Positions 1 through 64,000 of a stretch of 64,000 nt of DNA are shown here, piece by piece. The translations under genes and the position numbers were made by a program. The notes beneath the pieces are model-generated. The model did not search any database and had not been told where the DNA came from. It saw only the letters and a list, made by a program, of their open reading frames with translations. The stretch covers positions 297,166 through 361,165 of the forward strand of contig JAHPZJ010000013.1 in the NCBI GenBank assembly GCA_019058245.1, given 5' to 3'. Source of the stretch: Promethearchaeota archaeon (GTDB lineage: Archaea; Asgardarchaeota; Lokiarchaeia; Sigyniarchaeales; SOKP01). Each line of letters starts with the position of its first letter. Positions within the stretch are counted from its first letter, which is position 1.

Positions 1-10
1 AGAAAATAAA

Positions 11-1099
11 GTGTTTTTCTATGAAAATATGAAATACTTACGAGTTATAATGGATAAATCAGCAACTCAAATTCAGAAAAATAAGCAACTCAGTGAACGG
101 GAACTCATTATGGAGGAATTTCGGGAGGAAATCTTCGAATTTGCTAGTGAAGTAAAAGATCCTTTTTCTACTAGAAGACATATCAAAATTCTTCTTGTAG
201 GATTAGATAAAGCGGGTAAATCAAGTTTTTTATTTGGGATTAAGAGGAAATATTCTGAAATTATTAAATCTATGCCAACAAAAGGTGTCGAAAGATCAGA
301 AGAAAACATTTTTGAGGAACAGAATTCCCAAATTTCAGTTTGGGATTTAGGAGGGCAACAACAATATCGAGAGAAATACCTAGAACAGAGTAAAATATAT
401 TTGTATAATGTCGATCTAATATTTTATTTTATTGATATTCAAGACGTTGCCAGAATTGATGAAACTATTGAATTGTTTAGAAGAATCATAAATAAACTTA
501 TAGATTTCGAAGAATTTCCACCGATTGTTGTTTGTTTAAATAAATTTGATCCTGATCTCAAGGGTTCTAAGGAGATTTTTAAAAATTTAGAAATAATCGC
601 TAATGCAATAGAGTTAAATTCAGATAAATTCTTTATTAAAATTTTCCAGACAAGTATTTTTGACCATTGGAGTCTTATTTCAGCATACTCTTTTGGATTA
701 TCTCAATTAAGTCCTAATCGAGAATTATTCAGGAATCAATTGAAAAAATTTGCAAAAAAAACAAATTCAGATGCTATTCTATTGTTAAATGAAAATGGGA
801 TTATTCTATCAAATTTCTCCAAAACTGATATTTCTGGACAATTATTCGAAGTGAGTGCACCTCACTTTCAATCACTTTACAAGAACTTTAAAGAGTTTAA
901 GTTATTAGAGCAAGATTTTATCGTATCTTCTGGGATAACAGAAAAATCTAAAAAAGTGATCTTTAAGCGAATAACCGTTGAGAAATATAATTTATATTTA
1001 CTCTTATTTTTAGAAAAATCACTTGAAATAGATAAAATAGAAAAAAATTTGCCAGAATTTTCAAAAAACCTTGTTGATTTAATCCATACATATATATAA
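11..1099 (+). CDS. Small GTPase (Rag/Arf-like) fused to a C-terminal roadblock-like domain; probably 5'-truncated by the window edge
   Basis: G1 GLDKAGKSS, G2 PTKG, G3 WDLGGQ, G4 NKFD, Rag-like G5 TSIFD. C-terminal 'SDAILLLNENGIILS' roadblock pattern. The frame is open back to position 2. Confidence 0.85.
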   Translation: MFFYENMKYLRVIMDKSATQIQKNKQLSERELIMEEFREEIFEFASEVKDPFSTRRHIKILLVGLDKAGKSSFLFGIKRKYSEIIKSMPTKGVERSEENIFEEQNSQISVWDLGGQQQYREKYLEQSKIYLYNVDLIFYFIDIQDVARIDETIELFRRIINKLIDFEEFPPIVVCLNKFDPDLKGSKEIFKNLEIIANAIELNSDKFFIKIFQTSIFDHWSLISAYSFGLSQLSPNRELFRNQLKKFAKKTNSDAILLLNENGIILSNFSKTDISGQLFEVSAPHFQSLYKNFKEFKLLEQDFIVSSGITEKSKKVIFKRITVEKYNLYLLLFLEKSLEIDKIEKNLPEFSKNLVDLIHTYI

Positions 1100-1122
1100 A
1101 AAAAAAAAAAGTCAACTTTAGA

Positions 1123-2379
1123 TTAGTAAGATATAATTTCTTTTTTACTTCCCTTTCTTAATGATAAGATTATTGCTAATATAATGACACTTAGTCCTAT
1201 AACTATAAAAATTACAACAAATATAGGAAATGGTTTAACAGGAATAAGATTCGCCTCAACAACTCTGATTTGTATGTTATAATTAGAATCAAAATTATTA
1301 CCTGTGTTCCATCCATATATTGGATTTCCAAATTCGCTAAATATACCTAATGGTGGAAAATAGAAATTAGCCCCTACATTAAGGCTAAATCTAAGAAAAT
1401 CGGTTCGACCAAAATAATCTAATTTTTGATTCCATGTAGGATCACAGGCTATCCATCCAATATTTTGGACATAAAATTCCACCCAGGCATGTCCTAATAA
1501 AGTTGAACTAATTTGATTCGCATTGAATTCCCAAATATTTCCAACTTTTGGTTTTGTCGATGGATTATTAGTTATTAAAAATCCACTGACTTTGCGAGCA
1601 GGAATTCCTTGAATTCTTAATAATGTAATCATTAAACTTGAAAACTCGCTACAATCACCTTGTTTTTGAGTGTACGCTTCTAACGCTCCAATCTCCTGAG
1701 ATGGCATTTCTTCATTATAAGTTAAATAATTAGATACCCAATCACATATTTTTTTTGCTTTCTCTACAGGATTATCTCCAGGACTTACTATACTATTAGA
1801 TTGACTAATTAAAGCAGAACTATTTATTTCATAGTAGGGTTCAGAATAATTACAATATAAGGCGAAGATCTCATCTGATGTATCATAAACTCCAATTTCT
1901 GAGTTATCAATATCTTCAAAAGTTATTGCATTTAGTGTTATATCATAGGTCTGATAAAATGTGACTCTTTCATCGACAGATAATGATGCATTAAAAGTAT
2001 CATACGTATTATTAAACCTATCAATCTGTCCAATTATAGTCTGACTAGGAATATTACCTGTTATACTATTCAAATTAAGTATACTTTCCTGATAGGGTGG
2101 ACAATATGGTGTTAATGGGGAATTAGGCATCCTGTTGTTAAGTCGAGTAAATTTAAAATAATACCTCCCATCCCCTGATTTATGAGTTAAGGTAAAATTG
2201 ACTACTACTTCATAACTTACGTTTTGTATAATATTATAATTAGAAACGCCATTTATTGTAGTAGATAATCGCGGAGAAGTAGTTTTTATATTATTAGATG
2301 TAAGAAAAGATATTCCAATTGAATTTACCAACGGAAAAATAAGTACGTATAAAACTATAAAAATAGATTTTTTCTTCAT
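1123..2379 (-). CDS. Secreted, membrane-anchored transglutaminase-like (Cys-His-Asp) protein
   Basis: Motifs GDCSEFS, GHAWVEFY and W..CDPTW; N-terminal hydrophobic signal; C-terminal TM helix plus basic tail. Confidence 0.85.
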   Translation of the reverse strand: MKKKSIFIVLYVLIFPLVNSIGISFLTSNNIKTTSPRLSTTINGVSNYNIIQNVSYEVVVNFTLTHKSGDGRYYFKFTRLNNRMPNSPLTPYCPPYQESILNLNSITGNIPSQTIIGQIDRFNNTYDTFNASLSVDERVTFYQTYDITLNAITFEDIDNSEIGVYDTSDEIFALYCNYSEPYYEINSSALISQSNSIVSPGDNPVEKAKKICDWVSNYLTYNEEMPSQEIGALEAYTQKQGDCSEFSSLMITLLRIQGIPARKVSGFLITNNPSTKPKVGNIWEFNANQISSTLLGHAWVEFYVQNIGWIACDPTWNQKLDYFGRTDFLRFSLNVGANFYFPPLGIFSEFGNPIYGWNTGNNFDSNYNIQIRVVEANLIPVKPFPIFVVIFIVIGLSVIILAIILSLRKGSKKEIISY

Positions 2380-2529
2380 GTTAAAATCATAGGATTTTGA
2401 AATTTTATATATTAGAAATAATAATCTCTATTTTTAATTTTAACTTTTATAAAAAAGGATAGTAATCATTCATAAGTATGAAGTTTTTTATTTTTTATAG
2501 ATAAAAAAAACTATTTTTCTTCTAAGATA

Positions 2530-3165
2530 TTGATTTATAAGATTTACTTAATTGATGCTGATAATGGGATATCCCTTTTTGAATCAACATTTAGAAAATT
2601 AGAAAAAATCCAAGATGATATTCTAACTGGATTCTTTAAAGCAATAAACACAACCATAGATGTTATTCAAAAATCGATGTCTAAAGGAAGAAGAGTAAAC
2701 GAGATGAATAGAGTTTTACAATCAGAAGATTCTACAATACTTATTTATTATCATCCTCTTTCAAGAATTCTTTTCTGCTCAATTTCTGATGCTGATGACA
2801 ATACTGAAAAAATTGAAGAAGTTACTCATAAAATTGCGAATCGATTTTGGAAGAAGCATCAATCTGATCTTAAAAATTTTAGAGTAACTACAGATAAAAG
2901 CAGATTTCATACTTTAATTGCGGATATTGAAAATTTAACAATTGGAGGACGTATTGCAGAAGTATTTCCTAAATTAATTATTGTTAAAAAAGTATTAGAA
3001 AAAGTTTTGACTATGGGAATGATAGATGATTTAGATTTTAAGGTGGCTATGCAATGCACAGGAAAGAATTCACCTCTAAAAATATCTAGAACTTTAGACA
3101 AAAAGCGAACAGCTATAAATGAAGTTCTGAAGAAATTAGAAGAATTAGATATTATTATGCTCTAA
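2530..3165 (+). CDS. Longin-like domain fused to a C-terminal winged HTH
   Basis: N-terminal 'IYLIDADNGISLF...ILTGFFKAI' longin pattern; C-terminal 'SPLKISRTLDKKRTAINEVLKKLEELDII' HTH pattern. Confidence 0.6.
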   Translation: MIYKIYLIDADNGISLFESTFRKLEKIQDDILTGFFKAINTTIDVIQKSMSKGRRVNEMNRVLQSEDSTILIYYHPLSRILFCSISDADDNTEKIEEVTHKIANRFWKKHQSDLKNFRVTTDKSRFHTLIADIENLTIGGRIAEVFPKLIIVKKVLEKVLTMGMIDDLDFKVAMQCTGKNSPLKISRTLDKKRTAINEVLKKLEELDIIML

Positions 3166-3259
3166 ATTAACTATAAAATCTTTTAAGAAATCGAAAAGAA
3201 TAAAAATTTTCAAGTTTTTTCAAGATTAATTAAGATATTTTTAAAATCATTGATAAATC

Positions 3260-3859
3260 ATGGAAAAAGAACCTTCACTTATAGCTTTAGTTAATAGTCC
3301 AGCAAAAGATGCTCATAAAAGAAAGAGTTCAGGTTTTTCTTTAAAAGAAATTAAAGATGCTGGAAAAAAAATTCAATTATTAAAGAGTTTGAATATTAAA
3401 ATCGACTACTTTCGAAAATCGGCATATGCTACTAATATTGAGACATTAAAATCTCTAGAAAAGCCAAAAGGAAAAAAAAAGAAAAAGAAACCATTTGTTA
3501 TGAAAAAAAGGAAGAGGACACTATTTAAACCTAAAGTAGAAAAGCCTAAAAAAATGCGTAAAGAACCAACTGAAGTAGTATCTGAAATAATTACTGCTAA
3601 ACCAATTTCTAAACCTAAAAAGAAAGAAAAGATAGAACCTGCGGAATTAGAAAAAATTCCATCTGAAACAGTAGGAACTCCATTAACAGAATTATCTGGA
3701 TTAGGTGGAGCAACTGCAAAAAAGTTTATTGATCTTGGAGTTAATAATGTTGAAGATTTATGTAAAGAAAATCCTGAAGAATTGGCCCCCTTAATTAAGG
3801 GAGTCTCTTTAGATAGAATTAAAAAGTGGATAGATGAAGCAAATCAACTAAATAAATAA
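3260..3859 (+). CDS. rpl13e: Ribosomal protein eL13-like domain, Lys-rich linker and C-terminal helix-hairpin-helix (DUF4332-like) domain
   Basis: 'RKSSGFSLKEIKDAG...IKIDYFRKSAYATNIETLK' matches the archaeal eL13 pattern; 'LTELSGLGGATAKKFIDLGVNNVEDL' is HhH-like. Confidence 0.7.
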   Translation: MEKEPSLIALVNSPAKDAHKRKSSGFSLKEIKDAGKKIQLLKSLNIKIDYFRKSAYATNIETLKSLEKPKGKKKKKKPFVMKKRKRTLFKPKVEKPKKMRKEPTEVVSEIITAKPISKPKKKEKIEPAELEKIPSETVGTPLTELSGLGGATAKKFIDLGVNNVEDLCKENPEELAPLIKGVSLDRIKKWIDEANQLNK

Positions 3860-4004
3860 TATTCTCGCTTTTTTATATTTATCTTTTTAATGAATTTAAA
3901 ATTGATTATATGTATTTTTTTCATTAACGAAATTTTTTAAACCATAAATATATTTTAAGAGTAAATTTGTTTCCCGTTTTAAAAAAATATATGAGAAAAA
4001 TGCT

Positions 4005-4499
4005 ATGGAATATAATTATTTTGTGTATAATAAACCAGAATGCAAAATAGCTATTAATAGAATGCCAAAATGGTTCACTGAGGTAGAATACAATGGAGAT
4101 GAGAATCAAGGGACTATCACATTGCATTCACAAAAGGAATATGATGACATTTGGGGACCAGAATCTAAAATGGAGATTAATTGGGAAAAAAAAGATCGAA
4201 TGAACTTTTTTTATTATAAAGAAGTTCAGAATTCTATAGATGTTTATAATGCGATTGGAATAGTAGTCACGGAGAAGAATAGAGACTGGTTAATGAGTCA
4301 TGAGATAACCTTCTGGTATGGTCATCGAAATAAAATGATAAGAAAAAGATTTTACCATGAAAAGGGAATACATTGCATTTTTTATTGTGATATGACTGAA
4401 AGATTATTTAATATTCATACATCTATAATTGGAGATAATTATGAGAATTATAAACCATATATCCTAACTTCTTATAATTCTGTAATTTGTCACGAATGA
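4005..4499 (+). CDS. Hypothetical protein
   Basis: 164-aa ORF with protein-like composition; no motif recognised. Confidence 0.6.
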   Translation: MEYNYFVYNKPECKIAINRMPKWFTEVEYNGDENQGTITLHSQKEYDDIWGPESKMEINWEKKDRMNFFYYKEVQNSIDVYNAIGIVVTEKNRDWLMSHEITFWYGHRNKMIRKRFYHEKGIHCIFYCDMTERLFNIHTSIIGDNYENYKPYILTSYNSVICHE

Positions 4500-5239
4500 G
4501 CAGATTTACGGGCTAAAACGAAAAAATTATCCTTCTCTGTAGGACCACCCGTTATCTTGAATTCAATAATATCAAGCATTTTTAATAATTTTCTAAGTTC
4601 ATGCTTAGAAAAGAAATGATAAAATCTATTAAATGTTTGTTGCTCTTTTGAAAGAGTCCAAGGGATATATTTATCTCCAAATTCTTCCAATCCAATAGTT
4701 TTTTGGTTTTTTCTATAATTCACACTTAATTTTCTTTTGAACCAATCATAGAAAAAATAATTTCGAAATTCTTCTTGCCATTTACGCCATACTGTAAGGA
4801 TTAGATAACCTTTTTTTTTTAATTGGGTATATATCTGTAAGATCGTATTTTTTCTTGTATTATATTTCTTCAAATGATGGAAGCTAGCTATGGAATAAAT
4901 ATTATGAAGAGAATTTTCTCTAAAAGGAGAACTTGTTATATCTCCAAGTATAAGTTGAATAAACTTTGACTCATATTTAGAAAATTGATTAATATCTTTT
5001 AAATTCATTTTAGCTATTTTTATTATTTCAAGAGAGATATCTAGACCTATTAATTTATTGGGAGGCGTATTCATTAATTTGAAATTCCTACCATTTCCAC
5101 ATCCTAAATCTAAAGAAATTCCTCTAAAAGTATAACCTTTCTTTTTTAAATGGTTAAGAAAAAAGATGAGAGGACGCCATGATTTCCTTCGTTTCAAATG
5201 ATAATCTTGTGCAAAATTATTAAAAGAATGGCTCTGCAT
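4490..5239 (-). CDS. Class I SAM-dependent methyltransferase (Trm9/ALKBH8-like tRNA methyltransferase)
   Basis: LDLGCGNGRN, GLDIS, SIASFHHL, 'YIPW...RFYHFFSKHEL' as in the Trm9 family. Confidence 0.75.
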   Translation of the reverse strand: MQSHSFNNFAQDYHLKRRKSWRPLIFFLNHLKKKGYTFRGISLDLGCGNGRNFKLMNTPPNKLIGLDISLEIIKIAKMNLKDINQFSKYESKFIQLILGDITSSPFRENSLHNIYSIASFHHLKKYNTRKNTILQIYTQLKKKGYLILTVWRKWQEEFRNYFFYDWFKRKLSVNYRKNQKTIGLEEFGDKYIPWTLSKEQQTFNRFYHFFSKHELRKLLKMLDIIEFKITGGPTEKDNFFVLARKSAHS

Positions 5240-5479
5240 TGGAAATTCAATCTATAAATGAAAATTTATTATTCCTCGTTTTTTATCCATATTGTACTTA
5301 TGATAGATTAATTAATCTATATTTTTATTAAGATATATTAATGAATTAAATTATTTTCAAATAATAAAGATTAACTATAAAGTAAAAAAAATAAATATAC
5401 AAAAACATAATAAAATTGGAAAAGAAAATAATTTTCAATATATCATACATCAAATAGGTTATTATAAAGAATTTAAGAT

Positions 5480-7120
5480 ATGAAGGAAATCACAGAGATT
5501 CTAACAGATTTTTTTGCAATAATGAAAGATGATATTTTAGAATATTATCATCGAAGTCATTCTTATTTAAAAGATTTAATTTTGTATAAAAAACTTGATT
5601 TAAATAGAAAAACTTCTAATGAACGTGAAAAGAATTTATCTTTAAATCTTAAAAAAATGTTAAAAGCAGTTAGAACAGGATTAAATACAATAGGAGTTCC
5701 AATTAATAAATTAAATAAATGCGAAAAGGATTTTATGGAAACTTTAGATAAAAATAGAGCGGAAATCCAAGATTATAACAATTATTTTCAAATTTATCTA
5801 ACGAATTATGTGAATAAAATATTATTTAATATACTGATTGATTATCTCCTTGAAGTGGATACTAAAAAACTTGAAAATGTAAATATATTTGATCTCTTAC
5901 CTCCATATTTTATTTCAAATTTAAATGATTTCAAGAAGAAACATTTTGATACTCCAGAGACTATTAATCTCTTTAAGCGACAAAATTTTGATAATTATAT
6001 TAATTTTTCAGATTCAACTCTAAAATCAGGAGAAGATTCAGAATTAAACATACTGAAACAATTACGAGAAGCAAAACAAGATATTATTGAGACTTTAAAG
6101 TTGCCTCAAAATGAACTGAATACATTAAAGATGGCCCCTCCCCAAGATAAAGCCATTTTAAAAGAAAAAATTTTACCAAGTAAAACGACTATACATCCAG
6201 AACAAGTTTTGCATACTGAATTAATCAGTAATACTTTCCTTGATTACTTTGGACAATTTCCACCGATTAATATTGATATTACAAATCGGTTTATCATTAA
6301 AAAAGACAATTTAATTAAATCAAAAGAATTCAATAAAGACATTTTCGATTTAGAAAATTTATACCATTATATTGCTATACTAAAAATGTTAAATATAAAA
6401 TTTCCTTTTACTAATGGTGAACTTCTTGGAACTGTTAGAGATTACGTAAATGGGAAGATTTTCAGTTCCTCAAAAGAGGATCTACCAGACTCAAAAAATA
6501 TTTTCTATGGTTTAGCTCTTTTTTCAGAATTAAATTTACTAAACAAAACAGATCTTATCGATCTTCAAAAACTTGAAAAATATCTAAAATCGGAAATAGA
6601 TAATTTCATTCCAGAAAAATTAGAATTTAATCTTTATTTAATACTATGTATAAAACTATTAGGAAAAAACTGTAAAATCAAGTTTAATAGAAAATTAATT
6701 TTGGAATTGCTTTTGAAAATAAATTTATCTACAATAGAAGATTTTATACCAAGTTTAGACATTTTTAACTATCTAGCTCTAATAAAATTATTAGATAAAG
6801 ATGTGAGTCTAGAACAATTCGAAATTTTTTTTACTAATGAGCTCAAGAAATTATTAACATCAGATGGCTCAATTAATGATTCAATAACTGAATCAGCAAG
6901 AGCGTTGCTTATATTTGACCTACTCAATTTAAAAGATCGAGAACCTGAATTATGCAATAAATTATTAAATTATATTTTAAATACTACCGATTTTTTCAGT
7001 AATAATAATCTCGATGAGAATTTTAATTGGCAAAATGATAAATTTGGTTTTAAAATCGAATTAGAAATTTTATATTGGGCTCTATTGGGTAGTTCTCAAT
7101 ATATTTCCAAGAATTCTTAA
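5480..7120 (+). CDS. Hypothetical alpha-helical protein; C-terminal half resembles prenyltransferase/alpha-alpha barrel repeats
   Basis: 546-aa ORF; repeated helical units such as 'DSKNIFYGLALFSELNL' and 'DGSINDSITESARALLIFDLL'. Confidence 0.5.
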   Translation: MKEITEILTDFFAIMKDDILEYYHRSHSYLKDLILYKKLDLNRKTSNEREKNLSLNLKKMLKAVRTGLNTIGVPINKLNKCEKDFMETLDKNRAEIQDYNNYFQIYLTNYVNKILFNILIDYLLEVDTKKLENVNIFDLLPPYFISNLNDFKKKHFDTPETINLFKRQNFDNYINFSDSTLKSGEDSELNILKQLREAKQDIIETLKLPQNELNTLKMAPPQDKAILKEKILPSKTTIHPEQVLHTELISNTFLDYFGQFPPINIDITNRFIIKKDNLIKSKEFNKDIFDLENLYHYIAILKMLNIKFPFTNGELLGTVRDYVNGKIFSSSKEDLPDSKNIFYGLALFSELNLLNKTDLIDLQKLEKYLKSEIDNFIPEKLEFNLYLILCIKLLGKNCKIKFNRKLILELLLKINLSTIEDFIPSLDIFNYLALIKLLDKDVSLEQFEIFFTNELKKLLTSDGSINDSITESARALLIFDLLNLKDREPELCNKLLNYILNTTDFFSNNNLDENFNWQNDKFGFKIELEILYWALLGSSQYISKNS

Positions 7121-7192
7121 AAATATCTCTTTTTTGAAATAGATACTTCTATTAAATTAGGATATATTATAATTTTATTAATATTAGAGTAA

Positions 7193-7804
7193 TTAATAGT
7201 CAGTTATTCTTAAAATCATTGATAAGAATTTTTTTACAGTTGGTTTAAAGTTCCCATTTTTAATTGAATTATTCCATTCTTGTATTATTTTATGATTCTT
7301 TTTTAATTCATGCAATGTTTTTCGACCTATTTCAATCCAGTAATCTTTATCAATAATAGGCGCATCATCTCCTATACCTAGACAATATTTTTTTCCTTTT
7401 TCAGTATAAAAAATATCTATGGCATCGTCATGTCCAATATTTTCTTTATTTAATAAACCAAATGAAAAGGGAAATGTTCGACAAAACATTGGTCTTATAC
7501 TATATATCAAACACTTTTTATCATTTGAATTATAGAAATAGCAACCCCCAAGACTATTTTTAAGTAACCCTACAAATGCTAATCCTCTCTCTGTTTCTAG
7601 AGGGGTAATAATCATTCGTTTTTTATCTGCTGATGTTAAAGGTTTATCAAATTTATAAAATCCTAAAATATCAAGAAGTTCATTCAGATCTAATTCTAAA
7701 CCGTTTTTTATCCTTAATATATCGATATATGTAAGATTAACTATTGTTTTTTTATCCATGCAGCAATTTCCGCATCTAATACAAGTAAATCTTAAAGATT
7801 TCAT
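7193..7804 (-). CDS. YkgJ family Cys-cluster (CxxCxxCC) protein
   Basis: FTCIRCGNCC, GCYFY...KCLIYSIRPMFCRTFPF. Confidence 0.85.
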   Translation of the reverse strand: MKSLRFTCIRCGNCCMDKKTIVNLTYIDILRIKNGLELDLNELLDILGFYKFDKPLTSADKKRMIITPLETERGLAFVGLLKNSLGGCYFYNSNDKKCLIYSIRPMFCRTFPFSFGLLNKENIGHDDAIDIFYTEKGKKYCLGIGDDAPIIDKDYWIEIGRKTLHELKKNHKIIQEWNNSIKNGNFKPTVKKFLSMILRITDY

Positions 7805-7846
7805 AAAAAGTATAGAAGATTAAAAAAAAATTCTTATCTAATTATT

Positions 7847-10800
7847 CTAATTATTTAAGGGTATAATTATTTTTTGCCTAATCAGCGATTCAATTGCCTC
7901 GATAATTAAATTCTTGTTTTCTTCATGGACTAAATCTACTATACTATTCAAATTACTAATTATATTATCTTTTGATATTGATTGAACTACATTTATTACT
8001 CGCATTTCCATTTTCGATAAATTTTTATCTTTTTTCAAAGTTAATAAGTTAATGTTACTAGCTAATTTAAATGAATCCTTATAATATAGCTCAAAGTACT
8101 CATTCAATATTTCTGGGATTAATATTTGAAATTTATCTAAAGAACCATCCCAATTTTCCAATTCTTCTGAAAGTTTTAGATTAAGAGCTAGTATTAGATG
8201 AGATAATTGTTCTTTCAATCTTTCAGAGGATCTTTCCTCAAGAATAATTACTACTCTAAGATCTTCAATATCAGCAATAAGACAATAGAATTGTTTAAAA
8301 TCTAGTTCCATCATTTTTTCCACACCATAACCCTTTTGTTTATCAGTGGATTCACCGTCTATTCCATCTTTTTCGGCAAATTCCTCCCCAATCATAGTTA
8401 TTGCTTGAATAAATCCTGAAAAAAGCTCTTTCTTATGCTTCTCTAAAATAGAATAACTCTGAGAATATATTGGAATGCCACTTAATCTGTGAATTACTAC
8501 AATTGCTTGAACATTCTTTATATCTTTAAATCTCTGAGTTTTTGCGATTAACTTTGCCTCTATTTTACGCTTTTTTGGCATGTAAAAATATGTTCTATAA
8601 CTTAAAGCTCCTAAAACACCTACAATGCTAATTAAAATCCCAATAATACTCCACAATAAATAATTTGGATTTTCAGGTTTATCAACAATAGGTTCACTTA
8701 TAACAACTACAAACGAAGTTTGAGTAGTCTCATAAGTAGAGCCATCAGGAGTTATTATGAGATCAAAAGTATAGGTTCCATTTAATCCTTCTGGCAATTC
8801 AACTTGAGCTTGATAAAATCCAATAGACGTTTCATTCAATGTACCTAATCCATATTTCCATTTATATGTCATAGATGCATTCTCAATTGAAGCATTTGTT
8901 TTTGGATCTAACAAACGTATTTGAATAGTAATAGTTTCTCCAACTTCTGCATTAATAGAATCTTGAAAATTTACAGGATCTATATTTATTTCAATTTGAT
9001 TGATTAAGATTTGAAAACCAAAAGTGGCTGTTCTGTAATTTGGATGTTCAAATTTTAGATATACAAGATTAATTCCTAGAGAAAAATTTTCTGGTGAAAA
9101 GATGATTGATGCATTATACCAGTAATCTAAATTTTCTGAAAGTCTTTTTTCATAATTTTCGCTTATATAGGTGATTGAACCATCAGAGAGAAATTCCTCA
9201 TCTATGTTTGAAATTGCTCTTGCTGAAATATTAAGTGCTTCATTAAACGTAGTTCCTATTGGAGCATTTTCATAAATTTGTTGATAATTTATATAGGCAG
9301 ATAAGTTTACAGATTGTTGAATTATTTGAAATTGATAAGTATAATATTGAGGTTCATATGCAATTGCGGAAAAATTAATGCTTAATTGATAAATACCAAT
9401 CGCATTTATAAATACTGTACTGAATTCAATATTATATACTCCATCTTCGGGATTTTTAATTGTGTATAATGAAGGATTAGCAATACTTATATCTACAAGT
9501 GCTCCATCAATTGGATCTCCATCAAAATCAGTAAGTTTGAATATAATAGTACTGTTAGCATGTAATTCGATGTTATAATCTGATTCTAAAACCTGTAAAT
9601 TAGTTTCTTCTCCTAAATTAATTTCAAGAGTTAAATTACATATAAAAAATCCTAATTTTGAAGAATTTATTACAATATTATATAAACCCCGTGAAAGTAA
9701 ATCACTAGTATCTAGCACAGTTTCATATATCCCTAATGCTGATTCATCAAAGTATCTTGTTCCATCAGTCCAATTGTATGAAATGAGGGAATCAGAAATA
9801 GATAAATTGTTTTCCGCATCTTTCAAGAAGATTCTTATTGGTATAATATCACCTACTAACCCTTCAGTTATTAGATCTAGTTTAGCATCATTAGGTTTTA
9901 ATAATAAGAGTGTACTATTGTGTTTTACTATGAAACTGGAGTTTAATCCTCCTAGAGCCGTTCCATTACTCCAAAATAAAGTATATTCATAAGAGCCTCC
10001 AATTGCATTAAAAGAATTGAATGTTATCTGTGAAAAAGTAACATTTCCATTGCTGGGAAATTTGCTTTCTGTAAAAAAGATCGTTCCATTAGGGTGATAT
10101 ACAATGAGATTAATTTCACTTGTATTGCTAGGGATCATACCTTTATAATCTAATTGAGCTGATATATTAGTAGATTCTCCTGTAGTGAAATTAGCATTGC
10201 TAACCCATTGTCCTTGCTTAATTAATTTTATATTAGAAGAATTTAAATAATTTGGTGATGTTGCTTTAAAAGACCACCATCCTGGAAAAATTGCATTATC
10301 CATATTAATCTTTAAAAATTCATCACCTATTTCTCCACCATCAAAAGAACGAGATTGAAGAGTTGGATCTAAAGCTTCTAAAATTCTCCAATTTGATGGT
10401 TTAAATATTTCAAACTCAAAATCAGTATATTGAGAAGGCATATATAAATTATGGTAAAACTCCCAATAGATTGAACCATTTTTTAGAATTTTATAATTAA
10501 TACCTTCATCATTTAATTGATTAATTTTTGTTGAAGTCCGGTGGTATCCAAATAAACTGGTATTAAGCATGAAACTCAAATTTGGAGAAGTAGTATTAAA
10601 TGTTAAAATTATTGGATTGGAATCCCACATTCCCTCAAGATTTAAAGAACCTGTTCCCCATTCATTGCCATCAATTATATTTTCCTCATATGATAAAGTT
10701 TTAACGACTAAATCAATTCCTTCTTGTGTTGAATTTGCAATAGTGGTTAAAGTAAAAGAAACATTGTCAAACCATATAACTTGTTGAAAAGCATCTAAAT

Positions 10801-12076
10801 AATTTGAGTAAGAAACCCAAGCTCCACTCATTATACCTACTGAGATATTTATATTTTGATTATTAATTGGATTGTTAAATATATTCGAATTATTTATCCA
10901 TAAAAGAAGATTTATTTTACCACTATAATGCCATTGATTTCTTCCCTTATCAACAACATCTTTTAAACCAATTGTATATACTTCCTTGTTATTTATTGCA
11001 AAATAAATGTAATTTCCATTAGATTCCATAGCATATTCAGCATAATATGCAAAATTAATTTCAGCATCAACCACTTTACCTCTTGGAATTGTAATATTTT
11101 GATAGATTTCAGAATAATCATCTTCAAAATAAACAGCTCTAAAAGGATAATCAGGATCATCATATCTATATGGAGTAGAATATAATGAGGTATACATAGC
11201 AGTATTATTTCCAATCCAACCAGATCCATAATTATCAGTATCTATATTTGTATTGTTCCCCCAATAATCTAAATTATCTAAAAATCCTGAGCTTGTATTA
11301 ACAAATTCATAACGATCTATATCATATCCATAGTCAGTAGTATCACTACTAGAACCAATAGTTATATTTATTCCATCACCTAGAATCCAAGGAGAAAAGA
11401 AATCATCTTTATCACCTGTATCACAATAACATAATTTATCATATTTATTCCAAATGAAAACACAATCATAAAAATCTTCAAACCTAATCCTTTCAAAATG
11501 AACTCTTATAGCTAAAGCTCCAGGAAGATATAATTTAGAATGAATGTTGTTAGAATCGGTGGGATCTTCATCTAATCCATTATCGTAATTATGGTAGGGA
11601 TATCCAGGAGGATCTTTATTATATAAATCAACATCCTCACTAAATACAGTAGCATTATGAATAAATCCGCTATTATTCACCCATTCTCGAGTATCTTGAA
11701 TATTATTTAGAGAGGTTTCAATTCTTGATACGTTCCAGTCATGTTCTTCATCTAAATAATAGGTTACACTTGTTTCTTCGTTATTAGATAATGATACTTC
11801 TTGATTTGTTTTATATAAATTACCATTATCTGTTATATTTAAAGCAGACTGTATTCCTTCGAATAAAATTGAATCACCATTAGCAGATTCCAGATTTTGA
11901 CTAAAATTATCGAGATCCTTATCAGTATTATTAAAATTAGTATTAACATGCAATATATGGTTGAAAAATATCAAATTTATTAAAAAAGTTAAAAAGATGA
12001 TAAACGAGATTAAAACTATTTTCTGTTTCCTTTTTTTAAATATTATTGATTCTATATTTTTTTGCATAATAAACAA
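7847..12076 (-). CDS. Large receptor-like surface protein: N-terminal TM/signal, CUB-like and Ig-like extracellular region, TM helix, cytoplasmic longin-like domain and C-terminal wHTH-like segment
   Basis: CUB-like 'IRVHFERIRFEDFYDCVFIWN...SPWILGDGINI..SS.DTTDYGY'; many N-x-S/T sequons; TM 'YLLWSIIGILISIVGVLGALSY'; longin 'AIVVIHRLSGIPIYSQ...ELFSGFIQAITMIGEE'. Confidence 0.7.
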   Translation of the reverse strand: MFIMQKNIESIIFKKRKQKIVLISFIIFLTFLINLIFFNHILHVNTNFNNTDKDLDNFSQNLESANGDSILFEGIQSALNITDNGNLYKTNQEVSLSNNEETSVTYYLDEEHDWNVSRIETSLNNIQDTREWVNNSGFIHNATVFSEDVDLYNKDPPGYPYHNYDNGLDEDPTDSNNIHSKLYLPGALAIRVHFERIRFEDFYDCVFIWNKYDKLCYCDTGDKDDFFSPWILGDGINITIGSSSDTTDYGYDIDRYEFVNTSSGFLDNLDYWGNNTNIDTDNYGSGWIGNNTAMYTSLYSTPYRYDDPDYPFRAVYFEDDYSEIYQNITIPRGKVVDAEINFAYYAEYAMESNGNYIYFAINNKEVYTIGLKDVVDKGRNQWHYSGKINLLLWINNSNIFNNPINNQNINISVGIMSGAWVSYSNYLDAFQQVIWFDNVSFTLTTIANSTQEGIDLVVKTLSYEENIIDGNEWGTGSLNLEGMWDSNPIILTFNTTSPNLSFMLNTSLFGYHRTSTKINQLNDEGINYKILKNGSIYWEFYHNLYMPSQYTDFEFEIFKPSNWRILEALDPTLQSRSFDGGEIGDEFLKINMDNAIFPGWWSFKATSPNYLNSSNIKLIKQGQWVSNANFTTGESTNISAQLDYKGMIPSNTSEINLIVYHPNGTIFFTESKFPSNGNVTFSQITFNSFNAIGGSYEYTLFWSNGTALGGLNSSFIVKHNSTLLLLKPNDAKLDLITEGLVGDIIPIRIFLKDAENNLSISDSLISYNWTDGTRYFDESALGIYETVLDTSDLLSRGLYNIVINSSKLGFFICNLTLEINLGEETNLQVLESDYNIELHANSTIIFKLTDFDGDPIDGALVDISIANPSLYTIKNPEDGVYNIEFSTVFINAIGIYQLSINFSAIAYEPQYYTYQFQIIQQSVNLSAYINYQQIYENAPIGTTFNEALNISARAISNIDEEFLSDGSITYISENYEKRLSENLDYWYNASIIFSPENFSLGINLVYLKFEHPNYRTATFGFQILINQIEINIDPVNFQDSINAEVGETITIQIRLLDPKTNASIENASMTYKWKYGLGTLNETSIGFYQAQVELPEGLNGTYTFDLIITPDGSTYETTQTSFVVVISEPIVDKPENPNYLLWSIIGILISIVGVLGALSYRTYFYMPKKRKIEAKLIAKTQRFKDIKNVQAIVVIHRLSGIPIYSQSYSILEKHKKELFSGFIQAITMIGEEFAEKDGIDGESTDKQKGYGVEKMMELDFKQFYCLIADIEDLRVVIILEERSSERLKEQLSHLILALNLKLSEELENWDGSLDKFQILIPEILNEYFELYYKDSFKLASNINLLTLKKDKNLSKMEMRVINVVQSISKDNIISNLNSIVDLVHEENKNLIIEAIESLIRQKIIIPLNN

Positions 12077-12319
12077 ACCCCTAATGAAAAGATATGCTTA
12101 GATATCTTTATGTAATAAAAATGAAGTTACATAAATTTAAATAATTGTAATGAAAAAATCTTGAAAAAAAATCTTATTTTAAAACCTTGATAAAAATTGT
12201 AATTTTTTATAATTTTAAGAGAAAGAGAAATTTTAAAGAATTGAGATAAGTAACTCTTTAAATTTCAAATTCACTATATTTTACAAAAAACAAATCTAAA
12301 GTCGAAATTGATCGATTAT

Positions 12320-12634
12320 TTAATTAGGTAAGAATTCGTTTTTTAATTCTGAGATTAAAAGTTTTTTATCCTCATCTGATATTTTATTAATATTATTACC
12401 TTTATTTGTATATAAATCAGGAGGCTCATTTTCGAATAAGGAAAGGAGTACAATTAGGGCATTTGCAACGAATTTATAATTTTGAGTTTTTTTAAGTAAA
12501 TCCATTAGTTCTATAATTGATTTATTCTTCCAAATTTCTTGAGTTTCTGAATTAGCATTTTCTTTTTGAAAAAAATCTACAATTTTCAAATAAAACTCTA
12601 ATTCAAATTCATCGCTAATGTTAGTAATTTTCAT
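12320..12634 (-). CDS. Hypothetical protein
   Basis: 104-aa ATG-initiated ORF in otherwise intergenic space. Confidence 0.55.
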   Translation of the reverse strand: MKITNISDEFELEFYLKIVDFFQKENANSETQEIWKNKSIIELMDLLKKTQNYKFVANALIVLLSLFENEPPDLYTNKGNNINKISDEDKKLLISELKNEFLPN

Positions 12635-13087
12635 CTTTTCTTAGTATTTCTTACCTTCTAACTATTTAAAGATAGAACTTATTTTTAAAGCCATTTATTT
12701 TATTAATTTTATGTGATGATATTCCGCACAAATGGATTAAGTATTTTATATTTATCCAACCCAATATAGCAAATATCTCAATTTTTTAAAGTTTATTATT
12801 TGTGTGTACAAAATTTTATAATATTTTAGTAATAAATTTACCACCTATTTTATTTATCAATATATTATATGAATATCATTCCAGATTAATAGAAAGAAGC
12901 AATAAATAGTGATGATATATTTGTTTTTTAAGCATACTTTAGGAAAAAAATTAGAGATAATATCAGCAAAATTTTTAATAATAATTTAGACGGGTATTAT
13001 TCTATTAATTCTGCTCTTACATAATTCTACTATAAAAATAGCTATATTAACTAAAGATTTTTAAAATAGAAAAATTATTTCTCCGTT

Positions 13088-13375
13088 CTATACTATTGGA
13101 GCTCTTATTTTTTTTTTAGATTTTTTTTTTTCAATATTATTCTCTTTATTCCTTAAATAGACTCCAAAGCAAATCAAAAAGGCTGCAAAGCATAAATAAC
13201 AAATCCAAAATATAAATCCTATTAATAAAAATGCTGGTCTTTCTATTTCTAATTTAAACATTACAAAAACTAAACCAATTAGCGCAATTATTGATGATAT
13301 TGCCCCACATATTAAATCAAAATAGATAGCTTGTCTTTCCTTTTTTGCTCGTTTTAGATGAGGCGCTAATGCCAT
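13088..13375 (-). CDS. Small two-TM membrane protein
   Basis: Two hydrophobic helices and a basic tail; immediately downstream of the aminotransferase. Confidence 0.6.
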   Translation of the reverse strand: MALAPHLKRAKKERQAIYFDLICGAISSIIALIGLVFVMFKLEIERPAFLLIGFIFWICYLCFAAFLICFGVYLRNKENNIEKKKSKKKIRAPIV

Positions 13376-13423
13376 ATAATTCCCTTGTTTAGAAAAATAA
13401 CCCTAATTTAAAGATTGAATGTT

Positions 13424-14632
13424 TTACTTTAGAAATTCTTCAAAATTGTTGTAGACTGTTTCTAAAATACCCTTATTTGGTAGAAAAGTAAGTCGTATAT
13501 GTTCTTTACCAAAATTTCCAAATCCTGAACCATACACTCCACAGATTCCTGTTTTTTTGAGTAGATCAATCGTAAATTCTTTATCATCTTTCCATTTTGT
13601 AAACTCACTGAAATCAATCTTAGGAAATATATAAAACGCTCCATTTGGTTTAACACAAGTAATACCTTCAATTTTCTTTAATCTATTATAAGAATAATCT
13701 CTTCTTTCTTTTAATTTATTGACCATTTCTTTAGTGTGTGTTCCCGGATTTTTCATTATTTTAATAGCGGCATATTGTGCTACAGAACTTGAAGATAACC
13801 TAGCACGAGCAAGTTTTGCAATCGAAGTTTTGAGATTATCTAATTTATTTTCAGGATCATGATAATACAAATATCCTAAACGCCAACCTGTGGCTAAATG
13901 TGCTTTTGAAAAACCATTTAATCCAATTATAGGAACATCCTTGGAAAGACTTGTTGAAGAAATAAATGGTTTATCATATGTAATTTGTTCATAAATTTCG
14001 TCGGATATTATTGGTAAATTATATTCTCCCGCCAAATTAATAATTTCTTTAATTTTATTTTCACTATACATACTACCTGTAGGATTATTTGGTGAACATA
14101 TTAAAATAGCCTTCGTTTTATCGTTAATTTTGCTTCGTAAATCGTCTATTTTTGGTTCCCAATTATTTGATTCGTCTAATTCATATTCTACTGGGATTCC
14201 ATCAAAAAATTTAGCGTAATTAATATAAAGAGGATAACTAGGGCCCGGTATTAATAATTCATTCCTATTTTCTAATATAGTAGCCAAAATAAAGAAAATA
14301 GCTTCTGTGACGCCTGTAGTAATTAAAATTTCTTCAGGATGAATCTCAATCTTATATTTTTTCTTTATGGATTCACTTAATTTTTCTCTAAGTTCCAAAA
14401 CACCTAAAGAATCTACATAATAATTTTTGCCTTCAAAAGATGCATCAGCTAAAGCCTGTGACATATACTTAGGCATTTTGAAATCGTAAAAAACAGGATC
14501 TCCAATATTTAAGTAATAAACTTTTTTTCCACTTTTAGCGACTTCATTTGCTACTGCTGCTATTTCACGGATAGCATACGAAATTTCTTTAACTCTTTTC
14601 GAAACCATAATACTCTTATTATTATTATCCAT
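13424..14632 (-). CDS. PLP-dependent aminotransferase class I/II (alanine aminotransferase-like)
   Basis: LNIGDP, SPNNPTG, SDEIYE, GFSKAHLATGWRLGY (PLP Lys). Confidence 0.9.
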   Translation of the reverse strand: MDNNNKSIMVSKRVKEISYAIREIAAVANEVAKSGKKVYYLNIGDPVFYDFKMPKYMSQALADASFEGKNYYVDSLGVLELREKLSESIKKKYKIEIHPEEILITTGVTEAIFFILATILENRNELLIPGPSYPLYINYAKFFDGIPVEYELDESNNWEPKIDDLRSKINDKTKAILICSPNNPTGSMYSENKIKEIINLAGEYNLPIISDEIYEQITYDKPFISSTSLSKDVPIIGLNGFSKAHLATGWRLGYLYYHDPENKLDNLKTSIAKLARARLSSSSVAQYAAIKIMKNPGTHTKEMVNKLKERRDYSYNRLKKIEGITCVKPNGAFYIFPKIDFSEFTKWKDDKEFTIDLLKKTGICGVYGSGFGNFGKEHIRLTFLPNKGILETVYNNFEEFLK

Positions 14633-14884
14633 AATTAATATGAGTTAAAATAATCTTTTCTCGATGCATATTTTAATTCTTATTAAAATTCATAATTTAA
14701 TAAGTTTTCATAAATAACACTAATCTTAAGATCTATTCAATAAATACTTCAGAATAATTCGTTTGAATTTATCATTAAAGAATGAATAATATATTTTAAG
14801 CAAAATTAAATAAAGATTTATATATTTTGTTCATAAAATAAGATATAACATCTAAAAAAAAATTATAAAACCGATGTGTAAAAG

Positions 14885-15169
14885 ATGAGTTCTGGTTTTG
14901 GTATCGCAAGTCTATTATTAGGTATAGGTGGAATAGCAGTACTATTAGTTCACATGTTCCTTCTATTTATTCCTTTTGGGACTTTTATTTTTTTAATTTT
15001 AGCAATCTTTGCAATTATCTTTGGTATAATTGGAATTGTAAAGGATGATTCAAAAGCTCCGGGAGTTATAGGATTGATACTTGGAATTGCAGGGGTAGTA
15101 CTTTATATAGTAATTGTTGTTCTCGCTGTAGCCATTTTCGTTAACTTTATGAATTCGCTGAGTCCCTAG
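14885..15169 (+). CDS. Small three-TM membrane protein (DUF4190-like), tandem paralog 1
   Basis: GFGIASLLLGI...FAIIFGIIGIVKDDSKAPGVIGLILGI. Confidence 0.75.
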   Translation: MSSGFGIASLLLGIGGIAVLLVHMFLLFIPFGTFIFLILAIFAIIFGIIGIVKDDSKAPGVIGLILGIAGVVLYIVIVVLAVAIFVNFMNSLSP

Positions 15170-15351
15170 AAAAATTAAATTTTTATTTTTTAATTATAAA
15201 TCTTCTTTTTTTTTAAAATCTAATAAATAGCAAAGTAAAAAGTAAACTATAAAAGTAAATCTTACTCCATTTCCTTAATAATTTTTAAAAACTTGATAAA
15301 TTATTATTCTCATAAAAATAAAATTTATATAACTAAAAAAGAGTGTAAAAA

Positions 15352-15633
15352 ATGGGTAGTGGTTTCGGTATTGTAAGTCTTATTCTTAGCATAATTGGAA
15401 TTGGAACACTATTCCTAAGGTTTATCTTTTTCAATTTTTTCTTTATTGGTCCAGCAGGAATAGTTTTTTTTGTTCTTGCAATTATATTTGGAATAATCGG
15501 AATTGCAAAAGATGATTCAAAAGCCCCTGGTATTATAGGATTGATCATAGGAATTGTTGGGGCAATTATTTGGGTGGTTGGATTTTTTTTCATAAGGCTT
15601 ATCAGAGAAATAATAGACCAATTGAGTCCTTAA
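15352..15633 (+). CDS. Small three-TM membrane protein (DUF4190-like), tandem paralog 2
   Basis: GFGIVSLILSI...LAIIFGIIGIAKDDSKAPGIIGLIIGI; both copies end in LSP. Confidence 0.75.
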   Translation: MGSGFGIVSLILSIIGIGTLFLRFIFFNFFFIGPAGIVFFVLAIIFGIIGIAKDDSKAPGIIGLIIGIVGAIIWVVGFFFIRLIREIIDQLSP

Positions 15634-15709
15634 AATTAATTGTTCAGATCTTTTATGTCTTAAATTTTTTATTTTTTTAATCCAATAATTTAGTATTAAA
15701 TAGATTATA

Positions 15710-16771
15710 TTATAATAATAAATCCCAATCAATATCTTTTTCAATTAATTGCAAAACTTTTTCCATTTCATCTTTTTGAATACCAGGTTTTAGTCGTTCT
15801 AAATTTCTCATAGTGGTATAAGTATCAGAGGGACTTAAGATAATGGGAATACCTTTCTTATTGGCAGCAGTGATCACACCCATATCAGGCTGTATGAAGC
15901 CTGTTAGAATTAAAACAGAAACATCTTGAGCTAAAGCGGCCATAGCCAAATCACTTCTATCCCCTCCTGTAATAAAAGCTGCTCTTTTAACCTGTCTTAA
16001 ATATTTAAAAGCTGATTGTGCATTCATGGCACCTATAAGGAATGATTCTACAAGATTATTCAACCCTGACGAAGATTGTTCATTTATTAATTCTCCTCCA
16101 ATTTGTTCTTTTATTTCTTCCACTCTAGGGGAAAATAATTCTAAGCTCTTTTCTATAATTCCTAATACAGGAATATTATATTTATTAATATGTTCTTCTG
16201 TAAGTTCTTTAATTCTTGCTATATAATCAAAATTTATTTTGTTGAATAGAATACCCTTAATACTGACCTTGCGGAAATCATAATAATTCTTTGTAAAAAA
16301 TAAATTATCAATACATCTATCAGAGGATTCCGTTGAAACATAAATCAATTCATTAATTCCAAGAGTTTGTGCTATACTCACATCATCCAGTCCTACTCTA
16401 ATGAATTTTCTGATACTAGGATTACCCTCAATAATAATATAATCAACATCTTTGGAAATTTTTTCGTACGCTTTTTTTATCTTTTCCATAAATTCTTCTT
16501 TTTTACTAGAATCAACTAAATCAATATAATATGCGTCGGGAATCGATACAGGAGATATAAAATCATAGGGATATTCCGTTTTATAAATCGTATTTAAGAT
16601 AAAACCAACATCTGGATCAGCCTTATTTGTAAATGCACTTTTAGGAATCCCTATCGGTTTAAAATAAACAAAATTTTTTCTTTCTTTCTTTAATTTTTGA
16701 ATAAATCCTATAGAAAGAAAACTTTTCCCCGCATTTTCATGCAATGAACTGAAATAAAATATTTTAACCAT
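15710..16771 (-). CDS. Phosphotransacetylase N-terminal-like protein (BioD-like P-loop plus DRTGG domain)
   Basis: NAGKS, YFKPIG, IIIEG, 'ITGGDRSDL...LILTG'; lies next to acdAB. Confidence 0.85.
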   Translation of the reverse strand: MVKIFYFSSLHENAGKSFLSIGFIQKLKKERKNFVYFKPIGIPKSAFTNKADPDVGFILNTIYKTEYPYDFISPVSIPDAYYIDLVDSSKKEEFMEKIKKAYEKISKDVDYIIIEGNPSIRKFIRVGLDDVSIAQTLGINELIYVSTESSDRCIDNLFFTKNYYDFRKVSIKGILFNKINFDYIARIKELTEEHINKYNIPVLGIIEKSLELFSPRVEEIKEQIGGELINEQSSSGLNNLVESFLIGAMNAQSAFKYLRQVKRAAFITGGDRSDLAMAALAQDVSVLILTGFIQPDMGVITAANKKGIPIILSPSDTYTTMRNLERLKPGIQKDEMEKVLQLIEKDIDWDLLL

Positions 16772-16831
16772 TTTTTTCCCTTTTTCAATTCTTTTCTTAT
16801 TATTTTAATTTAAAATTATAATTGTTTCTTT

Positions 16832-18982
16832 TTATTTTTTTATTGTAATTTTAATATCTACAGCACTATAACCTTTCATAAATGATAGTAGAGGATTAAT
16901 ATCTAGTTCAACTATCTCTGGAAAATCTGTTATGAGCTGTGAAAGTCTAAGCATAACATCTATGACTGCTTCAATATCAGATGGAGGTTCACCTCTTACT
17001 CCTTGTAAAAGACTAAAAATTTTTGTATTTTCAATTTGTTGTTTAACGATTTCTCTTGTATATTTATATCCTAATGCAAATGATACATCCTTCATAAAAT
17101 TGGCATAAATTCCTCCCGTTCCAAACATTAATATATTTCCGAAACATGGATCCTGTGACATTCCAATTATTATCTCATTGATTTTTTCTTGGGATTTGAA
17201 ATCAATCATCTCTTGTATTTCTACCCCATAAATCTTTGCATTTTGGGGACCATATTTTTTAGCATTATTGACAATTTGTATATAGGCTTCGAATGCATCT
17301 TGTTCTGTTTCAATATTTAATAAAATACCGCCGACATCTGTTTTATGAATTATTTGCGGACTTACAATTTTCATTACAGTTTTTCCAATTTGAGATTGTA
17401 ATTTCATTGCTTTTCTTGGAGTTTGGGCTAACCTTGATTTTGGCGATTTTATCCCATAGCAATCAAAAATTTCGCTAGTTTCAAAGCTTAATAAAACCGT
17501 TCTATTATCATCTCTTACGTTATCAAATATTTCCTTTACCCTTGCTTTATTTACTTTAAAAGAGGGAACTTCCAACATCTCTAGTGGTATACTATTCAAA
17601 TAGATACGTCGTTTTATCAATGTTTTCAAAGAATGAGCAGCTCTATCTGGGAAATGATAACAAGGAATATGATTTCTTTTTAAATAATCTCTACCTTCAG
17701 AAATATTCTTTCCACCAATAAAAGAACAAACAATAGGTATATCTTTTAAATGAGTGGAAGATATCCTATAAATAAGTTCCGCAACTTCAGAGGGTTTTGT
17801 TTGAGCTTGAGGTGTTACTATTATTAAAGCTCCTTGGGTAGTTATTTCGCCCAAATCTTGATTAGAATTAATTCCAAATATAATTTTCATAGTAAATTCA
17901 TAACGATCTGGGGCAGCATCTCCAACAATATCAATTGGATTAAAAATTGCAGCTTCTAAAGGTAAATTTTCTCTTAGTAAGTGCAAAATTTCTTCTGAAA
18001 AGCTTGAAAACTTTAATCCTTCACGTTCAAATGCATCTGTAGCAACAATTCCAGGACCACCTGCATTAGTAATTATAGCAAAAGAATTTTTTTGAGGAAT
18101 TGGTTGGTAAAGAAAGATTTCTCCATAATCGAAAAGATCTTCTATAGTATTTGCTCTGATTACTCCACATTTTTCAAAAGCTAAATCATACGCTAGATCT
18201 GCTCCTGCTAATGCCCCTGTATGGCTGGATGCGGCTCTAGCTCCTGCTTCACTTACTCCAGATTTTAAAATTACAATTGGTTTTTTTCTTGTTGCCTTTG
18301 GTAAAACTTCTAAGAATCTATCTCCATCCTTAATACTCTCCAAATAACATAAAATAACTTTTGTATTGTCATCATCTGATAGATATTCTATAAAATCTAC
18401 AGCACCTAAATCTGCTTTATTACCTAGACTTATATTACATGAGAATCCAAATGCTTGTGTCATAGAATAATCCATCATCCCCGTAAGCATGGCTCCAGAT
18501 TGTGAAATCATAGCTATCTCCCCGTTTTTAGGTGTTTCTGCAGCAAATGAACCATTATAGTTGAGTCCAATAAATCCTAAGCAATTTGGACCCAAAATTC
18601 TCATATTATATTTCTTCCCAATTTTAATTAGTTCCTCTTCTCTTTTAACTCCTTCCCCGCCAATTTCTTTAAATCCTGCTGAAATGATGATTAATCCTTT
18701 TACACCTTTTTTTCCACACTCTTTAGCAGCTAAATTTACGAATTTACTTGGTATAACAAAAATAGCAACATCAATATCTTCATTAATGTCTAATACAGTT
18801 TTAAAGCATAGAAGTTCGCAGATTTTATTTGATTTAGGATTAATGGGAAAAATTTTTCCTTTATATCCTGAATTAATGATATTTAATAACACAGTATTCC
18901 CAACTTTTCCTTTAGTTCCACTAGCTCCTATTACAGCTATGCTTTTTGGATCGAAGAAAAAAGAGATATCGTTTTTAGCCAT
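16832..18982 (-). CDS. acdAB: ADP-forming acetyl-CoA synthetase, fused alpha/beta subunits
   Basis: PKSIAVIGAS, GPNCLG, SQSGA, SHTGALAG (phospho-His), NPIDIVGDA, KIVSPQIIHKTDVGG, ELDINPL. Confidence 0.92.
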   Translation of the reverse strand: MAKNDISFFFDPKSIAVIGASGTKGKVGNTVLLNIINSGYKGKIFPINPKSNKICELLCFKTVLDINEDIDVAIFVIPSKFVNLAAKECGKKGVKGLIIISAGFKEIGGEGVKREEELIKIGKKYNMRILGPNCLGFIGLNYNGSFAAETPKNGEIAMISQSGAMLTGMMDYSMTQAFGFSCNISLGNKADLGAVDFIEYLSDDDNTKVILCYLESIKDGDRFLEVLPKATRKKPIVILKSGVSEAGARAASSHTGALAGADLAYDLAFEKCGVIRANTIEDLFDYGEIFLYQPIPQKNSFAIITNAGGPGIVATDAFEREGLKFSSFSEEILHLLRENLPLEAAIFNPIDIVGDAAPDRYEFTMKIIFGINSNQDLGEITTQGALIIVTPQAQTKPSEVAELIYRISSTHLKDIPIVCSFIGGKNISEGRDYLKRNHIPCYHFPDRAAHSLKTLIKRRIYLNSIPLEMLEVPSFKVNKARVKEIFDNVRDDNRTVLLSFETSEIFDCYGIKSPKSRLAQTPRKAMKLQSQIGKTVMKIVSPQIIHKTDVGGILLNIETEQDAFEAYIQIVNNAKKYGPQNAKIYGVEIQEMIDFKSQEKINEIIIGMSQDPCFGNILMFGTGGIYANFMKDVSFALGYKYTREIVKQQIENTKIFSLLQGVRGEPPSDIEAVIDVMLRLSQLITDFPEIVELDINPLLSFMKGYSAVDIKITIKK

Positions 18983-19135
18983 TTTTGTATCTGATTTAAC
19001 TATAATCTAAAAAATTGTATATAAAAATTTATAATTGTAATTACTTTTAAAGTTTTCATTGATTAAAAATACATCTGAATCAAAGAAGTGGAAAAACATA
19101 ACTATTAAAAGGAAAGGAACTATTTTTCTTGTATA

Positions 19136-19612
19136 ATGACAAATATAGTTATTATTACTTCAAAAGGAAACATTAATTTAAGATTATTTGATAACGATGC
19201 CCCTAAGACCGTCGCTAGCTTTCTCTACTTAATAAACCAGAAATTTTATAACGGGATTGTTTTTCATCGTGTTATTACCGATTTTATGATACAAGTTGGC
19301 TGTCCTTTGGGACGGGGTACAGGCGGACCTAAGGATAAAGGAATTAATTCTTTTCCTTATCAAGGTCAACAAATTCCTTATCCTTTTGCGGATGAATTTC
19401 AGAGTGGAAGAATTTTTGATAAACCAGGCATTCTAGCTATGGCAAATGCAGGACCGAATACTAATGGCTCTCAAATCTTTATTACTCATGTACCAACACC
19501 ATGGTTAAATAATAAACATACGATTTTTGGAGAAGTAATAAGTGCAACAGATCAATCTGTAGTAGATACGATTGCCCAAGGAGATAAAATTCTTGAGATT
19601 AAGATAATTTAA
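19136..19612 (+). CDS. Cyclophilin-type peptidyl-prolyl cis-trans isomerase
   Basis: FHRVITDFMIQ, MANAGPNTNGSQIFITH, WLNNKHTIFG. Confidence 0.95.
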   Translation: MTNIVIITSKGNINLRLFDNDAPKTVASFLYLINQKFYNGIVFHRVITDFMIQVGCPLGRGTGGPKDKGINSFPYQGQQIPYPFADEFQSGRIFDKPGILAMANAGPNTNGSQIFITHVPTPWLNNKHTIFGEVISATDQSVVDTIAQGDKILEIKII

Positions 19613-19815
19613 AAAATTTAATCTTATTTTTTGGATAACTTGTTTTTTTCTTTTAACTTAAACTAATTCCAATCATAATTAAAAAATGCTTGAAATGAAA
19701 TTTAATTCATATTAAATCTATTAAGAAGACTAAAAATTTATAGATATGAACTTTATTAATAAGTTAGAAGCATCAATAATTTCTTGATTAAATCACTTGA
19801 TTGGATAATTAGAAC

Positions 19816-21096
19816 ATGAATAAAAATTTTATAGATAAAATTAATACGATTGAAAAAGAATCCAAATCAATTTCTGAATTAGAAGAAAAAATTCAGTCTT
19901 TAGAGGAAGAAATAAAGCGTCAGAGATTTACTATAAAAGAACAAAAACTATTAATAGAAAATCTACAAAATCAAATCAAAAATGATGAAGTGGAAAAAGC
20001 AGAATTACCGAGTGAAATAGATATATTAAAAGAGATTATCACTTCACAAAGACGAGATTTAGATAAAAAAACTAAAAAGCTTGAAAAACTAAATGATAAG
20101 TTATTTGAACTAAATTCGGGATTAGAAAGTGAGGAAAATTTAAAAACGCAATATGGAGAATCTGATGAATTTCTTGAAACTCAAAAATTAATTTCCCAAT
20201 TAACTGTTGAAAATGAAAATCAAAAGAATCAAATAGAGGATTTAAAAGCTCAAATAGATGAAATACAATCAGAAAAGAGTATTATTAAGGAAAGAATGGA
20301 AAAAGAAACTGCAGCTAAAATAAATGATGAGATAGCGAATTTTAAAAGATTAAACTTCGAATTAATGGAAGAAAATGGGACATTACGAAGAGAAATTGAA
20401 TCATTAAAAAATAAATTGAATTTACAAACAGAAGTAATAACTTCAGAAGAATTAACATTAGCAAATAATAAAATTAATATTCTCACATCAGAAATAGAAG
20501 ATCTTGAAGCTCAGATTAAATATCTTCAAGAAAATCAGAAAAAACCAGATGAGCCTGTAATAGTCTCAACTGAAGATGCATTAGAATTTACGAAATTAAG
20601 AGATAATTTTGACATTACTAAAGCAGAATTATTAAAAGAACAAAATGAAAATCAAAATCTAAGAGAAATCATAAATCAATTAAAAAAGGATATGATAAAA
20701 TATCGACAAAAAACTGAAATCAAATTACCTGAGGTTAAAAATCTCTCAAAACGTATGAAACAATCTCTATTTTTTAGAATGTATGAATTTTTGGATGAAT
20801 ACAATAGACATAAAGTAATTAATTATCTTATTCAAGATTTAAAGACAGGTAATTATCAAGTTAAGAGAAATTCTATAAAAATATTAAGTGTTCTGAAAAA
20901 TAAAAGAATTTATGATACCTTTTTAAAAATGATAAATGATAAAGATTGGATAGTAAGATATTGTATCATTAAAGCACTAAGTACATTTGAAGATAAAAAT
21001 AATGAGTTAAAACTGATTTTCCAAGGCTTTTTAAATGATGCTGATGTCGATGTGAGAGAACTCGCAATAAAAATTTTGAAAGAATTTCCTAAATAA
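19816..21096 (+). CDS. Long coiled-coil protein with C-terminal HEAT repeats
   Basis: About 300 aa of E/K/L/Q-rich heptads; 'DKDWIVRYCIIKAL' and 'DADVDVRELAIKIL' HEAT motifs. Confidence 0.75.
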   Translation: MNKNFIDKINTIEKESKSISELEEKIQSLEEEIKRQRFTIKEQKLLIENLQNQIKNDEVEKAELPSEIDILKEIITSQRRDLDKKTKKLEKLNDKLFELNSGLESEENLKTQYGESDEFLETQKLISQLTVENENQKNQIEDLKAQIDEIQSEKSIIKERMEKETAAKINDEIANFKRLNFELMEENGTLRREIESLKNKLNLQTEVITSEELTLANNKINILTSEIEDLEAQIKYLQENQKKPDEPVIVSTEDALEFTKLRDNFDITKAELLKEQNENQNLREIINQLKKDMIKYRQKTEIKLPEVKNLSKRMKQSLFFRMYEFLDEYNRHKVINYLIQDLKTGNYQVKRNSIKILSVLKNKRIYDTFLKMINDKDWIVRYCIIKALSTFEDKNNELKLIFQGFLNDADVDVRELAIKILKEFPK

Positions 21097-21193
21097 TGTC
21101 TTTAGTTGACAGATTTGTAATATAGTAATAGTGGTATTCATAAAAAATAATACTTTAATCTAATTAAAGGCTTTAACAAATGGATAATCAATT

Positions 21194-21457
21194 ATGGGTC
21201 GAAGGCTTTTCACAATCGATAGATGGAATTGGAGTCAAAAAGCAGAAAAATGGGTTTTTGTTGAACTAACTAAAAGTGGCAAGAAAAAATACCATTATCA
21301 AATAGAACCCCCCAAAGAATTCATTGAATTAACTATTAAAATGAAAGAACTAAATGAAAAATTATTGAACACTTCAGATCCTGGAGAAAATTCGAAAATT
21401 TTTGGTGAATTGATGATAGTGTCCCAAAAAATGCAGGAAATGGGTAAACCAAGTTAA
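21194..21457 (+). CDS. Hypothetical protein
   Basis: 87-aa ATG ORF convergent with nfi. Confidence 0.6.
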   Translation: MGRRLFTIDRWNWSQKAEKWVFVELTKSGKKKYHYQIEPPKEFIELTIKMKELNEKLLNTSDPGENSKIFGELMIVSQKMQEMGKPS

Positions 21458-22203
21458 TTATAATATTTAATATCCTTTCTTGAAAGATAATCTGCTAAAT
21501 AAAGAGGTTCAGGTTGTCTATGATTTATTGTAGTTGCTAAACAAATCTTTAAGGCTAGATTAAGTGAAATTTTATAACCCTCACTAATAAAAACAGGCTT
21601 ATTTCCACTATTCAAGCATACAGCATATCCTAATAAATCATTTGATTCTTCTTTACCCAAGTATTTGGGGTTTTTTGCCCATATTGAAGATTTATTTCCT
21701 TTAACTCTCTCAATTTTGTGCCAATCTGAAAATCCAATAAATGGGTTTTTTGCGATTCCTATGCTAGGAATATCTAAAGCATAACCTAAATGTACGGCTT
21801 CACCGAATCTTCTAGGATGAATTTTACCATGTCCATCACACATTATTAAATCAGGTTTATTTGGAACTTTTGAAATCACCTTAGCTAATAATTTACATTC
21901 TCTAAATCCTAAAAAACTTGGTTTATAAGGGAATTTAATAGGATCTTTGGTTGTTAAAAAATGACTTTCTTTTAAATTTTCTTTTAAATTCCAAATAACG
22001 GCACAAGCAATACCATATTCATTATTATTATCTTTAAAATATGAGATATCAACTCCAGCAATTGTATTAATATGCTTTATGCTAGTAAAATATTCATTCT
22101 TTGAGATTTTTTTCATTAAATTTTGATATTTAATTTGGATTGCTTCTGCCCGCTCAAATGAATAATCATCTCTTATTAATTCTTGAATAATGGTCATTCT
22201 CAA
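21454..22203 (-). CDS. nfi: Endonuclease V
   Basis: AGVDISY, FPYKPSFLGFRE, MCDGHGKIHPRRFGEAVH, IGIAK, PEPLYLAD. Confidence 0.92.
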   Translation of the reverse strand: MRMTIIQELIRDDYSFERAEAIQIKYQNLMKKISKNEYFTSIKHINTIAGVDISYFKDNNNEYGIACAVIWNLKENLKESHFLTTKDPIKFPYKPSFLGFRECKLLAKVISKVPNKPDLIMCDGHGKIHPRRFGEAVHLGYALDIPSIGIAKNPFIGFSDWHKIERVKGNKSSIWAKNPKYLGKEESNDLLGYAVCLNSGNKPVFISEGYKISLNLALKICLATTINHRQPEPLYLADYLSRKDIKYYN

Positions 22204-22362
22204 AGAAATATTTTATATCTCTTATTTATTATTAAATTTAGACAGTTTATTATTATTATAGTTTAGAAATTTGCTCCAAATTTTTTAAATTTATAAAAAT
22301 AACATTTAATTTATCTCGAATTCTTATAAATTTATAATCTTAATTAATTTGGTTTTCTTTTT

Positions 22363-23166
22363 ATGAAATTAGCTGTATCAGGTAAAGGAGGAGTAGGAAA
22401 AACCTTAGTTGCTGGAATTTTAGCAAGAATGTTTGCAAAGGATGGCGTTAAAGTTCTAGCAATTGATAATGATTCTGCAATGAATCTGAGTTATACTTTA
22501 GGGATTGATGAAAAAACCAAAGAAAATATCATCCCAATTAAGGAAATGAAATCAATGATAGAAAAAAGGACTCTTGTAAAAGGTGGGGGTCCTGGAGTTT
22601 ATAATATAAACCCAGAAGTAGCTGACATACCCGATAGATATAAAGTATCCGGTCCAGACGGATTACAATTATTGGTTTTAGGAGGAATTGAAGAACCGGC
22701 AACAGGATGTTTATGCCCTGAAAATGCATTAATAAGAACTTTATTATATAACTTATTTGTTAAAAGAGATGAAGTCATAATTGTTGATTTTGAAGCAGGC
22801 ATTGAGCATTTAGGACGAGGGACAGCAAAAGGAATTGATTTAATGTTGGTAATAACAGAGCCCTCTCAAAAATCTTTAGATCTCTGTAAAAAAATAATAG
22901 ATTTATCAAAAAAATTGGGAGTAATAAACATTTATTTAATAGCCAATAAAATAACTGATGAAAGTCAAACAGAAATAATAAATCAAAAGATAAAAAATTG
23001 GGAAGTTCCACTTTATCATTCGATTCCTTTTGACCCTAATATAGCTAAAGCTGATTTAGAAGGTAAATCTCCAATTGATTTTAACTCAAATTCAAAAGGG
23101 ATTTTATCAATAAAAAATCTTTATGAGAAATTAAAAAAATTAAAAAAAGAATTATTTGATATATAA
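22363..23166 (+). CDS. cooC: CooC-type nickel-insertion ATPase
   Basis: SGKGGVGKT, GCLCPEN, DFEAGIEHLGRGT. Confidence 0.9.
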   Translation: MKLAVSGKGGVGKTLVAGILARMFAKDGVKVLAIDNDSAMNLSYTLGIDEKTKENIIPIKEMKSMIEKRTLVKGGGPGVYNINPEVADIPDRYKVSGPDGLQLLVLGGIEEPATGCLCPENALIRTLLYNLFVKRDEVIIVDFEAGIEHLGRGTAKGIDLMLVITEPSQKSLDLCKKIIDLSKKLGVINIYLIANKITDESQTEIINQKIKNWEVPLYHSIPFDPNIAKADLEGKSPIDFNSNSKGILSIKNLYEKLKKLKKELFDI

Positions 23167-23197
23167 AGTACAAAAATTACCAGTTTAAACTCATTAA

Positions 23198-23734
23198 TTA
23201 AATAAAGGATTTATCGAATATACCTGAAAAAACAGGAATTATATAAAAAGATAATATTAATCCAATAAAAAGATGGATACTCCAATAAAGATATAGTGGT
23301 TTTCCAGAATTCAGTGTCTTATCGTTATTAGTTTCCCTTTCCTTATATTTATTAATAAAAAAATAAATAGTCACTAAAGCAATAATACAAATGGGTTGTA
23401 AGAATAAAAAAGAGACGTAAACTTGAATAGGAGGATCCCCCCCAAAACTCATATTTAAATGAGTTCCAATTATAATTGTATTAATTAATATTGTTGAAAT
23501 TATATAGGAAAGAGGATACATACCAATTATGAAAGCATATTCTAATTTTTCGCGATATAATTGAATCATAACAACTATTACTTCAAGAAGAATTATCAAA
23601 TTAATTAATGTCAAATAACTAAAAGTTGTCGGATAATAAAATAACTGTGAAATTACAAATATTATATAAGAAACCGCATAACCTAATAAAATTATATAAA
23701 AGTTCTCTTTTTTGAGATTTTGATTTTCTTGCAT
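23198..23734 (-). CDS. Hypothetical multi-pass membrane protein
   Basis: About five hydrophobic segments. Confidence 0.6.
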   Translation of the reverse strand: MQENQNLKKENFYIILLGYAVSYIIFVISQLFYYPTTFSYLTLINLIILLEVIVVMIQLYREKLEYAFIIGMYPLSYIISTILINTIIIGTHLNMSFGGDPPIQVYVSFLFLQPICIIALVTIYFFINKYKERETNNDKTLNSGKPLYLYWSIHLFIGLILSFYIIPVFSGIFDKSFI

Positions 23735-23912
23735 TTTAATCTTCTATAATATGTAATTTAATTGGATTAATATATCTTTAAAAATATTGAATTTCAATAT
23801 AAAATTTACTTCGTTTCTCAATTAAACTTTTTTTTTTTAAGATTTAAAATGTTAAATAAAACGATTAAATAATATATACTATATAAGAATAAGAAAGAAT
23901 GACAAAATATTT

Positions 23913-24155
23913 TTAAACTATATCTGTAAAATCTAAATTCTGATCTTCTGCAATTTCCTTCCATTGTTCTATCGCTTCTAATGCGTCTTTTTCATCCATC
24001 ATCTCTATGGCATAACCGGCATGAACCACTACATATTTACCTATTTTTGGATTTTGAATTAATGCAATAATTACATTTTGTTTAATCCCATCAAAATCTA
24101 CTAAGGCAGAATTCTGATTGATTTCTAATATTTTACCAGGAATTGCTAAACACAT
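23913..24155 (-). CDS. hypC: Hydrogenase maturation chaperone HypC
   Basis: MCLAIPGKI, YVVVHAGYAI. Confidence 0.95.
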   Translation of the reverse strand: MCLAIPGKILEINQNSALVDFDGIKQNVIIALIQNPKIGKYVVVHAGYAIEMMDEKDALEAIEQWKEIAEDQNLDFTDIV

Positions 24156-24258
24156 ATAAAATCTCTAATTGAAGCTTAATGTGTAATTTCTATAATTCTT
24201 TTAGATAAATAAAATTAATCCTTTTTATAAGAAAATTTTACAGATTTTATAACAAAAG

Positions 24259-25062
24259 CTAAGAGTTTGATGGTTTACCGGAGTAAAAATTGATTAAATC
24301 ATCCAACCAATTGAAAATTTCTACTTTAGTTAAATTATCAATATTAAACTTTAATCTTTCTAATTCTCTAACAATATTTCTTATATCTAAAGGAACTGAT
24401 TTTTGACAGAGTTCAAACATAAATTCATTGCTTTTAGATACTAAAGATTTTATTTCAGAATCCATAGGATCAAACATGGGCGTGTTATCGATTTCGTCCA
24501 CGCTTCTATCAAAATCTACAAGAAGATTTATTAAATCAAAAAGTCTTCCTGTTTCATTTCCCTTAAATGCTTTGTTAAATTGAAAGTAGTATCCTTTGTA
24601 ATCATCAATAGGGATTAATTCTGAATATTGGTTTGCTATTTTGATCACAGATTTGAAATGTTTATAAAGATTTGATGGAGACCATGAATATATATCAAAG
24701 CTCGTCTCTACTTCGTTACTTCGTATATCTAAATTAAATTTATGTTCATCTTTAAAATAACCAAATGGAATAATAACAAAATCTAATGAGTTTGTAGAAT
24801 TGTTTCTTAAATTAAAATTCAAATCATCAATAGTATATGCTTGATCAATTGAATGCTTATATAAATCAAATCTAACTTTTTTAATATCTGGTTTGTACAT
24901 ATAGAATATTAACCCTTCAAATCCTTGAAGACTAAATTCTATTGAAAACTCGACATTTTTTTTACTTTTCGCCTCATTATTAAATCTTGCATTAAGAAAT
25001 AGATGATAATAATTTTCAAGATGCTGAAAAAACCATGGAGTATCACGTTTTAAATTAAACAT
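24259..25062 (-). CDS. Hypothetical protein
   Basis: 267-aa ORF; no motif recognised. Confidence 0.6.
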   Translation of the reverse strand: MFNLKRDTPWFFQHLENYYHLFLNARFNNEAKSKKNVEFSIEFSLQGFEGLIFYMYKPDIKKVRFDLYKHSIDQAYTIDDLNFNLRNNSTNSLDFVIIPFGYFKDEHKFNLDIRSNEVETSFDIYSWSPSNLYKHFKSVIKIANQYSELIPIDDYKGYYFQFNKAFKGNETGRLFDLINLLVDFDRSVDEIDNTPMFDPMDSEIKSLVSKSNEFMFELCQKSVPLDIRNIVRELERLKFNIDNLTKVEIFNWLDDLINFYSGKPSNS

Positions 25063-25264
25063 TATTATATTAACTCCCTATTCCTTTTATTAACTTCCAT
25101 TTGATATTCCCTTAGATAAATACAAACAAGTGAATGAATTTTACATAATTATAAAATTTCAATTTATAAAATAATTTATTCTTATTTAAATCTTACAATC
25201 ATAATTCGAATGTTAAAGAAAATAAAAGAAAATAAAAAAAATAAAAAAATTTATTGATAGTAGC

Positions 25265-26146
25265 TTAGAGATTTTCAATAGCTGTATTTCGTCTAGTTCG
25301 ATGGTTTTTTAAACCAATCTCCTCAGAATTTACACCCATTGCTAAAGCTAATAATTCAGTTACATATAATACTGGAATATTATATTCAGATTCAAATTTC
25401 TTTGAAAGATTTCGCTGTTCACCATCCAACCGTTGAAAACACGCTGGACAATTTACAACGATACAATTAGCGCCAGCTTTTTTAATCGAATCAAGTTTTT
25501 GCTTCAATATTGCATCTCCATGTTCTGGAAAAGGTCCAGCAACAGCATTTCCACAACAAAGTCCTAATTCTTCGTAATCAACAACATTAGCTCCCGAAGC
25601 AGCAACAATTTCTTTCAAATTTTTTGGACGTAGAGGATCATCAGAATCCATCCATTCAACAGGTCTCATGTAATGACAACCTGGGTGGCAAGCAACCTTT
25701 AGATCACTCATCTGCTTTGTAATTCCTCCTTTTATTGCATTTAATTTTGATAGTAAAACATCAACAAAATGTTTTACATCAATGGAACCTTTATATTCCT
25801 TTCCAATCTTGGCCAATTCTTTGTTTATGGCCTCTTTTTTATTGGAATCATGCTTTAATTGATGTTGTACTCCACGAAGTGTATTAGCACAACCATTACA
25901 AAGCGAAATTATATCTTTACCTTCAGCTTCAGCCAAACATAAATTTCGAGCACCTAAAGCTAACCAAGTGGTATTATCAAAACTTTTAACTCCAGTAGGA
26001 TCTGGACAACATGCAAAAGGAGCTTGTGAAGTTTGCACTCCAATTTTATCAAAAACTTTTCTGGAAGCTGCTTCAATAAACGGAATTCTGTTTCCAATAG
26101 TACACCCTTCAAACATTTTATATTCTGTCATTTTGTTTTCCTCCAT
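25265..26146 (-). CDS. hdrB: Heterodisulfide reductase subunit B, copy 1 (likely start MTEY at about 26131)
   Basis: GCTI, ACCPDP, LCNGC, HPGCH, LCCG, NCPACF CCG-domain motifs. Confidence 0.92.
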   Translation of the reverse strand: MEENKMTEYKMFEGCTIGNRIPFIEAASRKVFDKIGVQTSQAPFACCPDPTGVKSFDNTTWLALGARNLCLAEAEGKDIISLCNGCANTLRGVQHQLKHDSNKKEAINKELAKIGKEYKGSIDVKHFVDVLLSKLNAIKGGITKQMSDLKVACHPGCHYMRPVEWMDSDDPLRPKNLKEIVAASGANVVDYEELGLCCGNAVAGPFPEHGDAILKQKLDSIKKAGANCIVVNCPACFQRLDGEQRNLSKKFESEYNIPVLYVTELLALAMGVNSEEIGLKNHRTRRNTAIENL

Positions 26147-26679
26147 TATAATTTTTTATCAGCACCTACTGCTTTTAATAAAGTTTGAACTTCATTGACA
26201 TCTGGTGTAACAACACCAGGTAAGCCTAATTGCTCACGTCTTCTCTCGATAGCTGGTTGAGATGGAATTGCTTTACCACTTTCAAATACTGTTTTTGCTT
26301 GAGCTACAATATTATCAGGTGCCAGTCCTGCTCCTGTTGTAACGTTTTTTGCTAATGCTATTATTTCCGTAACCTCAATCGCCTGAGGACAAACAGTATC
26401 ACAAGTATCGCATACTGTACAACCCCATGGTATGATTGCAGATTTTGTGCCTGCTAACATCATTACTACATCTTTATATCCTAAAAGAGTTCCTAAAACA
26501 ATTAATCTAGGATCAAAAACGTTTTCATAAAAAGGATTAGCTACAGAGGCAACAGGACAATTATCCGTACATCTATTACATTGATAACAGTATTTGATTT
26601 TATCAGATCCAATATGAACGTCCATTATTAATTTCCTAAATTCAAAATCTATACCTACAGGTAATGCCATTTTTTTCAC
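26146..26679 (-). CDS. hdrC: Heterodisulfide reductase subunit C, copy 1 (likely ATG start at about 26670)
   Basis: CYQCNRCTDNCP and WGCTVCDTCDTVCPQ; adjacent to hdrB. Confidence 0.9.
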   Translation of the reverse strand: MKKMALPVGIDFEFRKLIMDVHIGSDKIKYCYQCNRCTDNCPVASVANPFYENVFDPRLIVLGTLLGYKDVVMMLAGTKSAIIPWGCTVCDTCDTVCPQAIEVTEIIALAKNVTTGAGLAPDNIVAQAKTVFESGKAIPSQPAIERRREQLGLPGVVTPDVNEVQTLLKAVGADKKL

Positions 26680-26720
26680 GTTTTTTTTGAGTTTTTTTCA
26701 TTTCATTTTTACTTATTTTT

Positions 26721-26795
26721 TGTTGGTTTTAACCCATGCAAGGGCAGTCATATCCAATCTATTATTTTTATTGGATAATTCATCCTAAACCAACA
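26721..26795 (-). promoter_or_regulatory. Eukaryote-type SECIS element of vhuU
   Basis: Minus-strand RNA UGUUGGUUU-AGG-AUGAA-U-UAUCCAAU-AAAAAUAAUAG-AUUGGAUA-UGAC-UGCCCUUGCAUGGGUUA-AAACCAACA. It has an AUGA/GA core, an 8-bp upper helix, an A-rich loop and a 9-bp basal helix. Confidence 0.85.
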
Positions 26796-26929
26796 TTTAG
26801 CTCACGAGAGTAAATTTCTTTACCCCTCTCATCAACAACAGTGATGTGAGCGGCACATGATAGTCAACAATCATAACATCGAACTATCATTTCCAAGACA
26901 TTTACTACTCCTTCTGGTATATCACTCAT
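26780..26929 (-). CDS. vhuU: Selenoprotein VhuU, the C-terminal peptide of the split [NiFeSe] hydrogenase large subunit (49 aa; not in the ORF track)
   Basis: Manual translation MSDIPEGVVNVLEMIVRCYDC-U-LSCAAHITVVDERGKEIYSRELNVGLG*. The in-frame TGA at 26864-26866 falls in the L2 motif that the upstream vhuA lacks; a SECIS follows. Confidence 0.93.
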
Positions 26930-26966
26930 TTTTTTTATTCACGCTCTATATTAATTTTGAATTAAT

Positions 26967-28274
26967 CTATTTAATCCATGGATCTGGTAATTTTAATCCG
27001 TCCAAGGCTTTATCTTCAAATACTTGCTTCGCTGAGTGCATTAAAGACTTTTCGATTCCTGCGATGTTATGATTTGTAGCAACTAAAAGATTCAACTTCT
27101 TACAAATACCTTCAGCATCAGACCAAATGTTATATAGGAGAAGTCCTCGTGGAGCTTCTGTAACTCCAACACCATTTCCTTCTCTTGGTTCAACATCGAG
27201 TGTTTTGCAATCAGGATTCACGATATCAGGATCTTTGAGTAATGTAGCAATCATCTCAATTGATTCTACCATTTCAATTATTCTCGCCCAGTGATATGCA
27301 AAAGTATGGTGTATTACATTAGTACCTATTTTTTCTCTCATTGCCTTTAACGCATCATCTGCTAATGGTGTAGCCATTTTGTCAGCACAATTAATCATTG
27401 CTAAAGTATTCGCTCGATAAATACCCTCAGGGTATCCCGCTGGCTTATAGTACATATGAGTTGCATAAGAATGTTTAGGAATATGTTCTCCAAGTGCTTC
27501 CAGATAATTTTGAGGTTTATAATCAAATTTCTCTCCGGTTGGAGAAACAATTCGGATATCACCATCATAAATATCATGAACACCATTTTTTGTTAACCCT
27601 ACATAATAAGTAGGCACAACACCGACATTAGCTACAACATCCCAATAATCTTCTACAACTTTTAAAGCAATATCAACCGTTTTCTTTGTAAATTCTATTT
27701 GTTCATCAATTACTTTTAAGAATTTATCACGTACGTCTTCATCTAAAGGCTTTTTCATGCCTCCAACTATCGCAGATATTGGATGAACAGCTTTACCACC
27801 TACTGCAGCACATAATTTCTGACCGAAATCCATCATCTTTAACGCCATAGCTCCAACATCAGGCATTTTATTTATTACATGAACAACATTTCTTAAAGCC
27901 GGATCTGCGAAAGGTCCTAATAAGAAATCAGGAGCCGCAAGAGCATAGAAATGAATAACATGTGATGAATATTGTTTCGCATTGATTAATAACTGTCGTA
28001 ATTTATATGCGGGGGTAGGTATCTGAACACCCCAAGCGTCTTCTACTGCTTTAGTGGGTGTTAGATGATGAGGAATTGGACAAATACCACAAATTCTTGG
28101 AGTTATTCGAGGTACATGTTCGCAATAACGTCCCTCGACAAATTTCTCAAAAAATCTTGTTGATTGGATATTGAATTGAACATCCTTTACTGTACCATCA
28201 TCTCCAAGTACTACCCTCAACCCACCATGACCCTCTAATCGGGTAACAGGTTCAACTTCTATTTCTTTTACCAT
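26967..28274 (-). CDS. vhuA: F420-non-reducing (group 3c) [NiFe] hydrogenase large subunit, lacking the C-terminal L2 motif
   Basis: EPVTRLEGHG, RICGICPIPH (L1), EAPRGLL; ends at ...PDPWIK with no DPCxxC. Confidence 0.93.
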   Translation of the reverse strand: MVKEIEVEPVTRLEGHGGLRVVLGDDGTVKDVQFNIQSTRFFEKFVEGRYCEHVPRITPRICGICPIPHHLTPTKAVEDAWGVQIPTPAYKLRQLLINAKQYSSHVIHFYALAAPDFLLGPFADPALRNVVHVINKMPDVGAMALKMMDFGQKLCAAVGGKAVHPISAIVGGMKKPLDEDVRDKFLKVIDEQIEFTKKTVDIALKVVEDYWDVVANVGVVPTYYVGLTKNGVHDIYDGDIRIVSPTGEKFDYKPQNYLEALGEHIPKHSYATHMYYKPAGYPEGIYRANTLAMINCADKMATPLADDALKAMREKIGTNVIHHTFAYHWARIIEMVESIEMIATLLKDPDIVNPDCKTLDVEPREGNGVGVTEAPRGLLLYNIWSDAEGICKKLNLLVATNHNIAGIEKSLMHSAKQVFEDKALDGLKLPDPWIK

Positions 28275-28277
28275 TTA

Positions 28278-29603
28278 TTATGCACCTCCTTTTCTTGATG
28301 CTAATGTAAATTTCTCAAAAGTACCAATAGGATCTTTGACTTGGGAAAGCAATTCCTCTTTAGATAAGCTTATGTTAAATCCTTTCAGTACTGTATCAGC
28401 AAACCTCTCTGCTTGATTAACACCCCATTTGGTCTGTCCATAACAACCCGTACATGGAGCATTAACTTTAATGCATAAGGCACCACAGCCAGCTTGAGTT
28501 ACAGGACCCATACAAATATAACCTTGTTCAAGTAAACAATCTTCCATATTTGGTATTCCTTCGTAATCTCGCTTAACCCTTGTCATTGTAGATTTACTTC
28601 CAATGATTCTTGGACATGTATCACAGACATTTGAAATTTCATGGAAATCAGGATTATCTCTTAAGAAGCTCATTAAATTCGAAGCAATTTCCTCAGTTGT
28701 AGGGGGAAGATTTGCTAATTGTGTCTCTGGAGCACCATGTTTCTTTATTTGTTTTAAAATATCACCAGCAAGATCAAAACCAGCCATTAAAGGAAGATTT
28801 AAAAACAGTGGTAAAAATTCAAAAATACTCTTTTTATCACCTGAACTTATGGCTCCAAGATCTTTTGTCATACTATTTAATTTTTCAGCTCTAACACCTA
28901 CTGTCTTAGCCGGTCCCATACAACCTAAACATGGAGATCCATTATTTGGACATTTCAATGAACATCCAATGCTTGTAATTGGTCCGAAACACAATTTACC
29001 TGCATCTAATAGACATCCAGATTGATTTAATGCACAATCATTACAAAATGCCAAATCATTCATAGGGAATGGCTTTTGACCGAGTAAAAACCCAATTGCA
29101 CTATATATTTGTTGTGATTTTGGAGGACACCCCGACATATATGCATCCACTTTGATTACCCTATCTACGGGTACAATCTTGGATTCAAAACCAGGAACAT
29201 GTTCCGTTGGTTCTCCACCACTTTCATCTGCAATACTCTCTACTTGTGAGAATTTTCTGTCAATTAACTCTTGTATATCCCATTGGTTAGCTAATCCATG
29301 TACATTTCCATAACATGAACAACTACCAAAAGCTACAATAATAGCACATTTTTGACGCATTAATTTTGTACCTTCAACATCTTGTTTAGTTCGAAGGCTC
29401 CCTTCTATAAATCCAACAACAATTTCACCATCTTCTCTAGCTTCCAACGAATTATACTTGAAATCAACTACTGCTGGCCAATAGACAATCTCTAGCGCTG
29501 GTAAGACTGGCAAAAGGGCTAGATGTAAATCAATTAAACTCTGATGACAACCCCAACAGTCACTATTTTGCCAAAATGCAACCTTAACAGGTATAGAGAT
29601 CAC
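28278..29603 (-). CDS. vhuG: Hydrogenase small subunit (MvhG/VhuG type) with a duplicated C-terminal Fe-S domain; start codon uncertain (GTG 29603 or ATA 29594)
   Basis: CWGCH, AFGSCSCYG, SGCPP; two copies of CxxC...CLL..G.(L/I)C.GP.T..GC...C....PC.GC.G. Confidence 0.9.
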   Translation of the reverse strand: MISIPVKVAFWQNSDCWGCHQSLIDLHLALLPVLPALEIVYWPAVVDFKYNSLEAREDGEIVVGFIEGSLRTKQDVEGTKLMRQKCAIIVAFGSCSCYGNVHGLANQWDIQELIDRKFSQVESIADESGGEPTEHVPGFESKIVPVDRVIKVDAYMSGCPPKSQQIYSAIGFLLGQKPFPMNDLAFCNDCALNQSGCLLDAGKLCFGPITSIGCSLKCPNNGSPCLGCMGPAKTVGVRAEKLNSMTKDLGAISSGDKKSIFEFLPLFLNLPLMAGFDLAGDILKQIKKHGAPETQLANLPPTTEEIASNLMSFLRDNPDFHEISNVCDTCPRIIGSKSTMTRVKRDYEGIPNMEDCLLEQGYICMGPVTQAGCGALCIKVNAPCTGCYGQTKWGVNQAERFADTVLKGFNISLSKEELLSQVKDPIGTFEKFTLASRKGGA

Positions 29604-30290
29604 CTCTTTTAATTTTAGCAGTTTTTACAGCCATTTTATTTTTCACTTTTGTTGTTTTTTTTTGATTTTAAATTATCTAATTTGTTATAAAAATAATTAG
29701 TTGAGATAGTTTATTCATAACTTTATTAAAAACTTCTGATTAAGTTTATGATTAGACAGATTTATTTAAATTCAAGTTTATGAATAAATATTCAAAATAC
29801 TTAGTGAGTTAATTTGAATCGTTTTTTTAAATACGAAATTGATAGTACGTTTTAATAATTAAAAAATGATTTTCTGTCAAATTGTCATAAAAATATAATC
29901 TAATTTTATTATTTTTTTAAAAAATATATTTTCTGTTTTGCTTATTAAAATTAAACTATACGTCCTTCCTTAATCAATTCAGCTATTATTTGTCGATCAA
30001 CATTATCTAATAGCATTTTTAAATACTGAGATTAATTTTATTAATTATAACTTTATTGCAAGTTTTTAAAAATTGTTGATTATAAAAATTCAATTAGCTT
30101 ATATCTTTAATAAATAAATTAGTATATTCCTCTTTTATATTAAAAAAGCCATCGCTTCTTAAACTATATTGAAATAAATCGGTAATACATAGTTTATATT
30201 GATTATTATTAATGATTTGTAACAATTTTCATTACTTCATTTAAAAATTAAGTATATCATTATTATTTTTATTGTCATACAAAATTTCAA

Positions 30291-30378
30291 CTTTCAATTT
30301 GAAATTTTTTATAGAATTTTGTTGCAGAATGAAACTAGAAGGCAATAAACTGTTTAAAGCTTCCTAAATCCTTATAAG
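30291..30378 (+). promoter_or_regulatory. Putative Lrp-type operator array and TATA box upstream of the Lrp/AsnC gene
   Basis: CTTTCA-ATT-TGAAAT (30291), GTTGCA-GAA-TGAAAC (30321), GTTTAA half-site (30352), CTTATAAG (30371). Confidence 0.65.
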
Positions 30379-30420
30379 GAATCAATTTTTTTTTATATAA
30401 GCATTTCTAATAATATAATT

Positions 30421-30984
30421 ATGCCTTTAGATCAAATTGATAGACAAATTCTAAAATTATTATTTGAAAATGGTCGAGAAAGCTTAAGCTCATTGAGTTT
30501 AAACGTTTTAAAATCAAACAAAGAAACAATGAGTCATGCAGGTATTGCAAAAAGAATTTCAAAATTGGAGGATGAGCGTATACTTAAAATACAAGGTAAT
30601 ATTGGTATTAAGAATTTAAACTATTTTGCCGCATTTATCTTGATTGAAATGAAAAATTATGATGAACTACAAAATATAATTGAAGCTTATTCAGAATGTC
30701 CAAGAGTTTTTCTGCTGGCACAAGTTACAGGTCAATATAATTTGATATTAGGGATTATCGGGCAAAATGTGGATGTTTTACATCGATATATTAATTATTG
30801 TGGTCCTACAAATAAAAAAGGAATTTTACACTCTATGGTAATGTTCACATCCGAAATAATAGTACCTCAATTTCTTCCCCTTAATCTCTTTAGTGGTATA
30901 AGTAAGGAAGATAAATGTAGCAACATTTGTTGTGATTGTGCAGCATTTCTTGATAAAAAATGCAGTGGATGTGGTAACTTTTAA
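30421..30984 (+). CDS. Lrp/AsnC family transcriptional regulator with a C-terminal Cys-rich (metal/Fe-S) extension
   Basis: LDQIDRQILKLLFENGRES...RISKLEDERI HTH; VTGQYNL RAM motif; tail CSNICCDCAAFLDKKCSGC. Confidence 0.88.
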   Translation: MPLDQIDRQILKLLFENGRESLSSLSLNVLKSNKETMSHAGIAKRISKLEDERILKIQGNIGIKNLNYFAAFILIEMKNYDELQNIIEAYSECPRVFLLAQVTGQYNLILGIIGQNVDVLHRYINYCGPTNKKGILHSMVMFTSEIIVPQFLPLNLFSGISKEDKCSNICCDCAAFLDKKCSGCGNF

Positions 30985-31136
30985 AATTAGGACTATATCT
31001 TAGTTTATATAACATCAACTAAATATTTTGGGTAATTTCTTTCTAAAACCTCATATAGAATAATAAATAGGATTTTTGTATATAAGTTTGTACCATTTTT
31101 GGACAAATTAAATAGCAATAAAAGAATGAAAGCGTT

Positions 31137-31231
31137 GTTTCATATTGAAACTTTATTTTCTATATTGTTGAAATTTGAAACAAGACTTATTTCTGAGGTT
31201 TAAATTATCCAATTTAAGAAATGCTTATAAG
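31137..31231 (+). promoter_or_regulatory. Putative Lrp-type operator array and TATA box upstream of the HxxCH-protein/ccm operon
   Basis: Perfect GTTTCA-TAT-TGAAAC (31137), GTTGAA-ATT-TGAAAC (31167), GTTTAA half-site (31198), CTTATAAG (31224). Confidence 0.7.
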
Positions 31232-31295
31232 TAAGCTATTTCTTTTAAGTTTAAAGTAATCTTTTTAAAAAAAATAAATATCTTTAAATTTAAAA

Positions 31296-31970
31296 GTGAT
31301 TCTGAAAATGAACAAGAAAATTTTGAGATTGTTCATTATATTCTTCTTTGTTTTTGCAACTATAGGAACTGTTAGTGCTTGGCCTGGATATATGACAGAA
31401 TGGGACGAAACTGATCATGGATCATGTCATGCGGGAACCTATACTGAGTCTACAGGTACATTATCTGCAACAATTACTCCTGTAAATACCACAACTGTTA
31501 CACTCGATCCTGGAACTACCTTTAATGTTACCCTTGATATTACAGGATTTACTGCGGCAGCAAATATGCACGTTTTAGTTGGTATATCTGCTAAAATTAG
31601 TGATAATCATGATTTTTTTTTTGGTGTTCATAATGATACAGGAGAGCTTGGGGCAACTGCCTTTGAGATTGGATTAGACGCCTCTGGAAATGCTAATAAC
31701 ACAGTAACTATTATTACATTCGCTCCTACTACTGGTGGTTCTCATACATTAACAATTGTGGCTGTTGAAGGAGGAGAATCATTCTCTACTTATCACCCAT
31801 TTAATTACATTAAAACTGAAATAACAGTTACAGTTAAATCTACAAGTAGTGGTGGTATTCCAGGATACAGTATTTTCTTCATTATTTCAGCAGGGATTAT
31901 AACTACTGTACCAATAGTATTAATTATACTTCGTAAAAGAAAAAATCATAAAGGAGTTGAGTTCAATTGA
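31296..31970 (+). CDS. Secreted, C-terminally anchored putative haem protein with an H-x2-C-H motif (likely ATG at 31308)
   Basis: Signal peptide ...TVSA|WPG; DHGSCH holds the only Cys; beta-rich body; GGIPGYS-TM-RKRK sorting/anchor tail; first gene upstream of ccmC. Confidence 0.65.
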   Translation: MILKMNKKILRLFIIFFFVFATIGTVSAWPGYMTEWDETDHGSCHAGTYTESTGTLSATITPVNTTTVTLDPGTTFNVTLDITGFTAAANMHVLVGISAKISDNHDFFFGVHNDTGELGATAFEIGLDASGNANNTVTIITFAPTTGGSHTLTIVAVEGGESFSTYHPFNYIKTEITVTVKSTSSGGIPGYSIFFIISAGIITTVPIVLIILRKRKNHKGVEFN

Positions 31971-32644
31971 AGAAGAATAAAATGATTGTGTTAGCTGTAA
32001 TTACTACAATGATATTCGGTTTAGTAGGTTATGTAGTTGCTCATCCCACAGAAATTGTAAATTATACGGGAGCAACTCATGTTTCAACTGGTTGTCATGG
32101 TACAAATGGCGTTGCTTCTAGCGGAACTCTTCAAGTATCAGCCTCAACTTCTGGTAAGTTGATTACTCTTACTGCTACAATACAAGGATTTACAGATGCA
32201 ATTACGACAAATAATAGATCTGGGACATTTTCTATCGGAATTCCTTATGATCTTGGAGATAATAGGGAATTTGGACTAGGAATAGCGCAGAATACTGTTA
32301 ATGGCGAAACTAATTATTGGGGAATTGGTATATGGGACGTTGAGTTAGATTCAAATGGAAATACAGTTAATCCCTTGAAATTTAGAGTGCTAGCTCCTGA
32401 AGCTGAAGGATCATATAATTTAATTGTTGCTGTTATAAATGGAGCAAATACAGCGGGAGATGTACAAAGTATTATTTATATGCACAAAATAATATCTGTT
32501 ATAGTAACCGGTGGAAGTGTAACAATTGCTTCTCTAACTATGATCTTTCCTCTAAATAATATATTTCTTTATGCAACTTTCGGAATATTTGGTACTGGGA
32601 TGATGATTTTCGTGTTTAAGCGTAGAAAAATTAGAAAAAATTAA
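31967..32644 (+). CDS. Secreted, C-terminally anchored putative haem protein with an H-x4-C-H motif (paralog of the upstream gene)
   Basis: Signal ...YVVA|HPT; THVSTGCHG holds the only Cys; shares 'DN..F', 'LD.SGN/LDSNGN' and 'AP...GS..L.(I/V)' with the upstream gene; C-terminal TM plus KRRK. Confidence 0.65.
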   Translation: MKKNKMIVLAVITTMIFGLVGYVVAHPTEIVNYTGATHVSTGCHGTNGVASSGTLQVSASTSGKLITLTATIQGFTDAITTNNRSGTFSIGIPYDLGDNREFGLGIAQNTVNGETNYWGIGIWDVELDSNGNTVNPLKFRVLAPEAEGSYNLIVAVINGANTAGDVQSIIYMHKIISVIVTGGSVTIASLTMIFPLNNIFLYATFGIFGTGMMIFVFKRRKIRKN

Positions 32645-32717
32645 CTAAATCTAACTATAATAATTAATTTTTTTTTTATAAACCTTAAAATTTTAAATGA
32701 AAAAACAAATTTTTTAA

Positions 32718-33524
32718 ATGTCTGTTAAAAAAGTAAAGGAAAGATCTAATTCAAATTTAAAGAGTATAATGATACGAAATAAAAAAGATCAATTAGATCT
32801 ATTGAAAATCGTTAAACATCATTTATTATTAACAATTTCACTTATTATGTTAATTATTAGTTTATTATTAATTATAATTTTAACTTCAAATAATCTAATT
32901 ATTTGGGGTTCACCTAATCGAATTATCTATACTATTTTTTTTTATCATGTATCCGGAGCATGGCTTTCATATTTCTCTTTTGGAATTAGTTTGATTTTTC
33001 ATATTCTATATTTAAAGTCTCGTAAAAATATTTGGATTAACTTGGGTAAAAATAGTATACTAGTTGGAGTATGTTTTTCTGGATTTACTCTTATAACAGG
33101 TTCGCTTTGGTTTAATGCTACATCGGGAGATTATAATAATATTTTTTGGGTATGGGGTGATGCTCGACAGACTACTACATTAGTATTATTCCTTTCTTAT
33201 TTATCTTATCTTGTATTTGCTAAAATGATTGAAGACAGGGAAAAAAAGGCTAAATTAACAGCACTACTTGGTATCGTGCTATTTCCAACAGTTCCCTTAA
33301 GTTACATTTCTACAATAGTTTTTACAAGTTTACATCCTTTAATTAACCCAACTCCTGGTGAACCTGGAAATATTTACTGGGATCCTTTGAAACTATTTAT
33401 GTTATTTTTCAATTTAATTGCAATGACCATATTATTTATGTATATTATAAAAGAATTAACTTTTTTAGATAAAAAAAAAGATGAATTAGAGAAAATTAAA
33501 CAAATTCGTTTATTGAGAGATTAA
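32718..33524 (+). CDS. ccmC: Cytochrome c maturation haem-handling protein CcmC
   Basis: FFYHVSGAW, LITGSLW...FWVWGDARQTT (WWD domain), TSLHP; six TM helices. Confidence 0.88.
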   Translation: MSVKKVKERSNSNLKSIMIRNKKDQLDLLKIVKHHLLLTISLIMLIISLLLIIILTSNNLIIWGSPNRIIYTIFFYHVSGAWLSYFSFGISLIFHILYLKSRKNIWINLGKNSILVGVCFSGFTLITGSLWFNATSGDYNNIFWVWGDARQTTTLVLFLSYLSYLVFAKMIEDREKKAKLTALLGIVLFPTVPLSYISTIVFTSLHPLINPTPGEPGNIYWDPLKLFMLFFNLIAMTILFMYIIKELTFLDKKKDELEKIKQIRLLRD

Positions 33525-33530
33525 TTAAAG

Positions 33531-33677
33531 ATGTCAATAGAGTATCTGGACCAAGATTTACTAACAATAATTATAAGTTATTTGTTATTCTGGGCTATTT
33601 TAATCATCCTAATTTTATATCCAAAACTAAAGTTAAAAAAAGTTCTTAAAAGTATTAAAAGATTAGAAAATTCATAA
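33531..33677 (+). CDS. ccmD: CcmD-like small membrane protein (48 aa; not in the ORF track)
   Basis: Manual translation MSIEYLDQDLLTIIISYLLFWAILIILILYPKLKLKKVLKSIKRLENS*. Single TM with SY, then a basic tail; lies between ccmC and ccmE. Confidence 0.7.
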   Translation: MSIEYLDQDLLTIIISYLLFWAILIILILYPKLKLKKVLKSIKRLENS

Positions 33678-33691
33678 AACAGGTGTGAAAT

Positions 33692-34030
33692 GTGAAAAAA
33701 TCTAGAATTATAGCAATTATTGGAGTTGTTGTTTCGATTGGTGTTATAATAGCTTTATTATCTATAAATACACGTCCTTACCTCAAAGTATCTCAAGTTG
33801 TATCACATTCCACTCGTTATGATAATAAAGAAATTCAAATTATTGGTATTGTCGAAGGATATGTTTCCAGTGATTTTAATTTAACTGAGGGTGAGCATAG
33901 TATCTTTATTGATATTAATAACATTTCTCCTCCTAGTACGCTAAAAAATGGAATTGAAGTTGTTGTAATTGGAATTTTTAGTTCTAACCTAATTTTAGTA
34001 GCGGAACAGATTCTTACTCAATGTAGTTAG
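33692..34030 (+). CDS. ccmE: Haem chaperone CcmE, Cys-type, truncated after C-S
   Basis: N-terminal TM, 'YLKVSQV', 'PPSTLKNGIEVVVIG', 'AEQILTQCS*' corresponding to A..(V/I)L.K(H/C)xxxY. Confidence 0.8.
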   Translation: MKKSRIIAIIGVVVSIGVIIALLSINTRPYLKVSQVVSHSTRYDNKEIQIIGIVEGYVSSDFNLTEGEHSIFIDINNISPPSTLKNGIEVVVIGIFSSNLILVAEQILTQCS

Positions 34031-34035
34031 AAAAT

Positions 34036-34761
34036 TTAGTCATACAAAAGTACATGAGAAATTAAAGTTAAGATTGAAATCATAAGGATTATATGAGCAA
34101 ACAAAAATCCTATTTCATAAATTAGATCATGTACTAATACTCCTTGTAATAGTTTTATATTTAATGAAATTATTGGAGTTGTTATAGGAATAATTAGAGG
34201 GAAAAGTATAATTGGTAAGATAAAAGACTTGTTTTTAGCATACATTGATAAAGCGGACACCAGACTTCCGCTTATAGATAAATCAAAAGTAGGCAATATG
34301 ATTCCTAAAATGATGTAGGTTAATACTTGAATTGAACTTATTCTACCTATTAACGGTGCAGATAAAAAGAAACTAAAAAGGTACAAAATACTCTCGATTA
34401 AAGTCATTAAAATTAAACAATATATAGTTTTACTGTAAAGAATTATATTTGGATAGATTGGAGATGAAATTAGACCATTTATCGTACCCGATTCCTTTTC
34501 TTTGATGAATAATTTTGCCATAATATAGATAAGAGTAAAAAAGATAATTATCCAATTTTGAATCATAAAAATCTCTAAAGGCATATTTTGATATTGAGTT
34601 CCAAAATTATAAACTGATGAGAATATGAAAATTGAGATAATATCAAAAAGAATTACAGCAAATAAATCATTCACTTGCCGAACTTCAGATTTAATATCTT
34701 TTATAAGTATAGTTTTAAATTGCTTTAATTTTAATTTTAATGATATATTTTCTGTTTTCAA
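34036..34761 (-). CDS. ccmB: Haem ABC exporter permease CcmB
   Basis: KDIKSEVR, FIKEKESGTINGLISSP, ILPIILFPLIIP. Confidence 0.88.
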   Translation of the reverse strand: MKTENISLKLKLKQFKTILIKDIKSEVRQVNDLFAVILFDIISIFIFSSVYNFGTQYQNMPLEIFMIQNWIIIFFTLIYIMAKLFIKEKESGTINGLISSPIYPNIILYSKTIYCLILMTLIESILYLFSFFLSAPLIGRISSIQVLTYIILGIILPTFDLSISGSLVSALSMYAKNKSFILPIILFPLIIPITTPIISLNIKLLQGVLVHDLIYEIGFLFAHIILMISILTLISHVLLYD

Positions 34762-34773
34762 AAAAACACCTTT

Positions 34774-35493
34774 TTAAAATAGTGATTCAATTTCATCAAA
34801 TTCTTCATCTGTAATCCTTTTTTCAATTCTGCCTTTTTTTAAAATAATCAAATCATTACATAATTGTTGAAATAAGTCTGTCTTATGGGTCGTAAGAATT
34901 ACTGTAACATTTTTTTTTTGATTCATTTCTCTGATAAATTTAATTAGCCTATCTGTTGCTGCATAATCTAAACCAGAAAAGGGTTCATCTAAAAATAATA
35001 TTGAGGGTCTATGGATTATAGATCTTATCAATTCTACCTTTTGTTTCATTCCATGGGATAAAGTTCTTACAGGTTCATTAATCCAATCTGTAAGCTCAAA
35101 TCTTTCAACTAATTTGTTAATTTCCCGCATAATATCTCCTTTTTCAAAAATTAAATGTAAGTTACAATAGAATTTTAAATTCTCATAAACAGTTAATTCC
35201 TCATATAGAAAGGATTCATCAATAGTTATTCCAATATTCTGATAAATAATTCTTGAATTTTCTTTATAATTCATTCCCCCTATTTCAACATTTCCAAAAG
35301 TAGGTTTAATCAATCCTGATAGTATTTTAATAAGAGTTGTTTTACCCGCTCCATTCGCACCAGCTATCCCAAATATTGTACTTTTTTTAATAGTAAAAGA
35401 ATTATTTTTGAGGGCAAAAAAAAACCCATATTGTTTTGAAATGTTATTACAATTTATTAAATTATTATCGGATTCAACCATAATCTGAATCAT
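34774..35493 (-). CDS. ccmA: ABC ATPase CcmA
   Basis: GANGAGKTT, LSHGMKQK, LFLDEPFSGLD; directly upstream of ccmB. Confidence 0.85.
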   Translation of the reverse strand: MIQIMVESDNNLINCNNISKQYGFFFALKNNSFTIKKSTIFGIAGANGAGKTTLIKILSGLIKPTFGNVEIGGMNYKENSRIIYQNIGITIDESFLYEELTVYENLKFYCNLHLIFEKGDIMREINKLVERFELTDWINEPVRTLSHGMKQKVELIRSIIHRPSILFLDEPFSGLDYAATDRLIKFIREMNQKKNVTVILTTHKTDLFQQLCNDLIILKKGRIEKRITDEEFDEIESLF

Positions 35494-35668
35494 ATATATT
35501 ATGAAATTTAAAAATTATAATAATTTGAAGGAATTAAAAGTAAAAAAATAATTGTTATTTAATTTATATTATCGAATTTAATTTTCTTGTTATTAATTTG
35601 AATAGGATTGAAATTTCATTAGTTGTTATAATCTATAAACCATCTAAATAAAATTTGTGAATTGAAAC

Positions 35669-37360
35669 TCAATTTTTGTTGAAAAAGGTTGTTAATATTG
35701 AAGGAATTATCCCGCTCAATAGAAAAATAAAGCCTGTGATGTAAAAAATATCTTGAAAAATCCAAAAATTCTTACTTATTAAAAATCCGATCATAATAAA
35801 TGAGATTCCAGCATGAATTATTGTTTTAGAATTTAACTTGAAAAAATGTTTGATTCCTTTCTTAAATTTTAAATTTGTTATAATAGACCAAAAAGACACT
35901 ATTACCGCTATAAAAAATATTCCTATAGAGGGATTAATCCAAATATCAAGAAGCACTAATCCTATGACTGAAAATATTGATTGAATCGTAAAGACTATAA
36001 TTATCAAGCATATCATTAATTTTATCCCAATTTTTTCATAAGTAATACAAAAGATTAATGATAAAGACAAACAAATAGCTAATGTTAATGTAGTTATAAT
36101 AAAATAATCTGTCCCTATATAAATTATGTTTATGGGAAAGAATTCTGATAGTAATACCGTTAAAGGTGTAACAAAAAGCCCGAATATGCATACAAAAGAT
36201 AAGCTAAATAAAAATATGTAACTTAAGTAATTAAAGAGAAGCTTCAATTTTCTATAATCCTGTAATATATAATCAAGAATAATATATATTACGTAGAGAG
36301 AAAATATTATTAAAATTAATCCAGTTATAGTCAACCAAATAATTAATTCAGTTCCTCCAATATAAGAATGAAGTGGAGATATTCCTGCTCTTGTAACTAG
36401 TGTAGAAAAAATAATAGCAATAAAGATTAATCCAAGATTTACTTTCACTAAATTTTGATTTTTCTTTTGAAAAGTCATAGTATGAAAGTAAGCAGTAATG
36501 AAAAACCATGGGATAAGAGATACTGTTTCAACCTGATCCCAACCCCAATATCTTCCCCAGTTCAATGCAATCTTAGCCCAATATGCACCCAATCCAATAC
36601 CTAAAGTAAGAATCAACCATCCAAACTTTAAAGTAAATTTATAAAAATTTTGTTGAAACGATTCTAATAGAGTTGTGTCTTTTGTTAAAATTTCTGCAAT
36701 CACGACTGTAAATGGAATTAGAAAAATCGCATATGCAATAAATGTAAAAAATGGATGCCAAATCATAAATGGAGATATTAAAAGTGGATTCAAGCCTAAT
36801 CCATCAGAAGGAGACGATGATTGGAGTTCAAAAGGATTTAAATAAAATAATATTATCAAAAAAAGGGATGAAACTATCGATGATATTATAACAGATCGAA
36901 TGAATACGATATCTTTATTGTTATTATTTCCCATTCGAAATAGATTGATCATTATTGCATTAAATAACATCCATGTCATGATGGATCCTTCTTCACCAGC
37001 CCAAATAGCAACAATTTTATAAATTATAGGGAGTGAATTATTGCTAAAACTCCACACATATATAATTTTATAGATGTTATTTAGAAAGCTGTAAACCATA
37101 ATTAAAAATAAAATCACCGATAGGCTCATTGATAAAATTGATAAAAAATAAGCATTTTGTTTTTTAACAATTAATAGAATAAGATCCAAAATCATGATTA
37201 TTATTAAAAAAATGATTAAAAAGTTGCCTAGAAAGGATATAAAAACAATTCTATAACTTAATTCTATTAAATCTAATACTAAAGGAATTATTAATATAAA
37301 GATAAGAATTAAGCTGAAATTAATAATAACCAGCTTTTTTATCGATATATTAATAGACAT
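35669..37360 (-). CDS. ccmF: Cytochrome c synthetase CcmF (compact form)
   Basis: WAGEEGS, GLNPLL...WHP, GAYWA...WGRYWGWDQVETVSLIPW, TRAG...HS, C-terminal IIHAG. Confidence 0.92.
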   Translation of the reverse strand: MSINISIKKLVIINFSLILIFILIIPLVLDLIELSYRIVFISFLGNFLIIFLIIIMILDLILLIVKKQNAYFLSILSMSLSVILFLIMVYSFLNNIYKIIYVWSFSNNSLPIIYKIVAIWAGEEGSIMTWMLFNAIMINLFRMGNNNNKDIVFIRSVIISSIVSSLFLIILFYLNPFELQSSSPSDGLGLNPLLISPFMIWHPFFTFIAYAIFLIPFTVVIAEILTKDTTLLESFQQNFYKFTLKFGWLILTLGIGLGAYWAKIALNWGRYWGWDQVETVSLIPWFFITAYFHTMTFQKKNQNLVKVNLGLIFIAIIFSTLVTRAGISPLHSYIGGTELIIWLTITGLILIIFSLYVIYIILDYILQDYRKLKLLFNYLSYIFLFSLSFVCIFGLFVTPLTVLLSEFFPINIIYIGTDYFIITTLTLAICLSLSLIFCITYEKIGIKLMICLIIIVFTIQSIFSVIGLVLLDIWINPSIGIFFIAVIVSFWSIITNLKFKKGIKHFFKLNSKTIIHAGISFIMIGFLISKNFWIFQDIFYITGFIFLLSGIIPSILTTFFNKN

Positions 37361-37550
37361 TAAAAAAACACCTAGAATGTATTATTTAAGGGTTTTAATA
37401 AAGGTTTTTAAAAATAAAACTTGGGTATAATTTAGGTGCAATTTTTGCTATAAATCTTTAAAAAAATCTTTATTTTTAAATTATATAAACAAGATATAAA
37501 AAGCAATACTCATAGATTAAAAATATTTCAGCTTGAGTAAATGATAAATC

Positions 37551-38423
37551 ATGAATAAGAAAATTTTTTACTTTGGTACTTGCATTATTGTGTTGATGAC
37601 TTTCTCACTTTTTATCTTCGGAACCGCAAGGCCTCAATTTGGAGACACTCATTCTGAGAGTGGATGTCATGGATCATCGGGGGGTTATACAATTTCGTAT
37701 ACCACACCTGAAGAAAATCTTATAAATAATACTCCTTATTTTACTTTTAACATTTCTGCTAGTGGACCTGATTTATTTGTACAAGCTTATCCTGGTGCGA
37801 AAGATAATGACAATTTTAATATTATTCCTTCAAATAATAAAATAGTCGACGATTCGGAAAATGATTTAAATCCAAATCACGATGCAATGAATATCATTTT
37901 CAATGTAACACCAACTGTAGAACAAAAATCTTATACATTGTTCATACTTGCAGGTAATAATATAACTGGGGGTCGACAATTCGCTTATGTTGAGATTGTA
38001 ATTGGAATTCAGCCTGGATTTGATTTCTCTTCTGTAATACTCGATCATTTAGGTTTATATTTAGGATTACCAGCTTTGTTATTAGTTTCGATTGCAACTG
38101 TCCTAGTTTTAGTAAATGAAAATAAATTCGTAAAGGTTCATGGATTACTGGCTGGTGGTGCATGGATTTTAACAATCATTAATGTTATTGTTGCTGTAAT
38201 AAAAATACCTGCGAGAGCTTGGCTTGGGGGTTATAATTTAGTTTATCATCTTCCTCATATAATTCTTGGCTCGATTGGTTTGGTTACTGGTTTTTTAAGT
38301 ATATTGTTTGGAATTGCGGCAGAGAGGAGACCAGCAAAAATCACAGGATATATTACTGTACTCTGTTGGTGGGGTGCTTTCTTTTTAGGTTTTTTTCTAA
38401 ACTCCAATTTATTTTTAATTTGA
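37551..38423 (+). CDS. Secreted H-x4-C-H domain fused to a four-TM cytochrome b561-like domain
   Basis: Signal ...FGTA|RPQ; THSESGCHG; TM histidines in DHLGLYLG, FVKVHGLL and LPHIILG. Confidence 0.62.
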   Translation: MNKKIFYFGTCIIVLMTFSLFIFGTARPQFGDTHSESGCHGSSGGYTISYTTPEENLINNTPYFTFNISASGPDLFVQAYPGAKDNDNFNIIPSNNKIVDDSENDLNPNHDAMNIIFNVTPTVEQKSYTLFILAGNNITGGRQFAYVEIVIGIQPGFDFSSVILDHLGLYLGLPALLLVSIATVLVLVNENKFVKVHGLLAGGAWILTIINVIVAVIKIPARAWLGGYNLVYHLPHIILGSIGLVTGFLSILFGIAAERRPAKITGYITVLCWWGAFFLGFFLNSNLFLI

Positions 38424-38445
38424 TAATATTAAGTGATATCTCAAG

Positions 38446-39939
38446 ATGGGTCAATCTAATAATAATTTGAAAAGTAATTATAGGAAAAGCAGAGAAAAGG
38501 ATCTTGAAAATCAATTTTTAGAATTTATATCTCCTTATCACGTAAGCACAAATCCTTTTGAACTTGAATCTGCTTCAGCAGATCTTACTTCTCTACCCGC
38601 TTACCATTATAAATTCAAGAAAAAATATTTAGCTAGTTATGTTATCCGTCCAGCCAACATGAATGAACTATCATTAGCTATAAAAAAGTGTAGAGATCTT
38701 AATATTCCCGTAACAATTCGAGCTGCTGGGACGTCATGTTTTTCTTCAGCAACACCTTCAATGGGAGGTGTAATTATAGATATACGTAGAGTAAATAAAG
38801 TCCATGAAATAAATCAAGAGAAAATGACGGTAAAAGTAGGAAGTGGAATATCTTGGCTAAATTTGATAGAAAAATTATCTGATTATGGACTTGAACCAAA
38901 AACTTTCCCAACTAGTTTTAAAACTTCATGTGTAGGAGGTTTTATTGCAACTCCAGGAAAAGCTGGTATAGGAGTATTGAAATATGGAACTATGGAATCC
39001 ACAATTATTTCTGTAGATCTAGTTAAACCAGATGGCACTGTCATCAAAGTTTCGAGAGATTCTGATCAAGAAATAAGTCTTAATGATCTTGTAGGTACAT
39101 ACGGTATATTTGGAGCAATAGGAAATGTTGAATTATCCATTACTACCCTAAAAACCTCTTTAGAGATAATAGGTTATGGATTTAACTCAATCGAGCAAGC
39201 AATAAATTTTTATTTATTAATAAAAGAGGATTTACCCAATAAACCATTATTTCTTTCAATTTCAGAAAGAAATTTTGAAAAATATTCACATATTGCTTTT
39301 CCGAAAGAGGAATGGATTGTTTGGGCAGTATATTATGATAAACCTGAACTAACATCAAAAAGTATATCAGATGTTAAAAACCAAGCCTCCAAGTTAAATT
39401 GTGTAGAAATTGAGGGTACTTATTTAAAAGAAAAGTGGCGTGATATTAGTGATGCTGAGGTATCGATAGGATCTTCAACAAGAAACCTGATATTCCAGGA
39501 ATATTGGATCTCTGATAAGAGATTAAAAAAGTTTATGGAAATATATGTTAAAAAAGTTAAGAATTATAAATTTCCTACAGCCTCATACGCAATTTCAGGA
39601 GAAAAAGGTTGGACAAGAGTGAAAATTTTTGGTTTAACAGATATCGATAGAACTATAGAATTTTTCGCAGTTAAAGCTTTCTTACATGATTTAACTGTCC
39701 AAGCCTTCAATCAAGAAGATAGACTATATACTATTGGCATTGTCAATACATTTTACTTATTAAAGTATAAATCAGAAGAAGTAAAGAAATGGAAGAATCT
39801 AAAGGATAAGTTAGACCCTAAACACTTATTCAATTCATATAGATTAACTAAAGCGAGAATGAAATTTTGGAGAGTCTCATTACTTTTTAACATGGCAAAG
39901 CTATTGTATAAAATATTTAAAATAAAACGCTCTAAATAA
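38446..39939 (+). CDS. FAD-binding oxidoreductase (GlcD/D-lactate dehydrogenase-like, VAO family)
   Basis: VIRPANMNE, PVTIRAAGTS, SCVGGFIAT, GTYGIFGAI, LKDKLDPKHLFN. Confidence 0.88.
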   Translation: MGQSNNNLKSNYRKSREKDLENQFLEFISPYHVSTNPFELESASADLTSLPAYHYKFKKKYLASYVIRPANMNELSLAIKKCRDLNIPVTIRAAGTSCFSSATPSMGGVIIDIRRVNKVHEINQEKMTVKVGSGISWLNLIEKLSDYGLEPKTFPTSFKTSCVGGFIATPGKAGIGVLKYGTMESTIISVDLVKPDGTVIKVSRDSDQEISLNDLVGTYGIFGAIGNVELSITTLKTSLEIIGYGFNSIEQAINFYLLIKEDLPNKPLFLSISERNFEKYSHIAFPKEEWIVWAVYYDKPELTSKSISDVKNQASKLNCVEIEGTYLKEKWRDISDAEVSIGSSTRNLIFQEYWISDKRLKKFMEIYVKKVKNYKFPTASYAISGEKGWTRVKIFGLTDIDRTIEFFAVKAFLHDLTVQAFNQEDRLYTIGIVNTFYLLKYKSEEVKKWKNLKDKLDPKHLFNSYRLTKARMKFWRVSLLFNMAKLLYKIFKIKRSK

Positions 39940-40042
39940 TAAAACCAAATCAACATAAAGATGAATAATATATAACGATCATATTTAATAAAAATTAATT
40001 ATATTTTCAACAAGAAAACAATTAAAAAAGAGATAATGCTGA

Positions 40043-41386
40043 ATGAGTGAAGGAAAAGAAAAAGTTGATTTAAAAAATATAGTAACTTCTGGTCCACCTG
40101 TAGCAGGTTTAGTTTCTCCATCAAGAGAAAATTTAGTCGAACCTTCAGATAAGTATAAAGATGAAAAATCTTTTGAACGATGTACTCATTGTGGTTACTG
40201 CCGTCATGTTTGTAAAGTTTATAATACCTCTTGGTGTGAAACTGACTATGCTGGAGGTCGTAATAGAATTATCAAAGCATTGGATCGAAAGGATATTAAA
40301 TTCGACAAGGAACAAATAATACCTTCAGTTTTTCGTTGTATGTTATGTGGTAATTGCAAAGTTGTGTGTCCAGTTCAAGTAGATACACTAAGTGTTTTCC
40401 AGAATTTTAGGAAAAAAGTAGTAAAAAAAGGAGCAATACCTGAAAAATTAAAAATCCTTAAAAGTTCGATTATAGAAAATAATAATCCATTTCTAGAAAA
40501 ACATAGTGATAGATTTAATTGGATAAATGCTTGTGAAGAGGGAGCTGAAGCTTATGAAAGGAGTTCTCAGAGACTGGAACCCCAAGTAAAAGAGAAAGGA
40601 GATTATTCTGTCGGGTATTTTGTTGGGTGTACATCTTGTTATCGAAATAAAGAACTTGTATCGGCTACTAGTCGTGTTTTAAAGAAATTAGGCGTTGAGT
40701 TCACACTTTTTCCCGAAGAAAGATGTTGTGGTTCTGTATTGTTTCGAACGGGATTAGAAGATGAAGCTATGGAACTTGTAAAGCATAATTATGAAATGAT
40801 TCGTAAAAGTGGAGTAAAAGAAGTTGTTTTTTCATGTTCGGGTTGTTTTTCAACGTTTACACTTGAATATTCCAAATTTGCTAATCATAACCTTGGATTT
40901 GATTTGTATCATCTTACTCAATATGCTTTAAAAATTGTAAAGGAAAAAAATCTTAAAATTAGATATACAAAACGCACAAAAGATGATCCTTTACTTATTA
41001 CTTATCATGATCCATGTCATTTAGGCAGATATTGCAATGTTTTTGAAGAACCTAGAGAACTTATTCAAAGAATTGAAGGAGTAAAATTATTTGAAATGAA
41101 ACACAATAGAGAAATGTCTTGGTGTTGCGGTGCAGGAGGTGGTGTGAAAGCTCTATATGGAGATATGGCACTTGAAGTAGGAAGGGACAGAATCTCGGAA
41201 ACACGTGCTTGTATGGTTCGAATGCGAGAAGATCGTTTAAAAGAAGCAATTGAGACATCGGCAGAAGTTCTTGTAAGTTCCTGTGTCTTCTGTAAGAATA
41301 ATTTATTTCAAGTCGCTACTGAAGATAATTCTCCAATAAAAGTTATGGATATTTCACAACTTTTAGCTGATTGTGAGTTTTATTAG
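40043..41386 (+). CDS. Fe-S oxidoreductase (GlcF/HdrD-like: two [4Fe-4S] motifs plus two CCG domains)
   Basis: CTHCGYCRHVC, CMLCGNCKVVCP, YFVGC, ERCCG, CSGC, YHDPCHLGR, CCGAGGG, SCVFC. Confidence 0.9.
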   Translation: MSEGKEKVDLKNIVTSGPPVAGLVSPSRENLVEPSDKYKDEKSFERCTHCGYCRHVCKVYNTSWCETDYAGGRNRIIKALDRKDIKFDKEQIIPSVFRCMLCGNCKVVCPVQVDTLSVFQNFRKKVVKKGAIPEKLKILKSSIIENNNPFLEKHSDRFNWINACEEGAEAYERSSQRLEPQVKEKGDYSVGYFVGCTSCYRNKELVSATSRVLKKLGVEFTLFPEERCCGSVLFRTGLEDEAMELVKHNYEMIRKSGVKEVVFSCSGCFSTFTLEYSKFANHNLGFDLYHLTQYALKIVKEKNLKIRYTKRTKDDPLLITYHDPCHLGRYCNVFEEPRELIQRIEGVKLFEMKHNREMSWCCGAGGGVKALYGDMALEVGRDRISETRACMVRMREDRLKEAIETSAEVLVSSCVFCKNNLFQVATEDNSPIKVMDISQLLADCEFY

Positions 41387-41463
41387 ATAAATACGGAGTT
41401 AGAAATCTTTAAAATATTTTTCCTATTTTTATAACATTATTGAAAACTATAGATTAAGTAACA

Positions 41464-43602
41464 TTAATTTTTTAGAGAATCCGGAAAATCATCAGCATTT
41501 TCTAAATTATTCCAATTTAGGGATATTTCTTCTAGAGAAGGTATACTACTCAGATTTTTTGGTAATTTCGTAAGATGGTTATCATTTAGCTTTAACTTTT
41601 TAAGAGATTTTAAATTTATTAAAGAATTAGGTAATTTTTTTAATTTATTTCCAATTAACCAAATCTCTTTAAGAAAACTTAATAATCCTATCGATTCTGG
41701 TAAGAATTCAATATTGTTATCAATTAAATACAGCCTTTCCAGTGAATTAAATGAACCAATCGAATCAGGCAGATTTTTAATCTGATTACCTGTTAATTTT
41801 AGAACCTTTAACAGTTTAAGTTTGCCAAAATCTTCTGGTAAAACTACAAGTTTATTATATGATAAATCTAAAAGTTCTAAAGATCTAATCAAACAAATTG
41901 AACTTGATAATTTATGTAAATTGTTATTATTTAAATAGAAATATTTAAGAGATTTTAGGGTTCCCAGAGAATCTGGAATACTTTCTAATTTATTCCAACC
42001 TAATTTTAAAACTTCAAGAGAATTTAGTATCATTATTGATTCAGGGAGGAAGGAGAGATTATTATCTTCTAGGTTAAGAAATTTAAGTAATGACATTGAA
42101 TTCAATGAGTCTGGAAGTTTTTCTAAATTATTACTACTTAAATTAAGGTATTCGAGTGAATAGAGTAATCCAATAGAGCCAGGTAAATTTACTAATTTAT
42201 TTTGAATTAGATTTAGAGTTTGAAGAGATTTTAGCTTCCCTATAGAAGATGGGATTTCTAATAGTCTATTTCCACTAACATTCAAAAATTTTAATGACGA
42301 CAGATTTCCGATTGATTTTGGAAGATAAGTTAGACAGTTCATTTCTAAATTTAAATGAAGTAACGATGAAAGCTTACCTATTGAATCTGGGAGTTTCTCT
42401 ATTTTGTTTTTACTTAAATTTAAAAGTTTTAAAGATGTAAGTGATAAAATTGATTTATTAATATTTTTAAGATTATTTCCTTCTAGATCTAAAGCTTTTA
42501 AGTTTTTTAAGGAAGCAATTGATTTGTTAATTTTATAGAGATTGCATTTTTTTAATAGAAGTGATCTTAGTGAACGAAAATACTTTATATAACATGGAAA
42601 TTTAACAAGAGGTACTTTTTCAATATGAATTGAAATAAGTTCCCCCATTGATACTTTATAATTTATGATTGGATATTTTTTTCTTAAATATGAGATAGTC
42701 AAATAATTTCTAAATATATCTGATAATTTCGAGAGTGATAAATCTTCAAAAGTTCCTGAAAGGTGTTTAAATGATAATTTAAATTTTTTATCATCAATAC
42801 TCCTTATTTGATCTATTAATACCTCTCTCGCTGCTTCATTGTTTAATCTTTCTAATGCTATTGTCAGTGCGATTGAGTTTTTAAAATTGAACTCATCTTT
42901 AATTGACCATTCAGTTGAGAAGAATTTTATTTTTTTTAGTCGTTCTAGATTTTTAATACCAAGAATTTCAGAATGATCCTGAAAAGCATCTCTATCTCGC
43001 CAATAAATAGCTTGGTTATCAACTTCAGAAAAATCTAAATAAGTTATAAATCCCTTCTTTTCTAAAAATTTAAGTCTGTGAAATTTCTTTTTTAGATTTT
43101 TAATGGTGATTTGATTTATGAGTATATTTCCTAATTCATTACTTGAAAATGACGTAGAATTATTATTATTAAAGAAAAAATGCGTCTTATCCTCGAAAAT
43201 TTCAGAACTTATTCTATTCAGTTCATCGATTAATGCTTTTATGATTTTATCATCATTATAAGCTTTTAAAGCTTTAACTATTGTTATTAAACAGTTATAA
43301 GAAGATTCATGCTTTAGAGCCCAGAGAAATGGAGATATTGCTTTTTTGGGATATTTATCCTTTAAAACATTTGCTGCAAAATATCTCAAATCATCATTTA
43401 TTTCGGATATAAGTATATATTCTAAAACATTGAATACATTTTTTTGTTTTAAATCAATTTTATTTAAGATTTTAATACAATCTTTTTTAATGGTATCATC
43501 ATTTATGTTTTCGATGAAATCCAGTAATAATCTGACTGTTTCACCTTCATTAAATGCTTGACTTCTAAAATTTTCATAAATTCTATTTGGTGTTAACTCC
43601 AT
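41464..43602 (-). CDS. Leucine-rich repeat protein with an N-terminal HEAT-like region
   Basis: About 16 repeats of 23 aa (LPxSIGxLxxLxxLxLxxNxLxx) in the C-terminal half; HEAT-like 'NDDLRYFAANVL' at the N-terminus. Confidence 0.9.
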   Translation of the reverse strand: MELTPNRIYENFRSQAFNEGETVRLLLDFIENINDDTIKKDCIKILNKIDLKQKNVFNVLEYILISEINDDLRYFAANVLKDKYPKKAISPFLWALKHESSYNCLITIVKALKAYNDDKIIKALIDELNRISSEIFEDKTHFFFNNNNSTSFSSNELGNILINQITIKNLKKKFHRLKFLEKKGFITYLDFSEVDNQAIYWRDRDAFQDHSEILGIKNLERLKKIKFFSTEWSIKDEFNFKNSIALTIALERLNNEAAREVLIDQIRSIDDKKFKLSFKHLSGTFEDLSLSKLSDIFRNYLTISYLRKKYPIINYKVSMGELISIHIEKVPLVKFPCYIKYFRSLRSLLLKKCNLYKINKSIASLKNLKALDLEGNNLKNINKSILSLTSLKLLNLSKNKIEKLPDSIGKLSSLLHLNLEMNCLTYLPKSIGNLSSLKFLNVSGNRLLEIPSSIGKLKSLQTLNLIQNKLVNLPGSIGLLYSLEYLNLSSNNLEKLPDSLNSMSLLKFLNLEDNNLSFLPESIMILNSLEVLKLGWNKLESIPDSLGTLKSLKYFYLNNNNLHKLSSSICLIRSLELLDLSYNKLVVLPEDFGKLKLLKVLKLTGNQIKNLPDSIGSFNSLERLYLIDNNIEFLPESIGLLSFLKEIWLIGNKLKKLPNSLINLKSLKKLKLNDNHLTKLPKNLSSIPSLEEISLNWNNLENADDFPDSLKN

Positions 43603-43773
43603 ATTAAAACATATTCTTTTTCATGTTTTTTTAAGAATTTCCTAGCTACATTAAATTTAATAAATCCTTTACGAACAATAAAGAATTTTAAAAAAAAAAT
43701 TTTTAGAGCCTTGAATTTATAATTCAACTCTAAATTTTGAATAACAAAATCCTGAATAATCAATATAAAATAT

Positions 43774-43968
43774 TTAACGTATTTCGACATTTAATATATT
43801 TGAATAAAGAACTTTTCCTTTCTTATCAGTAATTGAAAAGTTTAAACGTGGTGTACAAGCTAACAGCAATTTAAAATATTGATCTATGTTCTCTTTACCA
43901 TTCAAATCTTGTTCAGGAATTGTTACTCTATCTTGAAACTCTATTTCACTTTGTATTGCTTCAACCAT
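43774..43968 (-). CDS. Small hypothetical protein (64 aa), possibly in the Lrp-box regulon
   Basis: ATG ORF with a TATA box (44038-44045) and an operator array upstream. Confidence 0.55.
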   Translation of the reverse strand: MVEAIQSEIEFQDRVTIPEQDLNGKENIDQYFKLLLACTPRLNFSITDKKGKVLYSNILNVEIR

Positions 43969-44037
43969 AATCTTATTTTCTCCAATTTTTCATTTTTTAT
44001 TAAATATTTTTACCTAAATATAGATTCTGAATATTAG

Positions 44038-44133
44038 TATATAAATATATCGGTTATAGATTAATTTAAACAACGCAGTGAGTTCTAGTTTCAATTTCTT
44101 ATAATATTTGCTAAAAAAGTTTCAAATTGAAAA
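44038..44133 (-). promoter_or_regulatory. Putative Lrp-type operator array and TATA box upstream of the 64-aa ORF
   Basis: Minus strand: TTTTCA-ATT-TGAAAC (44133-44119), ATAAGA-AAT-TGAAAC (44102-44088), GTTTAA-ATT (from 44071), TTTATATA (44045-44038). Confidence 0.6.
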
Positions 44134-44142
44134 TTTTTTTTC

Positions 44143-44217
44143 TCGATCATTTCTCTTTTCAGTCACAATAGCTAGAGAATATGATCGATCCCGATCAAAA
44201 GTAAAGTTTTTATGATC
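44143..44217. other. Pair of adjacent inverted repeats (possible RNA hairpins) downstream of the hdr operon
   Basis: TCGATCATTTCTCT...AGAGAA-T-ATGATCGA (44143-44188; 14 bp with one bulge) and GATCAAAA...TTTTTATGATC (44193-44217). Confidence 0.45.
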
Positions 44218-44300
44218 ATTTGTGAAAATTTTAAAAATAAGGTTTTTTATATTTTTATAAAAAATAAAGCTAAAAATTGATTTTAAAATTAGGTTTTGAT

Positions 44301-44972
44301 TTATTTTTTTATACGATCTAATAGGGAATCCCAAAAAAACGCTTTATAATCCCCTGAATAATGAATATCACTAATTTTTAAACTTATGACCTTTTTTGAA
44401 CATGCATTTACGCATGTTCCACAACTTATACATTTATCTTGATTGAATGATACTTTTTTATTTTTTGAATGAACGGATTCTAGATTTTTTTTAAGTTTAA
44501 AGAAAGCACCAGAAGGACACACTTCGGTACATGACATACATGAAATACATTTATCCCAATCTACATAGATTTTTCCATCAAAAAATACTTTTATTTCTTT
44601 TTGATTGCTATTGACTAAGTGATATTCTAAATCTGGTACAAATCTTTTTCTTATAATCCCCATTTCTTTAGTGGGTATTTTTTCTCCATTATACTTCAAT
44701 GATATTGCTGATAATGGGCAAATATAGGCACAAGTTCCACAAAAAGAGCATTTTAGGATATCTGGAGTATCTGGTATTAAATCTTCTGTTTTTATTCTTA
44801 TTTTACCTTCTAATCTTGGATGAGGGATTGCATTATTTGGACAAGCTTTAATACATAACCCACAACCAATACATTTTTCTTTATCTATTTTTATTGAATA
44901 ATCTTCTGTATAAAAACTAAAATTTATTTCATTAAATTCATAATTGTTAACTTTGTTAACTCTAGGATACAC
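44301..44972 (-). CDS. Polyferredoxin with four [4Fe-4S] motifs (FwdF/FwdG-like)
   Basis: CIGCGLCIKACP, CSFCGTCAYICP, CISCMSCTEVCP, CISCGTCVNACS. Confidence 0.88.
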   Translation of the reverse strand: MYPRVNKVNNYEFNEINFSFYTEDYSIKIDKEKCIGCGLCIKACPNNAIPHPRLEGKIRIKTEDLIPDTPDILKCSFCGTCAYICPLSAISLKYNGEKIPTKEMGIIRKRFVPDLEYHLVNSNQKEIKVFFDGKIYVDWDKCISCMSCTEVCPSGAFFKLKKNLESVHSKNKKVSFNQDKCISCGTCVNACSKKVISLKISDIHYSGDYKAFFWDSLLDRIKK

Positions 44973-45009
44973 TTTTCAATCATACTCTAAAATTGATTTT
45001 AAAAAGTTA

Positions 45010-45600
45010 TTATAAATCTACTGTTAATATCTTAGATTCTATATTTCGTTCTTTTAGTTGGTTATTTATTCCTTTAAACGTACTTTTTTTACCAAAATGT
45101 ATGAGATTCCAATCTTTAGATTCTAATCCTTTAGTGACGTTTATGATTTTTTTGACAGCTAAATCAATTCTTATTTTTTGGTTTATATAAGACTTTAATT
45201 CTTTAATTTCATTTGAATAATAATTTATCAAAAAACTAAGTTCCCGTGCAGCAGGACTATTCTTATCAGTTAAAACTTTTAAAGTAGATTTTATTTCATT
45301 ATTTTTATTTTTTAAGTCAATGATTTGATTAACCAAATGTCCTTTTACATAATAAGGTAATTCTATAGTAAAATAAGGAATTTCATATTCCTTTAAAACT
45401 TTTGATAAATATGTTTCATTAAATTCCCGTAGATTCATGTATCCTAAATCTACTGTTGCTAAGTCGACTGAATTTCTCTCTAAAAATTTAAATAAATCTT
45501 CAAAATTCTTAACTAATGTTTTTGAATTTATATTGTTTCTTAATTCCGTAAATTTTTTGTAATTTGCTAAAGTTTCAGAGATTAATGTTTTTATTTTCAA
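45010..45600 (-). CDS. Hypothetical protein within the hdr operon
   Basis: 196-aa ORF; TTG start preceded by an AGGAGGGG SD-like sequence; tight spacing to both neighbours. Confidence 0.65.
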   Translation of the reverse strand: MKIKTLISETLANYKKFTELRNNINSKTLVKNFEDLFKFLERNSVDLATVDLGYMNLREFNETYLSKVLKEYEIPYFTIELPYYVKGHLVNQIIDLKNKNNEIKSTLKVLTDKNSPAARELSFLINYYSNEIKELKSYINQKIRIDLAVKKIINVTKGLESKDWNLIHFGKKSTFKGINNQLKERNIESKILTVDL

Positions 45601-45610
45601 CCCCTCCTTT

Positions 45611-46084
45611 TTATATTATTTTTACTTTATTTTGTAAACTTTTTTCAATAAAATTTGGATTTTGATTTTTTATTGGACTAGGTCCTAATATTTTTAATTC
45701 TTCGACAAATTTGTTAACAATATTTGTTAATTTTGCTCCCTCAGAAGCAGATACAAAAATATATTTAATTCTTTTAGGGTTAATACCAAATTGCTTTAAA
45801 TAGGATAAGAACAGTGGTATTCTTCTAATTGTCTTAAGATTTCCGGATACATAATGGCAATCACCTGGATGGCAATGTGAAATTAAAATTCCATCAATAC
45901 CGTCTTTTAAGGCAGTGATTATAAATTCGGGAGTAATTCTACCACCACACATTACTCTTATGATTCTCAGGTTTGCAGCTCGCTGCATTCTGGAAGTCCC
46001 AGCCTGATCGGCTCCAGCATAAGAACACCAATGGCAGAAAATTCCTAAAATTGATGGATTAAAATTTGACACATTTGTTTCCAT
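45611..46084 (-). CDS. mvhD: Hydrogenase-Hdr [2Fe-2S] subunit MvhD (Cys form)
   Basis: FCHWCSYAGADQAG, RVMCGGR, HCHPGDCHY..GN, VSASEG. Confidence 0.93.
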   Translation of the reverse strand: METNVSNFNPSILGIFCHWCSYAGADQAGTSRMQRAANLRIIRVMCGGRITPEFIITALKDGIDGILISHCHPGDCHYVSGNLKTIRRIPLFLSYLKQFGINPKRIKYIFVSASEGAKLTNIVNKFVEELKILGPSPIKNQNPNFIEKSLQNKVKII

Positions 46085-46086
46085 TA

Positions 46087-48069
46087 TTATCCTCCTATTT
46101 TTTCCGATTTTTGAACTGCATTATGTATCATTGGTAATAATTGTGCATTACCAAATTGATTCTGGATAATTGCTGAAGTAGGGCATGCAGCAACACAAGT
46201 TCCACATCCTTTGCAAAGAATCTTATTAATTTCAGCAACTTTTTGAAGTTCATTAAAAGATATTGCATTGAAAGGACAAACACTAATGCAACTTTTACAA
46301 CCGGCACATCTATGATTTAATACTATTGAAAAAATTGGATCAATTTCCACTTTTCCTTTAGCAATTAATAATGCTGATTGCAATGCTGCAGCTTTTGCTT
46401 GAGCAATAGCATCAGGAATATCTTTAGGACCTTGAACTGCTCCTGCTATAAATATTCCATCTGTTAATGTTTCTACTGGACGTAATTTAGGATGAGCTTC
46501 CATTAAAAACCCATCCTCAGATCGCTGTACATTAAATAGCCTAGTTATTTTATTAGAATCTTGTCTTGGTTCCAATCCAACAGCTAAAACTAATAAATCG
46601 GCTTTAATTCTAATTAATTTTTGTAAAAGAGTATCTTCCCCACGAACTATGATGTTATGTTCTTCATCCTCTACTACTTCTGAAATTCTTCCTCTAATAA
46701 ATTTGATATGAAATTCCCTTCCGGTAGAGTCATAAAATTCTTCATATCCTTTTCCAAATGCCCTTATATCTATATAAAAAATAAAAATGTTTGCATTAGG
46801 ATGTTTTTCTTTAAAAAGTCTAGCTTGCTTCGCTGAATACATACAGCAGACTCTAGAACAATATTTATTTCCTTTTTCAGTAAAATCTCGACTACCTACG
46901 CATTGAAGAAATACTATCGTAGAGGGTTCTTTTAAGTCTGATCTTCTTTTCACTTTACCTTCTGTTGGACCAAATGAACTCATTAATCGTTCCATTTCTA
47001 ACCCAGTAATAACATTTGGATATTTTCCATAGCCATATTGCCTCAAGATTGTTGGATCATAAAGATCATATCCAGTGGATAAAATAATAGTTCCAACCTT
47101 AATATCTACAAATGTTGGTTTATCATCATATTTAACAGCATCAACAGGACAAATTTCAGCACAAATTCCACACTTGATACAATGGTCCATATCAATCGTA
47201 TATTTTCCAGGAACAGCTTGAGGAAAAGGAATATATGCTGCTTTTCTCTTTTTCATTCCTAAATCAAATTCGTTAGCAGCAATAACAATGCATTCCTGAG
47301 CACAAGTTCCACATCCGGTGCAAATTTCTTGATCTATATAATGAGGTTTTTTTTTAATAGTAACATTAAAATTCCCAACATAACCAGAGATATTTGTAAT
47401 TTCACTATAAGTCATTAATTCTATATTTTTAGCCTTCAAAACTTCAGACATTTTTGGAGTTATTACGCAAGAAGAACAATCTAATGTAGGGAAAGTTTTA
47501 TCAAGTTGAGCCATATGGCCACCAATAGTCGTTGTTTTTTCTACAAGATAGACTTTATATCCAAAATTGGAAAGATCTAAAGCAGAATTCATTCCTGCAA
47601 TTCCTGCACCAACAACTAAACAAGTTGGTTCAACTTGTACGCGAAATTTTTCCAGAGCTTCCAATTTATTAGCTTTTGCTACAGCCATTCTAACATGAGA
47701 TTTTGCGATTTCATATGCTCCTTCAGTATCTTGTGTATTTACCCAGGTACAATGTTCTCTTATATTTGCTGCTTCATATAAATATTGATTTAGACCGGCT
47801 TCATTACACACCTTTCTAAATGTTGTTTCATGCATTCGGGGTGAACATGCAGCTACTACAACCCTATTAATTTCACCATTTTTAATCTTTTCCTTTATTA
47901 ATTCTTGACCAATTTCAGAACACATAAATTTATAATTAAAAGCTTCAACTACATTTGGAAGAGTTTTTGCATATTCTGTTAACTTTTCGACATCGATAAC
48001 TCCAGCTATATTATTACCACAATGACAAACAAACACACCAATTTTTGTTTTATCCTTCAAGTTTCTCAC
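46087..48069 (-). CDS. hdrA: Heterodisulfide reductase subunit A (Cys form)
   Basis: GVFVCHCGNNI, AACSP, NIREHC, VGAGIAG, KTFPTLDCSSC, QCVGSRD, YCSRVCCMY, AGAVQGPKDIP, ferredoxin motifs. Confidence 0.95.
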   Translation of the reverse strand: MRNLKDKTKIGVFVCHCGNNIAGVIDVEKLTEYAKTLPNVVEAFNYKFMCSEIGQELIKEKIKNGEINRVVVAACSPRMHETTFRKVCNEAGLNQYLYEAANIREHCTWVNTQDTEGAYEIAKSHVRMAVAKANKLEALEKFRVQVEPTCLVVGAGIAGMNSALDLSNFGYKVYLVEKTTTIGGHMAQLDKTFPTLDCSSCVITPKMSEVLKAKNIELMTYSEITNISGYVGNFNVTIKKKPHYIDQEICTGCGTCAQECIVIAANEFDLGMKKRKAAYIPFPQAVPGKYTIDMDHCIKCGICAEICPVDAVKYDDKPTFVDIKVGTIILSTGYDLYDPTILRQYGYGKYPNVITGLEMERLMSSFGPTEGKVKRRSDLKEPSTIVFLQCVGSRDFTEKGNKYCSRVCCMYSAKQARLFKEKHPNANIFIFYIDIRAFGKGYEEFYDSTGREFHIKFIRGRISEVVEDEEHNIIVRGEDTLLQKLIRIKADLLVLAVGLEPRQDSNKITRLFNVQRSEDGFLMEAHPKLRPVETLTDGIFIAGAVQGPKDIPDAIAQAKAAALQSALLIAKGKVEIDPIFSIVLNHRCAGCKSCISVCPFNAISFNELQKVAEINKILCKGCGTCVAACPTSAIIQNQFGNAQLLPMIHNAVQKSEKIGG

Positions 48070-49006
48070 CTATTTTAGTTAAAAAAGGTTCTATTGAAAT
48101 AAACGGTGGAACGCCAGATAATTCTTTATCTTTAATTAGTCCAACTTCCTCAGGATTCATACCAAGGGCAAGTCCTAATAATTGCGTATAATATATTACA
48201 GGAATATTAAAAGGAGCGTCAATTCTATCTTTAAAAATCTTATTTATTTCTATCTGTCCTAAATCAAACTGAAGATGACAAAAAGGACATACAGTAATAA
48301 TAGCTTCAACGCCGGCGGCTCTCATATTTGTGAGTTTTTCTCTTGTAAAATCTAAAGAAATTTCTTTAAAAGCACTTCTTACTGCTCCTGCAGCACCGCA
48401 GCATCGATATTTATCTAGATAATTTATGCTTTTACACCCTGTTGCTTCAACTAAATCATCTAAAAAGTGTGGTGTTTCAGAATCCTTACCCCAAGGTCTT
48501 ATTTCAGATGGCTTTAAAAGATGACATCCATAATGTACTGCTATTCGAAGATCTAACTTATTTTTTCGCCCGTATTTTACACGATTTTTTATTTTATCTA
48601 ATCCAATATCTTTATATAAAATTTCTATTATATGTTTAACCTTAATACTTCCTTTATATGATCGATTTACTTTACTCAGATGATAATTTACCATATTACG
48701 CTTTTCTACATCGGATTTTAATTGATGATCGGCTTCAAGAAGGCTTCCATAGCATCCATTGCACATTGTAGCTATATCATAATTATTATTCTCTGCAATT
48801 GTCAAATTTCTAGTCGCAATTATTAACCATGTATCGATGTCAAAACCGCGAAAAACGCCTGGAGCTGGACAACAAGAGGCTCCCTCCATATCGACAAGGG
48901 TTATCCCTAATTTTTGAAATACTTTTTTAGTAGCAGCTTCGATAAAAGGATATCTGTTTGGTATTACACATCCAAGGAACAATGAATATTTTTTATCTTG
49001 TACCAT
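48050..49006 (-). CDS. hdrB: Heterodisulfide reductase subunit B, copy 2
   Basis: FLGCVIPNRYP, SCCPAPG, MCNGC, HYGCH, RCCGA, VCPFCHLQFD. Confidence 0.93.
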   Translation of the reverse strand: MVQDKKYSLFLGCVIPNRYPFIEAATKKVFQKLGITLVDMEGASCCPAPGVFRGFDIDTWLIIATRNLTIAENNNYDIATMCNGCYGSLLEADHQLKSDVEKRNMVNYHLSKVNRSYKGSIKVKHIIEILYKDIGLDKIKNRVKYGRKNKLDLRIAVHYGCHLLKPSEIRPWGKDSETPHFLDDLVEATGCKSINYLDKYRCCGAAGAVRSAFKEISLDFTREKLTNMRAAGVEAIITVCPFCHLQFDLGQIEINKIFKDRIDAPFNIPVIYYTQLLGLALGMNPEEVGLIKDKELSGVPPFISIEPFLTKIGEKLEG

Positions 49007-49065
49007 TTTTAGTTAAACCGTCAATTTTATTGGGATTTACTGAAAATTTATTTATTTTATACTTC

Positions 49066-49692
49066 TTATATTTTTGAGATCTTTAACTTTTCTTCTTCTG
49101 TAATATATTTCTCAAGTGTTTCCTCAACTATAGAGACTTTAACTTTCTTTTTGATTCCCAACTCCTCGGAATCAATATTGATTAGCTCATTAAATTTTGA
49201 GCTTATCAAAAGCCTTTTTACCTCATCTAAATCTTTTTCATGGGAATGGACAGTAGGAGGAACTTTCTTTAATCCATAGAATTCTCGTAATTCTTTCCAT
49301 TTTTTGTCATCGATTGGAACTCCATGTCCAGAAAAACAAAATTTTTTACATAAATCGAGGTGACTTTTTAACATGAAACCTTTTTGAACAGCCAAATTCC
49401 GTAAAAATATTATCATATCAGTGATAGGTAATTTACGAGGACAACGTTCAAGACAGGTATAACAAGTTGAACAGTACCAAATATCATTTTCTGAAAGGAT
49501 ATCTTCAATCCCTAACTGAACTTTCCTCATAATTGTCCTTACTTTCAAAGCTGTTCTTTCTCCTGAGGGGCAACCTCCGGAGCATGTTCCACATTGAATA
49601 CAAGCATCAACTTCAGAATAACCTGCTTCTTTTAAAGAATCTACTAATGTATTTGTACAATTAGTTATAATATCTGGTTCATAATCTAACAT
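49066..49692 (-). CDS. hdrC: Heterodisulfide reductase subunit C, copy 2
   Basis: CIQCGTCSGGCPSG, WYCSTCYTCLERCPR, GHGVP. Confidence 0.93.
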   Translation of the reverse strand: MLDYEPDIITNCTNTLVDSLKEAGYSEVDACIQCGTCSGGCPSGERTALKVRTIMRKVQLGIEDILSENDIWYCSTCYTCLERCPRKLPITDMIIFLRNLAVQKGFMLKSHLDLCKKFCFSGHGVPIDDKKWKELREFYGLKKVPPTVHSHEKDLDEVKRLLISSKFNELINIDSEELGIKKKVKVSIVEETLEKYITEEEKLKISKI

Positions 49693-49882
49693 TTTGTTTC
49701 TTTCCTTATCTATTCTCTATATAAAAGTCATTTTAACCGATTTAGTCTAAACTTTTTTTTAAAGAATGATTAAAACAGCTAAAAGGTTATTAAGCCTTAG
49801 GAGAATAAATGTGAATCTAATATATAAGTTTTCCCTTTACATTTAATAGAGTTAGAGAACCTCTACTATTTTCCATTAAAAG

Positions 49883-49927
49883 GTTTCAATTTGCAACAAT
49901 TACTTTCAAAAAATTTCAATTTTAAAA
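49883..49927 (-). promoter_or_regulatory. Putative Lrp-type operator pair in the divergent hdrC2/mvhG2 intergenic region
   Basis: Minus strand: TTTTAA-AAT-TGAAAT (49927-49913) and GTTGCA-AAT-TGAAAC (49897-49883), 30 bp apart. Confidence 0.6.
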
Positions 49928-50025
49928 TTCCTTATAAATAACCCTCATTAATTTAAGATTTATAAGCAACATTCTTTAATAACTTACATTCATTTAATTA
50001 TCATTATTTAAAATAACAAAACTAT

Positions 50026-51444
50026 TTGATATTTGATAAAATGCCAGTACCAGTAGTTTTTATGCAACTTAGTTCTTGCTGGGGTTGCCATCAGAGTCTA
50101 TTAAATGCACATTTTGAATTACTTCCTTTTCTATCAGAATTTGAAATTGTTAATTGGCCTACTATTTTCAATATAAAAGATGAAACTTTAATAGAAAAAG
50201 AAGCAAGATCAATAAAAGTTGGCTTCATTGAAGGTGTTATAAGAACAGAAATAGATACTTTAAAAGTTAAATTAATGAGGCAAAAATGTGATATTATTAT
50301 AGCATTTGGGGCATGTGCAAGTTATGGAGGCATAGCGGGATTAGCTAATTTATTTGAGATAGATGAGTTAGTAGAAAGAAAATTCAAAGAAGTTGAATCT
50401 ATTATTGAAACTGACTTAGAAGAACCGAAGCTTAACTTGCCAAAATTTGAGAATTTTATTTATAATGTTAAGGATTTAATCCATATTGATTTATTTATCC
50501 CTGGATGTCCACCTAAAACAGAAAATATTACAGCTTTGCTATTATATTTGATAACTCGATTAAGTGATGGATCCAAAAATCGTAATAGAGCTAAAACTGT
50601 ATGTGACAACTGTAATCTTTATTTTGATGGTTGTCTTTTAGATCAGGGTAGACTCTGTTTTGGACCCATAACTGCTTCTGGTTGTGAGTTAATGTGCCCT
50701 AATAATTCAAATACTTGTTTTGGCTGTTTTGAATGTACACTTAATCCAAATAAAAAAGTTTCAAAATTGCACAAGTTAATCATAGATATAGATGATTTAA
50801 ATGATGAATTAATGAAAGTTATTCAACATTTTTTGATCTCTTACTTAAGGTTATCTAATCTTACAAATTTTTATTTCCGTAAGGACTTATTGCAAAGACT
50901 TGTTTATGAACCAGAAAGTTTTACTCAAATAGAAAAAGAAACTAAAAATGGTTTTTTGCAAATGTTAAATGTCAAGCCCTCAGGAATTCCTATAATTGAC
51001 GAAATTATTGGTGCGATTTTATTTCTTTTAAAAAATAGTTCAAGGTTTAAATTTAGCACAAAAACTGTTTGTAGTCATTGCAACAGAATCATAGTAGATA
51101 AAGTCCCCACGAGATTAAAAAGAGATTATGAAGGATTACCTACTCAAGATAAATGCTTTTTAGAACAAGGATATCTCTGTTTCGGACTTGTTACTCATGC
51201 CGGTTGCGGAACCATATGTCCTAATAAAGCAAATGCTCCATGCTTAGGATGTTATGGTCCGCCGGTAGGAATTAAAGATCCAGGTCCAAAATTTATAAGT
51301 AGTTTAGGATCTCTATGTGTAGATCTTGATCCTGAAGAAATCACCAAATCTATTAAGGATCCCGTAGGTTTATTCAATAGATTTACCCTCGCGGACAGTA
51401 TTCTAAAACATAAATATTCTGATAAAATAGATGAATTACAATAA
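50026..51444 (+). CDS. mvhG: Second MvhG/VhuG-like hydrogenase small subunit with a duplicated C-terminal Fe-S domain (likely ATG at 50041); no adjacent large subunit
   Basis: SSCWGCH, AFGACASYGG, PGCPP; two CxxC...C(L/F)L.QG.LCFG..T..GC...CP...C.GC units. Confidence 0.85.
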   Translation: MIFDKMPVPVVFMQLSSCWGCHQSLLNAHFELLPFLSEFEIVNWPTIFNIKDETLIEKEARSIKVGFIEGVIRTEIDTLKVKLMRQKCDIIIAFGACASYGGIAGLANLFEIDELVERKFKEVESIIETDLEEPKLNLPKFENFIYNVKDLIHIDLFIPGCPPKTENITALLLYLITRLSDGSKNRNRAKTVCDNCNLYFDGCLLDQGRLCFGPITASGCELMCPNNSNTCFGCFECTLNPNKKVSKLHKLIIDIDDLNDELMKVIQHFLISYLRLSNLTNFYFRKDLLQRLVYEPESFTQIEKETKNGFLQMLNVKPSGIPIIDEIIGAILFLLKNSSRFKFSTKTVCSHCNRIIVDKVPTRLKRDYEGLPTQDKCFLEQGYLCFGLVTHAGCGTICPNKANAPCLGCYGPPVGIKDPGPKFISSLGSLCVDLDPEEITKSIKDPVGLFNRFTLADSILKHKYSDKIDELQ

Positions 51445-51495
51445 AGCCGACGTGTTATGTTTTTTTAGTTATAATTATCAGATTTTCTAAATTTT

Positions 51496-51795
51496 TTAAA
51501 AAAATTTCGAAATTCCATAATTGGATAAATATATCATTATAGGACTAGAGAATTGCATAACGCTCCTTACTTTTTCTCTCATTTCTTGTTTATAAAAATA
51601 AAAAGAGCATTTCTTACATGAGGGCTTATTTTCACCATAAAGGCAATACTCTAAAGTTCTATTAGTATATACGAAAGGTTTTAAACAATTATCATAAAAT
51701 TGTTTATTAGAATATTGAAGGTTTTTGCAGTATATCCTAATCATTACTTTTACTATTTTTCTTTCATTCTCAAAGTTATTATTAAAAGGACTCAT
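51496..51795 (-). pseudogene. Degenerate YgbA (nitrous oxide-stimulated promoter family) zinc-finger-like gene
   Basis: E...V..MI.IYC, KPSCKKC, YK.EMREKVR.VM match the family, but several Cys/His are lost; the expected 'xPI' tail (YPIMEFRNF) lies in a shifted frame. Confidence 0.55.
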
Positions 51796-51894
51796 AATAT
51801 AACATCAATATTTAAGTAGATTTTGTATTTTGGTTATAATTAAATTCTTGAATTTTTCTTTTATAATCTAAATTCTTTTAATCTTTGTTTCAAT

Positions 51895-52956
51895 TTGAGA
51901 ATTATGAGTGGAAAAAAAGAGAGTTCAAATGTAATCCGTTTGGCACATGGAGCTGGTGGTGTTTTACAAGAAGATTTAATCAAATTTATTACAAAAAATA
52001 TTCCTTTTAAAAAAGTTAATAACGGAATTGGTGTTGAGGAATTGGATGATGGTGCCACAATTCCTTTAATTAATTATGAAAAAGAAATTGTTATTACTGC
52101 TGATGGTCATACTATTTACCCTCTATTTTTTCCTGGCGGTGATTTAGGGATTTTGAGTGTTTGTGGCACTGTAAATGATCTTTTAATGATGGGAGCAGAA
52201 CCAATAGCCTTAACTTCCATAATAATTATTGAAGAAGGTTTCGAATTTGATATACTTGAAAAAATAGTTGATTCAATAAATAAAAGCGCAGAAGAGGCGA
52301 ATATTGCGATTATTGCTGGCGATACTAAAGTAATGCCAAGGGGTAGTCTCAATGAAATAATTATAGCAACAACAGGTATTGGGATTAAAGATAAAAATAT
52401 TCAAGTTTTAGACAATAATTTAAAACCAGGGGACGATATTATTCTAACCGGGAGTATTGGAGATCATGGTACAGCATTGATGGCTTCTCGAGAAGGTTTA
52501 AATATATCTACTGATCTAGAATCTGATATTTCACTCTTACTTGATATTTATAATATATTAGAATTGGATATTAAGAATAATTATATTCATGCTATGAAGG
52601 ATCCTACACGTGGAGGTATTGCAGCCGCTTTAAATGATTGGGCAAATAAAGCAAATATTAGTATTTGGATTAATGAGGAAAAAATTCCTATCAAAAAACA
52701 AGTTAATGCGATATGCGATATGCTAGGACTTGATCCCTATAATATAGCGTGTGAAGGTAGAGCTCTCTTATCAGTAGATCCTAAACACTCTGGAAATATA
52801 TTAAATAAAATAAAATCCACACAGATAGGAAAAGATGCAGAAATCATTGGTGAAGTAAAAGCTGAAAACCCAAAAAGAGTTTTTTTAAAAACTATTGTTG
52901 GTGGTACCAGATTCGTAGATATGCCTTTAGGAGAGCCAATACCTCGAATATGTTAA
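51895..52956 (+). CDS. hypE: Hydrogenase maturation carbamoyl dehydratase HypE (likely ATG at 51904)
   Basis: LAHGAGG, PLFFPGGDLG, GDTKVM, MKDPTRGG, C-terminal PRIC. Confidence 0.95.
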   Translation: MRIMSGKKESSNVIRLAHGAGGVLQEDLIKFITKNIPFKKVNNGIGVEELDDGATIPLINYEKEIVITADGHTIYPLFFPGGDLGILSVCGTVNDLLMMGAEPIALTSIIIIEEGFEFDILEKIVDSINKSAEEANIAIIAGDTKVMPRGSLNEIIIATTGIGIKDKNIQVLDNNLKPGDDIILTGSIGDHGTALMASREGLNISTDLESDISLLLDIYNILELDIKNNYIHAMKDPTRGGIAAALNDWANKANISIWINEEKIPIKKQVNAICDMLGLDPYNIACEGRALLSVDPKHSGNILNKIKSTQIGKDAEIIGEVKAENPKRVFLKTIVGGTRFVDMPLGEPIPRIC

Positions 52957-54071
52957 CAGGTGATAATATGGATATCCCCGGAATAAATATTTTAAGAAGT
53001 GAGCAATTTACTAATAAAGTTATTGAGACTATAAATAAAATAGTTAAAGAACTAGGTAAAAAAATTAAATTTATGCATGTCTGTGGTACACATGAACACA
53101 CCATTTCAAAATATGGTTTAAGAACTCTCTTACCTAAAGAAGTTGAAGTATTATCTGGTCCAGGATGTCCAGTATGTATATGCCCTGCTGCTGATATTGA
53201 TAAAGCCATAGAGCTAGGAAAACGAGATGACACGATAATAACAACTTTTGGAGATATGATACGAGTACCAGCAACTAATATTTCACTTGCTGAATTAAAG
53301 GCTAAAGGTGCGGATATAAGAATAGTCTATGGACCAAATGATGCTGTTAAAATTGCAAAAGAAAATTCAGATAAAGAAGTAATTTTTTTTGCTATAGGGT
53401 TTGAAACTACTGTTCCTTTAATTGGATATGAAATACAATCTGGACCTCCCTCAAATTTTTCAGTTATTTGTGCTCATAAATTAATACCAGCCGCTTTGGA
53501 ATTATTAATGAGTCAATCCCAATTAAGAATTGATGGTTTCATTTCCCCTGGGCATGTATCAACTATAATAGGATTAAAACCATATGAAATATTCTCACAA
53601 GCTTATAGAATACCTAATGTGATATCCGGTTTTGAGCCAAATGATGTATTGCTCTCAATTTTAATGCTTTTGAAACAAGTAAGAGATAAAAAATATGAAA
53701 CTTTTAATGAATATTCGAGAGTTGTAAAGCCTGAGGGTAATAAAATCGCTCAAAAAATAATGGAAGAAGTCTTTGAACCAGTATCATCCCCATGGAGAGG
53801 TATCGGGAGAGTTAATGAAGGTGGATTAGTTATCAGAGAAAAATATAAAGAGTTTGATGCTGAGAAAAAATTTAATGTAAAAATTGAAAAATCTCAAGAT
53901 ATCCCTCCAGGGTGTTCATGTCATCTTGTAATGGTTGGAAAGCTTTATCCTTATGAATGTAAATTATTTAGAAAAGAATGCACTCCAATTCACCCTGTAG
54001 GACCTTGTATGGTATCTATGGAAGGAACTTGTAGCATCTATTTTAAATATCATAGTGATGATAATAATTAA
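52950..54071 (+). CDS. hypD: Hydrogenase maturation protein HypD
   Basis: MHVCGTHE, GPGCPVC, GFETT, PGHVSTIIG, PVGPCMVSMEGTC. Confidence 0.95.
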   Translation: MLTGDNMDIPGINILRSEQFTNKVIETINKIVKELGKKIKFMHVCGTHEHTISKYGLRTLLPKEVEVLSGPGCPVCICPAADIDKAIELGKRDDTIITTFGDMIRVPATNISLAELKAKGADIRIVYGPNDAVKIAKENSDKEVIFFAIGFETTVPLIGYEIQSGPPSNFSVICAHKLIPAALELLMSQSQLRIDGFISPGHVSTIIGLKPYEIFSQAYRIPNVISGFEPNDVLLSILMLLKQVRDKKYETFNEYSRVVKPEGNKIAQKIMEEVFEPVSSPWRGIGRVNEGGLVIREKYKEFDAEKKFNVKIEKSQDIPPGCSCHLVMVGKLYPYECKLFRKECTPIHPVGPCMVSMEGTCSIYFKYHSDDNN

Positions 54072-54982
54072 ATTGACCATGGAAAGCATGACTCGTATTT
54101 ATCAGATCCCCACACATCCGTAGCAGGGAAATTGCACCTATATCCATTCTCATAGTTTTTATTATAATATGTTTTTACATGCATTCCCCATACTATCCTA
54201 TCAAAATCAGCACGGGTTATTCTTTGGGATTCAGAATTATGTGAAAAGTTTTTAGTGCTAAATTCAAGGCTACATTTCCAAAAATGACTTTTTTCTTTAA
54301 GATACTTTGCTTTGTCTCCCTGATCTTCCTCAACCCAAGAAACAAAACAAACATCATCCTTTCCTTCTAAGCAGTTATCTAAATATTTTATTCGAGAATC
54401 GAAACCACCTTCATTGGCTGCCCAATATCCACCCCAATAACTTACAAGCACTATGATAACCTTTCCTTTTAAATCTTTAACTGTTGGTCATATAAAATTT
54501 CGTTCTCTAAAATCTTTAAAAGTGAAGAGTATATTGGAATCAAATGAATCAGTAATAATTTTATTTAATTTCTTAATTCCATAGAGTTCTTCAGGCTCGT
54601 TATTCAAGTCAATAATAGAATCTTTAAGTTCAATAAATAGAGTAATGGGTGTATGATCTTTATTTTGTTCATTTGACCATTCTTTCAGCACTTTAAGCCA
54701 ATTAGAGAAAAGAAGATTATTAGGATTACCATCTACTTCAAGAAGTGAATCAATATGGTTTTCTAAATGATAAACTTCAAAGTCTTCTAATTCCTGTATG
54801 ATGTTATCATGTATGTCATATTCAAGACCTCTTACTCCCTTATTTAGCTGATCTCTTATAGAATGTATATATGAATTATGACTAGTTTTAATAAATGCTT
54901 TATGATATGGTATATCCCATCTTTTTTCGATATTATTCATAATAAAATGGAGGGCTTTAGTTAACATGTAGAGAAAAAGCAA
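54068..54982 (-). pseudogene. Phosphatidylinositol-specific phospholipase C-like gene interrupted by one in-frame TGA (54488-54490); joins ORFs 54488-54982 and 54068-54451
   Basis: SHNSY, QLNKGVRGLEYDIH, FEVYH, HTPITLFIELKD; reads ...RNFI-TGA-PTVKDLKGKVIIVL in frame, where PLC-X proteins typically have WPTx..L.GK. Confidence 0.75.
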
Positions 54983-55112
54983 TAACTTATTTCTTTTTAT
55001 TATAAAATATTAAATCTTTTTATTTTGCATTTCTATACTATCTTCGCTATCTTTTAGAGTATAAATAAAAAATCAGTTGATTTATATTTCTTTTAAATTT
55101 TAATTTATTTGA

Positions 55113-57506
55113 ATGGCTGAAAAAACTGTAGAAATTAATATTGATGGTATTGTTCAAGGTGTAGGATTCCGTCCATTTTTATTTAATTTAGCAAGATTTT
55201 TAGGATTAAAAGGTTTTATTTTAAACCGAGGAAATGCAGGAGTTCGTCTTATACTTCAAGGAAATGATGATAAAATAAATGAATTTATTGAAAATATAGA
55301 TAAAAGTGCTCCTAAAATATCTTATATTGAGAATATAAGCACTAGAGATATAGAAAATCAAAGCAAATATTATGATTTAACAATTCGACCAAGCGAACAA
55401 GGTAGGGGTATAAGTCTTACATTACCACCAGATATTGCAATTTGTAATAACTGCCTAAATGAAATGAGAAATCAAGATAAAAAACGATTCTATAGATATC
55501 CTTTTATAGCATGTGCTCAATGTGGTCCACGTTTTACAACTGTAAATGAATTATCATATGATAGAGAAAGGACTACAATGAAAAGTTTTCCATTTTGTAA
55601 ATCGTGTCAAAATGATTATTCAGACTTTAATAATAGAAGATTTCATGCCCAAACTTTTGCATGTTCTGTTTGCGGTCCAAATTATGAACTATATGACAAG
55701 AATAGAACAAAGATTATAAAATCATCAATAGAAGAGATATTGATAGAAGTCACAAATAGAATAAATAATGGTGAAGTAATTGCTATTAAAGGAATTGGTG
55801 GCGTTCACTTAGTATGTCAGGCAGATAACGATGATACTATTTTAGAACTTAGGTCAAGGAAAGGTGGAAGAAAATATAAACCGTTTGCATTAATGATTCC
55901 AAATTTGAAACTAATCGAAAAAGAATTCAATATCTCTCAAGAAGAGAGAGAAATGCTATTATCATTTCGTAGACCAATTGTATTATTGGAACGTAAAGAG
56001 AAGATAGCAACTTCTATAATAAGTGATTGGGTAGCTCCTGGACTAAACAATGTAGGGTTCATGCTCCCATATACGGGGATTCATTATTTATTATTTGATT
56101 TAATCGGGAATAAACCCTTAGTTTACACAAGTGGTAATAGATCAAATATTCCAATGGGAATTGACAATAATACTATTTTTAAGCAATTAAATGAATTAGC
56201 AGATGGATTTTTATTACATAATCGAGAAATTTGTCAGAGAGCTGATGATAGTGTTTTAAGAGTTCATAATAATAAAATAAAATTAATTAGACGATCAAGA
56301 GGTTTTGTTCCAGAATATTTACCATTACCTTTTGAAGTTGAGATACCTGGAGCATTAGCTACCGGCCCTGAATTAGCAGTTACAGGAGCAATTTTACGTA
56401 GAAATCGAATATTTCCTACTCAATATATTGGAAATGTTACTCACTTAGAAACATATAACTTTCTGGAAGATGCTCTGTTTCACATGAAAAATCTCCTACA
56501 AATTAAGAATTCAGAATTAGAATTTATTGTCTGCGATGCACATCCTTCTTTTATAACAACAAAATTAGGTACTGATTTAGCAAATCAATTTAAAATTCCT
56601 TTATACTCAGTACAACATCATTACGCCCATATTTTAAGTCTTATGGCGGAAAATGAAATTGAAATAGATAAAAAAATCATAGGTATAAGTACTGATGGTG
56701 TTGGTTATGGAGATGATGGTAATATTTGGGGCGGAGAGATTTTGCTTTGTTCTTACAATAATTATATAAGGCTAGGATCATTACAATATCAACCAATGGT
56801 AGGAGGAGATCGTTGTACAAAATATCCTGCTAGGATGGTTGCTTCAATCATACTTAATACTTTAAATACGGACGAATCTTTAAAAATCTTCAAAAAAATA
56901 GGAATACAAAATGATTTAGAATATAAAGAAAATGAATTAAGTATTTTAATTTCTCAATTCAATAATGCCAATCAAAAATTTCCATCAGAAAATATACCTT
57001 TATCAAGTTCAACTGGTAGAATATTTGATAGTGTATCTTATCTTTTAGGAGCAGCAAAAATAAAAACATATAGAGGAGAACCTGCGATGAGACTTGAAAG
57101 TTTAGCTTCAAGAGGGAATCCAAATAATATAAATTTTAAGATTGAATATTATAAAAAAAATGGATTATATATAATTAATACATCAAAAATAATAATTGAT
57201 GTTCTTACTCTACTTGAAGATTCAAAAAATAATCGAAGCGATATTGCAGCAAAATTTCAAATTGAACTAGGAAATGCATTTGCAGAAGTTGCTATAGAAG
57301 TTGCTAAAGAACACCAAGTAGAGTGTATAGGATTAACTGGTGGTGTAGCATATAATTACTCATTTTCGAAAATTATTAAAGAAAAAGTGAATAATAAAGG
57401 ATTTTTATTTTTAGAACATAATTTAACAGCTCCGGGAGATGCTGGCATAAGTACAGGACAATTAATTGGTGGTATTTTTAAATATCTCAAAAACTATAGG
57501 ATCTAA
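55113..57506 (+). CDS. hypF: Carbamoyltransferase HypF
   Basis: GIVQGVGFRPF, CNNC/CAQCGPR, CKSC/CSVCGP, KGIGG, QHHYAH, DGVGYG, GDAGISTGQ. Confidence 0.95.
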   Translation: MAEKTVEINIDGIVQGVGFRPFLFNLARFLGLKGFILNRGNAGVRLILQGNDDKINEFIENIDKSAPKISYIENISTRDIENQSKYYDLTIRPSEQGRGISLTLPPDIAICNNCLNEMRNQDKKRFYRYPFIACAQCGPRFTTVNELSYDRERTTMKSFPFCKSCQNDYSDFNNRRFHAQTFACSVCGPNYELYDKNRTKIIKSSIEEILIEVTNRINNGEVIAIKGIGGVHLVCQADNDDTILELRSRKGGRKYKPFALMIPNLKLIEKEFNISQEEREMLLSFRRPIVLLERKEKIATSIISDWVAPGLNNVGFMLPYTGIHYLLFDLIGNKPLVYTSGNRSNIPMGIDNNTIFKQLNELADGFLLHNREICQRADDSVLRVHNNKIKLIRRSRGFVPEYLPLPFEVEIPGALATGPELAVTGAILRRNRIFPTQYIGNVTHLETYNFLEDALFHMKNLLQIKNSELEFIVCDAHPSFITTKLGTDLANQFKIPLYSVQHHYAHILSLMAENEIEIDKKIIGISTDGVGYGDDGNIWGGEILLCSYNNYIRLGSLQYQPMVGGDRCTKYPARMVASIILNTLNTDESLKIFKKIGIQNDLEYKENELSILISQFNNANQKFPSENIPLSSSTGRIFDSVSYLLGAAKIKTYRGEPAMRLESLASRGNPNNINFKIEYYKKNGLYIINTSKIIIDVLTLLEDSKNNRSDIAAKFQIELGNAFAEVAIEVAKEHQVECIGLTGGVAYNYSFSKIIKEKVNNKGFLFLEHNLTAPGDAGISTGQLIGGIFKYLKNYRI

Positions 57507-57576
57507 CAAAAGCTATTGTATTATTTAAGGAATATACTCTTATTGTTTAGAATACATAAAATAAAAACTAAAGAAA

Positions 57577-59100
57577 TCAAATTCTACTTTTTACAATTGA
57601 ATCTTCTAATTGTGCCAACTTTTGGAGAGATTTGAGAGGATAATTACCTGTTAAACATGCTAAGCATAATTCATTTTTAGTTTTTCCAATAGCTTGAGTT
57701 AAATTATCTATTGTTTGATATACCAATGAATCTGCTCCGATAACTTGTTGAATCGCTTTCAAATAATTATCACCATGCTGTAATTGAAGCCTTCCTGCAA
57801 TTAATTCATTCTTAGTAGGGAAATCAATACCCATATAACATGGACTTATAATTGGAGGGCAACTTATTCTTAAATGTACACGTTTTGCTCCTCCTTTTTC
57901 TCTTAATAATGATACTATTTGTTGAGTTGTCGTTCCCCTCACAATTGAATCATCTAATAGAATAACGTCTTTATCTTTAACAATATTCTTTATCGGATTT
58001 AATTTGTCTTTTACAGCAATTTTGCGTTTTGATTGACCAGGCATAATAAATGTTCTATGTACATATCGATTTTTCATTAATCCTTCTATATAAGGGAGCT
58101 TTGCTTCTTTAGCATAACCCACAGCAACACTTCGACCTGAATCCGGAACTGGAACCACAATTGCATTATTATATATCTCAGGATTTTTCAAAATAGGATC
58201 ATTTTTGGCTAAATTAATCCCTAATTGTAATCTTGCTTCAGCAACTGAGACATTATCGAGAATAGAATCTGGTCGTGCGAAATATACATATTCAAATTGA
58301 CAAATAGCGGTTCTGTGAGAATTAATTATAAGTTCTGAATGAATATCTTTTTGATGGCTCAAATGTACAATTTCTCCTGGTTTTACATCTCTTAAAAAGA
58401 ATCCACCAACACTATCAATAGCACAAGATTCAGATGCAACAAAATATAGGTTTCTTTGTTCAGTTTTTAATTCCCCTATACATAAAGGCTTAAATCCTAA
58501 AGGATCTCTAATAGCATAAATATCACCCTTAGAAGTCATCAAGATTAAGGAATAGGAGCCATCTAATAGTTTACTTGTTAGCTTAAGGATCTCAGGCCAA
58601 TCCTCGGTTCCTAAAGCAATTGATCCAATTAATTGAGCTAAGACCTCAGTATCGGTATCAGTGATAAATATACGTCCCATTTCATCCATTCTTTTTTTAA
58701 TCTCGTCAAAATTAGCTATAGTTCCATTGAACGCCATAGAAAATTCAATTTCATTATTCTTAAAATGAAATGGTTGCATATAAAGAGAAGAGTTAAATCC
58801 TACTGCTCCAGTTGTTGCATATCTGTTATGTCCAATACCTACATTTCCCCAATACTGTGAAATAATTTTTTCCTTTAATACTTTTGAAACTAATCCATTC
58901 TTTTTATATGTAAATATATTTCCACCAGTTTTTAAAAGAGATATCCCTGTAGATTCTTGTCCCCGATGCTGTAAAGCAATTAATCCTCGATACAAGAAAT
59001 TTGAGACAGAATATCCAATGTCATCGCAAGTTACGCCAAAAATAGCACAATGCTCTCTTGGTTTTTCTCTCATTTGTCTTATTCTTCTTACTTTTAACAT
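57577..59100 (-). CDS. purF: Amidophosphoribosyltransferase (likely start MREKPREHC at about 59073)
   Basis: EHCAIFG, LQHRGQES, GHNRYATTG, CQFEYVYFARPDS, LLDDSIVRGTT, CYMGIDF, CLACLTGNYP. Confidence 0.95.
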   Translation of the reverse strand: MLKVRRIRQMREKPREHCAIFGVTCDDIGYSVSNFLYRGLIALQHRGQESTGISLLKTGGNIFTYKKNGLVSKVLKEKIISQYWGNVGIGHNRYATTGAVGFNSSLYMQPFHFKNNEIEFSMAFNGTIANFDEIKKRMDEMGRIFITDTDTEVLAQLIGSIALGTEDWPEILKLTSKLLDGSYSLILMTSKGDIYAIRDPLGFKPLCIGELKTEQRNLYFVASESCAIDSVGGFFLRDVKPGEIVHLSHQKDIHSELIINSHRTAICQFEYVYFARPDSILDNVSVAEARLQLGINLAKNDPILKNPEIYNNAIVVPVPDSGRSVAVGYAKEAKLPYIEGLMKNRYVHRTFIMPGQSKRKIAVKDKLNPIKNIVKDKDVILLDDSIVRGTTTQQIVSLLREKGGAKRVHLRISCPPIISPCYMGIDFPTKNELIAGRLQLQHGDNYLKAIQQVIGADSLVYQTIDNLTQAIGKTKNELCLACLTGNYPLKSLQKLAQLEDSIVKSRI

Positions 59101-59199
59101 GATTTTAGATTTTTTGAGAGAATCAGTTATAATATCTTCAATTAATTTAAATCATATAAAATTTTTAATTATTAGTTTAATAGAATATAAAATCTTTTT

Positions 59200-59895
59200 A
59201 TGATAAAATTGTCAATGAGTAATTGTGATTCTAATTCAGTTGCAATAATAATTCTAATTGGGGGTAAAAGCACTCGATTTGGAAAAGATAAAGGTCTTTT
59301 CGAATTTAATGGGAAGCCATTGATATCTTATCAATTAGACACGTTAAAACAAGGAAATTATGATATCTTTTTAGTTGCTCATTCCTCAGAGCAAGTTCAA
59401 AATTATGTCGATAATATCGATATTTCTCAAATTATGGCATTTATTATCGATGCAGATTTTTTAATCTCAGATTCCAATAAGCGAACTCCATTGTTAGGAA
59501 TTTACTCCGGATTTAAAGAATTACAAAATCTTGGATATCAAAAATCTCTTGTAATACCATGCGATATACCTCTAATTAATCTCGATGTTGTTAAATTAAT
59601 AATAAGAGAATCTTATGAATATGATTGCTGTATTCCTAGCTGGGAAAACCATCTTTTAGAGCCATTATTTGCAGTATATTCTATTGAGAAAACCTTGATA
59701 AAAGCAGAAAAGAATCTTAAAGAAGAAAATTACAAATTGATTAATTTATTGGATGATGATTGGAAAATTAACTATCTTTCCATTGAGAAAATTATCTCTA
59801 GTATAGACAATGAATTATTCTCGTTTATTAATATAAATAAGCAGCCTGATTTAAAAAAATTGAAAAAAAAAATAGATTTTAGCAAGAATTTTTAA
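59200..59895 (+). CDS. mobA: Molybdenum cofactor guanylyltransferase
   Basis: ILIGGKSTRFGKDK, PLLGIYSG, PCDIP, LEPLFAVY, SFININ. Confidence 0.88.
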   Translation: MIKLSMSNCDSNSVAIIILIGGKSTRFGKDKGLFEFNGKPLISYQLDTLKQGNYDIFLVAHSSEQVQNYVDNIDISQIMAFIIDADFLISDSNKRTPLLGIYSGFKELQNLGYQKSLVIPCDIPLINLDVVKLIIRESYEYDCCIPSWENHLLEPLFAVYSIEKTLIKAEKNLKEENYKLINLLDDDWKINYLSIEKIISSIDNELFSFININKQPDLKKLKKKIDFSKNF

Positions 59896-59906
59896 ATACT
59901 ATATTT

Positions 59907-60395
59907 TTAGAATCCATCTGGACCCATTATTCCCCCGATTAGTCCTAAAACCCCTCCCCCTAACATAAGATAAGTTCCAAGTGAGAGATCAATAAGTTCT
60001 CCACCGAGAGGTAAATCAAAGGGAATGATGCCTTCTACTAACGCTTTATCATACTTTAAAACTTCAACATATTTACCGATATTTGCTATATCTAAGATAC
60101 CATATACCGTAAGGATAAAATATACTGCAAATACAATTGCTAATATACCTCCAATTATACTAGGTACTCGACTCTTAACACCTAATATAATCAAAATTCC
60201 TGAAAGCATAACAATAATGAAAACAATTATCATTATAATAACGTCTATCTTAACATCTTCAAAAAATGTACCTATATTTAAGAATAATCCGAGATAATAA
60301 TAGTAGAACGATCCAGCAGAGGCAAATGAAAATACAAATGTGGCTACAAGTGTTATTATACCTCCAAGGATACATAAAATTTTTCCCGCACCCAT
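59907..60395 (-). CDS. Hypothetical four-TM membrane protein
   Basis: Gly-rich hydrophobic helices. Confidence 0.65.
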   Translation of the reverse strand: MGAGKILCILGGIITLVATFVFSFASAGSFYYYYLGLFLNIGTFFEDVKIDVIIMIIVFIIVMLSGILIILGVKSRVPSIIGGILAIVFAVYFILTVYGILDIANIGKYVEVLKYDKALVEGIIPFDLPLGGELIDLSLGTYLMLGGGVLGLIGGIMGPDGF

Positions 60396-60618
60396 TATAT
60401 GTTCACAATTTTTTATTTTGATTTTTTATTATAAATTAAATTACTTTATATATATAATTTGAATCTAATATGAAATTAAATTAGATGTTTTATAGGGTTA
60501 AGCTTTATAGTATCATATTAACTTATAGAATATGTAAATAATATTAATTCTACATATATAATATACTAAAACTTATTACTTTTAAAGACAAAAGCTAATT
60601 TTTCAGGATATAAGAAGA

Positions 60619-60996
60619 TTATTTTTCAATGTGTAACTCTTTTACAATATTCTGAACAGTGATTAATAACTCTTGCATTTTGAAGGGCTTATCTAAAAAT
60701 CCAGATGCCCCTAAGGATAAAGCCTTTTGCCTTACTGTCATATCTGCACTTGCAAAAATTATTTTCTCTTTTTTGTTCATTTCTAAAATTTCTACCATCG
60801 TATCTAATCCATTTTTTATCGGCATTCTATGATCCATTAGAATTAAATCAGGTTTTATATTAAGTTTTTTGTACTTCTCAATAGCGTCTTTTCCATTGAT
60901 TGCTATTTCAATTATCTCAAAACCACTTTCTTTCAATATTAAACTGTATAGTCTCTGTAGTGATTTATCATCATCGACGATAAAAATCTTAATCAT
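60619..60996 (-). CDS. Single-domain response regulator (CheY-like)
   Basis: IVDDD, PDLILMDHRMPIKNG, FASAD, FLDKPF. Confidence 0.92.
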   Translation of the reverse strand: MIKIFIVDDDKSLQRLYSLILKESGFEIIEIAINGKDAIEKYKKLNIKPDLILMDHRMPIKNGLDTMVEILEMNKKEKIIFASADMTVRQKALSLGASGFLDKPFKMQELLITVQNIVKELHIEK

Positions 60997-61282
60997 TCAA
61001 TTGTACCTTTTCCTGATTAGTATCCAAAAAAAATTAAATTTCTTTTTAAAACCCTTAATCTATTATTCTGTAAGTTTAAAGTATTCAAAGAAGAACTTTT
61101 ATTTAAGTCTAGACATATACAAAAAAGTAGTAGATTTTATATAAAGAGAATTTCACTAATACTTTAAAATTTATAATAAATCTTTATAAAAATAATAGAT
61201 TCTTTTACATATTGGAATTATTCTAAATATTGGTAATTATAATTTAGAATTTTATTCACAGATATTACTTAGGAATATTACA

Positions 61283-63004
61283 ATGAAGGATTTAATAATT
61301 AAAAATGGCTTAGTTTATGACCCATTAAATAACATCGATGGAGAAAAAAAAGAAATTCACATTAAAGATGGAGTTATTGTAGAAAAGGTTAATGGAGACG
61401 CGAAAGTAATAGACGCATCTGGAATGATCATTATGCCTGGAGGAGTTGATATTCATGCGCATATCGCAGGTACTAAAGTAAATGCGGGTCGCTCATTTCG
61501 ACCAGAGGATAAACTTGATGGATTTAATGAGAAAAGAACTAAATTAACTCGAAGTGGTACTGGATGGTCAGTTCCCTCAACTTGGACAACTGGATATAGA
61601 TATGCGAGACTTGGATATACAACTGTAGTTGAACCCGCCATGCCGCTACTTAAAGCACGTCATACACATGAAGAATTTCTCGATACTCCAATAATAGACA
61701 AAGCAGCCTTTCCATTGTTCGGAAACAATTGGTTCGTAATGGAGTATATTAAAAAGAAAGATTATGAAAAGTTAGCTGCTTATATCGCTTGGATTTTAAA
61801 GGTAACTAAAGGATATGCTGTAAAGATAGTAAATCCTGGAGGTGTCGAGAATTGGGCTTGGGGAAAAAATGTAGAAAGCTTAGATTCTACTGTATTTCAT
61901 TTTGAAGTAACTCCAAGAGAAATATTAGAAAGCTTAGCAAAAGTTAATGAAATCCTCAAATTACCACATACTATTCATGTACATGCTAACAATTTAGGAC
62001 ATCCTGGTAATAAAGAACATACACTTGAAACTTTTAAAGCCGTTGAAAAAATTAAACCAAAAGATGGACGAAAATCAGCATTCCACTTAACTCATTGTCA
62101 GTTCAATGCATATGGGGGAACAAGCTGGGGAGATTTCGAATCTGGTGCAGCAGATATTGCTGAATATTTAAATTCGCATGATCATTTAACTGTAGACATG
62201 GGACAAGTAATTTTTGGAAAAGCAGCAACAACTACAATGACCGCGGACGGGCCGTGGGAATTCGCACTTCATCATATAGGAGGTACTTCAGCATGGGGCG
62301 CAAAACCAGGAATTAAGTGGATCAATGGGCAAGTAGAAGGAGAATCAGGATCAGGCATCGTACCTTATCAATTTAGTCCAAAAATCACTGTAAATGCGGT
62401 ACAATGGGCTATTGGATTGGAACTTGCACTTCTGATTAAGAATCCATGGCAAATTTATGTCACCACAGATCACCCTAATGGGGGTCCATTTACCTCGTAT
62501 CCACAGGTTGTTCGCTGGTTGATGGATAAAAAATCCAGGGACGATGTTCTTCTCAATCAATGTAGTAAAAGAGCATCAGAGAGAACTGAATTAAAGGATA
62601 TCGATCGGGAGTTAACATTAACCGAGATTTGCATAATGACAAGAGCCGGAACTGCGAAATGTTTAGGAATGAACGATCGAGGACATTTGGGAATTGGTGC
62701 TATAGGTGATGTTGCTATTTATAATTTAGATCCGAAAAAGATGGATGGACATGCCATAGAAAAAGCCTTTACGTTAGCAGCATATACCATAAAGGATGGA
62801 CAGATTGTCGTGAAGGATGGAGAGATCACCGCAACTCCTATGGGTACTACGATTTGTGCTGAAGGAAAGGTTGAAGAAAATGAAGTTGAAGCTTTAATAG
62901 CTGATGTTAAAACACACTGGCGTAACCATTATAGTATTAATTTCAACAATTATGCAATTGGAAACTATTATACTCCAAAAATGAAAATTATGAATGGAGC
63001 CTAA
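61283..63004 (+). CDS. fwdA: Formylmethanofuran dehydrogenase subunit A
   Basis: PGGVDIHAHIAG, KIVNPGG, HVHANNLGHPGN, QWAIGLEL, TTDHPNGGPF. Confidence 0.95.
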   Translation: MKDLIIKNGLVYDPLNNIDGEKKEIHIKDGVIVEKVNGDAKVIDASGMIIMPGGVDIHAHIAGTKVNAGRSFRPEDKLDGFNEKRTKLTRSGTGWSVPSTWTTGYRYARLGYTTVVEPAMPLLKARHTHEEFLDTPIIDKAAFPLFGNNWFVMEYIKKKDYEKLAAYIAWILKVTKGYAVKIVNPGGVENWAWGKNVESLDSTVFHFEVTPREILESLAKVNEILKLPHTIHVHANNLGHPGNKEHTLETFKAVEKIKPKDGRKSAFHLTHCQFNAYGGTSWGDFESGAADIAEYLNSHDHLTVDMGQVIFGKAATTTMTADGPWEFALHHIGGTSAWGAKPGIKWINGQVEGESGSGIVPYQFSPKITVNAVQWAIGLELALLIKNPWQIYVTTDHPNGGPFTSYPQVVRWLMDKKSRDDVLLNQCSKRASERTELKDIDRELTLTEICIMTRAGTAKCLGMNDRGHLGIGAIGDVAIYNLDPKKMDGHAIEKAFTLAAYTIKDGQIVVKDGEITATPMGTTICAEGKVEENEVEALIADVKTHWRNHYSINFNNYAIGNYYTPKMKIMNGA

Positions 63005-63070
63005 TTTTTTATTTATACTTTTATTTTAGTTAATAGTATTAAATCAATAAAATCATTAAATTCAGATTTA

Positions 63071-63322
63071 TTAGATTTTAGAAGAATTTTGTAATTTTTT
63101 GAAATAATGATGGATGTTCTTATCACTTGAAATTTTATCTGTTCCTTTTTCCTCAGAAACATAAATTTTTAGTAGACTCGTTTTTTGTTTTAAATTCTCA
63201 CTAACTTCTCTTACAACTTGTGTGTATAATCGTACGTAGGGATCTATCGGCATTGAATGTTCTTTATTATCGGTTTGATTGAATTTATCCTTTTCCTCTT
63301 TCATATCTCTTTTTTTTGTCAT
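63071..63322 (-). CDS. Hypothetical protein
   Basis: 83-aa ATG ORF; no motif recognised. Confidence 0.45.
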   Translation of the reverse strand: MTKKRDMKEEKDKFNQTDNKEHSMPIDPYVRLYTQVVREVSENLKQKTSLLKIYVSEEKGTDKISSDKNIHHYFKKLQNSSKI

Positions 63323-63646
63323 AATTAGTTATAATTTTTATTGTGAATTCAATTGATTCAAATAAAATCCGTATAATTCTCTATGTAACTTAATTTCAAA
63401 TTCATCTTATTAATGAGTCTGGTAAATTTTTGAAATAAAAATGAGTTAAAAGTTATTTTTGATTATTTTACTTTATCCTTAGTAATATAATAGTAAAATC
63501 CAATTATTTTTAATTAAGTATGTGAATGAGAATATCTTTATCTTAGTTGCAAAAGAATATTTTCCTTATTTTAATCTAAAAATAATTATTTTTATATGTA
63601 TTAAAGCTTCTTCTCTTGAATTAGGCAAAGAAAATTATAAGCTCTA

Positions 63647-64000
63647 TTATACTGAGAAAAAATCTTCATGTAAAAAATATAATATTCTTTTAGATACTTT
63701 TTTTTCAAAAGTAATGTGAACTTGTGTTAGCAACTCTAGGTATTTAGCCACAGTATTAATATGCATTTTTAATTCTTTTGAAAGTTGAGTTTTTGTAATT
63801 CCATAATCAAATTTTTTCAAATATTCAATTATTTCCCTGCTTTTTTCTTTTGATGTTAAATATCTTAACTTTTTGTCTTTAAGATTGTATTTAAAGTCAA
63901 AATAAATATCGTGATTCTCTATTTTCACTGTTTTTACAAAATTAAATTTTAATAGAATTTTAAGATGCCATACAACCACATGATTACTAATCTTGAGCTC
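63647..64000 (-). CDS. Winged-HTH (ArsR-like, tandem HTH) protein, C-terminal part; 5'-truncated by the window end
   Basis: The frame stays open to 64000 (ELKISNHVVVWHLKILLKF); second HTH 'GITKTQLSKELKMHINTVAKYLELL'. Confidence 0.75.
   Translation of the reverse strand, partial: ELKISNHVVVWHLKILLKFNFVKTVKIENHDIYFDFKYNLKDKKLRYLTSKEKSREIIEYLKKFDYGITKTQLSKELKMHINTVAKYLELLTQVHITFEKKVSKRILYFLHEDFFSV

Follow-up and report, generated by a model that had tools for sequence, protein, structure and literature searches.

The window analyzed here, a 64,000-nucleotide stretch of an Asgard archaeal genome with a G+C content of 29%, carries lrpA (30421-30984, plus strand), the gene for a full-length Lrp/FFRP regulator of 187 aa that ends in a Cys-rich tail of 45 aa. 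This gene is followed by an operon (31308-34030, plus strand) for two exported H-x-CH proteins, a CcmC-like protein, and CcmE (Pfam Cytochrom_C_asm and CcmE). On the minus strand, a conserved 64-aa ORF (43968-43774), a 65-aa ORF, and the gene for a 712-aa LRR protein with Pfam LRR matches (together 41464-43968) probably form one operon; a further operon (44301-49692) comprises hdrC2-hdrB2-hdrA-mvhD, a 196-aa ORF, and a polyferredoxin gene, as assigned by Pfam. The 64-aa ORF has no match in Pfam or NCBIfam and ESM Atlas scores of 0.84 or less only. A minus-strand stub at 29960-30031 retains about 24 codons from the 5' end of a divergent paralogue, lrpB, which relatives retain in full and this genome has lost by deletion (tblastn, 90% identity to residues 5 to 24 of LrpB from genome G024); the DNA from 29960 to 30420 shares 85% identity with the intergenic region of G024. 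Another paralogue, lrpC, lies 240 kb from lrpA, and downstream of it is a gene for an 85-aa MarR-like protein.

lrpA, the three operons, and the MarR-like gene are each faced by an array of short boxes; all five arrays are intergenic and aimed at a gene start 130 to 235 bp off. Box 1 (gTTTCAaATTgAAAc) is followed 30 to 31 bp on by box 2 (GT-N3-AaATTGAAAC) and, after a further 31 bp, by box 3 (GTTTAaATTa-CC). Array 1 (30291-30364, plus strand), upstream of lrpA, has its boxes at 30291-30305, 30321-30335, and 30352-30364, that is, at −130, −100, and −69 relative to the ATG, so that three boxes lie in the regulator's own control region. Array 2 (31137-31231, plus strand) consists of boxes at 31137-31151, 31167-31181, and 31198-31210 and the TATA-like CTTATAAG at 31224-31231; array 3 (44038-44133, minus strand) of boxes at 44133-44119, 44102-44088 (a spacing of 31 bp), and 44071-44059 and the TATA-like TTTATATA at 44045-44038; and array 4 (49820-49927, minus strand) of boxes at 49927-49913 and 49897-49883, a degenerate box 3 at 49866-49854, and the TATA-like CTTATATAT at 49828-49820. 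Array 5 lies outside the window (C13:57209, minus strand). The first-pass annotation had reported four arrays of paired 15-bp semi-palindromes, and all eight boxes are where it placed them, as are the GTTTAAA elements that it saw 31 bp after box 2 in three arrays (30352, 31198, and 44071) and the TATA-like boxes exactly 26 bp further on in two of them (31224 in array 2; 44045, minus strand, in array 3). What it had described as two boxes plus a half-site is, however, an array of three boxes, and its semi-palindrome applies well to box 1 but not to box 2, which conserves the right half only.

The right half-site TTGAAAC, recurring in direct register, forms the conserved core of the arrays. Box 1 alone is a good palindrome (near-perfect TTTCA-WWW-TGAAA); box 2 retains the right half-site and box 3 the left. 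Across 70 distinct arrays, the box 1 consensus, gTTTCA-aAT-TgAAAc with an A/T center in nearly all, matches the 13-bp form abcdeWWWe'd'c'b'a' described for FFRP sites (PMC2715240). Box 1 and box 2 are 30 bp apart in 51 of these arrays and 31 bp apart in 19, and box 2 and box 3 are 31 bp apart in all 58 with a scorable box 3. Such spacing corresponds to three helical turns, as demanded by the rule that adjacent FFRP sites lie two or three turns apart (PMC2995911). The box 3 of array 4, degenerate in its own genome (GTAGAGG), reads GTTTAGG in relatives, and no fourth box is recognizable 31 bp after box 3. A TATA-like element is usually found 26 bp beyond box 3 (of 46 arrays with a match, 30 have its start 26 to 27 bp from that of box 3, the elements being assigned from sequence only), and box 3 ends about 13 bp before it, which would put it a few bp from the expected BRE; FFRP activators bind a few bp upstream of the BRE (PMC2995911). 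The lrpA promoter has two TATA-like elements on the plus strand, both conserved in the orthologue alignment: CTTATAAG at 30371-30378, beginning 19 bp after box 3 of array 1, and, at 30388-30397, a T-run leading into TATA. Box 3 itself was rejected as the TATA box because orthologues read GTTGAGG or GTTTAGG there and because a TATA-like sequence invariably stands 26 bp downstream. Directly upstream of box 1 of array 4, a TTATAAATAA block (49930-49945, plus strand), with columns conserved in 8 species, may serve as the TATA box of the divergent gene (50026-51444), whose product resembles a hydrogenase small subunit. An Rfam scan of positions 28000 to 52000 returned nothing at E≤0.1.

The arrays stand out from the rest of the genome. 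With matrices trained solely on orthologous boxes from other genomes, and with arrays 3 and 4 absent from the training set, the top five matches in the 3.09-Mb genome are the four window arrays and array 5; array 1 ranks at the top, array 4 third, and array 3 fourth. The question of whether paired boxes occur at background frequency can be answered in the negative: pairs of box 1 and box 2 scoring at least 20 number five at 30 bp and two at 31 bp in the whole genome, compared to seven pairs in total over 43 control spacings (about 0.16 each), one of these being array 1 itself. A covariance model built on sequence alone gave four matches at E≤1e-10, the next, at 6e-4, being intragenic. Single boxes are near background, with 16 matches of up to two mismatches in the window against 6.2 expected, about half of them inside the arrays. 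Weaker model matches in the same genome (C3:2311, C28:165647, C28:32562, and C30:93836) were treated as chance because they lie inside long ORFs and lack box 3. A chance origin of the arrays is excluded by the spacing-control and shuffle statistics.

The first-pass annotation had also proposed that the local Lrp controls its own gene together with the H-x-CH/ccm and hdr operons, and phylogenetic footprinting bears out this grouping. Arrays precede the orthologues of lrpA, the H-x-CH/ccm operon, the 64-aa ORF, and hdrC2 in 8 to 10 species, and these four targets have them in 7 to 9 relatives; in orthologous promoters from species whose proteins are 55 to 80% identical, the boxes and their spacing are constant and the spacers have diverged. 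Upstream of lrpA, the array is conserved in 8 orthologous promoters with zero indels between boxes, in line with autoregulation. Array 2 is conserved in G015, G024, G017, and G011, and orthologues of the first gene behind it (51 to 89% identity) are preceded by arrays in G024, G011, G007, G062, and G017; array 3 is conserved in 9 relatives, with the 64-aa ORF 55 to 92% identical in 9 genomes, always with an array in front and in G007 followed by the LRR orthologue; and array 4 is conserved in 7 relatives, hdrC orthologues of 71 to 95% identity being array preceded in 7 genomes. The predicted regulon would thus consist of lrpA, the exported H-x-CH/ccm operon, the 64-aa ORF (probably with the LRR protein), the hdrC2B2A-mvhD operon, and, as a fifth member outside the window, the small MarR-like gene downstream of lrpC.

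LrpA matches the HTH_AsnC profile (PF13404) at 27.4 bits against a cutoff of 27, over residues 3 to 29 only, and the RAM domain profile (PF01037) at 17.8 bits, below the cutoff of 25; nonetheless, the alignment to its best solved-structure match, FL11/PH1519 (E of 1.8e-8), covers residues 1 to 142, with the full HTH aligned around a 6-aa insertion. In the AlphaFold2 model, the RAM domain folds as beta-alpha-beta-beta-alpha-beta (strands 69-77, 96-102, 107-114, and 135-143 and helices 80-90 and 117-127, at pLDDT 70 to 87). By profile, alignment, and predicted structure, the protein is thus a full-length Lrp/FFRP regulator with an AsnC-type HTH and a RAM domain. Across 25 sequences, seven cysteines never vary, among them those of a terminal C-x3-C-x2-C-x7-C-x2-C motif; pLDDT falls below 50 in the tail (residues 148 to 187), which makes the model uninformative on metal binding. 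The insertion falls in the loop that bears most of the base contacts in FL11, so the DNA specificity is not readable from known rules, and the recognition-loop residues TMSHxG..R are invariant across the Lrp paralogues, which fits a single shared box type. AhbA/B and NirDLGH are Lrp-like enzymes of heme synthesis, and a siroheme decarboxylase reading, prompted by related Lrp-like genes clustering elsewhere, appears unlikely from family profiles: no Nird/Ahb family of Pfam is matched at E≤10, and the best NCBIfam matches of the protein are LysM, AsnC, and Lrp regulators. An origin of the C-x3-C-x2-C of the tail from a fusion to a radical-SAM enzyme was considered and dropped, the 367-aa relative consisting of GAF, Lrp, and the same tail.

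The distribution of the arrays follows this protein family closely. In 151 genomes of the order, which are related and so do not count as independent samples, 46 have both arrays and the 187-aa Cys-tailed Lrp, 2 arrays only, 7 the Lrp only, and 96 neither. One of the 48 array-bearing genomes without it has a 44% identical Cys-tailed relative, encoded on the same contig as the array, and the other only a 31% relative; two of the seven "Lrp only" genomes carry subthreshold arrays. Within the genus, arrays and the Cys-tailed Lrp family go together in 23 of 26 genomes against 0 of 28, and no arrays occur in genomes that have just the GAF-fused relative, whose recognition loop is the same. As arrays are conserved across species and almost confined to genomes with a Cys-tailed Lrp, we conclude that the three-box array at five promoters marks a genuine, small regulon that comprises redox and cell-surface genes and is most likely governed by this unusual Lrp. 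We accordingly hold it likely that the arrays are operators, or upstream-activating sites, for the 187-aa Cys-tailed Lrp/FFRP regulators of the lineage (LrpA, LrpC, and, in relatives, LrpB). The proposal of the local Lrp as the regulator stands as far as the family is concerned; with two or three paralogues whose recognition loops are near identical and which may share the boxes, LrpA cannot be singled out.

Part of the co-occurrence is trivial, since many arrays adjoin lrp genes on one accessory island: in the genus, 35 of 76 lie within 500 bp of such a gene, and 63 of 76 share its contig within 30 kb. Linkage alone, in genomes that are not independent samples, could therefore yield the pattern if the arrays were genuine but read by some unlinked or other factor. 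We consider this improbable, given that minimal systems of one lrp gene, one array, and one MarR-like gene (G043, G055, G057, G063, and several other genera) lie far from any redox island, that no other DNA-binding protein is encoded between 30 and 51 kb of the window, and that the site architecture agrees with Lrp rules. The MarR-like winged-helix protein of 85 aa could instead be the binder, with the lrp genes as its targets. It would then autoregulate, its gene standing directly behind the most widespread array in a classic layout; the lrp-array-marR cassette, probably an ancestral unit, is kept in at least 8 genera; the gene, present in 24 of 54 genus genomes, tracks the arrays almost as well as Lrp does; and palindromes with half-sites 9 bp apart suit winged-helix dimers too. 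Yet five array-bearing genomes (G048, G022, G060, G112, and G114; 84 to 100% complete) contain no homologue at E≤1e-3 and all encode a Cys-tailed Lrp relative, the protein is without the dimerization helices of MarR proteins, and three sites at 30 to 31 bp with graded half-site quality are a signature of Lrp oligomers, not of MarR. On balance, we find this role for the MarR-like protein unlikely.

Least credible, and largely refuted, is the view that the arrays are not operators, being AT-rich look-alikes, duplicated promoter remnants, terminators, or origin-like repeats. A genome of 29% G+C would favor look-alikes, the box 1 palindrome is followed by a conserved T-run as in a terminator, and arrays 2 and 5 each come shortly after an lrp gene. 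Against this, chance is excluded by the statistics above, spacers vary between arrays and species while the boxes persist, arrays 1, 3, and 4 have no codirectional upstream gene to terminate, and the arrays keep a set distance from the TATA-like box and the start codon.

For the Cys-tailed Lrp as regulator, we infer DNA binding, the direction of regulation, and the input signal as follows. Each array would present three sites of 15 bp along the same helix face, onto which Lrp dimers may load cooperatively from box 1 toward box 3, or about which a preformed oligomer may wrap some 75 bp of DNA. An occupied, promoter-proximal box 3 would then aid TBP/TFB recruitment and activate transcription, as for Ptr2, LysM, and Ss-LrpB, and the regulator would also control its own gene. 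The most speculative step is the input signal (metal, Fe-S, or redox), probably read through the seven invariant cysteines. Possible, though less likely than not, is a wider scenario in which a Cys-tailed Lrp subfamily confined to one Promethearchaeota family, perhaps a metal, Fe-S, or redox sensor, saw its three-box operator spread from an ancestral two-tier lrp-array-marR cassette onto an accessory redox island, where Ccm machinery with noncanonical H-x-CH heme proteins, Ig-domain surface proteins, and an Hdr/Mvh module would form a redox-responsive regulon for extracellular electron transfer.

Asgard archaea are the closest prokaryotic relatives of eukaryotes, but to our knowledge almost nothing is known about their gene regulation, and few are culturable; in the literature, we found no published Asgard precedent for such Lrp operator arrays. 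Here, the cis code, a candidate regulator, its targets, and its phylogenetic range are all readable from sequence, and the arrays provide testable reagents, namely, the 187-aa protein and 75-bp operators. That the regulon joins an unusual Ccm/heme-protein cluster, surface proteins, and an electron-bifurcating Hdr/Mvh module argues for one physiological unit answering to a common signal, which helps to interpret the odd cytochrome genes of the window. Known ligands of the Lrp family are mostly amino acids, and a Cys-tailed member would widen them toward metal or redox sensing. If the redox-regulon scenario is true, Asgard archaea would thereby gain their first defined transcription factor-operator code.

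By consensus and spacing, the arrays belong to the known Lrp/FFRP operator type, as a variant closest to those of Ss-LrpB and Ptr2. The site cocrystallized with FL11 (PH1519) of Pyrococcus horikoshii, TGAAA-WWW-TTTCA, has the same pentamers in reversed order, abcde being TTTCA here and TGAAA there (PMC2715240); FL11 senses lysine, mainly represses, and lacks both the Cys tail and the loop insertion. Ptr2 of Methanocaldococcus jannaschii is also of the Lrp type and, as predicted for the regulator here, activates transcription; its palindromic sites are spaced regularly ahead of the TATA box, and its targets are the electron-transfer genes fdxA, rb2, and rbr, on which it acts via TBP recruitment (PMC2995911). 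However, it uses two sites, not three, with a different consensus (GGACGA-WWW-TCGTCC; PMC2715240), is without a Cys tail, and has its own gene controlled differently. Ss-LrpB of Saccharolobus (Sulfolobus) solfataricus binds its own promoter at three 15-bp boxes set at regular intervals (PMC1802622), semi-palindromic and with an A/T center as here, and its further targets include redox enzymes (porDAB), as predicted for the present regulon (PMC1802622, PMC2995911). Its cooperative dimer binding wraps about 100 bp, with the activating site just upstream of the BRE (PMC1802622, PMC2995911), features that are predicted here. The boxes differ (TTGCAAAATTTGCAA in Ss-LrpB and GTTTCAAATTGAAAC here, with half-sites TTTCA/TGAAA) and are, unlike those of Ss-LrpB, systematically asymmetric, with a full palindrome, a right half only, and a left half only; the protein, in an Asgard host, is set apart by its Cys-rich tail of 45 aa and by 6 residues inserted into the recognition loop. 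Judged by these features, the arrays are analogous to the Ss-LrpB triple box in architecture and are not of the same specificity class.

Five three-box arrays in this Promethearchaeota genome (3.09 Mb, 29% G+C, 76% complete) are very probably functional operators, and on the whole they are probably those of a small regulon run by a Cys-tailed Lrp protein. Four were located by sequence in the window (G000:C13:297166-361165): array 1 with boxes at 30291, 30321, and 30352 (+), array 2 at 31137, 31167, and 31198 (+), array 3 at 44133, 44102, and 44071 (−), and array 4 at 49927 and 49897 with a degenerate third box at 49866 (−). A matrix scan of the genome added a fifth, C13:57209 (−), which precedes the window by 240 kb. 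All five are intergenic, with a start codon 130-235 bp ahead of each. The eight boxes named in the first-pass annotation are all present where it placed them, but its account of the arrays omitted the T-run after box1 and the GTTG opening box2, both common to the aligned arrays, as well as the full third box, which lies 31 bp past box2 in the alignment. Across 70 distinct arrays from this genome and its relatives, the consensus is gTTTCAaATTgAAAc for box1, GT-N3-AaATTGAAAC for box2, and GTTTAaATTa-CC for box3. Box1 and box2 are 30 bp apart in 51 arrays and 31 bp in 19, and box3 follows box2 at 31 bp in all 58 arrays where it could be scored. A TATA-like element, (A/C)TTATA(T/A)A, most commonly starts 26-27 bp after box3.

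The first-pass annotation had allowed that pairs at 30-31 bp might merely reflect background frequency. Position matrices trained only on other genomes' boxes, from promoters of orthologous lrpA and downstream genes, were scanned over both strands of the whole genome; box1-box2 pairs scoring at least 20 numbered five at 30 bp and two at 31 bp, compared to seven in total over 43 control spacings, array 1 out of register included. The top five matches were the four window arrays and C13:57209(−), with arrays 3 and 4 among them though neither has an orthologue in the training set. R1, a sequence-only covariance model of the array, gave four matches at E ≤ 1e-10, the next best (6e-4) lying within an ORF. 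Lone boxes are frequent (216 box1-like and 78 box2-like sites genome-wide); specificity resides in the phased pair, not in the single box.

Comparison with relatives, suggested earlier as a footprinting check, showed the boxes to be conserved: in eight same-genus genomes (LrpA 72-85% identical), boxes 1 to 3 keep exactly the same positions relative to the lrpA ATG (−130, −100, and −69) with no indel, and the spacers diverge. The exception among the eight is G022, where a 47-bp duplication of box2 and box3 shifts the array; this tandem unit (locus L009) yields a four- or five-box array. R1 detects arrays in 23 of the 54 genomes of the genus, one to seven in each and laid out as here (for example, at 124643+, 125491+, 138415−, and 144210− of G024:C26). 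In seven to nine species the first ORF behind them is an orthologue of lrpA, of a 224-aa exported protein, of a 64-aa ORF (55-92% identity), or of hdrC2 (71-95%); for the remaining arrays it is a MarR-like gene. Promoter alignments of arrays 3 and 4 show box1, box2, box3, and the TATA-like element as conserved blocks. Relatives carry extra arrays within the ccm island, before genes for large Big_7 Ig-domain surface proteins (very large ones at L060:2124-4985 in G007 and L055:8537-13030 in G011); no array-driven Big_7 counterpart was found in G000.

In this genome, array 2 precedes genes for two exported H-x-CH proteins, a CcmC-like protein, and CcmE; array 3 precedes the conserved 64-aa ORF and then an LRR protein; and array 4 precedes hdrC2-hdrB2-hdrA-mvhD. 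The 64-aa ORF (window 43774-43968, −) lies behind an array in every case, in at least nine species, and family databases and the Atlas gave no match to it. The fifth array is flanked by the stop codon of lrpC, whose product is 62% identical to LrpA, and by an 85-aa MarR-family gene (G000:C13:56792-57815, −; L021:6789-7815). This cassette adjoins an NMT1-like gene and a fused HdrA-like (1035 aa) and MvhD pair.

The ORF at 30421-30984 (+; 187 aa), lrpA, was rightly called an Lrp gene: profile and structure matches identify a full-length Lrp/FFRP protein, with hits to HTH_AsnC (barely above the cut-off), to LysM, AsnC, and Lrp (the best NCBIfam models), and to FL11/PH1519, the best solved structure (E 1.8e-8, residues 1-142). 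Its AlphaFold2 model shows the RAM fold (beta-alpha-beta-beta-alpha-beta), the HTH loop has a 6-residue insertion, and the tail comprises 45 residues. Seven cysteines (C93, C127, C166, C170, C173, C181, and C184) and the loop motif TMSHxG are invariant in 25 family members, of which the 24 stand-alone paralogues are exactly 187 aa long. A 367-aa relative joins GAF and Lrp to the same Cys tail. Genes for such fusions (365-380 aa, 41% identical to LrpA; L011:946-2049 in G023 and relatives) sit amid clusters of several Lrp-like genes, and arrays were not found in genomes whose sole Cys-tailed form is the GAF fusion. Of the divergent paralogue lrpB just the initial ∼24 codons remain (window 29960-30031, −), and the rest of the ∼800-bp gap before lrpA is non-coding; relatives have an intact 187-aa lrpB at this position.

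The Cys-tailed Lrp family is quite probably the array binder. Arrays occur in 23 of the 26 genus genomes encoding such a protein at E < 1e-75 versus none of the 28 others, and across the order (151 genomes) 46 have both, 2 arrays only, 7 Lrp only, and 96 neither, all of these being related genomes and hence non-independent samples. Among the discordant genomes, G114 (arrays only) encodes, 7 kb away from its array, a Cys-tailed relative of 44% identity, the best Lrp relative in G112 (arrays only) is at just 31%, and G050 and G067 (Lrp only) hold arrays slightly below the R1 threshold. Arrays are restricted to a single family, in 47 of its 131 genomes, with none found in 19 searched genomes of three others. 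Part of the association arises because arrays adjoin lrp genes: 35 of 76 genus arrays lie within 500 bp of one and 63 within 30 kb on the same contig, and those within 150 bp are split between upstream (14) and downstream (14). The one serious alternative is that a MarR-like protein, found in 24 genus genomes, binds the arrays; yet five array-bearing genomes (84-100% complete) lack it even at E ≤ 1e-3, and all five encode a Cys-tailed Lrp relative.

If a Cys-tailed Lrp is the binder, three dimers or one oligomer would cover a single face of the ∼75 bp preceding the TATA box. A full palindrome in box1, one half in box2, and the other half in box3 would give graded affinity, which suggests that the sites fill cooperatively in the direction of the promoter. 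The end of box3 is about 13 bp before the TATA-like box, a distance from which we infer activator geometry. Box1 of array 4 abuts a conserved TTATAAATAA on the opposite strand, so that the array may also affect the divergent hydrogenase gene. The invariant cysteines and redox-type targets suggest a metal, Fe-S, or redox signal as the input. The lrp-array-marR cassette is found in at least eight genera of the family, often as the sole array in a genome; the redox-island arrays, with lrpA and lrpB, seem to have spread later, within this genus and one sister genus.

Two conserved leader segments were also observed. Between the TATA-like box and the start of hdrC2, a stretch of ∼130 nt contains a conserved 11-bp stem, CTGTTTTAATC / GATTAAAACAG (window ∼49717-49779, −), which seven species retain, showing wobble and a single covarying pair (GC:3, AU:3, GU:1); it has no Rfam match and could be a leader RNA element. 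Immediately 5' of the lrpA ATG, GTTTCTAATAATATAATT (window 30400-30420, +) is near-invariant in eight species, above expectation for a short leader; candidate roles for it are a second operator and a translation signal.

Archaeal FFRP sites take the form abcdeWWWe'd'c'b'a' (PMC2715240), which box1 follows with abcde = TTTCA. Neighbouring FFRP sites are separated by two or three helical turns, and the activators Ptr2, LysM, and Ss-LrpB use a site that precedes the BRE by a few bp (PMC2995911); the promoter of the Ss-LrpB gene itself holds three 15-bp boxes at regular intervals, and this protein wraps about 100 bp of DNA (PMC1802622). The precedents invoked at first pass, phased sites and activation by Ss-LrpB and Ptr2, agree with these reports. 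The literature searched yielded no account of an Lrp regulon or operator from an Asgard archaeon. Compared to FL11, box1 has the same pentamer pair in reversed order, and its specificity therefore differs. The array system belongs to the Lrp/FFRP operator type, as a variant and not as a new kind of system.

Follow-up and report, generated by a model that had tools for sequence, protein, structure and literature searches.

Exported proteins with single-cysteine haem-type motifs beside a variant System I* cluster in a Loki archaeon

The window, a stretch of 64,000 nucleotides from a Promethearchaeota (Loki) genome, contains a complete Ccm cluster bracketed by three exported proteins (P1, P2 and P3; Table 1). 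These are probably monohaem c-type-like cytochromes in which a variant of System I* attaches the haem to a lone Cys. This assessment was reached by comparing sequences and structure models. The evidence points to the absence of ordinary cytochrome c in a group of Loki-type Asgard archaea, leaving surface proteins with His in place of the first Cys as the only plausible clients of the Ccm system, and to a way of fixing haem that is undescribed and missed by standard genome screens. A literature search, with most subscription papers outside its reach, returned nothing on HxxCH with heme, on choice-of-anchor V or on relevant Asgard cytochromes.

Gene cluster

The arrangement reported in the preliminary description, ccmC-D-E and ccmF-A-B between three exported proteins, was confirmed for every gene. 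The reverse-strand genes ccmB, ccmA and ccmF are convergent with ccmE. The palindrome ahead of P1 gave 16 matches with up to two mismatches against 6.2 expected, a number equalled in 1 of 100 shuffles, and matches in a scan for sigma-70 promoters were at chance level.

Table 1. Features of the ccm cluster and its surroundings (positions in the window)
Feature	Position	Strand	Remarks
Lrp/AsnC regulator with Cys-rich C-terminal tail	30421..30984	+	conserved upstream of cluster
Perfect palindrome GTTTCA-N3-TGAAAC	31137..31151	strandless	upstream of P1; possible operator, weak evidence
P1	31296..31970	+	signal peptide, mature start X-Pro, H-x2-C-H, Ig-like beta-sandwich, C-terminal anchor
P2	31967..32644	+	P1 paralogue, H-x4-C-H, weak choice-of-anchor V match, C-terminal anchor
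CcmC	32718..33524	+	ligand His77 and His206 both present; WWD loop remodelled
CcmD-like 48-aa single-TM ORF	33531..33677	+	assigned by position and conservation only
CcmE, Cys type	33692..34030	+	C-terminus Gln-Cys-Ser-stop, no Tyr
CcmB	34036..34761	-	PF03379, E 8e-11
CcmA (ABC ATPase)	34774..35493	-	
CcmF, short form (563 aa)	35669..37360	-	WWD motif and His 202, 293, 331, 516 present
P3	37551..38423	+	exported Ig domain with H-x4-C-H fused to 4-TM bundle, b-type-cytochrome-like
FAD-linked oxidoreductase (PF01565)	38446..39939	+	immediately 3' of P3 orthologues, both lineages
Fe-S/CCG-domain partner subunit (GlcF/HdrD-like)	40043..41386	+	

Motif and architecture of the exported proteins

The motif comprises His41, Cys44 and His45 in P1 (31416-31430), His38, Cys43 and His44 in P2 (32078-32098) and His34, Cys39 and His40 in P3 (37650-37670). 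P1 and P2 each have exactly one Cys in total; the two additional Cys of P3 lie in the signal peptide (Cys11) and the last TM helix (Cys272), so that the earlier claim of one Cys per exported domain holds. All three have an N-terminal hydrophobic signal and a C-terminal anchor, the predicted architecture of p-side export, with signal peptides called from hydrophobicity and charge rather than by a dedicated predictor. Among the 199 secreted-like ORFs of the assembly, only P1-P3 show a C-H within 45 residues after the hydrophobic stretch, and the chance expectation for H-x(2-6)-C-H in this set was 0.04.

The structure model is a beta-sandwich (pLDDT 87) and not the alpha-helical class I fold. Fold searches gave generic Ig-like matches only (Z up to 9.3), cytochrome f not being listed, and the cytochrome f family was also absent from the Pfam families listed for 110 family members. 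Neither His-type nor Cys-type members have a conserved distal His or Met in the domain. The choice-of-anchor V profile NF041895 matched 55 of the 110 members (best E 7e-10), although wherever bit scores were given these fell under the curated cut-off of 42 bits (P2 13 bits, the order's best 33.5 bits); a remote relationship of the P1-P3 Ig-fold family to choice-of-anchor V is likely. A PDB sequence search found nothing beyond Caf1 matches, weak and short and taken as chance. The C-terminal anchor of P1 gave a weak Loki-CTERM match. Relatives also carry stalked versions of 800-1500 aa, with Ig-like domains on long Ig stalks. Leads from an Atlas feature search, all under 0.9, pointed to Reelin-like clusters of archaea. 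In the membrane bundle of P3 His 166, 197, 233 and 236 are conserved at 94-100%. The Pfam match of this domain to cytochrome b561 was weak (E 0.61), and a fold search with P3 found generic helical-bundle matches only, STEAP4 (Z 10.3) among them and b561 not listed; the absence of cytochrome f and b561 from these lists does not count against either.

Conservation and alleles of the motif

The conservation of His and Cys, named as a check in the preliminary description, was found throughout P3, where His, Cys and His were all kept in 118 of 118 homologues; across 110 family members the motif Cys and His were the sole invariant residues. The first His is not obligatory family-wide, since His-less alleles exist. 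In orthologues from a sister Asgard family the motif is C-x(2-4)-C-H at exactly the same offset, which bears out the earlier statement that His stands where a first Cys would be. The distance from Pro to the first ligand is 6 in seven Cys-type and seven His-type P3 orthologues, and the x2 and x4 spacing classes match between the two types. Cys-type P3 orthologues have the same FAD gene downstream and adjoin ccmF and CxxCH proteins with 6-7 haems.

Exchange of motifs was also found at single loci. L195 (CxxCH) and L196 (His type) occupy the same locus in near-identical organisms, with DNA identity of 97% upstream and 89% at the 3' end and the start of ccmC, yet the proteins are only 50% identical. 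The same loci, or positions next to a CcmE of the same type, also have x-C-H, C-x-C-H and CxxCH alleles, those with CxxCH being rare. The family tree was midpoint-rooted with the motif columns retained, and its rows L109 (CxCH) and L067 (CxxCH) are mislabelled, so that it depicts clades and not polarity.

Distribution and the search for other clients

Of 151 genomes surveyed in the order, 27 were ccmC-positive and every one of these had the family; the P1/P2 profile matched two further genomes, both with ccmF. The co-occurrence with ccm that the preliminary description named as a check was thus found, although related genomes are not independent and it may reflect few events. Most ccm-negative genomes retain no more of P3 than its membrane part, and in the closed ccm-less genome G032 Ala replaces the motif Cys. 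A divergent P3 with Cys-His was found in two genomes lacking detected ccm, G136 (93% complete) and G010 (78%). These two would suit a reading of H/C-x(n)-C-H as a Zn, Cu or Ni site, with ccm linkage as an inherited neighbourhood; in metal knuckles Cys is often exchanged for His, and both this interchange and the variable spacing are in keeping with metal sites. However, such a site is very unlikely, as it would leave an intact and conserved ccmABCDEF clientless, would have only two ligands in the His-less alleles and does not fit the loss of Cys in G032.

The source assembly (76% complete) gave no exported CxxCH protein. A full CxxCH census was also taken of G062, a close relative whose genome is 100% complete, and none of its 45 contexts was in an exported protein. 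Multihaem and class I cytochromes were searched for and none was found. The clients elsewhere that might have explained the ccm genes were thus looked for in both assemblies without result. The incompleteness of the source assembly, together with the rare same-locus CxxCH alleles, might suggest that ccm serves CxxCH cytochromes missing from it and that P1-P3 are degenerate, haem-less remnants. This reading is largely excluded and deserves scarcely any credence, given the census of G062 and the invariance of the motif in P3, which argues against decay.

The maturation machinery

CcmA, CcmB, CcmC, CcmE and CcmF are all encoded in the cluster. CcmE has the Cys of the CxxxY motif but no Tyr: 27 sequences end in QCS-stop and one in QCST-stop, whereas those of CxxCH-type relatives are CPSKY-like. 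CcmC has both ligand His, but its WWD loop differs from that of relatives in carrying an insertion and in missing the first Trp. CcmF has the WWD motif and four His, whose equivalence to the E. coli positions is presumed. Judged from these sequences the machine is intact and co-altered with its clients in the CcmE tail and the CcmC loop. The preliminary description spoke of a candidate new haem-attachment system; it is a variant of System I* and not an unrelated system.

CcmH (PF03918) was not found in five genomes searched, with controls detected, and neither CcmH nor CcdA/DsbD was found in the source assembly. The absence of ccmG and ccmH noted earlier is nevertheless not diagnostic and was dropped as support, because a search of a CxxCH-type relative likewise gave no CcmH, Methanosarcina can do without CcmG/CcdA (PMC9084895), and the cluster of G121 includes a redoxin and CcdA.

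Haem supply

A search for hemB was negative in 150 of the 151 genomes, and hemC was not found in four genomes tested; in the only hemB-positive genome the ccm block includes a complete Ahb operon for haem b. Haem is therefore probably scavenged in most of these genomes. CxxCH-type relatives likewise have no detected haem synthesis genes, and this gap does not discriminate between readings. Haem O, with one vinyl and a need for the second Cys only, was considered and rejected: CyoE-like genes occur in ccm-positive and ccm-negative genomes alike, and were not found in G000 (the source assembly), G062 or G061.

Ig-like domains on long Ig stalks recall haem-capture proteins, and it is conceivable, if improbable, that P1-P3 bind haem b non-covalently through His and/or Cys-thiolate as surface catchers or stores for an auxotroph, with Ccm loading or recycling them. 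The lack of detected haem synthesis in nearly all carriers accords with this, as does the poor performance of single-Cys motifs as System I substrates. Against it stand the canonical CxxCH of orthologues and same-locus alleles, the fusion of P3 to a redox-type membrane bundle 5' of a dehydrogenase operon, the WWD motif and four His still present in CcmF, and G121, which is able to make haem and retains the whole cluster.

Proposed mechanism

Single-Cys attachment by the variant System I* is the preferred reading. The preliminary description's single-thioether c-type-like cytochromes are supported by conservation, ccm linkage, the lack of CxxCH clients and the Cys-type orthologues; its His-vinyl bond is a possibility rather than a finding because His-less alleles lie beside the same machine. 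His would have come to stand where the first Cys was in an Ig-fold family, the proteins being exported by Sec and then anchored, as their architecture indicates. Homology suggests that haem, probably scavenged, would be loaded onto CcmC and handed on to CcmE, which lacks the Tyr, at its Cys111; CcmAB(D) would then release it and CcmF ligate it. Haem b would be joined covalently via the lone Cys, with the His right after it as proximal iron ligand and, by canonical stereochemistry (PMC3268396), the thioether at the 4-vinyl group. The first His may aid release from CcmE and then remain as a non-covalent contact, a role with slightly less than an even chance. Rather doubtful is a mixed linkage made by a tailored Ccm, His-N to 2-vinyl and Cys-S to 4-vinyl, in which the substrate His would displace the CcmE Cys, mirroring E. 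coli, where the substrate Cys replaces the CcmE His. P3 may connect the cytoplasmic FAD/Fe-S dehydrogenase to the exterior through its His-rich membrane bundle, and P1, P2 and the stalked versions in relatives may pass electrons along or away from the surface.

Counting against the preferred reading is the weakness of known systems on such motifs: E. coli Ccm matured single-Cys motifs very poorly and trapped a CcmE-haem-cytochrome complex (PMC3268396), and CcsBA requires both thiols (PMC8112865). The haem supply that this reading leaves unaccounted for, the Cys-His kept by G136 and G010, the want of a conserved distal His or Met and the weak b561 match also speak against it.

Significance

Single-Cys motifs have been held to lie outside System I maturation (PMC3268396), and CxxCH is the starting point of archaeal cytochrome surveys (PMC4429474). 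Natural single-Cys clients of System I, if true, would overturn the single-Cys rule and give a direct handle on the open mechanistic question of CcmE release from haem, for which the natural allele series (CxxCH, CxCH, HxnCH and xCH) and the Tyr-less CcmE are ready-made probes. About one fifth of sampled Loki-order genomes would then have surface cytochromes, and possibly a route for electrons to the outside, that annotation has missed, and this would bear on models of syntrophy in the archaeal relatives of eukaryotes. Mixed linkage, if true, would represent new haem c chemistry of enzymatic origin and define a cytochrome class wiring Loki archaea to external electron partners.

Comparison with known systems

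The choice-of-anchor V proteins (NF041895) and the CxxCH-type Asgard orthologues share an N-terminal haem-type motif followed by a beta-sandwich, the motif being altered here. Cytochrome f shares the X-Pro mature start, an early haem motif, an all-beta domain and a C-terminal anchor, and N-terminal amine ligation of its kind would explain the missing distal His/Met; however, the motif here is nearer the N-terminus, there is no b6f/bc context, and sequence-profile and fold searches gave no support.

The closest machine is System I* of Methanosarcina acetivorans (CcmABCEF, PMC9084895) and Desulfovibrio, which likewise has CcmA/B/C/E/F with a Cys-type CcmE, no CcmH found and CcmG/CcdA optional. 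In contrast to it, CcmE here stops one residue past the Cys without the Tyr of CxxxY, the WWD loop of CcmC is remodelled, a CcmD-like ORF is present, and the candidate clients are without CxxCH, exported CXnCH substrates not having been found. CcmF, at ~565 aa, is also shorter than its counterparts of 690-750 aa in the CxxCH-type Asgard relatives.

Precedents for His-vinyl bonds, facing the 2-vinyl, are His130 of E. coli holo-CcmE (PMC3268396) and His117-2-vinyl of cyanobacterial GlbN (PMC11951088), but the former is a transient chaperone bond and the latter an autocatalytic globin bond, neither accompanied by a Cys thioether in a Ccm-made product. The euglenozoan mitochondrial cytochromes c/c1 (A/FxxCH; PMC5526843) differ in having Ala/Phe where His stands here, in spacing (2-6 here) and in their class I rather than Ig fold, and the candidate maturase here is System I, for which such maturation is not known. 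As here, however, their first Cys is absent and the second Cys and His are kept, and a euglenozoan-like arrangement would be expected to have one thioether, to the 4-vinyl group.

The ccm locus and its exported proteins

The ccm cluster, for which the preliminary description had proposed an unusual mode of haem attachment, lies in a 3.09 Mb assembly that is 76% complete, and its gene calls, strands and motifs proved correct when checked in the sequence. The plus-strand genes P1, P2 and ccmC-D-E face minus-strand ccmF-A-B in a convergent arrangement. P3, together with its neighbouring genes for an FAD oxidoreductase and for a CCG Fe-S protein, is divergent from ccmF, and the whole is set between two Hdr/Mvh gene blocks. 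Relatives of the ccmF found in a database search were mostly labelled Promethearchaeota, which places the source among the Loki-type Asgard archaea. The exported domains of P1, P2 and P3 do each contain a lone Cys, with a His right after it and another before it at a spacing of 2 or 4; among the assembly's 199 secreted-like ORFs such a site was found in just these three proteins (0.04 expected). Palindromes in the window (Table) may mark a regulon.

Table. Locations of features in the window and at related loci (L numbers)
Location	Feature
Window 31296-31970	P1
Window 31967-32644	P2
Window 37551-38423	P3
Window 25265-29603, 44301-51444, 51895-57506	Two Hdr/Mvh-like clusters and hypE/hypD/hypF-like genes flanking the cytochrome block (by sequence inspection)
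Window 29603-30984	Single Lrp gene, protein with Cys-rich tail; two divergent paralogues there in many relatives (L001-L003, L006, L226, L230)
Window 41464-43602	LRR protein
Window 30291-30335, 31137-31181, 44119-44133, 49883-49897, 51887-51901	GTTTCA-N3-TGAAAC-like palindromes, upstream of hydrogenase, Hdr, hyp and cytochrome operons
L119:11144-13351; L120:9666-11837; L126; L127 (f11)	Conserved 723-735 aa protein between multihaem gene and ccmF, no Pfam match
L020:12306-19359; L112; L115; L116	His-less P3 paralogues leading operons with HdrD/HdrB-like CCG genes, without FAD oxidoreductase
L228:14297-18764; L050	Paralogous operon: membrane-only P3, FAD oxidoreductase, CCG protein
L130:336-1538 (G022, closed 4.32 Mb, C1 near 3134339)	400-aa exported protein with C-x-x-Y-H, directly upstream of 178-aa PF01578 protein
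L018:11762-16029	Tandem ccmF pair, one copy with altered WWD loop, beside Ig-repeat proteins with C-x3-H motifs; CcmE with different, Cys-Cys-containing C-terminal tail
L225:7914-17583; L226:5719-9733 (G121)	Complete Ahb haem b operon and two EB_dh-family surface proteins, adjoining ccm block

Conservation and position of the motif

His came first in all 57 distinct domains selected from ccmF and P3 loci by a Cys-or-His motif filter (spacing 2 in 38, 3 in four and 4 in 15). Their proteins include additional members of 800-1500 aa that contain Ig repeats and are encoded between ccmF and ccmA. A protein database search gave 118 full-length homologues of P3, all of them with the His-type motif. 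The family was widened by searching 1.84 billion representatives with a profile; 87 aligned domains comprised 57 with H-x(2-6)-C-H, 21 with C-x(1,2,4)-C-H, six in which the first ligand was missing and three with C-x-H or C-x-x-H. Among 110 family members the only invariant residues were the Cys and His of the motif. The P1/P2 domain is homologous to that of P3. An AlphaFold model gave a confident Ig-like beta-sandwich (pLDDT 87), fold searches returned no specific structural match to this domain and half of the family members gave weak matches to choice-of-anchor V.

By position the His occupies the slot of the first Cys. In another Asgard family, f11, which is sister to this one and probably belongs to Thorarchaeia, the P3 orthologue is likewise paired with the FAD gene but reads C-x(2-4)-C-H, and the pair often adjoins ccmF and 6-7-haem proteins. 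The first ligand lay at a distance of 6 from the N-terminal Pro in all 14 P3 orthologues compared, Cys- or His-type alike, and both types include x2 and x4 spacing classes. One locus was recovered on two metagenomic contigs, one with a CxxCH allele and the other with a His allele; the two are 97% identical upstream and 89% identical over the 3' end and into ccmC. In a BLAST comparison of this pair the lone Cys fell opposite the first of the two Cys, and the register may therefore be locally ambiguous. The family tree resolves separate clades of Cys-type, of His-type, of His-less and of divergent ccm-less members but leaves polarity unfixed.

Linkage to ccm

A strong ccmC match was found in 27 of 151 genomes of the order and the P1/P2/P3 family in 27/27, a count that overstates independence because the genomes are related. 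In one of these (G069) the sole complete member seen is His-less. Two further genomes (G095 and G140) gave a P1/P2 profile match and have ccmF, with no ccmC match. Where ccm is lacking, most genomes have no more of P3 than its membrane half; a closed one of 6.04 Mb (G032) has a divergent full-length P3 with Ala for Cys. G136 and G010 depart from this pattern in that the Cys-His is kept although ccm was not detected. A CyoE/CtaB-like haem O synthase precedes the membrane-only-P3 operon, in ~21 genomes of the order, without haem synthesis or an obvious oxidase link.

Other clients, maturation machinery and haem supply

A scan of the 76%-complete assembly found no exported CxxCH protein. A census was made in a 100% complete relative (G062) whose P3 is 91% identical to that of the window: each of the 189 sites whose DNA matches CxxCH codons was listed, motifs with an internal stop were set aside and the remainder fetched. 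None of the 45 contexts in ORFs of at least 90 aa had a signal peptide, and the sole multi-TM membrane protein with the motif was a B-box-like zinc finger. Searches of the 151 genomes did not find the multihaem protein of f11, and neither PF13435 nor PF00034 gave a match in four ccm-positive genomes that are near-complete. The C-x-x-Y-H protein at L130 and its PF01578 neighbour are possibly another non-canonical client and a minimal maturase.

CcmF retains its WWD and four His and CcmC both of its His, with the CcmC WWD loop remodelled across the whole lineage. CcmE ends in Cys-Ser-stop in 27 sequences, f11 CcmE having CPSKY-like motifs; the CcmE Tyr is conserved almost fully, yet E. coli can do without it (PMC6204919). 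Because the same CcmE type also adjoins a C-x-C-H allele and His-less alleles, the machinery seems to tolerate motifs with one Cys and not to be specific for His. CcmH was not found in the 5 genomes searched, and CcdA is sporadic, lying within the cluster in G121.

G121 is also the sole carrier of hemB, which was not found in the other 150 genomes of the order or in five CxxCH-type relatives. Its hemB, hemL, hemA, hemC, cobA, ahbA, ahbB, ahbC and ahbD-like genes are ~13 kb from P1, and two haem-b EB_dh-family proteins are encoded in the interval. This arrangement ties the ccm block to protohaem. It also implies that the other genomes probably scavenge haem.

Possible mechanism and relation to known systems

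The analysis shows the architecture, the position of the motif, the linkage to ccm, the lack of other clients and the changes in the machinery; that haem is bound covalently to P1-P3, and by what route, we infer. Single-Cys substrates stall E. coli Ccm as a CcmE-haem-cytochrome complex (PMC3268396), and so this system would need another way to release CcmE. By analogy the simplest options would be elimination of the CcmE thioether, leaving the 2-vinyl free as in euglenozoan cytochromes (PMC5526843), or displacement of CcmE by the substrate His to form a His-2-vinyl bond, likened to that of GlbN (PMC11951088). Elimination is favoured because His-less alleles exist; displacement stays alive because the His is strictly conserved in the main clade. 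On geometric reasoning it is improbable that a His at spacing 2 could contact the iron of its own haem from the distal side. Since no distal His or Met is conserved, even among Cys-type members, the distal ligand may be the N-terminal amine, as it is in cytochrome f, or may come from a partner. The four conserved membrane His of P3 and its fixed FAD/Fe-S neighbours suggest that electrons may cross the membrane through P3.

Literature searches found no published account of such a system, and a new haem linkage chemistry is a tentative, rather less probable reading of the motif. In its working the system resembles System I* with a c-type cytochrome, but it has neither the CxxxY that defines CcmE nor the CxxCH that defines the client, and it is therefore regarded as a variant of that arrangement.
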